Source of the DNA: Botryllus schlosseri
Lineage: Eukaryota
Assembly (NCBI GenBank): GCA_051294905.1
Contig: CM119372.1
Location: forward strand, 10,976,001 to 11,040,000
DNA: 64,000 nucleotides
Reading direction: 5' to 3'
In this document: piece after piece, positions 1-64,000 of the stretch
Position numbering within the stretch: the stretch's first letter is position 1
How the letters are laid out: each line of letters begins with the position of its first letter
Notes under the pieces: generated by a model
Told to the model about the DNA's origin: nothing
Database searches by the model: none
What the model saw: only the letters and a program-made list of their open reading frames with translations
Program-made: the position numbers and the translations under genes

Positions 1-3000
1 GTTTCCGAAGTTAAGGTTCATTCCGCCCATACCCATGTTTGCGAAGAGGTCGCCGTATTGTCCTTTGCCTCCGTCGGTGGTGACATCAACTGCAAGATCG
101 CTATCGACGTGTGCGTCAGCGATGGCGAGAGTGTTGTCTGCTACATCGACTTCGACGCCGTGACCGCCAGAATGATCACCGTCCACATTGACGCCGAGTC
201 CCATTGGGCCCATGGCGAATTGGAATCCGTTGTTTGCGTTGGCGTGTGCAATAGCATCACCGCTTCCGTAGTGAGGTCCTCCGGTTGCGATTGCTTTAGC
301 AGCGGCGTTGTTTCCGAAGTTAAGGTTAATTCCGCCCATACCCATGTTTGCGAAGAGGTCGCCGTATTGTCCTTTGCCTCCGTCGGTGGTGACATCAACT
401 GCAAGATCGCTATCGACGTGTGCGTCAGCGATGGCGAGAGTGTTGTCTGCTACATCGACTTCGACGCCGTGATCGCCTGAATGATCACCGTCCACATTGA
501 CGCCGAGTCCCATTGGGCCCATGGCGAATTGGAATCCGTTGTTTGCGTTGGCGTGTGCAATAGCATCACCGCTTCCGTAGTGAGGTCCTCCGGTTGCGAT
601 TGCTTTAGCAGCGGCGTTGTTTCCGAAGTTAAGGTTAATTCCGCCCATACCCATGTTTGCGAAGAGGTCGCCGTATTGTCCTTTGCCTCCGTCGGTGGTG
701 ACATCAACTGCAAGATCGCTATCGACGTGTGCGTCAGCGATGGCGAGAGTGTTGTCTGCTACATCGACTTCGACGCCGTGACCGCCAGAATGATCACCGT
801 CCACATTGACGCCGAGTCCCATTGGGCCCATGGCGAATTGGAATCCGTTGTTTGCGTTGGCGTGTGCAATAGCATCACCGCTTCCGTAGTGAGGTCCTCC
901 GGTTGCGATTGCTTTAGCAGCGGCGTTGTTTCCGAAGTTAAGGTTAATTCCGCCCATACCCATGTTTGCGAAGAGGTCGCCGTATTGTCCTTTGCCTCCG
1001 TCGGTGGTGACATCAACTGCAAGATCGCTATCGACGTGTGCGTCAGCGATGGCGAGAGTGTTGTCTGCTACATCGACTTCGACGCCGTGACCGCCAGAAT
1101 GATCACCGTCCACATTGACGCCGAGTCCCATTGGGCCCATGGCGAATTGGAATCCGTTGTTTGCGTTGGCGTGTGCAATAGCATCACCGCTTCCGTAGTG
1201 AGGTCCTCCGGTTGCGATTGCTTTAGCAGCGGCGTTGTTTCCGAAGTTAAGGTTAATTCCGCCCATACCCATGTTTGCGAAGAGGTCGCCGTATTGTCCT
1301 TTGCCTCCGTCGGTGGTGACATCAACTGCAAGATCGCTATCGACGTGTGCGTCAGCGATGGCGAGAGTGTTGTCTGCTACATCGACTTCGACGCCGTGAC
1401 CGCCAGAATGATCACCGTCCACATTGACGCCGAGTCCCATTGGGCCCATGGCGAATTGGAATCCGTTGTTTGCGTTGGCGTGTGCAATAGCATCACCGCT
1501 TCCGTAGTGAGGTCCTCCGGTTGCGATTGCTTTAGCAGCGGCGTTGTTTCCGAAGTTAAGGTTAATTCCGCCCATACCCATGTTTGCGAAGAGGTCGCCG
1601 TATTGTCCTTTGCCTCCGTCGGTGGTGACATCAACTGCAAGATCGCTATCGACGTGTGCGTCAGCGATGGCGAGAGTGTTGTCTGCTACATCGACTTCGA
1701 CGCCGTGACCGCCAGAATGATCACCGTCCACATTGACGCCGAGTCCCATTGGGCCCATGGCGAATTGGAATCTGTTGTTTGCGTTGGCGTGTGCAATAGC
1801 ATCACCGCTTCCGTAGTGAGGTCCTCCGGTTGCGATTGCTTTAGCAGCGGCGTTGTTTCCGAAGTTAAGGTTAATTCCGCCCATACCCATGTTTGCGAAG
1901 AGGTCGCCGTATTGTCCTTTGCCTCCGTCGGTGGTGACATCAACTGCAAGATCGCTATCGACGTGTGCGTCAGCGATGGCGAGAGTGTTGTCTGCTACAT
2001 CGACTTCGACGCCGTGATCGCCTGAATGATCACCGTCCACATTGACGCCGAGTCCCATTGGGCCCATGGCGAATTGGAATCCGTTGTTTGCGTTGGCGTG
2101 TGCAATAGCATCACCGCTTCCGTAGTGAGGTCCTCCGGTTGCAATTGCTTTAGCAGCGGCGTTGTTTCCGAAGTTAAGGTTAATTCCGCCCATACCCATG
2201 TTTGCGAAGAGGTCGCCGTATTGTCCTTTGCCTCCGTCGGTGGTGACATCAACTGCAAGATCGCTATCGACGTGTGCGTCAGCGATGGCGAGAGTGTTGT
2301 CTGCTACATCGACTTCGACGCCGTGACCGCCAGAATGATCACCGTCCACATTGACGCCGAGTCCCATTGGGCCCATGGCGAATTGGAATCCGTTGTTTGC
2401 GTTGGCGTGTGCAATAGCATCACCGCTTCCGTAGTGAGGTCCTCCGGTTGCGATTGCTTTAGCAGCGGCGTTGTTTCCGAAGTTAAGGTTAATTCCGCCC
2501 ATACCCATGTTTGCGAAGAGGTCGCCGTATTGTCCTTTGCCTCCGTCGGTGGTGACATCAACTGCAAGATCGCTATCGACGTGTGCGTCAGCGATGGCGA
2601 GAGTGTTGTCTGCTACATCGACTTCGACGCCGTGACCGCCAGAATGATCACCGTCCACATTGACGCCGAGTCCCATTGGGCCCATGGCGAATTGGAATCC
2701 GTTGTTTGCGTTGGCGTGTGCAATAGCATCACCGCTTCCGTAGTGAGGTCCTCCGGTTGCGATTGCTTTAGCAGCGGCGTTGTTTCCGAAGTTAAGGTTA
2801 ATTCCGCCCATACCCATGTTTGCGAAGAGGTCGCCGTATTGTCCTTCGCCTCCGTCGGTGGTGACATCAACTGCAAGATCGCTATCGACGTGTGCGTCAG
2901 CGATGGCGAGAGTGTTGTCTGCTACATCGACTTCGACGCCGTGACCGCCAGAATGATCACCGTCCACATTGACGCCGAGTCCCATTGGGCCCATGGCGAA

Positions 3001-6000
3001 TTGGAATCCGTTGTTTGCGTTGGCGTGTGCAATAGCATCACCGCTTCCGTAGTGAGGTCCTCCGGTTGCGATTGCTTTAGCAGCGGCGTTGTTTCCGAAG
3101 TTAAGGTTAATTCCGCCCATACCCATGTTTGCGAAGAGGTCGCCGTGTTGTCCTTTGCCTCCGTCGGTGGTGACATCAACTGCAAGATCGCTATCGACGT
3201 GTGCGTCAGCGATGGCGAGAGTGTTGTCTGCTACATCGACTTCGACGCCGTGACCGCCAGAATGATCACCGTCCACATTGACGCCGAGCCCCATTGGGCC
3301 CATGGCGAATTGGAATCCGTTGTTTGCGTTGGCGTGTGCAATAGCATCACCGCTTCCGTAGTGAGGTCCTCCGGTTGCGATTGCTTTAGCAGCGGCGTTG
3401 TTTCCGAAGTTAAGGTTAATTCCGCCCATACCCATGTTTGCGAAGAGGTCGCCGTATTGTCCTTTGCCTCCGTCGGTGGTGACATCAACTGCAAGATCGC
3501 TATCGACGTGTGCGTCAGCGATGGCGAGAGTGTTGTCTGCTACATCGACTTCGACGCCGTGACCGCCAGAATGATCACCGTCCACATTGACGCCGAGTCC
3601 CATTGGGCCCATGGCGAATTGGAATCCGTTGTTTGCGTTGGCGTGTGCAATAGCATCACCGCTTCCGTAGTGAGGTCCTCCGGTTGCAATTGCTTTAGCA
3701 GCGGCGTTGTTTCCGAAGTTAAGGTTAATTCCGCCCATACCCATGTTTGCGAAGAGGTCGCCGTATTGTCCTTTGCCTCCGTCGGTGGTGACATCAACTG
3801 CAAGATCGCTATCGACGTGTGCGTCAGCGATGGCGAGAGTGTTGTCTGCTACATCGACTTCGACGCCGTGACCGCCAGAATGATCACCGTCCACATTGAC
3901 GCCGAGTCCCATTGGGCCCATGGCGAATTGGAATCCGTTGTTTGCGTTGGCGTGTGCAATAGCATCACCGCTTCCGTAGTGAGGTCCTCCGGTTGCGATT
4001 GCTTTAGCAGCGGCGTTGTTTCCGAAGTTAAGGTTAATTCCGCCCATACCCATGTTTGCGAAGAGGTCGCCGTATTGTCCTTTGCCTCCGTCGGTGGTGA
4101 CATCAACTGCAAGATCGCTATCGACGTGTGCGTCAGCGATGGCGAGAGTGTTGTCTGCTACATCGACTTCGACGCCGTGACCGCCAGAATGATCACCGTC
4201 CACATTGACGCCGAGTCCCATTGGGCCCATGGCGAATTGGAATCCGTTGTTTGCGTTGGCGTGTGCAATAGCATCACCGCTTCCGTAGTGAGGTCCTCCG
4301 GTTGCGATTGCTTTAGCAGCGGCGTTGTTTCCGAAGTTAAGGTTAATTCCGCCCATACCCATGTTTGCGAAGAGGTCGCCGTATTGTCCTTCGCCTCCGT
4401 CGGTGGTGACATCAACTGCAAGATCGCTATCGACGTGTGCGTCAGCGATGGCGAGAGTGTTGTCTGCTACATCGACTTCGACGCCGTGACCGCCAGAATG
4501 ATCACCGTCCACATTGACGCCGAGTCCCATTGGGCCCATGGCGAATTGGAATCCGTTGTTTGCGTTGGCGTGTGCAATAGCATCACCGCTTCCGTAGTGA
4601 GGTCCTCCGGTTGCGATTGCTTTAGCAGCGGCGTTGTTTCCGAAGTTAAGGTTAATTCCGCCCATACCCATGTTTGCGAAGAGGTCGCCGTGTTGTCCTT
4701 TGCCTCCGTCGGTGGTGACATCAACTGCAAGATCGCTATCGACGTGTGCGTCAGCGATGGCGAGAGTGTTGTCTGCTACATCGACTTCGACGCCGTGACC
4801 GCCAGAATGATCACCGTCCACATTGACGCCGAGCCCCATTGGGCCCATGGCGAATTGGAATCCGTTGTTTGCGTTGGCGTGTGCAATAGCATCACCGCTT
4901 CCGTAGTGAGGTCCTCCGGTTGCGATTGCTTTAGCAGCGGCGTTGTTTCCGAAGTTAAGGTTAATTCCGCCCATACCCATGTTTGCGAAGAGGTCGCCGT
5001 ATTGTCCTTTGCCTCCGTCGGTGGTGACATCAACTGCAAGATCGCTATCGACGTGTGCGTCAGCGATGGCGAGAGTGTTGTCTGCTACATCGACTTCGAC
5101 GCCGTGACCGCCAGAATGATCACCGTCCACATTGACGCCGAGTCCCATTGGGCCCATGGCGAATTGGAATCCGTTGTTTGCGTTGGCGTGTGCAATAGCA
5201 TCACCGCTTCCGTAGTGAGGTCCTCCGGTTGCGATTGCTTTAGCAGCGGCGTTGTTTCCGAAGTTAAGGTTAATTCCGCCCATACCCATGTTTGCGAAGA
5301 GGTCGCCGTATTGTCCTTTGCCTCCGTCGGTGGTGACATCAACTGCAAGATCGCTATCGACGTGTGCGTCAGCGATGGCGAGAGTGTTGTCTGCTACATC
5401 GACTTCGACGCCGTGACCGCCAGAATGATCACCGTCCACATTGACGCCGAGTCCCATTGGGCCCATGGCGAATTGGAATCCGTTGTTTGCGTTGGCGTGT
5501 GCAATAGCATCACCGCTTCCGTAGTGAGGTCCTCCGGTTGCGATTGCTTTAGCAGCGGCGTTGTTTCCGAAGTTAAGGTTAATTCCGCCCATACCCATGT
5601 TTGCGAAGAGGTCGCCGTATTGTCCTTTGCCTCCGTCGGTGGTGACATCAACTGCAAGATCGCTATCGACGTGTGCGTCAGCGATGGCGAGAGTGTTGTC
5701 TGCTACATCGACTTCGACGCCGTGACCGCCAGAATGATCACCGTCCACATTGACGCCGAGTCCCATTGGGCCCATGGCGAATTGGAATCCGTCGTTTGCG
5801 TTGGCGTGTGCAATAGCATCACCGCTTCCGTAGTGAGGTCCTCCGGTTGCGATTGCTTTAGCAGCGGCGTTGTTTCCGAAGTTAAGGTTAATTCCGCCCA
5901 TACCCATGTTTGCGAAGAGGTCGCCGTATTGTCCTTTGCCTCCGTCGGTGGTGACATCAACTGCAAGATCGCTATCGACGTGTGCGTCAGCGATGGCGAG

Positions 6001-9000
6001 AGTGTTGTCTGCTACATCGACTTCGACGCCGTGACCGCCAGAATGATCACCGTCCACATTGACGCCGAGTCCCATTGGGCCCATGGCGAATTGGAATCCG
6101 TTGTTTGCGTTGGCGTGTGCAATAGCATCACCGCTTCCGTAGTGAGGTCCTCCGGTTGCGATTGCTTTAGCAGCGGCGTTGTTTCCGAAGTTAAGGTTAA
6201 TTCCGCCCATACCCATGTTTGCGAAGAGGTCGCCGTATTGTCCTTTGCCTCCGTCGGTGGTGACATCAACTGCAAGATCGCTATCGACGTGTGCGTCAGC
6301 GATGGCGAGAGTGTTGTCTGCTACATCGACTTCGACGCCGTGACCGCCAGAATGATCACCGTCCACATTGACGCCGAGTCCCATTGGGCCCATGGCGAAT
6401 TGGAATCCGTTGTTTGCGTTGGCGTGTGCAATAGCATCACCGCTTCCGTAGTGAGGTCCTCCGGTTGCGATTGCTTTAGCAGCGGCGTTGTTTCCGAAGT
6501 TAAGGTTAATTCCGCCCATACCCATGTTTGCGAAGAGGTCGCCGTATTGTCCTTTGCCTCCGTCGGTGGTGACATCAACTGCAAGATCGCTATCGACGTG
6601 TGCGTCAGCGATGGCGAGAGTGTTGTCTGCTACATCGACTTCGACGCCGTGATCGCCTGAATGATCACCGTCCACATTGACGCCGAGTCCCATTGGGCCC
6701 ATGGCGAATTGGAATCCGTTGTTTGCGTTGGCGTGTGCAATAGCATCACCGCTTCCGTAGTGAGGTCCTCCGGTTGCGATTGCTTTAGCAGCGGCGTTGT
6801 TTCCGAAGTTAAGGTTAATTCCGCCCATACCCATGTTTGCGAAGAGGTCGCCGTATTGTCCTTTGCCTCCGTCGGTGGTGACATCAACTGCAAGATCGCT
6901 ATCGACGTGTGCGTCAGCGATGGCGAGAGTGTTGTCTGCTACATCGACTTCGACGCCGTGACCGCCAGAATGATCACCGTCCACATTGACGCCGAGTCCC
7001 ATTGGGCCCATGGCGAATTGGAATCCGTTGTTTGCGTTGGCGTGTGCAATAGCATCACCGCTTCCGTAGTGAGGTCCTCCGGTTGCGATTGCTTTAGCAG
7101 CGGCGTTGTTTCCGAAGTTAAGGTTAATTCCGCCCATACCCATGTTTGCGAAGAGGTCGCCGTATTGTCCTTTGCCTCCGTCGGTGGTGACATCAACTGC
7201 AAGATCGCTATCGACGTGTGCGTCAGCGATGGCGAGAGTGTTGTCTGCTACATCGACTTCGACGCCGTGACCGCCAGAATGATCACCGTCCACATTGACG
7301 CCGAGTCCCATTGGGCCCATGGCGAATTGGAATCCGTTGTTTGCGTTGGCGTGTGCAATAGCATCACCGCTTCCGTAGTGAGGTCCTCCGGTTGCGATTG
7401 CTTTAGCAGCGGCGTTGTTTCCGAAGTTAAGGTTAATTCCGCCCATACCCATGTTTGCGAAGAGGTCGCCGTATTGTCCTTTGCCTCCGTCGGTGGTGAC
7501 ATCAACTGCAAGATCGCTATCGACGTGTGCGTCAGCGATGGCGAGAGTGTTGTCTGCTACATCGACTTCGACGCCGTGACCGCCAGAATGATCACCGTCC
7601 ACATTGACGCCGAGTCCCATTGGGCCCATGGCGAATTGGAATCCGTTGTTTGCGTTGGCGTGTGCAATAGCATCACCGCTTCCGTAGTGAGGTCCTCCGG
7701 TTGCGATTGCTTTAGCAGCGGCGTTGTTTCCGAAGTTAAGGTTAATTCCGCCCATACCCATGTTTGCGAAGAGGTCGCCGTATTGTCCTTTGCCTCCGTC
7801 GGTGGTGACATCAACTGCAAGATCGCTATCGACGTGTGCGTCAGCGATGGCGAGAGTGTTGTCTGCTACATCGACTTCGACGCCGTGACCGCCAGAATGA
7901 TCACCGTCCACATTGACGCCGAGTCCCATTGGGCCCATGGCGAATTGGAATCCGTTGTTTGCGTTGGCGTGTGCAATAGCATCACCGCTTCCGTAGTGAG
8001 GTCCTCCGGTTGCGATTGCTTTAGCAGCGGCGTTGTTTCCGAAGTTAAGGTTAATTCCGCCCATACCCATGTTTGCGAAGAGGTCGCCGTATTGTCCTTT
8101 GCCTCCGTCGGTGGTGACATCAACTGCAAGATCGCTATCGACGTGTGCGTCAGCGATGGCGAGAGTGTTGTCTGCTACATCGACTTCGACGCCGTGACCG
8201 CCAGAATGATCACCGTCCACATTGACGCCGAGTCCCATTGGGCCCATGGCGAATTGGAATCCGTTGTTTGCGTTGGCGTGTGCAATAGCATCACCGCTTC
8301 CGTAGTGAGGTCCTCCGGTTGCGATTGCTTTAGCAGCGGCGTTGTTTCCGAAGTTAAGGTTAATTCCGCCCATACCCATGTTTGCGAAGAGGTCGCCGTA
8401 TTGTCCTTTGCCTCCGTCGGTGGTGACATCAACTGCAAGATCGCTATCGACGTGTGCGTCAGCGATGGCGAGAGTGTTGTCTGCTACATCGACTTCGACG
8501 CCGTGACCGCCAGAATGATCACCGTCCACATTGACGCCGAGTCCCATTGGGCCCATGGCGAATTGGAATCCGTTGTTTGCGTTGGCGTGTGCAATAGCAT
8601 CACCGCTTCCGTAGTGAGGTCCTCCGGTTGCGATTGCTTTAGCAGCGGCGTTGTTTCCGAAGTTAAGGTTAATTCCGCCCATACCCATGTTTGCGAAGAG
8701 GTCGCCGTATTGTCCTTTGCCTCCGTCGGTGGTGACATCAACTGCAAGATCGCTATCGACGTGTGCGTCAGCGATGGCGAGAGTGTTGTCTGCTACATCG
8801 ACTTCGACGCCGTGACCGCCAGAATGATCACCGTCCACATTGACGCCGAGTCCCATTGGGCCCATGGCGAATTGGAATCCGTTGTTTGCGTTGGCGTGTG
8901 CAATAGCATCACCGCTTCCGTAGTGAGGTCCTCCGGTTGCGATTGCTTTAGCAGCGGCGTTGTTTCCGAAGTTAAGGTTAATTCCGCCCATACCCATGTT

Positions 9001-12000
9001 TGCGAAGAGGTCGCCGTATTGTCCTTTGCCTCCGTCGGTGGTGACATCAACTGCAAGATCGCAATCGACGTGTGCGTCAGCGATGGCGAGAGTGTTGTCT
9101 GCTACATCGACTTCGACGCCGTGACCGCCAGAATGATCACCGTCCACATTGACGCCGAGTCCCATTGGGCCCATGGCGAATTGGAATCCGTTGTTTGCGT
9201 TGGCGTGTGCAATAGCATCACCGCTTCCGTAGTGAGGTCCTCCGGTTGCGATTGCTTTAGCAGCGGCGTTGTTTCCGAAGTTAAGGTTAATTCCGCCCAT
9301 ACCCATGTTTGCGAAGAGGTCGCCGTATTGTCCTTTGCCTCCGTCGGTGGTGACATCAACTGCAAGATCGCTATCGACGTGTGCGTCAGCGATGGCGAGA
9401 GTGTTGTCTGCTACATCGACTTCGACGCCGTGATCGCCTGAATGATCACCGTCCACATTGACGCCGAGTCCCATTGGGCCCATGGCGAATTGGAATCCGT
9501 TGTTTGCGTTGGCGTGTGCAATAGCATCACCGCTTCCGTAGTGAGGTCCTCCGGTTGCGATTGCTTTAGCAGCGGCGTTGTTTCCGAAGTTAAGGTTAAT
9601 TCCGCCCATACCCATGTTTGCGAAGAGGTCGCCGTATTGTCCTTTGCCTCCGTCGGTGGTGACATCAACTGCAAGATCGCTATCGACGTGTGCGTCAGCG
9701 ATGGCGAGAGTGTTGTCTGCTACATCGACTTCGACGCCGTGACCGCCAGAATGATCACCGTCCACATTGACGCCGAGTCCCATTGGGCCCATGGCGAATT
9801 GGAATCCGTTGTTTGCGCTGGCGTGTGCAATAGCATCACCGCTTCCGTAGTGAGGTCCTCCGGTTGCGATTGCTTTAGCAGCGGCGATGTTTCCGAAGTT
9901 AAGGTTAATTCCGCCCATACCCATGTTTGCGAAGAGGTCGCCGTATTGTCCTTTGCCTCCGTCGGTGGTGACATCAACTGCAAGATCGCTATCGACGTGT
10001 GCGTCAGCGATGGCGAGAGTGTTGTCTGCTACATCGACTTCGACGCCATGACCGCCAGAATGATCACCGTCCACATTGACGCCGAGTCCCATTGGGCCCA
10101 TGGCGAATTGGAATCCGTTGTTTGCGTTGGCGTGTGCAATAGCATCACCGCTTCCGTAGTGAGGTCCTCCGGTTGCGATTGCTTTAGCAGCGGCGTTGTT
10201 TCCGAAGTTAAGGTTAATTCCGCCCATACCCATGTTTGCGAAGAGGTCGCCGTATTGTCCTTTGCCTCCGTCGGTGGTGACATCAACTGCAAGATCGCTA
10301 TCGACGTGTGCGTCAGCGATGGCGAGAGTGTTGTCTGCTACATCGACTTCGACGCCGTGACCGCCAGAATGATCACCGTCCACATTGACGCCGAGTCCCA
10401 TTGGGCCCATGGCGAATTGGAATCCGTTGTTTGCGTTGGCGTGTGCAATAGCATCACCGCTTCCGTAGTGAGGTCCTCCGGTTGCGATTGCTTTAGCAGC
10501 GGCGTTGTTTCCGAAGTTAAGGTTAATTCCGCCCATACCCATGTTTGCGAAGAGGTCGCCGTATTGTCCTTTGCCTCCGTCGGTGGTGACATCAACTGCA
10601 AGATCGCTATCGACGTGTGCGTCAGCGATGGCGAGAGTGTTGTCTGCTACATCGACTTCGACGCCGTGACCGCCAGAATGATCACCGTCCACATTGACGC
10701 CGAGTCCCATTGGGCCCATGGCGAATTGGAATCCGTTGTTTGCGTTGGCGTGTGCAATAGCATCACCGCTTCCGTAGTGAGGTCCTCCGGTTGCGATTGC
10801 TTTAGCAGCGGCGTTGTTTCCGAAGTTAAGGTTAATTCCGCCCATACCCATGTTTGCCAAGAGGTCGCCGTATTGTCCTTTGCCTCCGTCGGTGGTGACA
10901 TCAACTGCAAGATCGCTATCGACGTGTGCGTCAGCGATGGCGAGAGTGTTGTCTGCTACATCGACTTCGACGCCGTGACCGCCAGAATGATCACCGTCCA
11001 CATTGACGCCGAGTCCCATTGGGCCCATGGCGAATTGGAATCCGTTGTTTGCGTTGGCGTGTGCAATAGCATCACCGCTTCCGTAGTGAGGTCCTCCGGT
11101 TGCGATTGCTTTAGCAGCGGCGTTGTTTCCGAAGTTAAGGTTAATTCCGCCCATACCCATGTTTGCGAAGAGGTCGCCGTATTGTCCTTTGCCTCCGTCG
11201 GTGGTGACATCAACTGCAAGATCGCTATCGACGTGTGCGTCAGCGATGGCGAGAGTGTTGTCTGCTACATCGACTTCGACGCCGTGACCGCCAGAATGAT
11301 CACCGTCCACATTGACGCCGAGTCCCATTGGGCCCATGGCGAATTGGAATCCGTTGTTTGCGTTGGCGTGTGCAATAGCATCACCGCTTCCGTAGTGAGG
11401 TCCTCCGGTTGCGATTGCTTTAGCAGCGGCGTTGTTTCCGAAGTTAATGTTAATTCCGCCCATACCCATGTTTGCGAAGAGGTCGCCGTATTGTCCTTTG
11501 CCTCCGTCGGTGGTGACATCAACTGCAAGATCGCTATCGACGTGTGCGTCAGCGATGGCAAGAGTGTTGTCTGCTACATCGACTTCGACGCCGTGACCGC
11601 CAGAATGATCACCGTCCACATTGACGCCGAGTCCCATTGGGCCCATGGCGAATTGGAATCCGTTGTTTGCGTTGGCGTGTGCAATAGCATCACCGCTTCC
11701 GTAGTGAGGTCCTCCGGTTGCGATTGCTTTAGCAGCGGCGTTGTTTCCGAAGTTAAGGTTAATTCCGCCCATACCCATGTTTGCGAAGAGGTCGCCGTAT
11801 TGTCCTTTGCCTCCGTCGGTGGTGACATCAACTGCAAGATCGCTATCGACGTGTGCGTCAGCGATGGCGAGAGTGTTGTCTGCTACATCGACTTCGACGC
11901 CGTGACCGCCAGAATGATCACCGTCCACATTGACGCCGAGTCCCATTGGGCCCATGGCGAATTGGAATCCGTTGTTTGCGTTGGCGTGTGCAATAGCATC

Positions 12001-14020
12001 ACCGCTTCCGTAGTGAGGTCCTCCGGTTGCGATTGCTTTAGCAGCGGCGTTGTTTCCGAAGTTAAGGTTAATTCCGCCCATACCCATGTTTGCGAAGAGG
12101 TCGCCGTATTGTCCTTTGCCTCCGTCGGTGGTGACATCAACTGCAAGATCGCTATCGACGTGTGCGTCAGCGATGGCGAGAGTGTTGTCTGCTACATCGA
12201 CTTCGACGCCGTGACCGCCAGAATGATCACCGTCCACATTGACGCCGAGTCCCATTGGGCCCATGGCGAATTGGAATCCGTTGTTTGCGTTGGCGTGTGC
12301 AATAGCATCACCGCTTCCGTAGTGAGGTCCTCCGGTTGCGATTGCTTTAGCAGCGGCGTTGTTTCCGAAGTTAAGGTTAATTCCGCCCATACCCATGTTT
12401 GCGAAGAGGTCGCCGTATTGTCCTTTGCCTCCGTCGGTGGTGACATCAACTGCAAGATCGCTATCGACGTGTGCGTCAGCGATGGCGAGAGTGTTGTCTG
12501 CTACATCGACTTCGACGCCGTGATCGCCTGAATGATCACCGTCCACATTGACGCCGAGTCCCATTGGGCCCATGGCGAATTGGAATCCGTTGTTTGCGTT
12601 GGCGTGTGCAATAGCATCACCGCTTCCGTAGTGAGGTCCTCCGGTTGCGATTGCTTTAGCAGCGGCGTTGTTTCCGAAGTTAAGGTTAATTCCGCCCATA
12701 CCCATGTTTGCGAAGAGGTCGCCGTATTGTCCTTTGCCTCCGTCGGTGGTGACATCAACTGCAAGATCGCTATCGACGTGTGCGTCAGCGATGGCGAGAG
12801 TGTTGTCTGCTACATCGACTTCGACGCCGTGACCGCCAGAATGATCACCGTCCACATTGACGCCGAGTCCCATTGGGCCCATGGCGAATTGGAATCCGTT
12901 GTTTGCGTTGGCGTGTGCAATAGCATCACCGCTTCCGTAGTGAGGTCCTCCGGTTGCGATTGCTTTAGCAGCGGCGTTGTTTCCGAAGTTAAGGTTAATT
13001 CCGCCCATACCCATGTTTGCGAAGAGGTCGCCGTATTGTCCTTTGCCTCCGTCGGTGGTGACATCAACTGCAAGATCGCTATCGACGTGTGCATCAGCGA
13101 CGGCGAGAGTGTTGTCTGCTACATCGACTTCGACGCCGTGACCGCCAGAATGATCACCGTCCACATTGACGCCGAGTCCCATTGGGCCCATGGCGAATTG
13201 GAATCCGTTGTTTGCGTTGGCGTGTGCAATAGCATCACCGCTTCCGTAGTGAGGTCCTCCGGTTGCGATTGCTTTAGCAGCGGCGTTGTTTCCGAAGTTA
13301 AGGTTAATTCCGCCCATACCCATGTTTGCGAAGAGGTCGCCGTATTGTCCTTTGCCTCCGTCGGTGGTGACATCAACTGCAAGATCGCTATCGACGTGTG
13401 CGTCAGCGATGGCGAGAGTGTTGTCTGCTACATCGACTTCGACGCCGTGACCGCCAGAATGATCACCGTCCACATTGACGCCGAGTCCCATTGGGCCCAT
13501 GGCGAATTGGAATCCGTTGTTTGCGTTGGCGTGTGCAATAGCATCACCGCTTCCGTAGTGAGGTCCTCCGGTTGCGATTGCTTTAGCAGCGGCGTTGTTT
13601 CCGAAGTTAAGGTGAATTCCGCCCATACCCATGTTTGCGAAGAGGTCGCCGTATTGTCCTTTGCCTCCGTCGGTGGTGACATCAACTGCAAGATCGCTAT
13701 CGACGTGTGCGTCAGCGATGGCGAGAGTGTTGTCTGCTACATCGACTTCGACGCCGTGACCGCCAGAATGATCACCGTCCACATTGACGCCGAGTCCCAT
13801 TGGTCCCATGGCGAATTGGAATCCGTTGTTTGCGTTGGCGTGTGCAATAGCATCACCGCTTCCGTAGTGAGGTCCTCCGGTTGCGATTGCTTTAGCAGCG
13901 GCGTTGTTTCCGAAGTTAAGGTTAATTCCGCCCATACCCATGTTTGCGAAGAGGTCGCCGTATTGTCCTTTGCCTCCGTCGGTGGTGACATCAACTGCAA
14001 GATCGCTATCGACGTGTGCG
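1..14020. repeat. Type-A unit block (~45 near-identical units; C-terminal side of the visible protein)
   Basis: Diagnostic + strand states: catggcgaa, gtgtgcaat, ggttgcgattgc, gtttccgaa, catgtttgc, tccgtcggt, gctatcgac, gatggcgag, gacttcgac, cacattgacgccgag. Last A marker ~14008; first B marker (gatagc) ~14029. Confidence 0.95.
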
Positions 14021-17000
14021 TCAGCGATAGCGAGAGTGTTGTCTGCTACATCGACATCGACGCCGTGACCGCCAGAATGATCACCGTCCACGTTGACGGC
14101 GAGTCCCATTGGGCCCATGCCGAATTGGAATCCGTTGTTTGCGTTGGCGTGAGCAATAGCGTCACCGCTTGCGTAGTGAGGGCCTCCGGCTGCGATCGCT
14201 TTAGCAGCGGCGTTGTTTGCGAAGTTAAGGTTAATTCCGCCCATACCCATGCTTGCGAAGAGGTCGCCGTATTGTCCTTTGCCTCCTTCGGTGGTGACAT
14301 CAACTGCAAGATCGCTGTCGACGTGTGCGTCAGCGATAGCGAGAGTGTTGTCTGCTACATCGACATCGACGCCGTGACCGCCAGAATGATCACCGTCCAC
14401 GTTGACGGCGAGTCCCATTGGGCCCATGCCGAATCGGAAACCGTTGTTTGCGTTGGCGTGAGCAATAGCGTCACCGCTTCCGTAGTGAGGTCCTCCGGAT
14501 GCGATCGCTTTAGCAGCGGCGTTGTTCGCGAAGTTAAGGTTAATTCCGCCCATACCCATGCTTGCGAAGAGGTCGCCGTATTGTCCTTTGCCTCCTTCGG
14601 TGGTGACATCAACTGCAAGATCGCTGTCGACGTGTGCGTCAGCGATAGCGAGAGTGTTGTCTGCTACATCGACATCGACGCCGTGACCGCCAGAATGATC
14701 ACCGTCCACGTTGACGGCGAGTCCCATTGGGCCCATGCCGAATTGGAATCCGTTGTTTGCGTTGGCGTGAGCAATGGCGTCACCGCTTCCGTAGTGAGGT
14801 CCTCCGGCTGCGATCGCTTTAGCAGCGGCGTTGTTTGCGAAGTTAAGGTTAATTCCGCCCATACCCATGCTTGCGAAGAGGTCGCCGTATTTTCCTTTGC
14901 CTCCTTCGGTGGTGACATCAACTGCAAGATCGCTGTCGACGTGTGCGTCAGCGATAGCGAGAGTGTTGTCTGCTACATCGACATCGACGCCGTGACCGCC
15001 AGAATGATCACCGTCCACGTTGACGGCGAGTCCCATTGGGCCCATGCCGAATTGGAATCCGTTGTTTGCGTTGGCGTGAGCAATAGCGTCACCGCTTCCG
15101 TAGTGAGGTCCTCCGGCTGCGATCGCTTTAGCAGCGGCGTTGTTAGCGAAGTTAAGGTTAATTCCGCCCATACCCATGCTTGCGAAGAGGTCGCCGTATT
15201 GTCCTTTGCCTCCTTCGGTGGTGACATCAACTGCAAGATCGCTGTCGACGTGTGCGTCAGCGATAGCGAGAGTGTTGTCTGCTACATCGACATCGACGCC
15301 GTGACCGCCAGAATGATCACCGTCCACGTTGACGGCGAGTCCCATTGGGCCCATGCCGAATTGGAATCCGTTGTTTGCGTTTGCGTGAGCAATAGCGTCA
15401 CCGCTTCCGTAGTGAGGTCCTCCGGCTGCGATCGCTTTAGCAGCGGCGTTGTTAGCGAAGTTAAGGTTAACTCCGCCCATACCCATGCTTGCGAAGAGGT
15501 CGCCGTATTGTCCTTTGCCTCCTTCGGTGGTGACATCAACTGCAAGATCGCTGTCGACGTGTGCGTCAGCGATAGCGAGAGTGTTGTCTGCTACATCGAC
15601 ATCGACGCCGTGACCGCCAGAATGATCACCGTCCACGTTGACGGCGAGTCCCATTGGGCCCATGCCGAATTGGAATCCGTTGTTTGCGTTGGCATGAGCA
15701 ATAGCGTCACCGCTTCCGTAGTGAGGTCCTCCGGCTGCGATCGCTTTAGCAGCGGCGTTGTTTGCGAAGTTAAGGTTAATTCCGCCCATACCCATGCTTG
15801 CGAAGAGGTCGCCGTATTGTCCTTTGCCTCCTTCGGTGGTGACATCAACTGCAAGATCGCTGTCGACGTGTGCGTCAGCGATAGCGAGAGTGTTGTCTGC
15901 TACATCGACATCGACGCCGTGACCACCAGAATGATCACCGTCCACGTTGACGGCGAGTCCCATTGGGCCCATGCCGAATTGGAATTCGTTGTTTGCGTTG
16001 GCGTGAGCAATAGCGTCACCGCTTCCGTAGTGAGGTCCTCCGGCTGCGATCGCTTTAGCAGCGGCGTTGTTTGCGAAGTTAAGGTTAATTCCGCCCATAC
16101 CCATGCTTGCGAAGAGGTCGCCGTATTGTCCTTTGCCTCCTTCGGTGGTGACATCAACGGCAAGATCGCTGTCGACGTGTGCGTCAGCGATAGCGAGAGT
16201 ATTGTCTGCGATATCGACATCGACGCCGTGACCGCCAGAATGATCACCGTCCACGTTGACGGCGAGTCCCATTGGGCCCATGCCAAATTGGAATCCGTTG
16301 TTTGCGTTGGCGTGAGCAATAGCGTCACCGCTTCCGTAGTGAGGTCCTCCGGATGCGATCGCTTTAGCAGCGGCGTTGTTTGCGAAGTTAAGGTTAATTC
16401 CGCCCATACCCATGCTTGCGAAGATGTCGCCGTATTTTCCTTTGCCTCCTTCGGTGGTGACATCAACTGCAAGATCGCTGTCGACGTGTGCGTCAGCGAT
16501 AGCGAGAGTGTTGTCTGCTACATCGACATCGACGCCGTGACCGCCAGAATGATCACCGTCCATGTTGACGGCGAGTCCCATTGGGCCCATGCCGAATTGG
16601 AATCCGTTGTTTGCGTTGGCGTGAGCAATAGCGTCACCGCTTCCGTAGTGAGGTCCTCCGGCTGCGATCGCTTTAGCAGCGGCGTTGTTTGCGAAGTTAA
16701 GGTTAATTCCGCCCATACCCATGCTTGCGAAGAGGTCGCCGTATTGTCCTTTGCCTCCTTCGGTGGTGACATCAACTGCAAGATCGCTGTCGACGTGTGC
16801 GTCAGCGATAGCGAGAGTGTTGTCTGCTACATCGACATTGACGCCGTGACCGCCAGAATGATCACCGTCCACGTTGACGGCGAGTCCCATTGGGCCCATG
16901 CCGAATTGGAATCCGTTGTTTGCGTTGGCGTGAGCAATAGCGTCACCGCTTCCGTAGTGAGGTCCTCCGGCTGCGATCGCTTTAGCAGCGGCGTTGTTTG

Positions 17001-20000
17001 CGAAGTTAAGGTTAATTCCGCCCATACCCATGCTTGCGAAGAGGTCGCCGTATTGTCCTTTGCCTCCTTCGGTGGTGACATCAACTGCAAGATCGCTGTC
17101 AACGTGTGCGTCAGCGATAGCGAGAGTATTGTCTGCGATATCGACATCGACGCCGTGACCGCCAGAATGATCACCGTCCACGTTGACGGCGAGTCCCATT
17201 GGGCCCATGCCGAATTGGAATCCGTTGTTTGCGTTGGCGTGAGCAATAGCGTCACCGCTTCCGTAGTGAGGTCCTCCGGATGCGATCGCTTTAGCAGCGG
17301 CGTTGTTCGCGAAGTTAAGGTTAATTCCGCCCATACCCATGCTTGCGAAGAGGTCGCCGTATTTTCCTTTGCCTCCTTCGGTGGTGACATCAACTGCAAG
17401 ATCGCTGTCGACGTGTGCGTCAGCGATAGCGAGAGTGGTGTCTGCTACATCGACATCGACGCCGTGACCGCCAGAATGATCACCGTCCACATTGACGGCG
17501 AGTCCCATTGGGCCCATGCCGAATTGGAATTCGTTGTTTGCGTTGGCGTGTGCAATAGCATCACCGCTTCCGTAGTGAGGTCCTCCGGTTGCGATTGCTT
17601 TAGCAGCGGCGTTGTTTCCGAAGTTAAGGTTAATTCCGCCCATACCCATGTTTGCGAAGAGGTCGCCGTATTGTCCTTTGCCTCCGTCGGTGGTAACATC
17701 AACTGCAAGATCGCTATCGACGTGTGCGTCAGCGATGGCGAGAGTGTTGTCTGCTACATCGACTTCGACGCCGTGACCGCCAGAATGATCACCGTCCACA
17801 TTGACGCCGAGTCCCATTGGGCCCATGGCGAATTGGAATCCGTTGTTTGCGTTGGCGTGTGCAATGGCATCACCGCTTCCGTAGTGAGGTCCTCCGGTTG
17901 CGATTGCTTTAGCAGCGGCGTTGTTTCCGAAGTTAAGGTTAATTCCGCCCATACCCATGTTTGCGAAGAGGTCGCCGTATTGTCCTTTGCCTCCGTCGGT
18001 GATGACTTCAACTGCAAGATCGCTATCGACGTGTGCGTCAGCGATGGCGAGAGTGTTGTCTGCTACATCGACATCGACGCCGTGACCGCCAGAATGATCA
18101 CCGTCCACATTGACGCCGAGTCCCATTGGGCCCATGGCGAATTGGAATCCGTTGTTTGCGTTGGCGTGTGCAATAGCATCACCGCTTCCGTAGTGAGGTC
18201 CTCCGGTTGCGATTGCTTTAGCAGCGGCGTTGTTTCCGAAGTTAAGGTTAATTCCGCCCATACCCATGTTTGCGAAGAGGTCGCCGTATTGTCCTTTGCT
18301 TCCTTCGGTGGTGACATCAACTGCAAGATCGCTGTCGACGTGTGCGTCAGCGATAGCGAGAGTATTGTCTGCGATATCGACATCGACGCCGTGACCGCCA
18401 GAATGATCACCGTCCACGTTGACGGCGAGTCCCATTGGGCCCATGCCGAATTGGAATCCGTTGTTTGCGTTGGCGTGAGCAATAGCGTCACCGCTTCCGT
18501 AGTGAGGTCCTCCGGCTGCGATCGCTTTAGCAGCGGCGTTGTTTGCGAAGTTAAGGTTAATTCCGCCCATACCCATGCTTGCGAAGAGGTCGCCGTATTG
18601 TCCTTTGCCTCCTTCGGTGGTGACATCAACTGCAAGATCGCTGTCGACGTGTGCGTCAGCGATAGCGAGAGTGTTGTCTGCGATATCGACATCGACGCCG
18701 TGACCACCAGAATGATCACCGTCCACGTTGACGGCGAGTCCCATTGGGCCCATGCCGAATTGGAATCCGTTGTTTGCGTTGGCGTGAGCAATAGCGTCAC
18801 CGCTTCCGTAGTGAGGTCCTCCGGCTGCGATCGCTTTAGCAGCGGCGTTGTTTGCGAAGTTAAGGTTAATTCCGCCCATACCCATGCTTGCGAAGAGGTC
18901 GCCGTATTGTCCTTTGCCTCCTTCGGTGGTGACATCAACTGCAAGATCGCTGTCGACGTGTGCGTCAGCGATAGCGAGAGTGTTGTCTGCTACATCGACA
19001 TCGACGCCGTGACCGCCAGAATGATCACCGTCCACGTTGACGGCGAGTCCCATTGGGCCCATGCCGAATTGGAATCCGTTGTTTGCGTTGGCGTGAGCAA
19101 TAGCGTCACCGCTTGCGTAGTGAGGGCCTCCGGCTGCGATCGCTTTAGCAGCGGCGTTGTTTGCGAAGTTAAGGTTAATTCCGCCCATACCCATGCTTGC
19201 GAAGAGGTCGCCGTATTGTCCTTTGCCTCCTTCGGTGGTGACATCAACTGCAAGATCGCTGTCGACGTGTGCGTCAGCGATAGCGAGAGTGTTGTCTGCT
19301 ACATCGACATCGACGCCGTGACCGCCAGAATGATCACCGTCCACGTTGACGGCGAGTCCCATTGGGCCCATGCCGAATCGGAAACCGTTGTTTGCGTTGG
19401 CGTGAGCAATAGCGTCACCGCTTCCGTAGTGAGGTCCTCCGGATGCGATCGCTTTAGCAGCGGCGTTGTTCGCGAAGTTAAGGTTAATTCCGCCCATACC
19501 CATGCTTGCGAAGAGGTCGCCGTATTGTCCTTTGCCTCCTTCGGTGGTGACATCAACTGCAAGATCGCTGTCGACGTGTGCGTCAGCGATAGCGAGAGTG
19601 TTGTCTGCTACATCGACATCGACGCCGTGACCGCCAGAATGATCACCGTCCACGTTGACGGCGAGTCCCATTGGGCCCATGCCGAATTGGAATCCGTTGT
19701 TTGCGTTGGCGTGAGCAATAGCGTCACCGCTTCCGTAGTGAGGTCCTCCGGCTGCGATCGCTTTAGCAGCGGCGTTGTTTGCGAAGTTAAGGTTAATTCC
19801 GCCCATACCCATGCTTGCGAAGAGGTCGCCGTATTTTCCTTTGCCTCCTTCGGTGGTGACATCAACTGCAAGATCGCTGTCGACGTGTGCGTCAGCGATA
19901 GCAAGAGTGTTGTCTGCTACATCGACATCGACGCCGTGACCGCCAGAATGATCACCGTCCACGTTGACGGCGAGTCCCATTGGGCCCATGCCGAATTGGA

Positions 20001-23000
20001 ATCCGTTGTTTGCGTTGGCGTGAGCAATAGCGTCACCGCTTCCGTAGTGAGGTCCTCCGGCTGCGATCGCTTTAGCAGCGGCGTTGTTAGCGAAGTTAAG
20101 GTTAATTCCGCCCATACCCATGCTTGCGAAGAGGTCGCCGTATTGTCCTTTGCCTCCTTCGGTGGTGACATCAACTGCAAGATCGCTGTCGACGTGTGCG
20201 TCAGCGATAGCGAGAGTGTTGTCTGCTACATCGACATCGACGCCGTGACCGCCAGAATGATCACCGTCCACGTTGACGGCGAGTCCCATTGGGCCCATGC
20301 CGAATTGGAATCCGTTGTTTGCGTTGGCGTGAGCAATAGCGTCACCGCTTCCGTAGTGAGGTCCTCCGGCTGCGATCGCTTTAGCAGCGGCGTTGTTAGC
20401 GAAGTTAAGGTTAACTCCGCCCATACCCATGCTTGCGAAGAGGTCGCCGTATTGTCCTTTGCCTCCTTCGGTGGTGACATCAACTGCAAGATCGCTGTCG
20501 ACGTGTGCGTCAGCGATAGCGAGAGTGTTGTCTGCTACATCGACATCGACGCCGTGACCGCCAGAATGATCACCGTCCACGTTGACGGCGAGTCCCATTG
20601 GGCCCATGCCGAATTGGAATCCGTTGTTTGCGTTGGCATGAGCAATAGCGTCACCGCTTCCGTAGTGAGGTCCTCCGGCTGCGATCGCTTTAGCAGCGGC
20701 GTTGTTTGCGAAGTTAAGGTTAATTCCGCCCATACCCATGCTTGCGAAGAGGTCGCCGTATTGTCCTTTGCCTCCTTCGGTGGTGACATCAACTGCAAGA
20801 TCGCTGTCGACGTGTGCGTCAGCGATAGCGAGAGTGTTGTCTGCTACATCGACATCGACGCCGTGACCACCAGAATGATCACCGTCCACGTTGACGGCGA
20901 GTCCCATTGGGCCCATGCCGAATTGGAATTCGTTGTTTGCGTTGGCGTGAGCAATAGCGTCACCGCTTCCGTAGTGAGGTCCTCCGGCTGCGATCGCTTT
21001 AGCAGCGGCGTTGTTTGCGAAGTTAAGGTTAATTCCGCCCATACCCATGCTTGCGAAGAGGTCGCCGTATTGTCCTTTGCCTCCTTCGGTGGTGACATCA
21101 ACGGCAAGATCGCTGTCGACGTGTGCGTCAGCGATAGCGAGAGTATTGTCTGCGATATCGACATCGACGCCGTGACCGCCAGAATGATCACCGTCCACGT
21201 TGACGGCGAGTCCCATTGGGCCCATGCCAAATTGGAATCCGTTGTTTGCGTTGGCGTGAGCAATAGCGTCACCGCTTCCGTAGTGAGGTCCTCCGGCTGC
21301 GATCGCTTTAGCAGCGGCGTTGTTAGCGAAGTTAAGGTTAATTCCGCCCATACCCATGCTTGCGAAGATGTCGCCGTATTTTCCTTTGCCTCCTTCGGTG
21401 GTGACATCAACTGCAAGATCGCTGTCGACGTGTGCGTCAGCGATAGCGAGAGTGTTGTCTGCTACATCGACATCGACGCCGTGACCGCCAGAATGATCAC
21501 CGTCCACATTGACGGCGAGTCCCATTGGACCCATGCCGAATTGGAATCCGTTGTTTGCGTTGGCGTGAGCAATAGCGTCACCGCTTCCGTAGTGAGGTCC
21601 TCCGGCTGCGATCGCTTTAGCAGCGGCGTTGTTAGCGAAGTTAAGGTTAATTCCACCCATACCCATGCTTGCGAAGAGGTCGCCGTATTGTCCTTTGCCT
21701 CCTTCGGTGGTGACATCAACTGCAAGATCGCTGTCGACGTGTGCGTCAGCGATAGCGAGAGTGTTGTCTGCTACATCGACATCGACGCCGTGACCGCCAG
21801 AATGATCACCGTCCATGTTGACGGCGAGTCCCATTGGGCCCATGCCGAATTGGAATCCGTTGTTTGCGTTGGCGTGAGCAATAGCGTCACCGCTTCCGTA
21901 GTGAGGTCCTCCGGCTGCGATCGCTTTAGCAGCGGCGTTGTTTGCGAAGTTAAGGTTAATTCCGCCCATACCCATGCTTGCGAAGAGGTCGCCGTATTGT
22001 CCTTTGCCTCCTTCGGTGGTGACATCAACTGCAAGATCGCTGTCGACGTGTGCGTCAGCGATAGCGAGAGTGTTGTCTGCTACATCGACATCGACGCCGT
22101 GGCCGCCAGAATGATCACCGTCCACGTTGACGGCGAGTCCCATTGGGCCCATGCCGAATTGGAATCCGTTGTTTGCGTTGGCGTGAGCAATAGCGTCACC
22201 GCTTCCGTAGTGAGGTCCTCCGGCTGCGATCGCTTTAGCAGCGGCGTTGTTAGCGAAGTTAAGGTTAATTCCGCCCATACCCATGCTTGCGAAGAGGTCG
22301 CCGTATTGTCCTTTGCCTCCTTCGGTGGTGACATCAACTGCAAGATCGCTGTCAACGTGTGCGTCAGCGATAGCGAGAGTATTGTCTGCGATATCGACAT
22401 CGACGCCGTGACCGCCAGAATGATCACCGTCCACGTTGACGGCGAGTCCCATTGGGCCCATGCCGAATTGGAATCCGTTGTTTGCGTTGGCGTGAGCAAT
22501 AGCGTCACCGCTTCCGTAGTGAGGTCCTCCGGCTGCGATCGCTTTAGCAGCGGCGTTGTTTGCGAAGTTAAGGTTAATTCCGCCCATACCCATGCTTGCG
22601 AAGAGGTCGCCGTATTGTCCTTTGCCTCCTTCGGTGGTGACATCAACTGCAAGATCGCTGTCGACGTGTGCGTCAGCGATAGCGAGAGTGTTGTCTGCTA
22701 CATCGACATCGACGCCGTGACCGCGAGAATGATCACCGTCCACGTTGACGGCGAGTCCCATTGGGCCCATGCCGAATTGGAATCCGTTGTTTGCGTTGGC
22801 GTGAGCAATAGCGTCACCGCTTCCGTAGTGAGGTCCTCCGGCTGCGATCGCTTTAGCAGCGGCGTTGTTTGCGAAGTTAAGGTTAATTCCGCCCATACCC
22901 ATGCTTGCGAAGAGGTCGCCGTATTGTCCTTTGCCTCCTTCGGTGGTGACATCAACTGCAAGATCGCTGTCGACGTGTGCGTCAGCGATAGCGAGAGTGT

Positions 23001-26000
23001 TGTCTGCTACATCGACATCGACGCCGTGACCGCCAGAATGATCACCGTCCACGTTGACGGCGAGTCCCATTGGGCCCATTCCGAATTGGAAACCGTTGTT
23101 TGCGTTGGCGTGAGCAATAGCGTCACCGCTTCCGTAGTGAGGTCCTCCGGATGCGATCGCTTTAGCAGCGGCGTTGTTCGCGAAGTTAAGGTTAATTCCG
23201 CCCATACCCATGCTTGCGAAGAGGTCGCCGTATTGTCCTTTGCCTCCTTCGGTGGTGACATCAACTGCAAGATCGCTGTCGACGTGTGCGTCAGCGATAG
23301 CGAGAGTGTTGTCTGCTACATCGACATCGACGCCGTGACCGCCAGAATGATCACCGTCCACGTTGACGGCGAGTCCCATTGGGCCCATGCCGAATTGGAA
23401 TCCGTTGTTTGCGTTGGCGTGAGCAATAGCGTCACCGCTTCCGTAGTGAGGTCCTCCGGCTGCGATCGCTTTAGCAGCGGCGTTGTTTGCGAAGTTAAGG
23501 TTAATTCCGCCCATACCCATGCTTGCGAAGAGGTCGCCGTATTTTCCTTTACCTCCTTCGGTGGTGACATCAACTGCAAGATCGCTGTCGACGTGTGCGT
23601 CAGCGATAGCGAGAGTGTTGTCTGCTACATCGACATCGACGCCGTGACCGCCAGAATGATCACCGTCCACGTTGACGGCGAGTCCCATTGGGCCCATGCC
23701 GAATTGGAATCCGTTGTTTGCGTTGGCGTGAGCAATAGCGTCACCGCTTCCGTAGTGAGGTCCTCCGGCTGCGATCGCTTTAGCAGCGGCGTTGTTTGCG
23801 AAGTTAAGGTTAATTCCGCCCATACCCATGCTTGCGAAGAGGTCGCCGTATTGTCCTTTGCCTCCTTCGGTGGTGACATCAACTGCAAGATCGCTGTCGA
23901 CGTGTGCGTCAGCGATAGCGAGAGTGTTGTCTGCTACATCGACATCGACGCCGTGACCGCCAGAATGATCACCGTCCACGTTGACGGCGAGTCCCATTGG
24001 GCCCATGCCGAATTGGAATCCGTTGTTTGCGTTGGCGTGAGCAATAGCGTCACCGCTTCCGTAGTGAGGTCCTCCGGATGCGATCGCTTTAGCAGCGGCG
24101 TTGTTCGCGAAGTTAAGGTTAATTCCGCCCATACCCATGCTTGCGAAGAGGTCGCCGTATTGTCCTTTGCCTCCTTCGGTGGTGACATCAACTGCAAGAT
24201 CGCTGTCGACGTGTGCGTCAGCGATAGCGAGAGTGTTGTCTGCTACATCGACATCGACGCCGTGACCGCCAGAATGATCACCGTCCACGTTGACGGCGAG
24301 TCCCATTGGGCCCATGCCGAATTGGAATCCGTTGTTTGCGTTGGCGTGAGCAATAGCGTCACCGCTTCCGTAGTGAGGTCCTCCGGATGCGATCGCTTTA
24401 GCAGCGGCGTTGTTCGCGAAGTTAAGGTTAATTCCGCCCATACCCATGCTTGCGAAGAGGTCGCCGTGTTGTCCTTTGCCTCCTTCGGTGGTGACATCAA
24501 CTGCAAGATCGCTGTCGACGTGTGCGTCAGCGATAGCGAGAGTGTTGTCTGCTACATCGACATCGACGCCGTGACCGCCAGAATGATCACCGTCCACGTT
24601 GACGGCGAGTCCCATTGGGCCCATGCCGAATTGGAATCCGTTGTTTGCGTTGGCGTGAGCAATAGCGTCACCGCTTCCGTAGTGAGGTCCTCCGGCTGCG
24701 ATCGCTTTAGCAGCGGCGTTGTTTGCGAAGTTAAGGTTAATTCCGCCCATACCCATGCTTGCGAAGAGGTCGCCGTATTTTCCTTTGCCTCCTTCGGTGG
24801 TGACATCAACTGCAAGATCGCTGTCGACGTGTGCGTCAGCGATAGCGAGAGTGTTGTCTGCTACATCGACATCGACGCCGTGACCGCCAGAATGATCACC
24901 GTCCACGTTGACGGCGAGTCCCATTGGGCCCATGCCGAATTGGAATCCGTTGTTTGCGTTGGCGTGAGCAATAGCGTCACCGCTTCCGTAGTGAGGTCCT
25001 CCGGCTGCGATCGCTTTAGCAGCGGCGTTGTTTGCGAAGTTAAGGTTAATTCCGCCCATACCCATGCTTGCGAAGAGGTCGCCGTATTGTCCTTTGCCTC
25101 CTTCGGTGGTGACATCAACTGCAAGATCGCTGTCGACGTGTGCGTCAGCGATGGCGAGAGTATTGTCTGCTACATCGACATTGACGCCGTGACCGCCAGA
25201 ATGATCATCGTCCACGTTGACGGCGAGTCCCATTGGGCCCATGCCGAATTGGAATCCGTTGTTTGCGTTGGCGTGAGCAATAGCGTCACCGCTTCCGTAG
25301 TGAGGTCCTCCGGCTGCGATCGCTTTAGCAGCGGCGTTGTTTGCGAAGTTAAGGTTAATTCCGCCCATACCCATGCTTGCGAAGAGGTCGCCGTATTGTC
25401 CTTTGCCTCCTTCGGTGGTGACATCAACTGCAAGATCGCTGTCGACGTGTGCGTCAGCGATAGCGAGAGTATTGTCTGCGATATCGACATCGACGCCGTG
25501 ACCGCCAGAATGATCACCGTCCACGTTGACGGCGAGTCCCATTGGGCCCATGCCGAATTGGAATCCGTTGTTTGCGTTGGCGTGAGCAATAGCGTCACCG
25601 CTTCCGTAGTGAGGTCCTCCGGATGCGATCGCTTTAGCAGCGGCGTTGTTCGCGAAGTTAAGGTTAATTCCGCCCATACCCATGCTTGCGAAGAGGTCGC
25701 CGTATTGTCCTTTGCCTCCTTCGGTGGTGACATCAACTGCAAGATCGCTGTCGACGTGTGCGTCAGCGATAGCGAGAGTATTGTCTGCGATATCGACATC
25801 GACGCCGTGACCGCCAGAATGATCACCGTCCACGTTGACGGCGAGTCCCATTGGGCCCATGCCGAATTGGAATCCGTTGTTTGCGTTGGCGTGAGCAATA
25901 GCGTCACCGCTTCCGTAGTGAGGTCCTCCGGATGCGATCGCTTTAGCAGCGGCGTTGTTCGCGAAGTTAAGGTTAATTCCGCCCATACCCATGCTTGCGA

Positions 26001-29000
26001 AGAGGTCGCCGTATTGTCCTTTGCCTCCTTCGGTGGTGACATCAACTGCAAGATCGCTGTCGACGTGTGCGTCAGCGATAGCGAGAGTATTGTCTGCGAT
26101 ATCGACATCGACGCCGTGACCGCCAGAATGATCACCGTCCACGTTGACGGCGAGTCCCATTGGGCCCATGCCGAATTGGAATCCGTTGTTTGCGTTGGCG
26201 TGAGCAATAGCGTCACCGCTTCCGTAGTGAGGTCCTCCGGATGCGATCGCTTTAGCAGCGGCGTTGTTTGCGAGGTTAAGGTTAATTCCGCCCATACCCA
26301 TGTTTGCGAAGAGGTCGCCGTATTGTCCTTTGCCTCCGTCGGTGGTGACATCAACTGCAAGATCGCTATCGACATGTGCGTCAGCGATGGCGAGAGTGTT
26401 GTCTGCTACATCGACTTCGACGCCGTGACCGCCAGAATGATCCCCGTCCACATTGACGCCGAGTCCCATTGGGCCCATGGCGAATTGGAATCCGTTGTTT
26501 GCGTTGGCGTGTGCAATGGCATCACCGCTTCCGTAGTGAGGTCCTCCGGTTGCGATTGCTTTAGCAGCGGCGTTGTTTCCGAAGTTAAGGTTAATTCCGC
26601 CCATACCCATGTTTGCGAAGAGGTCGCCATATTGTCCTTTGCCTCCGTCGGTGATGACATCAACTGCAAGATCGCTATCGACGTGTGCGTCAGCGATGGC
26701 GAGAGTGTTGTCTGCTACATCGACTTCGACGCCGTGACCGCCAGAATGATCACCGTCCACATTGACGCCGAGTCCCATTGGGCCCATGGCGAATTGGAAT
26801 CCGTTGTTTGCGTTGGCGTGTGCAATAGCATCACCGCTTCCGTAGCGAGGTCCTCCGGTTGCGATTGCTTTAGCAGCGGCGTTGTTTCCGAAGTTAAGGT
26901 TAATTCCGCCCATACCCATGTTTGCGAAGAGGTCGCCGTATTGTCCTTTGCCTCCGTCGGTGGTGACATCAACTGCAAGATCGCTATTGACGTGTGCGTC
27001 AGCGATGGCGAGAGTGTTGTCTGCTACATCGACTTCGACGCCGTGACCGCCAAAATGATCACCGTCCACATTGACGCCGAGTCCCATTGGGCCCATGGCG
27101 AATTGGAATCCGTTGTTTGCGTTGGCGTGTGCAATAGCATCACCGCTTCCGTAGTGAGGTCCTCCGGTTGCGATTGCTTTAGCAGCGGCGTTGTTTCCGA
27201 GGTTAAGATGAATTCCGCCCATACCCATGTTTGCGAAGAGGTCGCCGTATTGTCCTTTGCCTCCGTCGGTGATGACATCAACTGCAAGATCGCTATCGAC
27301 GTGTGCGTCAGCGATGGCGAGAGTGTTGTCTGCTACATCGACATCGACGCCGCGACCGCCAGAATGATCACCGTCCACATTGACGCCGAGTCCCATTGGG
27401 CCCATGGCGAATTGGAATCCGTTGTTTGCGTTGGCGTGTGCAATAGCATCACCGCTTCCGTAGTGAGGTCCTCCGGTTGCGATTGCTTTAGCAGCGGCGT
27501 TGTTTCCGAAGTTAAGGTTAATTCCGCCCATACCCATGTTTGCGATGAGGTCGCCGTATTGTCCTTTGCCTCCGTCGGTGGTGACATCAACTGCAAGATC
27601 GCTATTGACGTGTGCGTCAGCGATGGCGAGAGTGTTGTCTGCTACATCGACTTCGACGCCGTGACCGCCAGAATGATCACCGTCCACATTGACGCCGAGT
27701 CCCATTGGGCCCATGGCGAATTGGAATCCGTTGTTTGCGTTGGCGTGTGCAATAGCATCACCGCTTCCGTAGTGAGGTCCTCCGGTTGCGATTGCTTTAG
27801 CAGCGGCGTTGTTTCCGAGGTTAAGGTTAATTCCGCCCATACCCATGTTTGCGAAGAGGTCGCCGTATTGTCCTTTGCCTCCGTCGGTGGTGACATCAAC
27901 TGCAAGATCGCTATCGACGTGTGCGTCAGCGATGGCGAGAGTGTTGTCTGCTACATCGACATCGACGCCGTGACCGCCAGAATGATCACCGTCCACATTG
28001 ACGCCGAGTCCCATTGGGCCCATGGCGAATTGGAATCCGTTGTTTGCGTTGGCGTGTGCAATAGCATCACCGCTTCCGTAGTGAGGTCCTCCGGTTGCGA
28101 TTGCTTTAGCAGCGGCGTTGTTTCCGAAGTTAAGGTTAATTCCGCCCATACCCATGTTTGCGAAGAGGTCGCCGTATTGTCCTTTGCCTCCGTCGGTGGT
28201 GACATCAACTGCAAGATCGCTATTGACGTGTGCGTCAGCGATGGCGAGAGTGTTGTCTGCTACATCGACTTCGACGCCGTGACCGCCAGAATGATCACCG
28301 TCCACATTGACGCCGAGTCCCATTGGGCCCATGGCGAATTGGAATCCGTTGTTTGCGTTGGCGTGTGCAATAGCATCACCGCTTCCGTAGTGAGGTCCTC
28401 CGGTTGCGATTGCTTTAGCAGCGGCGTTGTTTCCGAGGTTAAGGTGAATTCCGCCCATACCCATGTTTGCGAAGAGGTCGCCGTATTGTCCTTTGCCTCC
28501 GTCGGTGATGACATCAACTGCAAGATCGCTATCGACGTGTGCGTCAGCGATGGCGAGAGTGTTGTCTGCTACATCGACATCGACGCCGTGACCGCCAGAA
28601 TGATCACCGTCCACATTGACGCCGAGTCCCATTGGGCCCATGGCGAATTGGAATCCGTTGTTTGCGTTGGCGTGTGCAATAGCATCACCGCTTCCGTAGT
28701 GAGGTCCTCCGGTTGCGATTGCTTTAGCAGCGGCGTTGTTTCCGAAGTTAAGGTTAATTCCGCCCATACCCATGTTTGCGAAGAGGTCGCCGTATTGTCC
28801 TTTGCCTCCGTCGGTGGTGACATCAACTGCAAGATCGCTATTGACGTGTGCGTCAGCGATGGCGAGAGTGTTGTCTGCTACATCGACTTCGACGCCGTGA
28901 CCGCCAGAATGATCACCGTCCACATTGACGCCGAGTCCCATTGGGCCCATGGCGAATTGGAATCCGTTGTTTGCGTTGGCGTGTGCAATGGCATCACCGC

Positions 29001-32000
29001 TTCCGTAGTGAGGTCCTCCGGTTGCGATTGCTTTAGCAGCGGCGTTGTTTCCGAAGTTAAGGTTAATTCCGCCCATACCCATGTTTGCGAAGAGGTCGCC
29101 GTATTGTCCTTTGCCTCCGTCGGTGATGACATCAACTGCAAGATCGCTATCGACGTGTGCGTCAGCAATGGCGAGAGTGTTGTCAGCTACATCGACATCG
29201 ACGCCGTGACCGCCAGAATGATCACCGTCCACATTGACGCCGAGTCCCATTGGGCCCATGGCGAATTGGAATCCGTTGTTTGCGTTGGCGTGTGCAATAG
29301 CATCACCGCTTCCGTAGTGAGGTCCTCCGGTTGCGATTGCTTTAGCAGCGGCGTTGTTTCCGAAGTTAAGGTTAATTCCGCCCATACCCATGTTTGCGAA
29401 GAGGTCGCCGTATTGTCCTTTGCCTCCGTCAGTGGTGACATCAACTGCAAGATCGCTATTGACGTGTGCGTCAGCGATGGCGAGAGTGTTGTCTGCTACA
29501 TCGACATCGACGCCGTGACCGCCAGAATGATCACCGTCCACATTGACGCCGAGTCCCATTGGGCCCATGGCGAATTGGAATCCGTTGTTTGCGTTGGCGT
29601 GTGCAATAGCATCACCGCTTCCGTAGTGAGGTCCTCCGGTTGCGATTGCTTTAGCAGCGGCGTTGTTTCCGAAGTTAAGGTTAATTCCGCCCATACCCAT
29701 GTTTGCGAAGAGGTCGCCGTATTGTCCTTTGCCTCCATCGGTGGTGACATCAACTGCAAGATCGCTATTGACGTGTGCGTCAGCGATGGCGAGAGTGTTG
29801 TCTGCTACATCGACTTCGACGCCGTGACCGCCAGAATGATCACCGTCCACATTGACGCCGAGTCCCATTGGGCCCATGGCGAATTGGAATCCGTTGTTTG
29901 CGTTGGCGTGTGCAATAGCATCACCGCTTCCGTAGTGAGGTCCTCCGGTTGCGATTGCTTTAGCAGCGGCGTTGTTTCCGAAGTTAAGGTTAATTCCGCC
30001 CATACCCATGTTTGCGAAGAGGTCGCCGTATTGTCCTTTGCCTCCGTCGGTGGTGACATCAACTGCAAGATCGCTATTGACGTGTGCGTCAGCGATGGCG
30101 AGAGTGTTGTCTGCTACATCGACTTCGACGCCGTGACCGCCAGAATGATCACCGTCCACATTGACGCCGAGTCCCATTGGGCCCATGGCGAATTGGAATC
30201 CGTTGTTTGCGTTGGCGTGTGCAATAGCATCACCGCTTCCGTGGTGAGGTCCTCCGGTTGCGATTGCTTTAGCAGCGGCGTTGTTTCCGAAGTTAAGGTT
30301 AATTCCGCCCATACCCATGTTTGCGAAGAGGTCGCCGTATTGTCCTTTGCCTCCGTCGGTGGTGACATCAATTGCAAGATCGCTATTGACGTGTGCGTCA
30401 GCGATGGCGAGAGTGTTGTCTGCTACATCGACTTCGACGCCGTGACCGCCAGAATGATCACCGTCCACATTGACGCCGAGTCCCATTGGGCCCATGGCGA
30501 ATTGGAATCCGTTGTTTGCGTTGGCGTGTGCAATAGCATCACCGCTTCCGTAGTGAGGTCCTCCGGTTGCGATTGCTTTAGCAGCGGCGTTGTTTCCGAA
30601 GTTAAGGTTAATTCCGCCCATACCCATGTTTGCGAAGAGGTCGCCGTATTGTCCTTTGCCTCCGTCGGTGGTGACATCAACTGCAAGATCGCTATTGACG
30701 TGTGCGTCAGCGATGGCGAGAGTGTTGTCTGCTACATCGACTTCGACGCCGTGACCGCCAGAATGATCACCGTCCACATTGACGCCGAGTCCCATTGGGC
30801 CCATGGCGAATTGGAATCCGTTGTTTGCGTTGGCGTGTGCAATAGCATCACCGCTTCCGTAGTGAGGTCCTCCGGTTGCGATTGCTTTAGCAGCGGCGTT
30901 GTTTCCGAAGTTAAGGTTAATTCCGCCCATACCCATGTTTGCGAAGAGGTCGCCGTATTGTCCTTTGCCTCCGTCGGTGGTGACATCAACTGCAAGATCG
31001 CTATTGACGTGTGCGTCAGCGATGGCGAGAGTGCTGTCTGCTACATCGACTTCGACGCCGTGACCGCCAGAATGATCACCGTCCACATTGACGCCGAGTC
31101 CCATTGGGCCCATGGCGAATTGGAATCCGTTGTTTGCGTTGGCGTGTGCAATAGCATCACCGCTTCCGTAGTGAGGTCCTCCGGTTGCGATTGCTTTAGC
31201 AGCGGCGTTGTTTCCGAAGTTAAGGTTAATTCCGCCCATACCCATGTTTGCGAAGAGGTCGCCGTATTGTCCTTTGCCTCCGTCGGTGGTGACATCAACT
31301 GCAAGATCGCTATTGACGTGTGCGTCAGCGATGGCGAGAGTGTTGTCTGCTACATCGACTTCGACGCCGTGACCGCCAGAATGATCACCGTCCACATTGA
31401 CGCCGAGTCCCATTGGGCCCATGGCGAATTGGAATCCGTTGTTTGCGTTGGCGTGTGCAATAGCATCACCGCTTCCGTAGTGAGGTCCTCCGGTTGCGAT
31501 TGCTTTAGCAGCGGCGTTGTTTCCGAAGTTAAGGTTAATTCCGCCCATACCCATGTTTGCGAAGAGGTCGCCGTACTGTCCTTTACCTCCGTCGGTGGTG
31601 ACATCAACTGCAAGATCGCTATTGACGTGTGCGTCAGCGATGGCGAGAGTGTTGTCTGCTACATCGACTTCGACGCCGTGACCGCCAGAATGATCACCGT
31701 CCACATTGACGCCGAGTCCCATTGGGCCCATGCCGAATTGGAATCCGTTGTTTGCGTTGGCGTGAGCAATAGCGTCACCGCTTCCGTAGTGAGGTCCTCC
31801 GGCTGCGATCGCTTTAGCAGCGGCGTTGTTAGCGAAGTTAAGGTTAACTCCGCCCATACCCATGTTTGCGAAGAGGTCGCCGTATTGTCCTTTGCCTCCG
31901 TCGGTGGTGACATCAACTGCAAGATCGCTGTCGACGTGTGCGTCAGCGATAGCGAGAGTGTTGTCTGCTACATCGACATCGACGCCGTGACCGCCAGAAT

Positions 32001-35000
32001 GATCACCGTCCACGTTGACGGCGAGTCCCATTGGGCCCATGCCGAATTGGAATCCGTTGTTTGCGTTGGCATGAGCAATAGCGTCACCGCTTCCGTAGTG
32101 AGGTCCTCCGGCTGCGATCGCTTTAGCAGCGGCGTTGTTTGCGAAGTTAAGGTTAATTCCGCCCATACCCATGCTTGCGAAGAGGTCGCCGTATTGTCCT
32201 TTGCCTCCTTCGGTGGTGACATCAACTGCAAGATCGCTGTCGACGTGTGCGTCAGCGATAGCGAGAGTGTTGTCTGCTACATCGACATCGACGCCGTGAC
32301 CGCCAGAATGATCCCCGTCCACATTGACGCCGAGTCCCATTGGGCCCATGGCGAATTGGAATCCGTTGTTTGCGTTGGCGTGTGCAATGGCATCACCGCT
32401 TCCGTAGTGAGGTCCTCCGGTTGCGATTGCTTTAGCAGCGGCGTTGTTTCCGAAGTTAAGGTTAATTCCGCCCATACCCATGTTTGCGAAGAGGTCGCCA
32501 TATTGTCCTTTGCCTCCGTCGGTGATGACATCAACTGCAAGATCGCTATCGACGTGTGCGTCAGCGATGGCGAGAGTGTTGTCTGCTACATCGACATCGA
32601 CGCCGTGACCGCCAGAATGATCACCGTCCACATTGACGCCGAGTCCCATTGGGCCCATGGCGAATTGGAATCCGTTGTTTGCGTTGGCGTGTGCAATAGC
32701 ATCACCGCTTCCGTAGTGAGGTCCTCCGGTTGCGATTGCTTTAGCAGCGGCGTTGTTTCCGAAGTTAAGGTTAATTCCGCCCATACCCATGTTTGCCAAG
32801 AGGTCGCCGTATTGTCCTTTGCCTCCGTCGGTGGTGACATCAACTGCAAGATCGCTGTCGACGTGTGCGTCAGCGATAGCGAGAGTATTGTCTGCGATAT
32901 CGACATCGACGCCGTGACCGCCAGAATGATCACCGTCCACGTTGACGGCGAGTCCCATTGGGCCCATGCCGAATTGGAATCCGTTGTTTGCGTTGGCGTG
33001 AGCAATAGCGTCACCGCTTCCGTAGTGAGGTCCTCCGGCTGCGATCGCTTTAGCAGCGGCGTTGTTTGCGAAGTTAAGGTTAATTCCGCCCATACCCATG
33101 CTTGCGAAGAGGTCGCCGTATTGTCCTTTGCCTCCTTCGGTGGTGACATCAACTGCAAGATCGCTGTCGACGTGTGCGTCAGCGATAGCGAGAGTGTTGT
33201 CTGCGATATCGACATCGACGCCGTGACCGCCAGAATGATCACCGTCCACGTTGACGGCGAGTCCCATTGGGCCCATGCCGAATTGGAATCCGTTGTTTGC
33301 GTTGGCGTGAGCAATAGCGTCACCGCTTCCGTAGTGAGGTCCTCCGGCTGCGATCGCTTTAGCAGCGGCGTTGTTTGCGAAGTTAAGGTTAATTCCGCCC
33401 ATACCCATGCTTGCGAAGAGGTCGCCGTATTGTCCTTTGCCTCCTTCGGTGGTGACATCAACTGCAAGATCGCTGTCGACGTGTGCGTCAGCGATAGCGA
33501 GAGTGTTGTCTGCTACATCGACATCGACGCCGTGACCGCCAGAATGATCACCGTCCACGTTGACGGCGAGTCCCATTGGGCCCATGCCGAATTGGAATCC
33601 GTTGTTTGCGTTGGCGTGAGCAATAGCGTCACCGCTTCCGTAGTGAGGTCCTCCGGCTGCGATCGCTTTAGCAGCGGCGTTGTTAGCGAAGTTAAGGTTA
33701 ATTCCGCCCATACCCATGCTTGCGAAGAGGTCGCCGTATGGTCCTTTGCCTCCTTCGGTGGTGACATCAACTGCAAGATCGCTGTCGACGTGTGCGTCAG
33801 CGATAGCGAGAGTGTTGTCTGCTACATCGACATCGACGCCGTGACCGCCAGAATGATCACCGTCCACGTTGACGGCGAGTCCCATTGGGCCCATGCCGAA
33901 TTGGAATCCGTTGTTTGCGTTGGCGTGAGCAATAGCGTCACCGCTTCCGTAGTGAGGTCCTCCGGCTGCGATCGCTTTAGCAGCGGCGTTGTTTGCGAAG
34001 TTAAGGTTAATTCCGCCCATACCCATGCTTGCGAAGAGGTCGCCGTATTTTCCTTTGCCTCCTTCGGTGGTGACATCAACTGCAAGATCGCTGTCGACGT
34101 GTGCGTCAGCGATAGCGAGAGTGTTGTCTGCTACATCGACATCGACGCCGTGACCGCCAGAATGATCACCGTCCACGTTGACGGCGAGTCCCATTGGGCC
34201 CATGCCGAATTGGAATCCGTTGTTTGCGTTGGCGTGAGCAATAGCGTCACCGCTTCCGTAGTGAGGTCCTCCGGCTGCGATCGCTTTAGCAGCGGCGTTG
34301 TTAGCGAAGTTAAGGTTAATTCCGCCCATACCCATGCTTGCGAAGAGGTCGCCGTATTGTCCTTTGCCTCCTTCGGTGGTGACATCAACTGCAAGATCGC
34401 TGTCGACGTGTGCGTCAGCGATAGCGAGAGTGTTGTCTGCTACATCGACATCGACGCCGTGACCGCCAGAATGATCACCGTCCACGTTGACGGCGAGTCC
34501 CATTGGGCCCATGCCGAATTGGAATCCGTTGTTTGCGTTGGCGTGAGCAATAGCGTCACCGCTTCCGTAGTGAGGTCCTCCGGCTGCGATCGCTTTAGCA
34601 GCGGCGTTGTTAGCGAAGTTAAGGTTAACTCCGCCCATACCCATGCTTGCGAAGAGGTCGCCGTATTGTCCTTTGCCTCCTTCGGTGGTGACATCAACTG
34701 CAAGATCGCTGTCGACGTGTGCGTCAGCGATAGCGAGAGTGTTGTCTGCTACATCGACATCGACGCCGTGACCGCCAGAATGATCACCGTCCACGTTGAC
34801 GGCGAGTCCCATTGGGCCCATGCCGAATTGGAATCCGTTGTTTGCGTTGGCATGAGCAATAGCGTCACCGCTTCCGTAGTGAGGTCCTCCGGCTGCGATC
34901 GCTTTAGCAGCGGCGTTGTTTGCGAAGTTAAGGTTAATTCCGCCCATTCCCATGCTTGCGAAGAGGTCGCCGTATTGTCCTTTGCCTCCTTCGGTGGTGA

Positions 35001-38000
35001 CATCAACTGCAAGATCGCTGTCGGCGTGTGCGTCAGCGATAGCGAGAGTGTTGTCTGCTACATCGACATCGACGCCGTGACCGCCAGAATGATCACCGTC
35101 CACGTTGACGGCGAGTCCCATTGGGCCCATGCCGAATTGGAATCCGTTGTTTGCGTTGGCGTGAGCAATAGCGTCACCGCTTCCGTAGTGAGGTCCTCCG
35201 GCTGCGATCGCTTTAGCAGCGGCGTTGTTAGCGAAGTTAAGGTTAATTCCGCCCATACCCATGCTTGCGAAGAGGTCGCCGTATTGTCCTTTGCCTCCTT
35301 CGGTGGTGACATCAACTGCAAGATCGCTGTCGACGTGTGCGTCAGCGATAGCGAGAGTATTGTCTGCGATATCGACGTCGACGCCGTGACCGCCAGAATG
35401 ATCACCGTCCACGTTGACGGCGAGTCCCATTGGGCCCATGCCGAATTGGAATCCGTTGTTTGCGTTGGCGTGAGCAATAGCGTCACCGCTTCCGTAGTGA
35501 GGTCCTCCGGATGCGATCGCCTTAGCAGCGGCGTTGTTCGCGAAGTTAAGGTTAATTCCGCCCATACCCATGCTTGCGAAGAGGTCGCGGTTTTGTCCTT
35601 TGCCTCCTTCGGTGGTGACATCAACTGCAAGATCGCTGTCGACGTGTGCGTCAGCGATAGCGAGAGTGTTGTCTGCTACATCGACATCGACGCCGTGACC
35701 GCCAGAATGATCACCGTCCACGTTGACGGCGAGTCCCATTGGGCCCATGCCGAATTGGAATCCGTTGTTTGCGTTGGCGTGAGCAATAGCGTCACCGCTT
35801 CCGTAGTGAGGTCCTCCGGCTGCGATCGCTTTAGCAGCGGCGTTGTTAGCGAAGTTAAGGTTAATTCCGCCCATACCCATGCTTGCGAAGAGGTCGCCGT
35901 ATTGTCCTTTGCCTCCTTCGGTGGTGACATCAACTGCAAGATCGCTGTCAACGTGTGCGTCAGCGATAGCGAGAGTATTGTCTGCGATATCGACATCGAC
36001 GCCGTGACCGCCAGAATGATCACCGTCCACGTTGACGGCGAGTCCCATTGGGCCCATGCCGAATTGGAATCCGTTGTTTGCGTTGGCGTGAGCAATAGCG
36101 TCACCGCTTCCGTAGTGAGGTCCTCCGGATGCGATCGCTTTAGCAGCGGCGTTGTTCGCGAAGTTAAGGTTAATTCCGCCCATACCCATGCTTGCGAAGA
36201 GGTCGCCGTATTTTCCTTTGCCTCCTTCGGTGGTGACATCAACTGCAAGATCGCTGTCGACGTGTGCGTCAGCGATAGCGAGAGTGTTGTCTGCTACATC
36301 GACATCGACGCCGTGACCGCCAGAATGATCCCCGTCCACATTGACGCCGAGTCCCATTGGGCCCATGGCGAATTGGAATCCGTTGTTTGCGTTGGCGTGT
36401 GCAATGGCATCACCGCTTCCGTAGTGAGGTCCTCCGGTTGCGATTGATTTAGCAGCGGCGTTGTTTCCGAAGTTAAGGTTAATTCCGCCCATACCCATGT
36501 TTGCGAAGAGGTCGCCATATTGTCCTTTGCCTCCGTCGGTGATGACATCAACTGCAAGATCGCTATCGACGTGTGCGTCAGCGATGGCGAGAGTGTTGTC
36601 TGCTACATCGACATCGACGCCGTGACCGCCAGAATGATCACCGTCCACATTGACGCCGAGTCCCATTGGGCCCATGGCGAATTGGAATCCGTTGTTTGCG
36701 TTGGCGTGTGCAATAGCATCACCGCTTCCGTAGTGAGGTCCTCCGGTTGCGATTGCTTTAGCAGCGGCGTTGTTTCCGAAGTTAAGGTTAATTCCGCCCA
36801 TACCCATGTTTGCGAAGAGGTCGCCGTATTGTCCTTTGCCTCCGTCGGTGGTGACATCAACTGCAAGATCGCTGTCGACGTGTGCGTCAGCGATAGCGAG
36901 AGTATTGTCTGCGATATCGACATCGACGCCGTGACCGCCAGAATGATCACCGTCCACGTTGACGGCGAGTCCCATTGGGCCCATGCCGAATTGGAATCCG
37001 TTGTTTGCGTTGGCGTGAGCAATAGCGTCACCGCTTCCGTAGTGAGGTCCTCCGGCTGCGATCGCTTTAGCAGCGGCGTTGTTTGCGAAGTTAAGGTTAA
37101 TTCCGCCCATACCCATGCTTGCGAAGAGGTCGCCGTATTGTCCTTTGCCTCCTTCGGTGGTGACATCAACTGCAAGATCGCTGTCGACGTGTGCGTCAGC
37201 GATAGCGAGAGTGTTGTCTTCGATATCGACATCGACGCCGTGACCGCCAGAATGATCACCGTCCACGTTGACGGCGAGTCCCATTGGGCCCATGCCGAAT
37301 TGGAATCCGTTGTTTGCGTTGGCGTGAGCAATAGCGTCACCGCTTCCGTAGTGAGGTCCTCCGGCTGCGATCGCTTTAGCAGCGGCGTTGTTTGCGAAGT
37401 TAAGGTTAATTCCGCCCATACCCATGCTTGCGAAGAGGTCGCCGTATTGTCCTTTGCCTCCTTCGGTGGTGACATCAACTGCAAGATCGCTGTCGACGTG
37501 TGCGTCAGCGATAGCGAGAGTGTTGTCTGCTACATCGACATCGACGCCGTGACCGCCAGAATGATCACCGTCCACGTTGACGGCGAGTCCCATTGGGCCC
37601 ATGCCGATTTGGAATCCGTTGTTTGCGTTGGCGTGAGCAATAGCGTCACCGCTTCCGTAGTGAGGTCCTCCGGCTGCGATCGCTTTAGCAGCGGCGTTGT
37701 TAGCGAAGTTAAGGTTAATTCCGCCCATACCCATGCTTGCGAAGAGGTCGCCGTATGGTCCTTTGCCTCCTTCGGTGGTGACATCAACTGCAAGATCGCT
37801 GTCGACGTGTGCGTCAGCGATAGCGAGAGTGTTGTCTGCTACATCGACATCGACGCCGTGACCGCCAGAATGATCACCGTCCACGTTGACGGCGAGTCCC
37901 ATTGGGCCCATGCCGAATTGGAATCCGTTGTTTGCGTTGGCGTGAGCAATAGCGTCACCGCTTCCGTAGTGAGGTCCTCCGGCTGCGATCGCTTTAGCAG

Positions 38001-41000
38001 CGGCGTTGTTTGCGAAGTTAAGGTTAATTCCGCCCATACCCATGCTTGCGAAGAGGTCGCCGTATTTTCCTTTGCCTCCTTCGGTGGTGACATCAACTGC
38101 AAGATCGCTGTCGACGTGTGCGTCAGCGATAGCGAGAGTGTTGTCTGCTACATCGACATCGACGCCGTGACCGCCAGAATGATCCCCGTCCACATTGACG
38201 CCGAGTCCCATTGGGCCCATGGCGAATTGGAATCCGTTGTTTGCGTTGGCGTGTGCAATGGCATCACCGCTTCCGTAGTGAGGTCCTCCGGTTGCGATTG
38301 ATTTAGCAGCGGCGTTGTTTCCGAAGTTAAGGTTAATTCCGCCCATACCCATGTTTGCGAAGAGGTCGCCATATTGTCCTTTGCCTCCGTCGGTGATGAC
38401 ATCAACTGCAAGATCGCTATCGACGTGTGCGTCAGCGATGGCGAGAGTGTTGTCTGCTACATCGACATCGACGCCGTGACCGCCAGAATGATCACCGTCC
38501 ACATTGACGCCGAGTCCCATTGGGCCCATGGCGAATTGGAATCCGTTGTTTGCGTTGGCGTGTGCAATAGCATCACCGCTTCCGTAGTGAGGTCCTCCGG
38601 TTGCGATTGCTTTAGCAGCGGCGTTGTTTCCGAAGTTAAGGTTAATTCCGCCCATACCCATGTTTGCGAAGAGGTCGCCGTATTGTCCTTTGCCTCCGTC
38701 GGTGGTGACATCAACTGCAAGATCGCTGTCGACGTGTGCGTCAGCGATAGCGAGAGTATTGTCTGCGATATCGACATCGACGCCGTGACCGCCAGAATGA
38801 TCACCGTCCACGTTGACGGCGAGTCCCATTGGGCCCATGCCGAATTGGAATCCGTTGTTTGCGTTGGCGTGAGCAATAGCGTCACCGCTTCCGTAGTGAG
38901 GTCCTCCGGCTGCGATCGCTTTAGCAGCGGCGTTGTTTGCGAAGTTAAGGTTAATTCCGCCCATACCCATGCTTGCGAAGAGGTCGCCGTATTGTCCTTT
39001 GCCTCCTTCGGTGGTGACATCAACTGCAAGATCGCTGTCGACGTGTGCGTCAGCGATAGCGAGAGTGTTGTCTGCTACATCGACATCGACGCCGTGACCG
39101 CCAGAATGATCACCGTCCACGTTGACGGCGAGTCCCATTGGGCCCATGCCGAATTGGAATCCGTTGTTTGCGTTGGCGTGAGCAATAGCGTCACCGCTTC
39201 CGTAGTGAGGTCCTCCGGCTGCAATCGCTTTAGCAGCGGCGTTGTTAGCGAAGTTAAGGTTAATTCCGCCCATACCCATGCTTGCGAAGAGGTCGCCGTA
39301 TGGTCCTTTGCCTCCTTCGGTGGTGACATCAACTGCAAGATCGCTGTCGACGTGTGCGTCAGCGATAGCGAGAGTGTTGTCTGCTACATCGACATCGACG
39401 CCGTGACCGCCAGAATGATCACCGTCCACGTTGACGGCGAGTCCCATTGGGCCCATGCCGAATTGGAATCCGTTGTTTGCGTTGGCGTGAGCAATAGCGT
39501 CACCGCTTCCGTAGTGAGGTCCTCCGGCTGCGATCGCTTTAGCAGCGGCGTTGTTTGCGAAGTTAAGGTTAATTCCGCCCATACCCATGCTTGCGAAGAG
39601 GTCGCCGTATTTTCCTCTGCCTCCTTCGGTGGTGACATCAACTGCAAGATCGCTGTCGACGTGTGCGTCAGCGATAGCGAGAGTGTTGTCTGCTACATCG
39701 ACATCGACGCCGTGACCGCCAGAATGATCACCGTCCACGTTGACGGCGAGTCCCATTGGGCCCATGCCGAATTGGAATCCGTTGTTTGCGTTGGCGTGAG
39801 CAATAGCGTCACCGCTTCCGTAGTGAGGTCCTCCGGCTGCGATCGCTTTAGCAGCGGCGTTGTTAGCGAAGTTAAGGTTAATTCCGCCCATACCCATGCT
39901 TGCGAAGAGGTCGCCGTATTGTCCTTTGCCTCCTTCGGTGGTGACATCAACTGCAAGATCGCTGTCGACGTGTGCGTCAGCGATAGCGAGAGTGTTGTCT
40001 GCTACATCGACATCGACGCCGTGACCGCCAGAATGATCACCGTCCACGTTGACGGCGAGTCCCATTGGGCCCATGCCGAATTGGAATCCGTTGTTTGCGT
40101 TGGCGTGAGCAATAGCGTCACCGCTTCCGTAGTGAGGTCCTCCGGCTGCGATCGCTTTAGCAGCGGCGTTGTTAGCGAAGTTAAGGTTAACTCCGCCCAT
40201 ACCCATGCTTGCGAAGAGGTCGCCGTATTGTCCTTTGCCTCCTTCGGTGGTGACATCAACTGCAAGATCGCTGTCGACGTGTGCGTCAGCGATAGCGAGA
40301 GTGTTGTCTGCTACATCGACATCGACGCCGTGACCGCCAGAATGATCACCGTCCACGTTGACGGCGAGTCCCATTGGGCCCATGCCGAATTGGAATCCGT
40401 TGTTTGCGTTGGCATGAGCAATAGCGTCACCGCTTCCGTAGTGAGGTCCTCCGGCTGCGATCGCTTTAGCAGCGGCGTTGTTTGCGAAGTTAAGGTTAAT
40501 TCCGCCCATACCCATGCTTGCGAAGAGGTCGCCGTATTGTCCTTTGCCTCCTTCGGTGGTGACATCAACTGCAAGATCGCTGTCGGCGTGTGCGTCAGCG
40601 ATAGCGAGAGTGTTGTCTGCTACATCGACATCGACGCCGTGACCGCCAGAATGATCACCGTCCACGTTGACGGCGAGTCCCATTGGGCCCATGCCGAATT
40701 GGAATCCGTTGTTTGCGTTGGCGTGAGCAATAGCGTCACCGCTTCCGTAGTGAGGTCCTCCGGCTGCGATCGCTTTAGCAGCGGCGTTGTTAGCGAAGTT
40801 AAGGTTAATTCCGCCCATACCCATGCTTGCGAAGAGGTCGCCGTATTGTCCTTTGCCTCCTTCGGTGGTGACATCAACTGCAAGATCGCTGTCGACGTGT
40901 GCGTCAGCGATAGCGAGAGTATTGTCTGCGATATCGACGTCGACGCCGTGACCGCCAGAATGATCACCGTCCACGTTGACGGCGAGTCCCATTGGGCCCA

Positions 41001-44000
41001 TGCCGAATTGGAATCCGTTGTTTGCGTTGGCGTGAGCAATAGCGTCACCGCTTCCGTAGTGAGGTCCTCCGGATGCGATCGCCTTAGCAGCGGCGTTGTT
41101 CGCGAAGTTAAGGTTAATTCCGCCCATACCCATGCTTGCGAAGAGGTCGCGGTTTTGTCCTTTGCCTCCTTCGGTGGTGACATCAACTGCAAGATCGCTG
41201 TCGACGTGTGCGTCAGCGATAGCGAGAGTGTTGTCTGCTACATCGACATCGACGCCGTGACCGCCAGAATGATCACCGTCCACGTTGACGGCGAGTCCCA
41301 TTGGGCCCATGCCGAATTGGAATCCGTTGTTTGCGTTGGCGTGAGCAATAGCGTCACCGCTTCCGTAGTGAGGTCCTCCGGCTGCGATCGCTTTAGCAGC
41401 GGCGTTGTTAGCGAAGTTAAGGTTAATTCCGCCCATACCCATGCTTGCGAAGAGGTCGCCGTATTGTCCTTTGCCTCCTTCGGTGGTGACATCAACTGCA
41501 AGATCGCTGTCAACGTGTGCGTCAGCGATAGCGAGAGTATTGTCTGCGATATCGACATCGACGCCGTGACCGCCAGAATGATCACCGTCCACGTTGACGG
41601 CGAGTCCCATTGGGCCCATGGCGAATTGGAATCCGTTGTTTGCGTTGGCGTGTGCAATGGCATCACCGCTTCCGTAGTGAGGTCCTCCGGTTGCGATTGA
41701 TTTAGCAGCGGCGTTGTTTCCGAAGTTAAGGTTAATTCCGCCCATACCCATGTTTGCGAAGAGGTCGCCATATTGTCCTTTGCCTCCGTCGGTGATGACA
41801 TCAACTGCAAGATCGCTATCGACGTGTGCGTCAGCGATGGCGAGAGTGTTGTCTGCTACATCGACATCGACGCCGTGACCGCCAGAATGATCACCGTCCA
41901 CATTGACGCCGAGTCCCATTGGGCCCATGGCGAATTGGAATCCGTTGTTTGCGTTGGCGTGTGCAATAGCATCACCGCTTCCGTAGTGAGGTCCTCCGGT
42001 TGCGATTGCTTTAGCAGCGGCGTTGTTTCCGAAGTTAAGGTTAATTCCGCCCATACCCATGTTTGCGAAGAGGTCGCCGTATTGTCCTTTGCCTCCGTCG
42101 GTGGTGACATCAACTGCAAGATCGCTGTCGACGTGTGCGTCAGCGATAGCGAGAGTATTGTCTGCGATATCGACATCGACGCCGTGACCGCCAGAATGAT
42201 CACCGTCCACGTTGACGGCGAGTCCCATTGGGCCCATGCCGAATTGGAATCCGTTGTTTGCGTTGGCGTGAGCAATAGCGTCACCGCTTCCGTAGTGAGG
42301 TCCTCCGGCTGCGATCGCTTTAGCAGCGGCGTTGTTTGCGAAGTTAAGGTTAATTCCGCCCATACCCATGCTTGCGAAGAGGTCGCCGTATTGTCCTTTG
42401 CCTCCTTCGGTGGTGACATCAACTGCAAGATCGCTGTCGACGTGTGCGTCAGCGATAGCGAGAGTGTTGTCTGCTACATCGACATCGACGCCGTGACCGC
42501 CAGAATGATCACCGTCCACGTTGACGGCGAGTCCCATTGGGCCCATGCCGAATTGGAATCCGTTGTTTGCGTTGGCGTGAGCAATAGCGTCACCGCTTCC
42601 GTAGTGAGGTCCTCCGGCTGCAATCGCTTTAGCAGCGGCGTTGTTAGCGAAGTTAAGGTTAATTCCGCCCATACCCATGCTTGCGAAGAGGTCGCCGTAT
42701 GGTCCTTTGCCTCCTTCGGTGGTGACATCAACTGCAAGATCGCTGTCGACGTGTGCGTCAGCGATAGCGAGAGTGTTGTCTGCTACATCGACATCGACGC
42801 CGTGACCGCCAGAATGATCACCGTCCACGTTGACGGCGAGTCCCATTGGGCCCATGCCGAATTGGAATCCGTTGTTTGCGTTGGCGTGAGCAATAGCGTC
42901 ACCGCTTCCGTAGTGAGGTCCTCCGGCTGCGATCGCTTTAGCAGCGGCGTTGTTTGCGAAGTTAAGGTTAATTCCGCCCATACCCATGCTTGCGAAGAGG
43001 TCGCCGTATTTTCCTCTGCCTCCTTCGGTGGTGACATCAACTGCAAGATCGCTGTCGACGTGTGCGTCAGCGATAGCGAGAGTGTTGTCTGCTACATCGA
43101 CATCGACGCCGTGACCGCCAGAATGATCACCGTCCACGTTGACGGCGAGTCCCATTGGGCCCATGCCGAATTGGAATCCGTTGTTTGCGTTGGCGTGAGC
43201 AATAGCGTCACCGCTTCCGTAGTGAGGTCCTCCGGCTGCGATCGCTTTAGCAGCGGCGTTGTTAGCGAAGTTAAGGTTAATTCCGCCCATACCCATGCTT
43301 GCGAAGAGGTCGCCGTATTGTCCTTTGCCTCCTTCGGTGGTGACATCAACTGCAAGATCGCTGTCGACGTGTGCGTCAGCGATAGCGAGAGTGTTGTCTG
43401 CTACATCGACATCGACGCCGTGACCGCCAGAATGATCACCGTCCACGTTGACGGCGAGTCCCATTGGGCCCATGCCGAATTGGAATCCGTTGTTTGCGTT
43501 GGCGTGAGCAATAGCGTCACCGCTTCCGTAGTGAGGTCCTCCGGCTGCGATCGCTTTAGCAGCGGCGTTGTTAGCGAAGTTAAGGTTAACTCCGCCCATA
43601 CCCATGCTTGCGAAGAGGTCGCCGTATTGTCCTTTGCCTCCTTCGGTGGTGACATCAACTGCAAGATCGCTGTCGACGTGTGCGTCAGCGATAGCGAGAG
43701 TGTTGTCTGCTACATCGACATCGACGCCGTGACCGCCAGAATGATCACCGTCCACGTTGACGGCGAGTCCCATTGGGCCCATGCCGAATTGGAATCCGTT
43801 GTTTGCGTTGGCATGAGCAATAGCGTCACCGCTTCCGTAGTGAGGTCCTCCGGCTGCGATCGCTTTAGCAGCGGCGTTGTTTGCGAAGTTAAGGTTAATT
43901 CCGCCCATACCCATGCTTGCGAAGAGGTCGCCGTATTGTCCTTTGCCTCCTTCGGTGGTGACATCAACTGCAAGATCGCTGTCGGCGTGTGCGTCAGCGA

Positions 44001-47000
44001 TAGCGAGAGTGTTGTCTGCTACATCGACATCGACGCCGTGACCGCCAGAATGATCACCGTCCACGTTGACGGCGAGTCCCATTGGGCCCATGCCGAATTG
44101 GAATCCGTTGTTTGCGTTGGCGTGAGCAATAGCGTCACCGCTTCCGTAGTGAGGTCCTCCGGCTGCGATCGCTTTAGCAGCGGCGTTGTTAGCGAAGTTA
44201 AGGTTAATTCCGCCCATACCCATGCTTGCGAAGAGGTCGCCGTATTGTCCTTTGCCTCCTTCGGTGGTGACATCAACTGCAAGATCGCTGTCGACGTGTG
44301 CGTCAGCGATAGCGAGAGTATTGTCTGCGATATCGACGTCGACGCCGTGACCGCCAGAATGATCACCGTCCACGTTGACGGCGAGTCCCATTGGGCCCAT
44401 GCCGAATTGGAATCCGTTGTTTGCGTTGGCGTGAGCAATAGCGTCACCGCTTCCGTAGTGAGGTCCTCCGGATGCGATCGCCTTAGCAGCGGCGTTGTTC
44501 GCGAAGTTAAGGTTAATTCCGCCCATACCCATGCTTGCGAAGAGGTCGCGGTTTTGTCCTTTGCCTCCTTCGGTGGTGACATCAACTGCAAGATCGCTGT
44601 CGACGTGTGCGTCAGCGATAGCGAGAGTGTTGTCTGCTACATCGACATCGACGCCGTGACCGCCAGAATGATCACCGTCCACGTTGACGGCGAGTCCCAT
44701 TGGGCCCATGCCGAATTGGAATCCGTTGTTTGCGTTGGCGTGAGCAATAGCGTCACCGCTTCCGTAGTGAGGTCCTCCGGCTGCGATCGCTTTAGCAGCG
44801 GCGTTGTTAGCGAAGTTAAGGTTAATTCCGCCCATACCCATGCTTGCGAAGAGGTCGCCGTATTGTCCTTTGCCTCCTTCGGTGGTGACATCAACTGCAA
44901 GATCGCTGTCAACGTGTGCGTCAGCGATAGCGAGAGTATTGTCTGCGATATCGACATCGACGCCGTGACCGCCAGAATGATCACCGTCCACGTTGACGGC
45001 GAGTCCCATTGGGCCCATGCCGAATTGGAATCCGTTGTTTGCGTTGGCGTGAGCAATAGCGTCACCGCTTCCGTAGTGAGGTCCTCCGGATGCGATCGCT
45101 TTAGCAGCGGCGTTGTTCGCGAAGTTAAGGTTAATTCCGCCCATACCCATGCTTGCGAAGAGGTCGCCGTATTTTCCTTTGCCTCCTTCGGTGGTGACAT
45201 CAACTGCAAGATCGCTGTCGACGTGTGCGTCAGCGATAGCGAGAGTGTTGTCTGCTACATCGACATCGACGCCGTGACCGCCAGAATGATCACCGTCCAC
45301 ATTGACGGCGAGTCCCATTGGGCCCATGCCGAATTGGAATCCGTTGTTTGCGTTGGCGTGAGCAATAGCGTCACCGCTTCCGTAGTGAGGTCCTCCGGCT
45401 GCGATCGCTTTAGCAGCGGCGTTGTTTGCGAAGTTAAGGTTAATTCCGCCCATACCCATGCTTGCGAAGAGGTCGCCGTATTGTCCTTTGCCTCCTTCGG
45501 TGGTGACATCAACTGCAAAATCGCTGTCGACGTGTGCGTCAGCGATAGCGAGAGTGTTGTCTGCTACATCGACATCGACGCCGTGACCGCCAGAATGATC
45601 ACCGTCCATGTTGACGGCGAGTCCCATTGGGCCCATGCCGAATTGGAATCCGTTGTTTGCGTTGGCGTGAGCAATAGCGTCACCGCTTCCGTAGTGATGT
45701 CCTCCGGCTGCGATCGCTTTAGCAGCGGCGTTGTTTGCGAAGTTAAGGTTAATTCCGCCCATACCCATGCTTGCGAAGAGGTCGCCGTATTGTCCTTTGC
45801 CTCCTTCGGTGGTGACATCAACTGCAAGATCGCTGTCGACGTGTGCGTCAGCGATAGCGAGAGTATTGTCTGCGATATCGACGTCGACGCCGTGACCGCC
45901 AGAATGATCACCGTCCACGTTGACGGCGAGTCCCATTGGGCCCATGCCGAATTGGAATCCGTTGTTTGCGTTGGCGTGAGCAATAGCGTCACCGCTTCCG
46001 TAGTGAGGTCCTCCGGCTGCGATCGCTTTAGCAGCGGCGTTGTTAGCGAAGTTAAGGTTAATTCCGCCCATACCCATGCTTGCGAAGAGGTCGCCGTATT
46101 GTCCTTTGCCTCCTTCGGTGGTGACATCAACTGCAAGATCGCTGTCAACGTGTGCGTCAGCGATAGCGAGAGTATTGTCTGCGATATCGACATCGACGCC
46201 GTGACCGCCAGAATGATCACCGTCCACGTTGACGGCGAGTCCCATTGGGCCCATGCCGAATTGGAATCCGTTGTTTGCGTTGGCGTGAGCAATTGCGTCA
46301 CCGCTTCCGTAGTGAGGTCCTCCGGATGCGATCGCTTTAGCAGCGGCGTTGTTCGCGAAGTTAAGGTTAATTCCGCCCATACCCATGCTTGCGAAGAGGT
46401 CACCGTATTTTCCTTTGCCTGCTTCGGTGGTGACATCAACTGCAAGATCGCTGTCGACGTGTGCGTCAGCGATAGCGAGAGTGTTGTCTGCTACATCGAC
46501 ATCGACGCCGTGACCGCCAGAATGATCACCGTCCACGTTGACGGCGAGTCCCATTGGGCCCATGCCGAATTGGAATCCGTTGTTTGCGTTGGCGTGAGCA
46601 ATAGCGTCACCGCTTCCGTAGTGAGGTCCTCCGGCTGCGATCGCTTTAGCAGCGGCGTTGTTTGCGAAGTTAAGGTTAATTCCGCCCATACCCATGCTTG
46701 CGAAGAGGTCGCCGTATTGTCCTTTGCCTCCTTCGGTGGTGACATCAACTGCAAGATCGCTGTTGACGTGTGCGTCAGCGATAGCGAGAGTGTTGTCTGC
46801 TACATCGACATCGACGCCGTGACCGCCAGAATGATCACCGTCCACGTTGACGGCGAGTCCCATTGGGCCCATGCCGAATTGGAATCCGTTGTTTGCGTTG
46901 GCGTGAGCAATAGCGTCACCGCTTCCGTAGTGAGGTCCTCCGGCTGCGATCGCTTTAGCAGCGGCGTTGTTTGCGAAGTTAAGGTTAATTCCGCCCATAC

Positions 47001-50000
47001 CCATGCTTGCGAAGAGGTCGCCGTATTGTCCTTTGCCTCCTTCGGTGGTGACATCAACTGCAAGATCGCTGTTGACGTGTGCGTCAGCGATAGCGAGAGT
47101 GTTGTCTGCTATATCGACATCGACGCCGTGACCGCCAGAATGATCACCGTCCACGTTGACGGCGAGTCCCATTGGGCCCATGCCGAATTGGAATCCGTTG
47201 TTTGCGTTGGCGTGAGCAATAGCGTCACCGCTTCCGTAGTGAGGTCCTCCGGCTGCGATCGCTTTAGCAGCGGCGTTGTTTGCGAAGTTAAGGTTAATTC
47301 CGCCCATACCCATGCTTGCGAAGAGGTCGCCGTATTGTCCTTTGCCTCCTTCGGTGGTGACATCAACTGCAAGATCGCTGTTGACGTGTGCGTCAGCGAT
47401 AGCGAGAGTGTTGTCTGCTACATCGACATCGACGCCGTGACCGCCAGAATGATCACCGTCCACGTTGACGGCGAGTCCCATTGGGCCCATGCCGAATTGG
47501 AATCCGTTGTTTGCGTTGGCGTGAGCAATAGCGTCACCGCTTCCGTAGTGAGGTCCTCCGGCTGCGATCGCTTTAGCAGCGGCGTTGTTTGCGAAGTTAA
47601 GGTTAATTCCGCCCATACCCATGCTTGCGAAGAGGTCGCCGTATTGTCCTTTGCCTCCTTCGGTGGTGACATCAACTGCAAGATCGCTGTTGACGTGTGC
47701 GTCAGCGATAGCGAGAGTGTTGTCTGCTACATCGACATCGACGCCGTGACCGCCAGAATGATCACCGTCCACGTTGACGGCGAGTCCCATTGGGCCCATG
47801 CCGAATTGGAATCCGTTGTTTGCGTTGGCGTGAGCAATAGCGTCACCGCTTCCGTAGTGAGGTCCTCCGGCTGCGATCGCTTTAGCAGCGGCGTTGTTTG
47901 CGAAGTTAAGGTTAATTCCGCCCATACCCATGCTTGCGAAGAGGTCGCCGTATTGTCCTTTGCCTCCTTCGGTGGTGACATCAACTGCAAGATCGCTGTT
48001 GACGTGTGCGTCAGCGATAGCGAGAGTGTTGTCTGCTACATCGACATCGACGCCGTGACCGCCAGAATGATCACCGTCCACGTTGACGGCGAGTCCCATT
48101 GGGCCCATGCCGAATTGGAATCCGTTGTTTGCGTTGGCGTGAGCAATAGCGTCACCGCTTCCGTAGTGAGGTCCTCCGGCTGCGATCGCTTTAGCAGCGG
48201 CGTTGTTTGCGAAGTTAAGGTTAATTCCGCCCATACCCATGCTTGCGAAGAGGTCGCCGTATTGTCCTTTGCCTCCTTCGGTGGTGACATCAACTGCAAG
48301 ATCGCTGTTGACGTGTGCGTCAGCGATAGCGAGAGTGTTGTCTGCTACATCGACATCGACGCCGTGACCGCCAGAATGATCACCGTCCACGTTGACGGCG
48401 AGTCCCATTGGGCCCATGCCGAATTGGAATCCGTTGTTTGCGTTGGCGTGAGCAATAGCGTCACCGCTTCCGTAGTGAGGTCCTCCGGCTGCGATCGCTT
48501 TAGCAGCGGCGTTGTTTGCGAAGTTAAGGTTAATTCCGCCCATACCCATGCTTGCGAAGAGGTCGCCGTATTGTCCTTTGCCTCCTTCGGTGGTGACATC
48601 AACTGCAAGATCGCTGTTGACGTGTGCGTCAGCGATAGCGAGAGTGTTGTCTGCTACATCGACATCGACGCCGTGACCGCCAGAATGATCACCGTCCACG
48701 TTGACGGCGAGTCCCATTGGGCCCATGCCGAATTGGAATCCGTTGTTTGCGTTGGCGTGAGCAATAGCGTCACCGCTTCCGTAGTGAGGTCCTCCGGCTG
48801 CGATCGCTTTAGCAGCGGCGTTGTTTGCGAAGTTAAGGTTAATTCCGCCCATACCCATGCTTGCGAAGAGGTCGCCGTATTGTCCTTTGCCTCCTTCGGT
48901 GGTGACATCAACTGCAAGATCGCTGTTGACGTGTGCGTCAGCGATAGCGAGAGTGTTGTCTGCTACATCGACATCGACGCCGTGACCGCCAGAATGATCA
49001 CCGTCCACGTTGACGGCGAGTCCCATTGGGCCCATGCCGAATTGGAATCCGTTGTTTGCGTTGGCGTGAGCAATAGCGTCACCGCTTCCGTAGTGAGGTC
49101 CTCCGGCTGCGATCGCTTTAGCAGCGGCGTTGTTTGCGAAGATAAGGTTAATTCCGCCCATACCCATGCTTGCGAAGAGGTCGCCGTATTGTGCTTTGCC
49201 TCCTTCGGTGGTGACATCAACTGCAAGATCGCTGTTGACGTGTGCGTCAGCGATAGCGAGAGTGTTGTCTGCTACATCGACATCGACGCCGTGACCGCCA
49301 GAATGATCACCGTCCACGTTGACGGCGAGTCCCATTGGGCCCATGCCGAATTGGAATCCGTTGTTTGCGTTGGCGTGAGCAATAGCGTCACCGCTTCCGT
49401 AGTGAGGTCCTCCGGCTGCGATCGCTTTAGCAGCGGCGTTGTTTGCGAAGTTAAGGTTAATTCCGCCCATACCCATGCTTGCGAAGAGGTCGCCGTATTG
49501 TCCTTTGCCTCCTTCGGTGGTGACATCAACTGCAAGATCGCTGTTGACGTGTGCGTCAGCGATAGCGAGAGTGTTGTCTGCTACATCGACATCGACGCCG
49601 TGACCGCCAGAATGATCACCGTCCACGTTGACGGCGAGTCCCATTGGGCCCATGCCGAATTGGAATCCGTTGTTTGCGTTGGCGTGAGCAATAGCGTCAC
49701 CGCTTCCGTAGTGAGGTCCTCCGGCTGCGATCGCTTTAGCAGCGGCGTTGTTTGCGAAGTTAAGGTTAATTCCGCCCATACCCATGCTTGCGAAGAGGTC
49801 GCCGTATTGTCCTTTGCCTCCTTCGGTGGTGACATCAACTGCAAGATCGCTGTTGACGTGTGCGTCAGCGATAGCGAGAGTGTTGTCTGCTACATCGACA
49901 TCGACGCCGTGACCGCCAGAATGATCACCGTCCACGTTGACGGCGAGTCCCATTGGGCCCATGCCGAATTGGAATCCGTTGTTTGCGTTGGCGTGAGCAA

Positions 50001-53000
50001 TAGCGTCACCGCTTCCGTAGTGAGGTCCTCCGGCTGCGATCGCTTTAGCAGCGGCGTTGTTTGCGAAGTTAAGGTTAATTCCGCCCATACCCATGCTTGC
50101 GAAGAGGTCGCCGTATTGTCCTTTCCCTCCTTCGGTGGTGACATCAACTGCAAGATCGCTGTTGACGTGTGCGTCAGCGATAGCGAGAGTGTTGTCTGCT
50201 ACATCGACATCGACGCCGTGACCGCCAGAATGATCACCGTCCACGTTGACGGCGAGTCCCATTGGGCCCATGCCGAATTGGAATCCGTTGTTTGCGTTGG
50301 CGTGAGCAATAGCGTCACCGCTTCCGTAGTGAGGTCCTCCGGCCGCCATCGCTTTAGCAGCGGCGTTGTTTGCGAAGTTAAGGTTAATTCCGCCCATACC
50401 CATGCTTGCGAAGAGGTCGCCGTATTGTCCTTTGCCACCTTCGGTGGTGACATCAACTGCAAGATCGCTGTTGACGTGTGCGTCAGCGATAGCGAGAGTG
50501 TTGTCTGCTACATCGACATCGACGCCGTGACCGCCAGAATGATCTCCGTCCACGTTGACGGCGAGTCCCATTGGGCCCATGCCGAATTGGAATCCGTTGT
50601 TTGCGTTGGCGTGAGCAATAGCGTCACCGCTTCCGTAGTGAGGTCCTCCGGCTGCAATCGCTTTAGCAGCGGCGTTGTTTGCGAAGTTAAGGTTAATTCC
50701 GCCCATACCCATGCTTGCGAAGAGGTCGCCGTATTGTCCTTTGCCTCCTTCGGTGGTGACATCAACTGCAAGATCGCTGTTGACGTGTGCGTCAGCGATA
50801 GCGAGAGTGTTGTCTGCTACATCGACATCGACGCCGTGACCGCCAGAATGATCACCGTCCACGTTGACGGCGAGTCCCATTGGGCCCATGCCGAATTGGA
50901 ATCCGTTGTTTGCGTTGGCGTGAGCAATAGCGTCACCGCTTCCGTAGTGAGGTCCTCCGGCTGCGATCGCTTTAGCAGCGGCGTTGTTTGCGAAGTTAAG
51001 GTTAATTCCGCCCATACCCATGCTTGCGAAGAGGTCGCCGTATTGTCCTTTGCCTCCTTCGGTGGTGACATCAACTGCAAGATCGCTGTTGACGTGTGCG
51101 TCAGCGATAGCGAGAGTGTTGTCTGCTACATCGACATCGACGCCGTGACCGCCAGAATGATCACCGTCCACGTTGACGGCGAGTCCCATTGGGCCCATGC
51201 CGAATTGGAATCCGTTGTTTGCGTTGGCGTGAGCAATAGCGTCACCGCTTCCGTAGTGAGGTCCTCCGGCTGCGATCGCTTTAGCAGCGGCGTTGTTTGC
51301 GAAGTTAAGGTTAATTCCGCCCATACCCATGCTTGCGAAGAGGTCGCCGTATTGTCCTTTGCCTCCTTCGGTGGTGACATCAACTGCAAGATCGCTGTTG
51401 ACGTGTGCGTCAGCGATAGCGAGAGTGTTGTCTGCTACATCGACATCGACGCCGTGACCGCCAGAATGATCACCGTCCACGTTGACGGCGAGTCCCATTG
51501 GGCCCATGCCGAATTGGAATCCGTTGTTTGCGTTGGCGTGAGCAATAGCGTCACCGCTTCCGTAGTGAGGTCCTCCGGCTGCGATCGCTTTAGCAGCGGC
51601 GTTGTTTGCGAAGTTAAGGTTAATTCCGCCCATACCCATGCTTGCGAAGAGGTCGCCGTATTGTCCTTTGCCTCCTTCGGTGGTGACATCAACTGCAAGA
51701 TCGCTGTTGACGTGTGCGTCAGCGATAGCGAGAGTGTTGTCTGCTACATCGACATCGACGCCGTGACCGCCAGAATGATCACCGTCCACGTTGACGGCGA
51801 GTCCCATTGGGCCCATGCCGAATTGGAATCCGTTGTTTGCGTTGGCGTGAGCAATAGCGTCACCGCTTCCGTAGTGAGGTCCTCCGGCTGCGATCGCTTT
51901 AGCAGCGGCGTTGTTTGCGAAGTTAAGGTTAATTCCGCCCATACCCATGCTTGCGAAGAGGTCGCCGTATTGTCCTTTCCCTCCTTCGGTGGTGACATCA
52001 ACTGCAAGATCGCTGTTGACGTGTGCGTCAGCGATAGCGAGAGTGTTGTCTGCTACATCGACATCGACGCCGTGACCGCCAGAATGATCACCGTCCACGT
52101 TGACGGCGAGTCCCATTGGGCCCATGCCGAATTGGAATCCGTTGTTTGCGTTGGCGTGAGCAATAGCGTCACCGCTTCCGTAGTGAGGTCCTCCGGCCGC
52201 CATCGCTTTAGCAGCGGCGTTGTTTGCGAAGTTAAGGTTAATTCCGCCCATACCCATGCTTGCGAAGAGGTCGCCGTATTGTCCTTTGCCACCTTCGGTG
52301 GTGACATCAACTGCAAGATCGCTGTTGACGTGTGCGTCAGCGATAGCGAGAGTGTTGTCTGCTACATCGACATCGACGCCGTGACCGCCAGAATGATCTC
52401 CGTCCACGTTGACGGCGAGTCCCATTGGGCCCATGCCGAATTGGAATCCGTTGTTTGCGTTGGCGTGAGCAATAGCGTCACCGCTTCCGTAGTGAGGTCC
52501 TCCGGCTGCAATCGCTTTAGCAGCGGCGTTGTTTGCGAAGTTAAGGTTAATTCCGCCCATACCCATGCTTGCGAAGAGGTCGCCGTATTGTCCTTTGCCT
52601 CCTTCGGTGGTGACATCAACTGCAAGATCGCTGTTGACGTGTGCGTCAGCGATAGCGAGAGTGTTGTCTGCTACATCGACATCGACGCCGTGACCGCCAG
52701 AATGATCACCGTCCACGTTGACGGCGAGTCCCATTGGGCCCATGCCGAATTGGAATCCGTTGTTTGCGTTGGCGTGAGCAATAGCGTCACCGCTTCCGTA
52801 GTGAGGTCCTCCGGCTGCGATCGCTTTAGCAGCGGCGTTGTTTGCGAAGTTAAGGTTAATTCCGCCCATACCCATGCTTGCGAAGAGGTCGCCGTATTGT
52901 CCTTTGCCTCCTTCGGTGGTGACATCAACTGCAAGATCGCTGTTGACGTGTGCGTCAGCGATAGCGAGAGTGTTGTCTGCTACATCGACATCGACGCCGT

Positions 53001-56000
53001 GACCGCCAGAATGATCACCGTCCACGTTGACGGCGAGTCCCATTGGGCCCATGCCGAATTGGAATCCGTTGTTTGCGTTGGCGTGAGCAATAGCGTCACC
53101 GCTTCCGTAGTGAGGTCCTCCGGCTGCGATCGCTTTAGCAGCGGCGTTGTTTGCGAAGTTAAGGTTAATTCCGCCCATACCCATGCTTGCGAAGAGGTCG
53201 CCGTATTGTCCTTTGCCTCCTTCGGTGGTGACATCAACTGCAAGATCGCTGTTGACGTGTGCGTCAGCGATAGCGAGAGTGTTGTCTGCTACATCGACAT
53301 CGACGCCGTGACCGCCAGAATGATCACCGTCCACGTTGACGGCGAGTCCCATTGGGCCCATGCCGAATTGGAATCCGTTGTTTGCGTTGGCGTGAGCAAT
53401 AGCGTCACCGCTTCCGTAGTGAGGTCCTCCGGCCGCCATCGCTTTAGCAGCGGCGTTGTTTGCGAAGTTAAGGTTAATTCCGCCCATACCCATGCTTGCG
53501 AAGAGATCGCCGTATTGTCCTTTGCCACCTTCGGTGGTGACATCAACTATAAGATCGCTGTTGACGTGTGCGTCAGCGATAGCGAGAGTGTTGTCTGCTA
53601 CATCGACATCGACGCCGTGACCGCCAGAATGATCACCGTCCACGTTGACGGCGAGTCCCATTGGGCCCATGCCGAATTGGAATCCGTTGTTTGCGTTGGC
53701 GTGAGCAATAGCGTCACCGCTTCCGTAGTGAGGTCCTCCGGCTGCGATCGCTTTAGCAGCGGCGTTGTTTGCGAAGTTAAGGTTAATTCCGCCCATACCC
53801 ATGCTTGCGAAGAGGTCGCCGTATTGTCCTTTGCCTCCTTCGGTGGTGACATCAACTGCAAGATCGCTGTTGACGTGTGCGTCAGCGATAGCGAGAGTGT
53901 TGTCTGCTACATCGACATCGACGCCGTGACCGCCAGAATGATCACCGTCCACGTTGACGGCGAGTCCCATTGGGCCCATGCCGAATTGGAATCCGTTGTT
54001 TGCGTTGGCGTGAGCAATAGCGTCACCGCTTCCGTAGTGAGGTCCTCCGGCTGCGATCGCTTTAGCAGCGGCGTTGTTTGCGAAGTTAAGGTTAATTCCG
54101 CCCATACCCATGCTTGCGAAGAGGTCGCCGTATTTTCCTTTGCCTCCTTCGGTGGTGACATCAACTGCAAGATCGCTGTTGACGTGTGCGTCAGCGATAG
54201 CGAGAGTGTTGTCTGCTACATCGACATCGACGCCGTGACCGCCAGAATGATCACCGTCCACGTTGACGGCGAGTCCCATTGGGCCCATGCCGAATTGGAA
54301 TCCGTTGTTTGCGTTGGCGTGAGCAATAGCGTCACCGCTTCCGTAGTGAGGTCCTCCGGCTGCGATCGCTTTAGCAGCGGCGTTGTTTGCGAAGTTAAGG
54401 TTAATTCCGCCCATACCCATGCTTGCGAAGAGGTCGCCGTATTGTCCTTTGCCTCCTTCGGTGGTGACATCAACTGCAAGATCGCTGTTGACGTGTGCGT
54501 CAGCGATAGCGAGAGTGTTGTCTGCTACATCGACATCGACGCCGTGACCGCCAGAATGATCACCGTCCACGTTGACGGCGAGTCCCATTGGGCCCATGCC
54601 GAATTGGAATCCGTTGTTTGCGTTGGCGTGAGCAATAGCGTCACCGCTTCCGTAGTGAGGTCCTCCGGCTGCGATCGCTTTAGCAGCGGCGTTGTTTGCG
54701 AAGTTAAGGTTAATTCCGCCCATACCCATGCTTGCAAAGAGGTCGCCGTATTGTCCTTTGCCTCCTTCGGTGGTGACATCAACTGCAAGATCGCTGTTGA
54801 CGTGTGCGTCAGCGATAGCGAGAGTGTTGTCTGCTACATCGACATCGACGCCGTGACCGCCAGAATGATCACCGTCCACGTTGACGGCGAGTCCCATTGG
54901 GCCCATGCCGAATTGGAATCCGTTGTTTGCGTTGGCGTGAGCAATAGCGTCACCGCTTCCGTAGTGAGGTCCTCCGGCTGCGATCGCTTTAGCAGCGGCG
55001 TTGTTTGCGAAGTTAAGGTTAATTCCGCCCATACCCATGCTTGCGAAGAGGTCGCCGTATTGTCCTTTGCCTCCTTCGGTGGTGACATCAACTGCAAGAT
55101 CGCTGTTGACGTGTGCGTCAGCGATAGCGAGAGTGTTGTCTGCTACATCGACATCGACGCCGTGACCGCCAGAATGATCACCGTCCACGTTGACGGCGAG
55201 TCCCATTGGGCCCATGCCGAATTGGAATCCGTTGTTTGCGTTGGCGTGAGCAATAGCGTCACCGCTTCCGTAGTGAGGTCCTCCGGCTGCAATCGCTTTA
55301 GCAGCGGCGTTGTTTGCGAAGTTAAGGTTAATTCCGCCCATACCCATGCTTGCGAAGAGGTCGCCGTATTGTCCTTTGCCTCCTTCGGTGGTGACATCAA
55401 CTGCAAGATCGCTGTTGACGTGTGCGTCAGCGATAGCGAGAGTGTTGTCTGCTACATCGACATCGACGCCGTGACCGCCAGAATGATCACCGTCCACGTT
55501 GACGGCGAGTCCCATTGGGCCCATGCCGAATTGGAATCCGTTGTTTGCGTTGGCGTGAGCAATAGCGTCACCGCTTCCGTAGTGAGGTCCTCCGGCTGCG
55601 ATCGCTTTAGCAGCGGCGTTGTTTGCGAAGTTAAGGTTAATTCCGCCCATACCCATGCTTGCGAAGAGGTCGCCGTATTGTCCTTTGCCTCCTTCGGTGG
55701 TGACATCAACTGCAAGATCGCTGTTGACGTGTGCGTCAGCGATAGCGAGAGTGTTGTCTGCTACATCGACATCGACGCCGTGACCGCCAGAATGATCACC
55801 GTCCACGTTGACGGCGAGTCCCATTGGGCCCATGCCGAATTGGAATCCGTTGTTTGCGTTGGCGTGAGCAATAGCGTCACCGCTTCCGTAGTGAGGTCCT
55901 CCGGCTGCGATCGCTTTAGCAGCGGCGTTGTTTGCGAAGTTAAGGTTAATTCCGCCCATACCCATGCTTGCGAAGAGGTCGCCGTATTGTCCTTTGCCTC

Positions 56001-59000
56001 CTTCGGTGGTGACATCAACTGCAAGATCGCTGTTGACGTGTGCGTCAGCGATAGCGAGAGTGTTGTCTGCTACATCGACATCGACGCCGTGACCGCCAGA
56101 ATGATCACCGTCCACGTTGACGGCGAGTCCCATTGGGCCCATGCCGAATTGGAATCCGTTGTTTGCGTTGGCGTGAGCAATAGCGTCACCGCTTCCGTAG
56201 TGAGGTCCTCCGGCTGCGATCGCTTTAGCAGCGGCGTTGTTTGCGAAGTTAAGGTTAATTCCGCCCATACCCATGCTTGCAAAGAGGTCGCCGTATTGTC
56301 CTTTGCCTCCTTCGGTGGTGACATCAACTGCAAGATCGCTGTTGACGTGTGCGTCAGCGATAGCGAGAGTGTTGTCTGCTACATCGACATCGACGCCGTG
56401 ACCGCCAGAATGATCACCGTCCACGTTGACGGCGAGTCCCATTGGGCCCATGCCGAATTGGAATCCGTTGTTTGCGTTGGCGTGAGCAATAGCGTCACCG
56501 CTTCCGTAGTGAGGTCCTCCGGCTGCGATCGCTTTAGCAGCGGCGTTGTTTGCGAAGTTAAGGTTAATTCCGCCCATACCCATGCTTGCGAAGAGGTCGC
56601 CGTATTGTCCTTTGCCTCCTTCGGTGGTGACATCAACTGCAAGATCGCTGTTGACGTGTGCGTCAGCGATAGCGAGAGTGTTGTCTGCTACATCGACATC
56701 GACGCCGTGACCGCCAGAATGATCACCGTCCACGTTGACGGCGAGTCCCATTGGGCCCATGCCGAATTGGAATCCGTTGTTTGCGTTGGCGTGAGCAATA
56801 GCGTCACCGCTTCCGTAGTGAGGTCCTCCGGCTGCAATCGCTTTAGCAGCGGCGTTGTTTGCGAAGTTAAGGTTAATTCCGCCCATACCCATGCTTGCGA
56901 AGAGGTCGCCGTATTGTCCTTTGCCTCCTTCGGTGGTGACATCAACTGCAAGATCGCTGTTGACGTGTGCGTCAGCGATAGCGAGAGTGTTGTCTGCTAC
57001 ATCGACATCGACGCCGTGACCGCCAGAATGATCACCGTCCACGTTGACGGCGAGTCCCATTGGGCCCATGCCGAATTGGAATCCGTTGTTTGCGTTGGCG
57101 TGAGCAATAGCGTCACCGCTTCCGTAGTGAGGTCCTCCGGCTGCCATCGCTTTAGCAGCGGCGTTGTTTGCGAAGTTAAGGTTAATTCCGCCCATACCCA
57201 TACTTGCGAAGAGGTCGCCGTATTGTCCTTTGCCTCCTTCGGTGGTGACATCAACTGCAAGATCGCTGTTGACGTGTGCGTCAGCGATAGCGAGAGTGTT
57301 GTCTGCTACATCGACATCGACGCCGTGACCGCCAGAATGATCACCGTCCACGTTGACGGCGAGTCCCATTGGGCCCATGCCGAATTGGAATCCGTTGTTT
57401 GCGTTGGCGTGAGCAATAGCGTCACCGCTTCCGTAGTGAGGTCCTCCGGCTGCGATCGCTTTAGCAGCGGCGTTGTTTGCGAAGTTAAGGTTAATTCCGC
57501 CCATACCCATGCTTGCGAAGAGGTCGCCGTATTGTCCTTTGCCCCCTTCGGTGGTGACATCAACTGCAAGATCGCTGTTGACGTGTGCGTCAGCGATAGC
57601 GAGAGTGTTGTCTGCTACATCGACATCGACGCCGTGACCGCCAGAATGATCACCGTCCACGTTGACGGCGAGTCCCATTGGGCCCATGCCGAATTGGAAT
57701 CCGTTGTTTGCGTTGGCGTGAGCAATAGCGTCACCGCTTCCGTAGTGAGGTCCTCCGGCTGCGATCGCTTTAGCAGCGGCGTTGTTTGCGAAGTTAAGGT
57801 TAATTCCGCCCATACCCATGCTTGCGAAGAGGTCGCCGTATTGTCCTTTGCCTCCTTCGGTGGTGACATCAACTGCAAGATCGCTGTTGACGTGTGCGTC
57901 AGCGATAGCGAGAGTGTTGTCTGCTACATCGACATCGACGCCGTGACCGCCAGAATGATCACCGTCCACGTTGACGGCGAGTCCCATTGGGCCCATGCCG
58001 AATTGGAATCCGTTGTTTGCGTTGGCGTGAGCAATAGCGTCACCGCTTCCGTAGTGAGGTCCTCCGGCTGCGATCGCTTTAGCAGCGGCGTTGTTTGCGA
58101 AGTTAAGGTTAATTCCGCCCATACCCATGCTTGCGAAGAGGTCGCCGTATTGTCCTTTGCCTCCTTCGGTGGTGACATCAACTGCAAGATCGCTGTTGAC
58201 GTGTGCGTCAGCGATAGCGAGAGTGTTGTCTTCTACATCGACATCAACGCCGTGACCGCCAGAATGATCACCGTCCACGTTGACGGCGAGTCCCATTGGG
58301 CCCATGCCGAATTGGAATCCGTTGTTTGCGTTGGCGTGAGCAATAGCGTCACCGCTTCCGTAGTGAGGTCCTCCGGCCGCCATCGCTTTAGCAGCGGCGT
58401 TGTTTGCGAAGTTAAGGTTAATTTCGCCCATACCCATGCTTGCGAAGAGGTCGCCGTATTGTCCTTTGCCTCCTTCGGTGGTGACATCAACTGCAAGATC
58501 GCTGTTGACGTGTGCGTCAGCGATAGCGAGAGTGTTGTCTGCTACATCGACATCGACGCCGTGACCGCCAGAATGATCACCGTCCACGTTGACGGCGAGT
58601 CCCATTGGGCCCATGCCGAATTGGAATCCGTTGTTTGCGTTGGCGTGAGCAATAGCGTCACCGCTTCCGTAGTGAGGTCCTCCGGCTGCCATCGCTTTAG
58701 CAGCGGCGTTGTTTGCGAAGTTAAGGTTAATTCCGCCCATACCCATGCTTGCGAAGAGGTCGCCGTATTGTCCTTTGCCTCCTTCGGTGGTGACATCAAC
58801 TGCAAGATCGCTGTTGACGTGTGCGTCAGCGATAGCGAGAGTGTTGTCTGCTACATCGACATCGACGCCGTGACCGCCAGAATGATCACCGTCCACGTTG
58901 ACGGCGAGTCCCATTGGGCCCATGCCGAATTGGAATCCGTTGTTTGCGTTGGCGTGAGCAATAGCGTCACCGCTTCCATAGTGAGGTCCTCCGGCAGCGA

Positions 59001-62000
59001 TCGCTTTAGCAGCGGCGTTGTTTGCGAAGTTAAGGTTAATTCCGCCCATACCCATGCTTGCGAAGAGGTCGCCGTATTGTCCTTTGCCTCCTTCGGTGGT
59101 GACATCAACTGCAAGATCGCTGTTGACGTGTGCGTCAGCGATAGCGAGAGTGTTGTCTGCTACATCGACATCGACGCCGTGACCGCCAGAATGATCACCG
59201 TCCACGTTGACGGCGAGTCCCATTGGGCCCATGCCGAATTGGAATCCGTTGTTTGCGTTGGCGTGAGCAATAGCGTCACCGCTTCCGTAGTGAGGTCCTC
59301 CGGCTGCGATCGCTTTAGCAGCGGCGTTGTTTGCGAAGTTAAGGTTAATTCCGCCCATACCCATGCTTGCGAAGAGGTCGCCGTATTGTCCTTTGCCTCC
59401 TTCGGTGGTGACATCAACTGCAAGATCGCTGTTGACGTGTGCGTCAGCGATAGCGAGAGTGTTGTCTGCTACATCGACATCGACGCCGTGACCGCCAGAA
59501 TGATCACCGTCCACGTTGACGGCGAGTCCCATTGGGCCCATGCCGAATTGGAATCCGTTGTTTGCGTTGGCGTGAGCAATAGCGTCACCGCTTCCGTAGT
59601 GAGGTCCTCCGGCTGCAATCGCTTTAGCAGCGGCGTTGTTTGCGAAGTTAAGGTTAATTCCGCCCATACCCATGCTTGCGAAGAGGTCGCCGTATTGTCC
59701 TTTGCCTCCTTCGGTGGTGACATCAACTGCAAGATCGCTGTTGACGTGTGCGTCAGCGATAGCGAGAGTGTTGTCTGCTACATCGACATCGACGCCGTGA
59801 CCGCCAGAATGATCACCGTCCACGTTGACGGCGAGTCCCATTGGGCCCATGCCGAATTGGAATCCGTTGTTTGCGTTGGCGTGAGCAATAGCGTCACCGC
59901 TTCCGTAGTGAGGTCCTCCGGCTGCCATCGCTTTAGCAGCGGCGTTGTTTGCGAAGTTAAGGTTAATTCCGCCCATACCCATACTTGCGAAGAGGTCGCC
60001 GTATTGTCCTTTGCCTCCTTCGGTGGTGACATCAACTGCAAGATCGCTGTTGACGTGTGCGTCAGCGATAGCGAGAGTGTTGTCTGCTACATCGACATCG
60101 ACGCCGTGACCGCCAGAATGATCACCGTCCACGTTGACGGCGAGTCCCATTGGGCCCATGCCGAATTGGAATCCGTTGTTTGCGTTGGCGTGAGCAATAG
60201 CGTCACCGCTTCCGTAGTGAGGTCCTCCGGCTGCGATCGCTTTAGCAGCGGCGTTGTTTGCGAAGTTAAGGTTAATTCCGCCCATACCCATGCTTGCGAA
60301 GAGGTCGCCGTATTGTCCTTTGCCTCCTTCGGTGGTGACATCAACTGCAAGATCGCTGTTGACGTGTGCGTCAGCGATAGCGAGAGTGTTGTCTGCTACA
60401 TCGACATCGACGCCGTGACCGCCAGAATGATCACCGTCCACGTTGACGGCGAGTCCCATTGGGCCCATGCCGAATTGGAATCCGTTGTTTGCGTTGGCGT
60501 GAGCAATAGCGTCACCGCTTCCGTAGTGAGGTCCTCCGGCTGCGATCGCTTTAGCAGCGGCGTTGTTTGCGAAGTTAAGGTTAATTCCGCCCATACCCAT
60601 GCTTGCGAAGAGGTCGCCGTATTGTCCTTTGCCTCCTTCGGTGGTGACATCAACTGCAAGATCGCTGTTGACGTGTGCGTCAGCGATAGCGAGAGTGTTG
60701 TCTGCTACATCGACATCGACGCCGTGACCGCCAGAATGATCACCGTCCACGTTGACGGCGAGTCCCATTGGGCCCATGCCGAATTGGAATCCGTTGTTTG
60801 CGTTGGCGTGAGCAATAGCGTCACCGCTTCCGTAGTGAGGTCCTCCGGCTGCGATCGCTTTAGCAGCGGCGTTGTTTGCGAAGTTAAGGTTAATTCCGCC
60901 CATACCCATGCTTGCGAAGAGGTCGCCGTATTGTCCTTTGCCTCCTTCGGTGGTGACATCAACTGCAAGATCGCTGTTGACGTGTGCGTCAGCGATAGCG
61001 AGAGTGTTGTCTTCTACATCGACATCAACGCCGTGACCGCCAGAATGATCACCGTCCACGTTGACGGCGAGTCCCATTGGGCCCATGCCGAATTGGAATC
61101 CGTTGTTTGCGTTGGCGTGAGCAATAGCGTCACCGCTTCCGTAGTGAGGTCCTCCGGCCGCCATCGCTTTAGCAGCGGCGTTGTTTGCGAAGTTAAGGTT
61201 AATTTCGCCCATACCCATGCTTGCGAAGAGGTCGCCGTATTGTCCTTTGCCTCCTTCGGTGGTGACATCAACTGCAAGATCGCTGTTGACGTGTGCGTCA
61301 GCGATAGCGAGAGTGTTGTCTGCTACATCGACATCGACGCCGTGACCGCCAGAATGATCACCGTCCACGTTGACGGCGAGTCCCATTGGGCCCATGCCGA
61401 ATTGGAATCCGTTGTTTGCGTTGGCGTGAGCAATAGCGTCACCGCTTCCGTAGTGAGGTCCTCCGGCTGCCATCGCTTTAGCAGCGGCGTTGTTTGCGAA
61501 GTTAAGGTTAATTCCGCCCATACCCATGCTTGCGAAGAGGTCGCCGTATTGTCCTTTGCCTCCTTCGGTGGTGACATCAACTGCAAGATCGCTGTTGACG
61601 TGTGCGTCAGCGATAGCGAGAGTGTTGTCTGCTACATCGACATCGACGCCGTGACCGCCAGAATGATCACCGTCCACGTTGACGGCGAGTCCCATTGGGC
61701 CCATGCCGAATTGGAATCCGTTGTTTGCGTTGGCGTGAGCAATAGCGTCACCGCTTCCATAGTGAGGTCCTCCGGCAGCGATCGCTTTAGCAGCGGCGTT
61801 GTTTGCGAAGTTAAGGTTAATTCCGCCCATACCCATGCTTGCGAAGAGGTCGCCGTATTGTCCTTTGCCTCCTTCGGTGGTGACATCAACTGCAAGATCG
61901 CTGTTGACGTGTGCGTCAGCGATAGCGAGAGTGTTGTCTGCTACATCGACATCGACGCCGTGACCGCCAGAATGATCACCGTCCACGTTGACGGCGAGTC

Positions 62001-63999: not shown

Positions 64000-64000
64000 G
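46751..64000. repeat. Homogeneous type-B' block (~56 units, B plus D69N, gctgttgac; N-terminal side of the visible protein)
   Basis: gctgttgac replaces gctgtcgac from 46762 to the last copy at 63757. No A-type units are present. Confidence 0.95.

Follow-up and report, generated by a model that had tools for sequence, protein, structure and literature searches.

The giant exon and its gene

The window analysed here, a stretch of 64,000 nucleotides from Botryllus schlosseri (C2:10976001-11040000, minus-strand frame; eukaryotic host genome of 495 Mb), falls entirely within a single protein-coding exon of 107 kb in an animal gene. Window positions were obtained by subtracting 10976000 from the C2 coordinates. 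A single 309-bp array extended over window positions 1-64000 (207.1 copies, 98% matches, and 0% indels in TRF), which agreed with the approximately 207 units of 103 aa without indels reported in the initial annotation. When open ends were allowed in the ORF listing, a minus-strand ORF of 21,333 aa was found at 1..63999, and the earlier claim of a stop-free frame of at least 64 kb was thereby confirmed. The default listing contained plus-strand ORFs only, of up to 7,971 aa; the 21,333-aa ORF was missing from it, as had been remarked, because this ORF runs off both ends of the window.

With the flanks included, the stop-free minus-strand frame comprised 35,815 codons (C2:10954332-11061776). The giant exon was placed at C2:10954333-11061725 on the minus strand (about -21,667 to 85,725 of the window), which gave 107,393 nt, i.e., 35,797 codons plus 2 nt; its 3' limit was fixed by cDNA, and its 5' limit was inferred from the starts of homologues. 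The array proper (C2:10954434-11057639, minus strand, 103,206 bp) consisted of 334 units of 309 bp without an indel, and the 103-aa units were spaced at exact multiples of 103 throughout the window and flanks. Approximately 207 of the 334 units (roughly units 57-264 from the 5' end) occupied positions 1..64000 on the minus strand, with 57 more units on the 5' side up to C2:11057639 and 70 more on the 3' side down to C2:10954434. A single enormous exon had been anticipated for the case of eukaryotic DNA; the gene proved to be GT-AG spliced, and the exon measured 107 kb rather than 64 kb. The start and end of the protein had been expected right of 64000 and left of 1, respectively, where the flanks contained exon boundaries and not protein termini. 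The predicted product of this exon alone is approximately 35,800 residues and 3.5 MDa, in keeping with the titin-scale protein proposed earlier.

Three blocks of units were distinguished on the minus strand of the window. The 5' block, in which the 5' unit family predominated (46104..64000, units about 57-115), was 98-100% identical to the array consensus, and the tryptic peptide of this family ended in ...FASMGMGGINLNFANNAAAK. The mixed block (13968..46103, units about 116-218) contained both families in stretches, together with many singleton units and local higher-order duplications. The block in which the 3' unit family predominated began within 1..13967 (units about 219-264, 95-96% identical to the consensus, tryptic peptide ending in ...FANMGMGGINLNFGNNAAAK) and extended past the window to the end of the array. 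The two 26-residue tryptic peptides put forward in the initial annotation were present in the translations of the two commonest units, whose computed weights of 10,098 and 10,142 Da matched the earlier hand count of ~10.1 kDa. The unit was acidic (pI about 4.3) and rich in Gly, Ala, Asp, Asn, and His. Ser, Thr, and Pro together made up 9 of the 103 residues (Pro, 2 of 103), five His residues occurred per unit, and hydrophobic and Asp stretches alternated along it.

Relatives of the unit were sought with four units. Only sub-threshold noise and no family were obtained in Pfam, no relatives were returned by word-indexed searches at near and longer lengths, and the ESM Atlas gave no usable match for the unit. 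The exhaustive phmmer search against 1.84 billion representatives yielded one weak match, P0003 (E 4.5e-5), a bacterial surface-adhesin-like repeat protein; this match was judged compositional or spurious and was set aside because the unit profile failed to recover it. AlphaFold2 was applied to three units with a 6-row alignment, and the pLDDT was 34.5, which gave no usable model. Neither Pfam nor AlphaFold2 thus gave evidence of a folded domain in the unit.

The part of the exon 5' of the array (C2:11057640-11061725, minus strand) held four modules. Each paired a Cys-rich VWC-like domain of 139-141 aa with a segment that resembles a degenerate unit, and these segments measured 227, 169, 171, and 168 aa. 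The acceptor of the giant exon (TTACAG/CCT, C2:11061725, minus strand) was inferred from the starts of four homologues. Three VWD-C8-TIL sets, with pieces above the Pfam cut-offs, lay in order at C2:11064026-11073724, and further 5' on the same strand there are putative exons of Sushi-like type and one that may encode a signal peptide. On the 3' side, a fifth Cys-rich domain was interrupted by the donor AA/GTAAGT after its first half (C2:10954333-10954433, minus strand), and the next exon, which starts at C2:10954264 on the minus strand, completed this domain in register. The downstream minus-strand exons reached C2:10946490 and contained two VWC domains, VWD and C8, Cys-rich exons, another two VWC domains, and a terminal cystine knot.

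The Pfam scan of the flanks comprised 76 stop-free minus-strand pieces from ~24 kb on each side, none shorter than 40 aa and all containing four or more Cys. Four VWD, four C8, four TIL, and two VWC domains were above the cut-offs, with two more VWC domains below them; the scores in the 3' flank were 54.2 bits for VWD, 32.3 for C8, 30.6 and 31.7 for VWC, and 46.4 for Cys_knot. No TIL was found after the fourth VWD in the flanking exons scanned, and LDL-receptor class A and thrombospondin type-1 domains, which are features of SCO-spondin, had no match in the 76 pieces from ~24 kb on each side. VWA was likewise without a Pfam match in the four units and in the initial 1,400 aa of the open frame. 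The ~140-aa Cys-rich module itself had no Pfam match, and a PDB sequence-profile search with it returned nothing. It aligned with a neighbouring Pfam-positive VWC exon in hhalign (E 0.0018, probability 15%), and its AF2 model reached a pLDDT of 69.5, for which Foldseek returned nothing at E<=0.001. The best four of 48,161 VIA alignments of this module were to the vWC of CCN3, the vWC of collagen IIA, VWF C4, and the C-terminus of MUC2 (Z 3.1-3.5), so that the module is weakly indicated to be VWC-like. The locus is very probably a gene of ~128 kb on the minus strand, with a gel-forming-mucin/VWF domain scaffold around an acidic repeat centre.

Of the 8,000 candidates that were scored, four proved to be homologues (E 1e-240 to 1e-254, 35-38% identity). 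All four began at the 5' boundary of the giant exon, and three also ended at its 3' boundary. They carried 0-4 units per segment versus 334 in the B. schlosseri array, and their inter-domain segments stepped by ~103 aa (65/170/269/376/475). A profile seeded from array units detected nine stretches in the gene's own 5' segments, then eight in P0007 and two in P0005, with no match among 75 shuffled decoys or in the bacterial control; in BLASTP, the units gave a weak match to P0007 (E 1e-4) and a non-significant one to P0005 (E 0.16). Judged from sequence, the 103-aa unit together with the ~140-aa Cys-rich domain is a conserved module of the central region. In the fifth module, the unit would have been multiplied to 334 tandem copies via unequal crossing-over.

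RNA evidence and the assembled array

Splicing was evaluated in run X1, an independent 2016 cDNA data set. Of a 526-nt X1 contig, 303 nt belonged to the last units and the other 223 nt to the exon that follows, and the 68-nt GT-AG intron 3' of the giant exon (C2:10954265-10954332, minus strand) was removed in this cDNA. The intron sat exactly where homology had predicted it, and the exon join was in frame. Eight further introns were confirmed by X1 contigs and/or raw reads of run X18, and the depth of the X1 cDNA contigs in the intron bins was zero. The giant exon lies beside introns of 56-68 nt. The X1 word depth was 4,964-6,091 on full units versus ~21 on the adjoining single-copy exon, an excess of ~235-290-fold, which is a ratio and not a copy number; most units are therefore taken to be present in RNA.

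The unit bins of X18 were ~3-8 times deeper than the single-copy exons (7-12 versus 1-3.5), not hundreds of times. The X18 library carries a template-switch oligo, and for this reason priming with oligo-dT is probable, in which case an mRNA of more than 100 kb would be poorly covered. A 3'-bias problem of this kind is raised for PKZILLA in the part of that preprint consulted (bioRxiv 10.1101/2024.01.29.577497). Five X18 reads spanned a unit-to-unit junction (299 back plus 10 letters, i.e., 309). Run X20 gave 10 reads at the locus, whereas X22 gave none and was uninformative.

The gene and its coding repeat may be real while the assembled number of 334 copies departs substantially from the true one because the near-identical array was collapsed or expanded, in which case the true exon would be much shorter or much longer. 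The units match the consensus at 95-100%, the X18 excess is small, and the PKZILLA authors encountered a coding tandem repeat that had collapsed during assembly, according to the part of their preprint consulted (bioRxiv 10.1101/2024.01.29.577497); against these points stand the 145 distinct units among the 334, 102 of which are singletons, a longest exact self-match of only 3,419 bp inside the array, and the large X1 excess. The unique markers are dense in the array, and reads of at least 10 kb are therefore placeable uniquely. Moreover, no second copy of the giant-exon locus was found elsewhere in the assembly. A substantially wrong copy number is regarded as improbable.

The exon may also be transcribed without the full array being made as one chain, either because most units are spliced out internally, from a site in one unit to the equivalent site in another, or because a recent runaway allele yields little or no product. 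The read counts differed widely from run to run (0, 10, and 122), the relatives function with 0-4 units per segment, and X18 has only a small surplus of unit reads, all of which would suit this explanation. It is opposed by the 334 of 334 units that stay in frame without a stop and with a synonymous excess, and by the ~235-290-fold excess in X1. Furthermore, the X18 reads passed from unit to unit in the usual way, and none of the joints reported within the repeat part of the stretch covered skipped any units; this stretch contained only about two units, for which reason long skips would be invisible in it. Interrupted or absent production of the full chain is thus considered an outside chance, comparable to that of a wrong copy number.

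Coding evidence for the minus-strand frame

The openness of the frame was compared with shuffled units. At least one open frame was kept by 10.5% of 5,000 unit shuffles, and two open frames were kept by 0.42%, as in the real unit. The open frame alone is weak and not significant evidence, because 10.5% of the shuffles match it and a plus-strand frame is open as well. The substitutions were more informative about the reading frame. The analysis covered 223 distinct substitutions in 331 core units, and these were distributed over codon positions 1/2/3 as 62/58/103 in the minus frame (chi-square p=2.4e-4). Of the possible synonymous changes, 86 of 215 were seen, versus 136 of 695 for non-synonymous changes (odds ratio 2.7, p=4e-9), and neither a stop nor an indel occurred among the 223 distinct variants in this frame. 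The open plus-strand frame, in contrast, had no synonymous bias (odds ratio 0.88, p=0.52) and five stop-creating variants. The dN/dS-like ratio of the units was ~0.49, which indicates that the constraint on the unit is moderate only. The array frame passed unbroken into the Cys-rich modules at both ends. The coding status of the minus-strand frame is supported by the codon bias, the in-frame junctions, the spliced cDNA, and the homologues.

Dispersed copies of the unit were located at C2:15.15-15.43 Mb and 11.52 Mb, and they contained stops and frameshifts. Membership in the class of non-coding satellites was rejected on the zero indels, the zero stops, the codon-position bias, and the synonymous excess. 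A satellite that lacks stops in one frame by chance, for which the open shuffled units, the open opposite strand of the consensus, the lack of a Pfam family and of relatives in the four-unit sequence searches, and the decayed copies dispersed on the chromosome could be cited, is already contradicted and has a negligible probability, since the codon-position and synonymous bias is confined to the minus frame, no indel occurs over 103 kb, the frame continues into Cys-rich domains on both sides, spliced cDNA links the array to the next exon, and four collinear homologues share the exon limits.

Predicted product and known systems

The explanation that accounts best for these results is a 107,393-nt exon in a gene with a mucin/VWF scaffold, whose amplified unit would form the core of a secreted polymer, and its probability as a whole is estimated at roughly 0.8. 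Sequence features predict a secreted protein that would be at least titin-sized. The complete product would contain ~38-39 thousand aa in all, with a mass of ~3.8 MDa and a pI of about 4.3, and it would enter the secretory pathway. Dimers would form through the cystine knot and multimers through the N-terminal D assemblies, as in mucins and VWF, and disulfide-linked extracellular polymers would result. The very long, strongly acidic repeat of non-glycosylated type may then serve as the body of a fibre, gel, or glue. An extracellular fibre, adhesive, or matrix protein had been proposed in the initial annotation; the extracellular Cys-rich flanks in frame agree with the location, whereas the role is deduced from the domain types. 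That the product is a secreted, polymer-forming structural material appears reasonably probable. The alternation of hydrophobic and Asp stretches and the five His per unit would bind divalent cations, and this is a doubtful proposal as the specific mechanism. The most extended form of the proposal, namely a fully translated, secreted chain of ~38-39 thousand residues (~3.8 MDa) that the D assemblies and the cystine knot link into polymers, which form an acidic fibre, glue, or gel crosslinked by cations, with a 100-fold lineage-specific unit amplification giving rise to a new biomaterial, is advanced tentatively, at slightly less than even odds.

The layout was compared with that of gel-forming mucins of the MUC2/MUC5AC/MUC5B type, which, in the part of the source consulted, share the (VWD-C8-TIL)x3 start, the repeats in one large exon, and the subsequent VWD-C8, VWC, and cystine knot (PMC4948705). 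Their PTS domain has at least 40% Ser+Thr and usually more than 5% Pro, as stated in the same part (Lang et al., 2016, PMC4948705). The B. schlosseri repeat is acidic and not of the PTS type (Ser+Thr ~7%, Pro ~2%). As in mucins, Cys-rich domains break the repeat region in the way CysD does, and the repeat number is species-variable. The interspersed Cys domains are VWC-like here and not WxxW CysD, the exon is ~107 kb versus 7-19 kb for the MUC4 repeat exons in the literature extracts considered, and the fourth VWD is not followed by a TIL in the exons scanned. VWF has the same D1-D2-D'D3 ... D4 - C domains - cystine knot layout, on which its tail-to-tail dimerisation and head-to-head multimerisation depend. 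VWF carries VWA domains from D3 to D4; none was found in the units and the start of the open frame scanned here, and the 103-aa repeat occupies the centre.

A second design was compared by analogy. The ice-binding adhesin of Marinomonas primoryensis is extracellular and uses a long run of near-identical ~104-residue repeats as an extender; it is bacterial and type-1-secreted, with Ig-like repeats. The comparison with this adhesin in the initial annotation holds only as a design analogy, but the gene here is of a different kind, an intron-containing animal gene with VWD, C8, TIL, and cystine-knot domains. Its GT-AG introns are removed in cDNA, and it resides in a 495-Mb genome. Membership among the bacterial RTX/BIg giant adhesins of the MpIBP type was ruled out by the introns and the eukaryotic genome.

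Mlig-ap2 of Macrostomum lignano comprises 14,794 aa with 21 repeats of 255 aa and 25 of 221 aa, and the combination VWD-C8-TIL is described as common in the glues of limpet, sea star, sea urchin, and flatworm in the portion of the source consulted (PMC8621496). Like the product predicted here, Mlig-ap2, an aquatic bioadhesive protein, is a secreted giant with VWD/C8/TIL around a core that consists almost wholly of long near-identical non-PTS repeats; it differs by its LDL and TSP-1 domains, and the same portion mentions no cystine knot for it (PMC8621496). Compared by description, the repeat lengths are unrelated, and the predicted B. schlosseri protein is strongly acidic and exceeds Mlig-ap2 in length more than twofold.

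When the open-access literature was searched for exons of similar size and for animal proteins exceeding titin, the only relevant results were PKZILLA and a preprint about giant genes of bacteria. In the part of the PKZILLA preprint consulted, PKZILLA-1 has 45,212 aa (4.7 MDa) and PKZILLA-2 has 3.2 MDa, and titin, previously the largest known protein, is exceeded by PKZILLA-1 by ~25% (bioRxiv 10.1101/2024.01.29.577497). The PKZILLAs are described there as enzymes with 17 and 12 exons, whereas ~93% of the predicted protein here would come from one exon of near-identical repeats. Titin is intracellular and has hundreds of exons; the product here is predicted to be secreted. If fully translated, this product would be larger than titin and second to PKZILLA-1 among eukaryotic proteins in the literature examined, of which only parts were at hand for these giants, and the 107-kb exon would be the longest coding exon on record found in the open-access literature.

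If translated as assembled, a titin-class protein would come from the secretory pathway rather than the cytoplasm. The mRNA would exceed 115 kb, and at a typical rate of 5-6 residues per second its translation is estimated to take approximately two hours. The limits of exon definition would be tested by a 107-kb exon beside introns of 56-68 nt, and those of the ER and Golgi by a megadalton chain that has to be folded and assembled into disulfide-linked multimers. The case also illustrates how such genes escape notice: the default ORF listing hid this one and offered antisense ORFs, and repeat masking would probably hide it too. The 0-4 units per segment of the relatives versus 334 here provide a clean natural experiment on the effect of amplification on a secreted material. 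Furthermore, the unit, as an orphan acidic His-bearing module, could be of interest to biomaterials work.

Repeat array and open reading frame

The window was filled by one 309-bp tandem array (207.1 copies, 98% matches, no indels in Tandem Repeats Finder). When open ends were allowed in the ORF listing, the minus strand was open across positions 1-63999 (21,333 codons), and the reading frame through all units proposed in the initial annotation was thereby borne out. Its absence from the ORF track was explained by the default listing, which dropped this frame because it runs off both window ends and returned plus-strand ORFs only, none longer than 7,971 aa. The minus-strand translation of the unit was 103 aa and rich in Gly/Ala/Asp/Asn, and the plus-strand translation was Cys/Val/Ser-rich. 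The flanks were sampled and then fetched from the genome (495.5 Mb in 219 contigs), and the array continued past both window ends. After the flanks were joined in natural order, the stop-free minus-strand frame reached 35,815 codons (C2:10954332-11061776, where C2 is contig CM119372.1), and a separate genome search returned the identical 35,815-codon frame. The initial observation was real, and understated, and its interpretation was supported.

The array comprised 334 units without an indel (145 distinct at the nucleotide and 98 at the protein level), and the spacing of the 'GQY' landmarks was a multiple of 103 residues in 304 of 304 cases. One unit type predominated in the 5' third and another in the 3' third, with a mixture between them; the two commonest nucleotide units had 59 and 52 copies. 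Of the 334 units, 102 were unique, and the longest exact self-match measured 3,419 bp; therefore, long accurate reads could place the array.

Coding constraint between units

When the unit was shuffled 5,000 times, 10.5% of the shuffled sequences had at least one open frame; the real consensus unit had two, one per strand. An open frame is cheap in a tandem repeat, and the test must therefore use the variation between units. The 331 core units held 223 distinct substitutions relative to the consensus, distributed as 62/58/103 over minus-frame codon positions 1/2/3 (p = 2.4e-4). Synonymous changes were 86 of 215 possible, versus 136 of 695 for non-synonymous changes (odds ratio 2.7, p = 4e-9), and the lone would-be stop variant co-occurred with a second change and read TGG. 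In the same unit-variant test, the plus-strand open frame had no synonymous bias (odds ratio 0.88, p = 0.52), and five of its variants created stops. On the plus strand of the window (e.g., 12532-36447), antisense ORFs reached 7,971 and 7,409 aa because the reverse strand of the unit is also without stops in one frame.

Most dispersed copies of the unit, at 15.15-15.43 Mb and 11.52 Mb of C2, had their sense frame broken by stops and frameshifts; therefore, the unit sequence does decay when nothing keeps it in frame. These fragments (C2:15150425-15179152 and 15425501-15429990, L001-L008, and C2:11524797-11524898, L026; 73-91% nucleotide identity) could be gene copies that have decayed, or they could be satellite-like derivatives. 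They included arrays of a shorter sub-repeat of ~135 bp (about 46 aa), and two short stretches were still open (227 and 308 aa).

Exon boundaries, transcripts and size

The first ~1,310 residues of the frame lay outside the array and formed four modules, in each of which a degenerate, unit-like segment (227, 169, 171 and 168 aa in turn) preceded a Cys-rich domain of 139-141 aa with 20-23 cysteines; a partial unit linked the fourth module to the array. At its 3' end, the array gave way to a fifth Cys-rich domain, of which only the first half was present before the frame ended at a TAA within AA|GTAAGT. The second half was found 68 nt beyond by tblastn with the upstream modules as the query, and the spliced reading completed the domain in exact register with these modules. 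With the 5' modular part as the query, four homologues were obtained (P0004-P0007; 1,395-2,010 aa, E 1e-240 to 1e-254, 35-38% identity), none with a recorded name. All four started at '...QPGQV..CIRY.CWNN', as in the frame of the giant exon, and the acceptor was placed accordingly at TTACAG|CCT (C2:11061725). Three of the four also ended at an identical point inside the fifth Cys-rich domain; hence, the homologues are translations of a homologous exon of ~5-6 kb. The giant exon spanned C2:10954333-11061725 (107,393 nt, 35,797 codons + 2 nt).

Four sequencing runs were placed on C2:10950001-10955051 (L029:1-5051) at 90% likeness. The runs available were small ones in which 6-15% of the words were present, together with raw RNA runs of the same species label; no run containing the words was recorded as RNA. 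X1 (contigs, 2016) left the intron bins uncovered and showed eight joints; six had CT..AC ends, which are GT..AG on the minus strand, and the remaining two had 1-3 extra letters between their sides. The joint C2:10954333 -> 10954264 skipped 68 nt exactly at the predicted junction, and the 526-nt contig over it consisted of 303 nt of the last units and 223 nt of the next exon. The giant exon therefore belongs to a minus-strand transcript, and its splicing preserves the reading frame. In X18 (raw reads), 122 reads were placed, confirming six introns with 2-6 reads each, and five reads spanned an ordinary unit-to-unit junction; 10 reads were placed for X20 and 0 for X22.

The X1 word depth was 4,964-6,091 for full units versus 21.1 for the contig of the adjoining exon, and this 235-290-fold excess agrees with transcripts that carry hundreds of units each, though summed contig depth is not a copy number. 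The excess of unit reads in X18 was only ~3-8-fold. Because this library showed a template-switch oligo, our tentative explanation would be poor coverage of a >100-kb mRNA in that library type. For PKZILLA, the preprint describes poly-A RNA-seq coverage as negligible beyond ~10 kb from the 3' end (bioRxiv 10.1101/2024.01.29.577497). The cDNA joints gave introns of 56, 60, 64, 68, 125, 136, 314, 496 and 506 nt in C2:10950066-10954332, which are very short next to the 107-kb exon. In exons, RNA reads and cDNA contigs with the same species label diverged by up to ~10% from the assembly, and 53 of the 122 X18 reads were only 90-95% alike to it, which suggests that polymorphism is very high or that the populations are divergent.

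With its start set 28 residues inside the exon, the predicted exon product was 35,770 aa (3.52 MDa, pI 4.26), and the total with flanking exons was estimated at 38-39 thousand residues. Titin has ~34-36 thousand residues, and its largest exon is ~17 kb. The literature search returned a preprint on giant bacterial genes and no exon of comparable size (107 kb). The PKZILLA preprint gives 45,212 aa, 4.7 MDa and 17 exons for PKZILLA-1, which is ~25% larger than titin, the earlier record, and 3.2 MDa for PKZILLA-2 (bioRxiv 10.1101/2024.01.29.577497).

Unit history, domain scaffold and predicted role

A four-unit query gave nothing convincing among 5.8 billion or 1.84 billion proteins. The inter-domain segments (in aa) were 227, 169, 171, 168, then 66 + 334x103 in this gene; 236, 376, 170, 170, 269 in P0004; 230, 375, 170, 170, 475 in P0005; 224, 376, 170, 170, 269 in P0006; and 223, 169, 169, 65, 170 in P0007. 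They differed in steps of ~103 aa, and the unit is thus an old module of variable copy number, with 0-4 per segment in the homologues versus 334 here. A unit profile, seeded with array units and iterated on Cys-free segments, matched nine stretches in the gene's own 5' part, then eight in P0007 and two in P0005; 0 of 75 shuffled decoys matched, nor did the bacterial control. Direct BLASTP of the units was weak (E 1e-4 for P0007, 0.16 for P0005).

Stop-free minus-strand pieces were scanned with Pfam (76 in the larger scan; five pieces with matches in another), and all flanking domains were on the exon's own strand. Upstream, at C2:11064026-11073724 (minus), the series VWD-C8-TIL was present three times, with pieces scoring above the Pfam cut-offs. 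Downstream, at C2:10946490-10953475 (minus), the order was two VWC, VWD + C8, two VWC and a terminal cystine knot (Cys_knot, 46.4 bits); two VWC matches were above the cut-off and two below. The genome-wide VWD search placed 6 of its 94 matches at this locus. The scaffold is the same as that of VWF and of the gel-forming mucins MUC2/5AC/5B, outlined as (VWD-C8-TIL)x3-PTS-(VWD-C8-TIL) with VWC domains and a cystine knot (Lang et al., PMC4948705). The unit falls short of the PTS criterion of Lang et al., with S+T+P accounting for 9 of 103 residues, and the gene was therefore classed as mucin/VWF-architecture, not as a mucin. Acidic residues numbered 11-12 per unit and basic ones 2, with 5 His; the pI of the unit was 4.2-4.3. 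The gene has the mucin/VWF scaffold, in which an orphan acidic repeat has been amplified to titin-class, single-exon size. Inside the exon, Pfam gave no match for the Cys-rich module; hhalign against VWC gave a probability of 15%, and the best four of 48,161 structural alignments of its AlphaFold2 model (pLDDT 69.5) were VWC domains and the MUC2 C-terminus, at Z of only 3.1-3.5, so that the module is only weakly VWC-like.

Every recognisable domain of the gene is of an extracellular, disulfide-rich type. In mucins and VWF, the cystine knot forms tail-to-tail dimers and the D assemblies form head-to-head multimers; by analogy, the product should be a covalent extracellular polymer. AlphaFold2 gave no usable model of the repeat (pLDDT 34.5). 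Within the unit, hydrophobic and polar residues alternate strictly over some stretches, a pattern that would fit strands in which one face is acidic. The predicted chain carries ~3,800 net negative charges and ~1,700 histidines, and cation-dependent stiffening or cross-linking would be the preferred mechanism, judged from the sequence. Giant repeat cores of a non-mucin type, flanked by VWD-C8-TIL ends, recur in aquatic glues, among them Mlig-ap2 (14,794 aa) (PMC8621496). By this likeness, the predicted role is most likely that of a glue, fibre, tube or mucus-net material.

Putative Sushi/CCP-like Cys-rich exons were seen upstream of the first VWD (C2:11073759-11077535, minus; L031/L037), one by a Pfam match below the cut-off (18.6 bits) and the rest by eye. 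A hydrophobic stretch that starts with Met, at ~C2:11077636-11077725, could be a signal-peptide exon. About 5 kb further upstream than the outermost of these Sushi-like exons were pol-like retrotransposon ORFs with reverse transcriptase, RNase H and integrase domains (C2:11082559-11084696, minus; L037:7559-9696). A second VWD cluster on C2 (6748084-6758802, minus) held the genome's best VWD match (89.5 bits) and is presumably a separate multi-VWD gene.

Follow-up and report, generated by a model that had tools for sequence, protein, structure and literature searches.

What kind of protein, if any, is encoded by a stretch of DNA that consists from end to end of copies of a single repeat? We asked this of 64,000 nt of the Botryllus schlosseri genome (assembly GCA_051294905.1, contig CM119372.1, positions 10,976,001-11,040,000), referred to here as the window. 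Tandem Repeats Finder reports one array over positions 1-64000 of the window, with a period of 309 bp, 207.1 copies, 98% matches and 0% indels. The minus-strand frame that runs from position 63999 to position 1 contains no stop in 21,333 codons and is open at both ends of the window; the other five frames contain between 8 and 1547 stops. This ORF (1..63999, minus strand) encodes 103 aa per repeat and, within the window, a protein mass of 2.08 MDa.

An earlier note, made from the letters of the sequence, had singled out a 103-aa repeat unit at 310..618. On the minus strand this unit is indeed free of stops (its plus-strand frame contains one), and it is one of the 207 copies; every in-phase unit aligns to it without gaps and with at most 21 mismatches. 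Ten of the eleven motifs quoted for the unit occur in the 310-618 copy, the exception being SGGHG, a motif of neighboring copies, which this type A unit lacks because its DHSGGHG loop carries a G-to-D variant. Similarly, the composition that had been given (G20 A16 D11) is exact for the neighboring copy at 619-927, and the 310-618 copy itself has G19 and D12. The statement that the repeat lacks Cys, Trp and Arg is correct for the 310-618 copy and, as regards Trp, for the whole ORF, but 1 Cys and 11 Arg residues are found elsewhere in the ORF.

To describe variation among the copies, we cut the array at GGPHYG, which yields 206 whole units, and numbered residues from the first G of this motif; the reference-phase unit at 283..591 (minus strand) is the last whole unit in the reading direction. 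The 206 units comprise 103 distinct DNA sequences and 74 distinct protein sequences. As many as 69 of the DNA types occur only once, and two sequences recur without change in 28 and 24 of the units. The mean number of base differences between units rises from 4.0 at a lag of 1 to 15.4 at a lag of 160, and a 10-unit duplication is present at a lag of 11. Seven diagnostic residues (23, 30, 44, 70, 82, 93 and 103) separate two sub-types, which differ by 13 bases and by these 7 residues: 67 units are type A and 127 are pure type B. The sub-types are grouped into blocks, and mosaic units occur where the blocks meet. On the minus strand, a block of 44 type-A units occupies 283..13878 and a block of 70 type-B units occupies 42307..63936; between them (13879..42306) type-A and type-B blocks are interleaved and include 25 type-B units at 18514-26238 and 17 type-A units at 26548-31800. 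This is the pattern that would be expected of unequal crossing-over.

The array is biological. The distance-dependent divergence, the higher-order duplications, the A/B mosaics and the presence of the repeat in DNA runs of three species labels all argue that it is real. In particular, parts of the stretch occur in 20 public runs from 8 studies, which carry three species labels and three metagenome labels; one of these runs may be the source of the sequence, and runs X17-X20 had small shares. When the contig sets of four runs were aligned, X1 gave 2658 pieces and X4, X14 and X6 gave 6, 1 and 5, respectively, with 11 of these 12 at 95% or above; across these four contig sets no aligned contig piece or long read spans the array. 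The summed contig depth of X1 is very high, a figure that is not a measure of copy number and that comes from a run that may itself be the source. (Note that the runs labeled as hot-spring or marine metagenomes were not accepted as evidence of habitat; of these, X6 alone was aligned, with 5 contigs.)

Is the frame used as a coding sequence? Read in the minus frame, the 121 distinct base variants of the array comprise 57 synonymous changes, 64 nonsynonymous changes and no stops, and 63 of them fall on third positions. The synonymous share expected with a transition weight of 2 is 0.254, compared to the 57/121 that is observed (p 2e-7; omega about 0.39), and the synonymous excess persists among singletons (21/51). 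The absence of stop variants is by itself not significant (P about 0.11). An antisense frame on the plus strand, with open stretches of up to 7,971 codons, was considered as a gene and rejected as a shadow frame, having 8 stops and only 26 of the 121 variants synonymous. The tandemly repeated unit codes for protein and is under purifying selection.

RNA reads that match the unit occur under the same species label, with 25, 111 and 43 reads in 22.2, 22.2 and 12.9 million records, respectively, the records examined representing 3-6% of each run. In the single-cell run X23, 110 of the 111 reads are second mates, nearly all of them on the minus strand, which would be the sense strand if the library was made with a 3' kit. 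Only 2 of the 179 RNA reads are at least 99% identical to the array. The RNA differences (best 40 of 63) amount to 32 when counted by unit position, 20 of them synonymous; among the same best 40 of 63, 16 differences have no counterpart in the window array, 12 of them synonymous. Related units that have diverged from the window copies are transcribed and constrained, and the reads that report them may derive from edge units, from another lineage or from a paralogue. Because the coding strand has no A-run longer than 4, oligo-dT priming inside the array is unlikely. The low RNA count weighs against high expression in the sampled libraries, unless 3' bias hides expression.

These results bear on the idea that the array is for the most part a satellite-like expansion, seldom translated over its whole length, either as a skipped exon or with a length inflated by assembly, such that the working protein would have far fewer units. 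The small number of RNA reads, their origin in diverged copies, the identical units that make up 28 and 24 of the 206, and the fact that no spanning long read was seen are what this idea would lead one to expect. It sits poorly, however, with the 103 distinct DNA units, the 69 singletons and the distance-dependent divergence, with the synonymous excess that singletons also display, and with 64 kb of sequence that holds neither a stop nor a frameshift; the contig depth of X1 speaks against it too, subject to the limits given above. We consider the idea highly improbable.

What fold might such a unit adopt? Three Gly loops (residues 1-9, 35-42 and 69-78) split it into thirds of about 34 residues, and these long loops are near-equal in length (8-10 aa). 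With strands picked by eye after seeing the sequence, the unit parses into three predicted 34-residue, three-stranded antiparallel meanders that are joined by the Gly loops and share one oily face. In the reference-phase unit (minus strand throughout), parity analysis places predicted meander 1 at residues 10-34 (490..564; strands 10-16, 20-25 and 28-34, with turns at about 18-19 and 26-27), meander 2 at residues 43-68 (388..465; strands 43-48, 51-59 and 62-68, with turns at about 49-50 and 60-61) and meander 3 at residues 79-102 (286..357; strands 79-85, 88-93 and 96-102, with turns at about 86-87 and 94-95). The long Gly/His loop of residues 35-42 lies at 466..489, and the other two long loops lie at 358-387 and 565-591.

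The alternating-residue strands that the earlier note had described are borne out by comparison with shuffled sequences. Identical residues at i and i+2 number 22-23, compared to 9.5-9.7 in shuffles (a value reached by 0 of 5000), and there are 8 AxA pairs, compared to 2.4-3.0 in shuffles, with three strands of the form AxAxA. Moreover, the 170-degree hydrophobic moment is matched by only 1 and 5 of 1000 shuffles, and the 100-degree (helix) moment is not raised (862 and 945 of 1000 shuffles reach the observed value). When the loop of a hairpin has an even number of residues, the residues that share a face swap between odd and even numbering at each turn. On the assumption that the hairpin loops are of even length, bulky residues swap parity at 6/6 tight turns, a score equaled by 8 of 512 parity patterns, and the parity pattern is kept in 2000 of 2000 random shifts of the strand ends. 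The predicted oily face of type B has V, L, I, F or M at 22/29 positions. The predicted small-residue face of type B, comprising 33 positions, has 15 Ala, 4 Gly, 8 Asp/Asn and 2 bulky residues; there are 5 acidic residues per unit on this face. In the Ala strands, the lone bulky residues sit on the parity that hairpin pairing requires.

Natural variation among the units provides a check on the same prediction that is in part independent. At bulky residues of the oily face, 11/11 variants stay within VILFM when 56% would be expected to do so (p about 0.002). Nonsynonymous variants are 2.3 times denser in loops, the most variable class of sites, than on the oily face (25 on 60 loop sites compared to 12 on 67 oily-face sites; p about 0.01), and 7/7 of the residue differences between types A and B fall off the predicted oily face. 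The predicted cross-strand pair formed by residues 23 and 30 reads GA or AG in 204 of the 206 units; this G/A swap, being a single event, is only suggestive as evidence of pairing. A conserved hydrophobic face fits a folded beta module. By the Uversky charge-hydropathy criterion, too, the unit would be classed as folded (H 0.49-0.50 compared to a boundary of 0.45).

The earlier note had offered a beta-solenoid as one candidate for the module. Parallel beta-solenoids are built from short repeated coils stacked in register; here the thirds of the unit are not significantly alike (the best internal diagonal is equaled or exceeded in 543 of 1000 shuffles), there is no significant internal sub-repeat, and the parity flips fit antiparallel hairpins, so that the register points away from in-register parallel coils. 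Taken at the level of sequence, the alternation, the parity and the conserved hydrophobic face support a predicted folded, hairpin-built beta module over a parallel solenoid or a silk.

Structure prediction of tandem units with AlphaFold (AF2), followed by Foldseek, had been proposed in the earlier note as a check. When run on three units as a single sequence, AF2 gave a pLDDT of 40 and a pTM of 0.16; for two units with 45 near-identical rows the values were 34 and 0.19, with all residues below 50. The part of the claim that rests on alternation and on the conserved hydrophobic face is supported, and AF2 supplies no confident fold to go with it. In the two-unit model, a hairpin of residues 20-25 and 28-33 is drawn in both units (pLDDT below 50), and low-confidence helices are placed at 77-81, 96-102, 112-120, 180-184 and 199-205, in the Ala-rich segments. 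These helices, together with the low pLDDT of every residue, are what would be expected if the unit were an alpha/beta or largely disordered module in which the Ala-rich segments are helical over short lengths and no more than three or four hairpins form. We find such a module very unlikely: the strand moment exceeds that of shuffles and the helical moment does not, the bulky residues of the Ala strands lie on hairpin parity, and the confidence of the model is too low for its helices to count.

Neither AF2 model, both of low confidence, contains a solenoid. Because AF2 over-predicts confident solenoids for perfect repeats (32/78 in the available text of PMC11795689), this result is mild evidence against a classic solenoid. 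With a low-confidence model as query, Foldseek (0 matches at E 0.001) and the VIA fold search (best Z 3.5, 0 at Z of 5 or more) are uninformative, and a complex prediction with three copies of one unit, whose own fold is uncertain, scored 0.00 and is evidence neither way. The unit may be a fold that current predictors miss.

Sequence searches agree with the view of the earlier note that the family is an unrecognised one. No Pfam family scored above cut-off for the unit (best DUF3181, E 0.0067, 17 of 23 bits), and over 40 members the nearest was Fil_haemagg_2, found in 2/40 at E 0.055, below cut-off; NCBIfam gave a chance match only (17 of 406 bits). Against PDB sequences there were 0 matches in one search and 4 at E 0.6-1.4 in another, and the unit had no profile or PDB-sequence match to an Ig-like extender domain. 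A word-index protein search confirmed 0/542, 0/1257 and 0/252 candidates and found no relative among proteins of 2750-8750 aa, phmmer against 1.84 billion representative proteins gave 0 matches at E 0.001, and two look-ups in the Atlas gave no usable match. Of the pattern matches in metagenome, prokaryote-genome and viral contigs, 0/209, 0/165 and 0/12, respectively, were confirmed. Well-known repeat patterns were also sought in the ORF: RTX, (GXY)4, MORN and curlin patterns each occur 0 times, the closest to collagen being a 9-residue (GXY)3 in each unit, in keeping with what the earlier note had said of RTX and collagen motifs. Low-complexity composition lowers the sensitivity of such searches, so that absence of a match is not proof of novelty; as judged by sequence comparison, the repeat module has no recognised relative in the libraries searched, and we assign the unit to no repeat family. 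(A bacterial giant adhesin was considered and dropped, because the collections searched gave no prokaryotic relative and because the same species label covers single-cell RNA libraries.)

Nor did we find a description of the repeat in the literature searched, a set to which the primary Ciona vWFL papers and bioRxiv supplements do not belong. The portions available of PMC10980280, PMC9953650, PMC3390340, PMC4275875 and PMC12448946 describe no such repeat; the words 'mucin', 'Willebrand' and 'giant' have 0 occurrences in the Botryllus genome paper; and vWF and mucin terms are absent from 4 supplementary files of PMC13635237.

What, then, might the protein be? The reading we favor, to which we give a probability of roughly 0.45, is that the three-meander units are stacked as a stiff, sugar-poor rod, and that this rod likely forms the central part of a giant and probably secreted vWF/mucin-type polymer of the sea squirt. 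In each unit the three oily faces would close on each other to give a three-walled, prism-like shape with Ala, Gly, Asn and Asp outside. The units would then stack continuously into a rod, because successive units are joined by a loop that does not exceed in length the two found within each unit; the earlier note had likewise proposed a possible rod or fibre. The small-residue face, with its acidic residues, would be exposed to solvent and may bind divalent ions.

It is over stacking that a competing reading departs, namely that the units are beads on a string: self-contained three-fold beta-prism or beta-sandwich domains, flexibly joined, that serve as an extender or bind glycans, metals or microbes weakly and multivalently. 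The evidence from alternation, parity and variation would serve this reading equally, the size and 3 x 34 layout of the unit resemble those of beta-prism lectin domains, and the lack of indels in 207 units fits a domain of fixed size. On the other hand, all three long loops have the same length (8-10 aa), which leaves none that stands out as a linker. Searches of Pfam, PDB sequences and the Atlas gave the unit no match to lectin or Ig-like families, and the sugar-binding motif of B-lectins (QxDxNxVxY) occurs 0 times in the ORF. We regard beads on a string as unlikely, if still a serious contender.

Returning to the continuous rod, we note that P, T and S together make up only 8.8% of residues over the 206 units and that there are no N-glycan sequons; the center therefore cannot be a glycan brush. 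The putative vWF/mucin-type termini would polymerise end-to-end by disulfides, as mucin and VWF biology suggests: MUC2 and VWF form C-terminal dimers and D3 disulfides and pack at a pH near 5.2-6 with Ca2+ (available text of PMC11207715 and PMC6109156). By the same analogy, the polymer would be stored in acidic, Ca2+-rich granules and then released as a thin filament. With five His residues, each unit has a net charge of -5.0 at pH 5.5 and of -9.6 at pH 8.1 (textbook pK values), which may constitute a release switch.

The change in charge with pH could also be read in another way, in which the protein is a silk-like or functional cross-beta switch that is part-unfolded or liquid in acidic granules and whose hairpins, from many chains, zip in seawater into sheets layered with oily faces together and Ala faces together. 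The three AxAxA strands, a Gly content of 19% and the lack of a confident AF2 fold are in line with this reading. But such packing would bury the 5 acidic residues per unit of the small-residue face, no GAGAGS, poly-Ala (5 or more) or curlin motif is present, and position-specific conservation over 103 residues better fits a defined fold. We therefore think a cross-beta switch distinctly unlikely.

For the stacked rod, the endostyle feeding net is our leading guess as to the most likely use, and an adhesive or tunic role is also possible. The guess is made by analogy: vWF genes mark the secretory zones of the endostyle in Ciona, and VWF transcripts appear in botryllid endostyle clusters (passages available from PMC13635237 and PMC12212465). 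At 0.48 nm per strand, and assuming 334 units, the calculated span of the chain is about 0.48 micrometres if three-walled, 0.72 if two-layered and 1.4 if a single sheet. The smallest mesh of the ascidian feeding net is given as 0.2 x 0.5 micrometres in the available part of PMC8790370, and the agreement with the calculated span is a coincidence of scale only. A bolder version of the proposal would have a new fold, a single-chain triangular beta-prism tube with the three meanders as its walls that advances about 1.4 nm per unit; a rigid strut of about 0.5 micrometres (assuming about 334 units), linked to the next through vWF-type ends; and a copy number that acts as a ruler for the rectangular net mesh. 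We hold this version to be a long shot; if it is true, the protein, at an assumed length of about 39,000 aa, would be in or above the size class of titin. The same part of PMC8790370 describes the chemistry of suspension-feeding mucus as poorly understood. A Cys-free unit of 103 aa is easy to express, which makes a candidate chordate feeding-net filament, or a new underwater fibre, directly testable.

How does the predicted protein compare with known systems? Triangular beta-prisms, as found in phage tail fibres and spikes and in beta-prism lectins, consist of three antiparallel meanders that close an oily core. The pattern seen here suggests this geometry, except that one chain would supply all three walls; there is no sequence match to such prisms and no confident structural match (the Z of 3.5 was obtained with an unreliable model). 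Silk fibroins and spidroins carry GAGAGS or poly-Ala crystallite motifs, each of which occurs 0 times in the ORF; on this point the silk-like module entertained in the earlier note finds no support. What the array has in common with silks is alternating Ala, a Gly+Ala content of about 35%, a single very large repetitive exon and homogenised repeats; where it differs is in a unit that is acidic and His-rich and has V, L, I, F and M on one face. The longest exons of titin, at just over 17 kb (PMC6469411), are far shorter than the 64-kb frame described here.

Gel-forming mucins and VWF, including Ci-GFM1 of Ciona, have a huge repetitive center between polymerising ends (available text of PMC4948705, PMC6109156 and PMC11207715); in our case the ends are candidates. 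PTS domains of gel-forming mucins have S+T of at least about 40% and P often above 5% (PMC4948705, in the part available), values to which the array, with 8.8% for P, T and S combined and 0 sequons, does not conform. Whereas the mucin center is a glycan bottle-brush, the array resembles a folded, amphipathic beta module. Ciona possesses 17 multi-VWD proteins, in a family that swaps its central modules (available text of PMC4948705, PMC6109156 and PMC11207715), and its endostyle vWF-like genes encode secreted vWF-type proteins of the sea-squirt mucus organ (Sasaki 2003 and Yamagishi 2022, as cited in PMC13635237 and PMC12212465); vWF orthology between Ciona and Botryllus is called unclear in what is available of PMC13635237.

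Among the closest likenesses in overall layout is the adhesive protein Mlig-ap2 of a flatworm, a secreted protein of 14,794 aa with N-terminal TIL, vWD and C8 domains and a center of non-PTS repeats of 21 x 255 aa and 25 x 221 aa (available text of PMC8621496). As in Mlig-ap2, the center here is made of long non-PTS tandem repeats (207 x 103 aa), and the overall design would be shared only if vWF-type flanks hold for the Botryllus protein. Mlig-ap2 is glycosylated, whereas the array has one repeat type of 103 aa in at least 207 copies, acidic, without sequons and with few Ser or Thr. The phmmer search with the 103-aa unit gave 0 matches at E 0.001 among 1.84 billion representatives, a collection that carries no protein names and may or may not contain Mlig-ap2. 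A VWD-ended giant with a non-PTS repeat center is a layout already known from flatworm glue; the 103-aa module, which has no recognised relative in the libraries searched, behaves as a folded domain would, in more than 200 copies within a single frame. We conclude that the locus probably encodes a variant of the vWF/VWD-type giant repeat protein, with putative vWF-type ends and an undescribed module.

Units in which the A and B sub-types of the 103-aa repeat are combined as mosaics recur at block borders between positions 13879 and 42306, and the same interval contains higher-order duplications of both 10 units and 4–5 units. We infer that the mosaics and the duplications together constitute a clean record of unequal crossing-over within a coding exon.

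Contigs from X1, a public sequencing run that may be the source, were compared with positions 20000–21236 of the window, and three rearranged forms were identified at low depth (17–23). Their lengths differ from that of the window by 174 bases (195 skipped and 21 inserted), 141 bases and 351 bases, each of which is divisible by three; in two of the three, unknown letters lie between the two sides. Units of variant length that preserve the frame may exist outside the window. Two X1 contigs (depth 150/448) carry a one-base deletion at position 20931 that is absent from the window sequence itself; it either arose in sequencing or marks a disrupted copy located elsewhere. Further X1 contigs (records 1, 2, 4, 5 and 7; depth 17–33) match the unit at only 83–91%, and part of these continue into unlike sequence. 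They are likely to be degenerate first or last units or a paralogous array, and are possibly the origin of the diverged reads from RNA runs.

Frame 1 of the plus strand is nearly open across positions 1–63999, with eight stops (at 478, 2023, 6658, 9439, 12529, 36445, 38299 and 41698) and a longest open reading frame of 7,971 codons. This antisense frame behaves as a shadow of the minus-strand coding frame, but an inverted copy would be able to remain in frame.

The repeat is also present in two metagenomes, hot-spring and marine (runs X6 and X16). Because the pieces from X6, the metagenome run for which sequences were compared, are near-identical to the animal units, carry-over between samples appears likelier there than a microbial copy.
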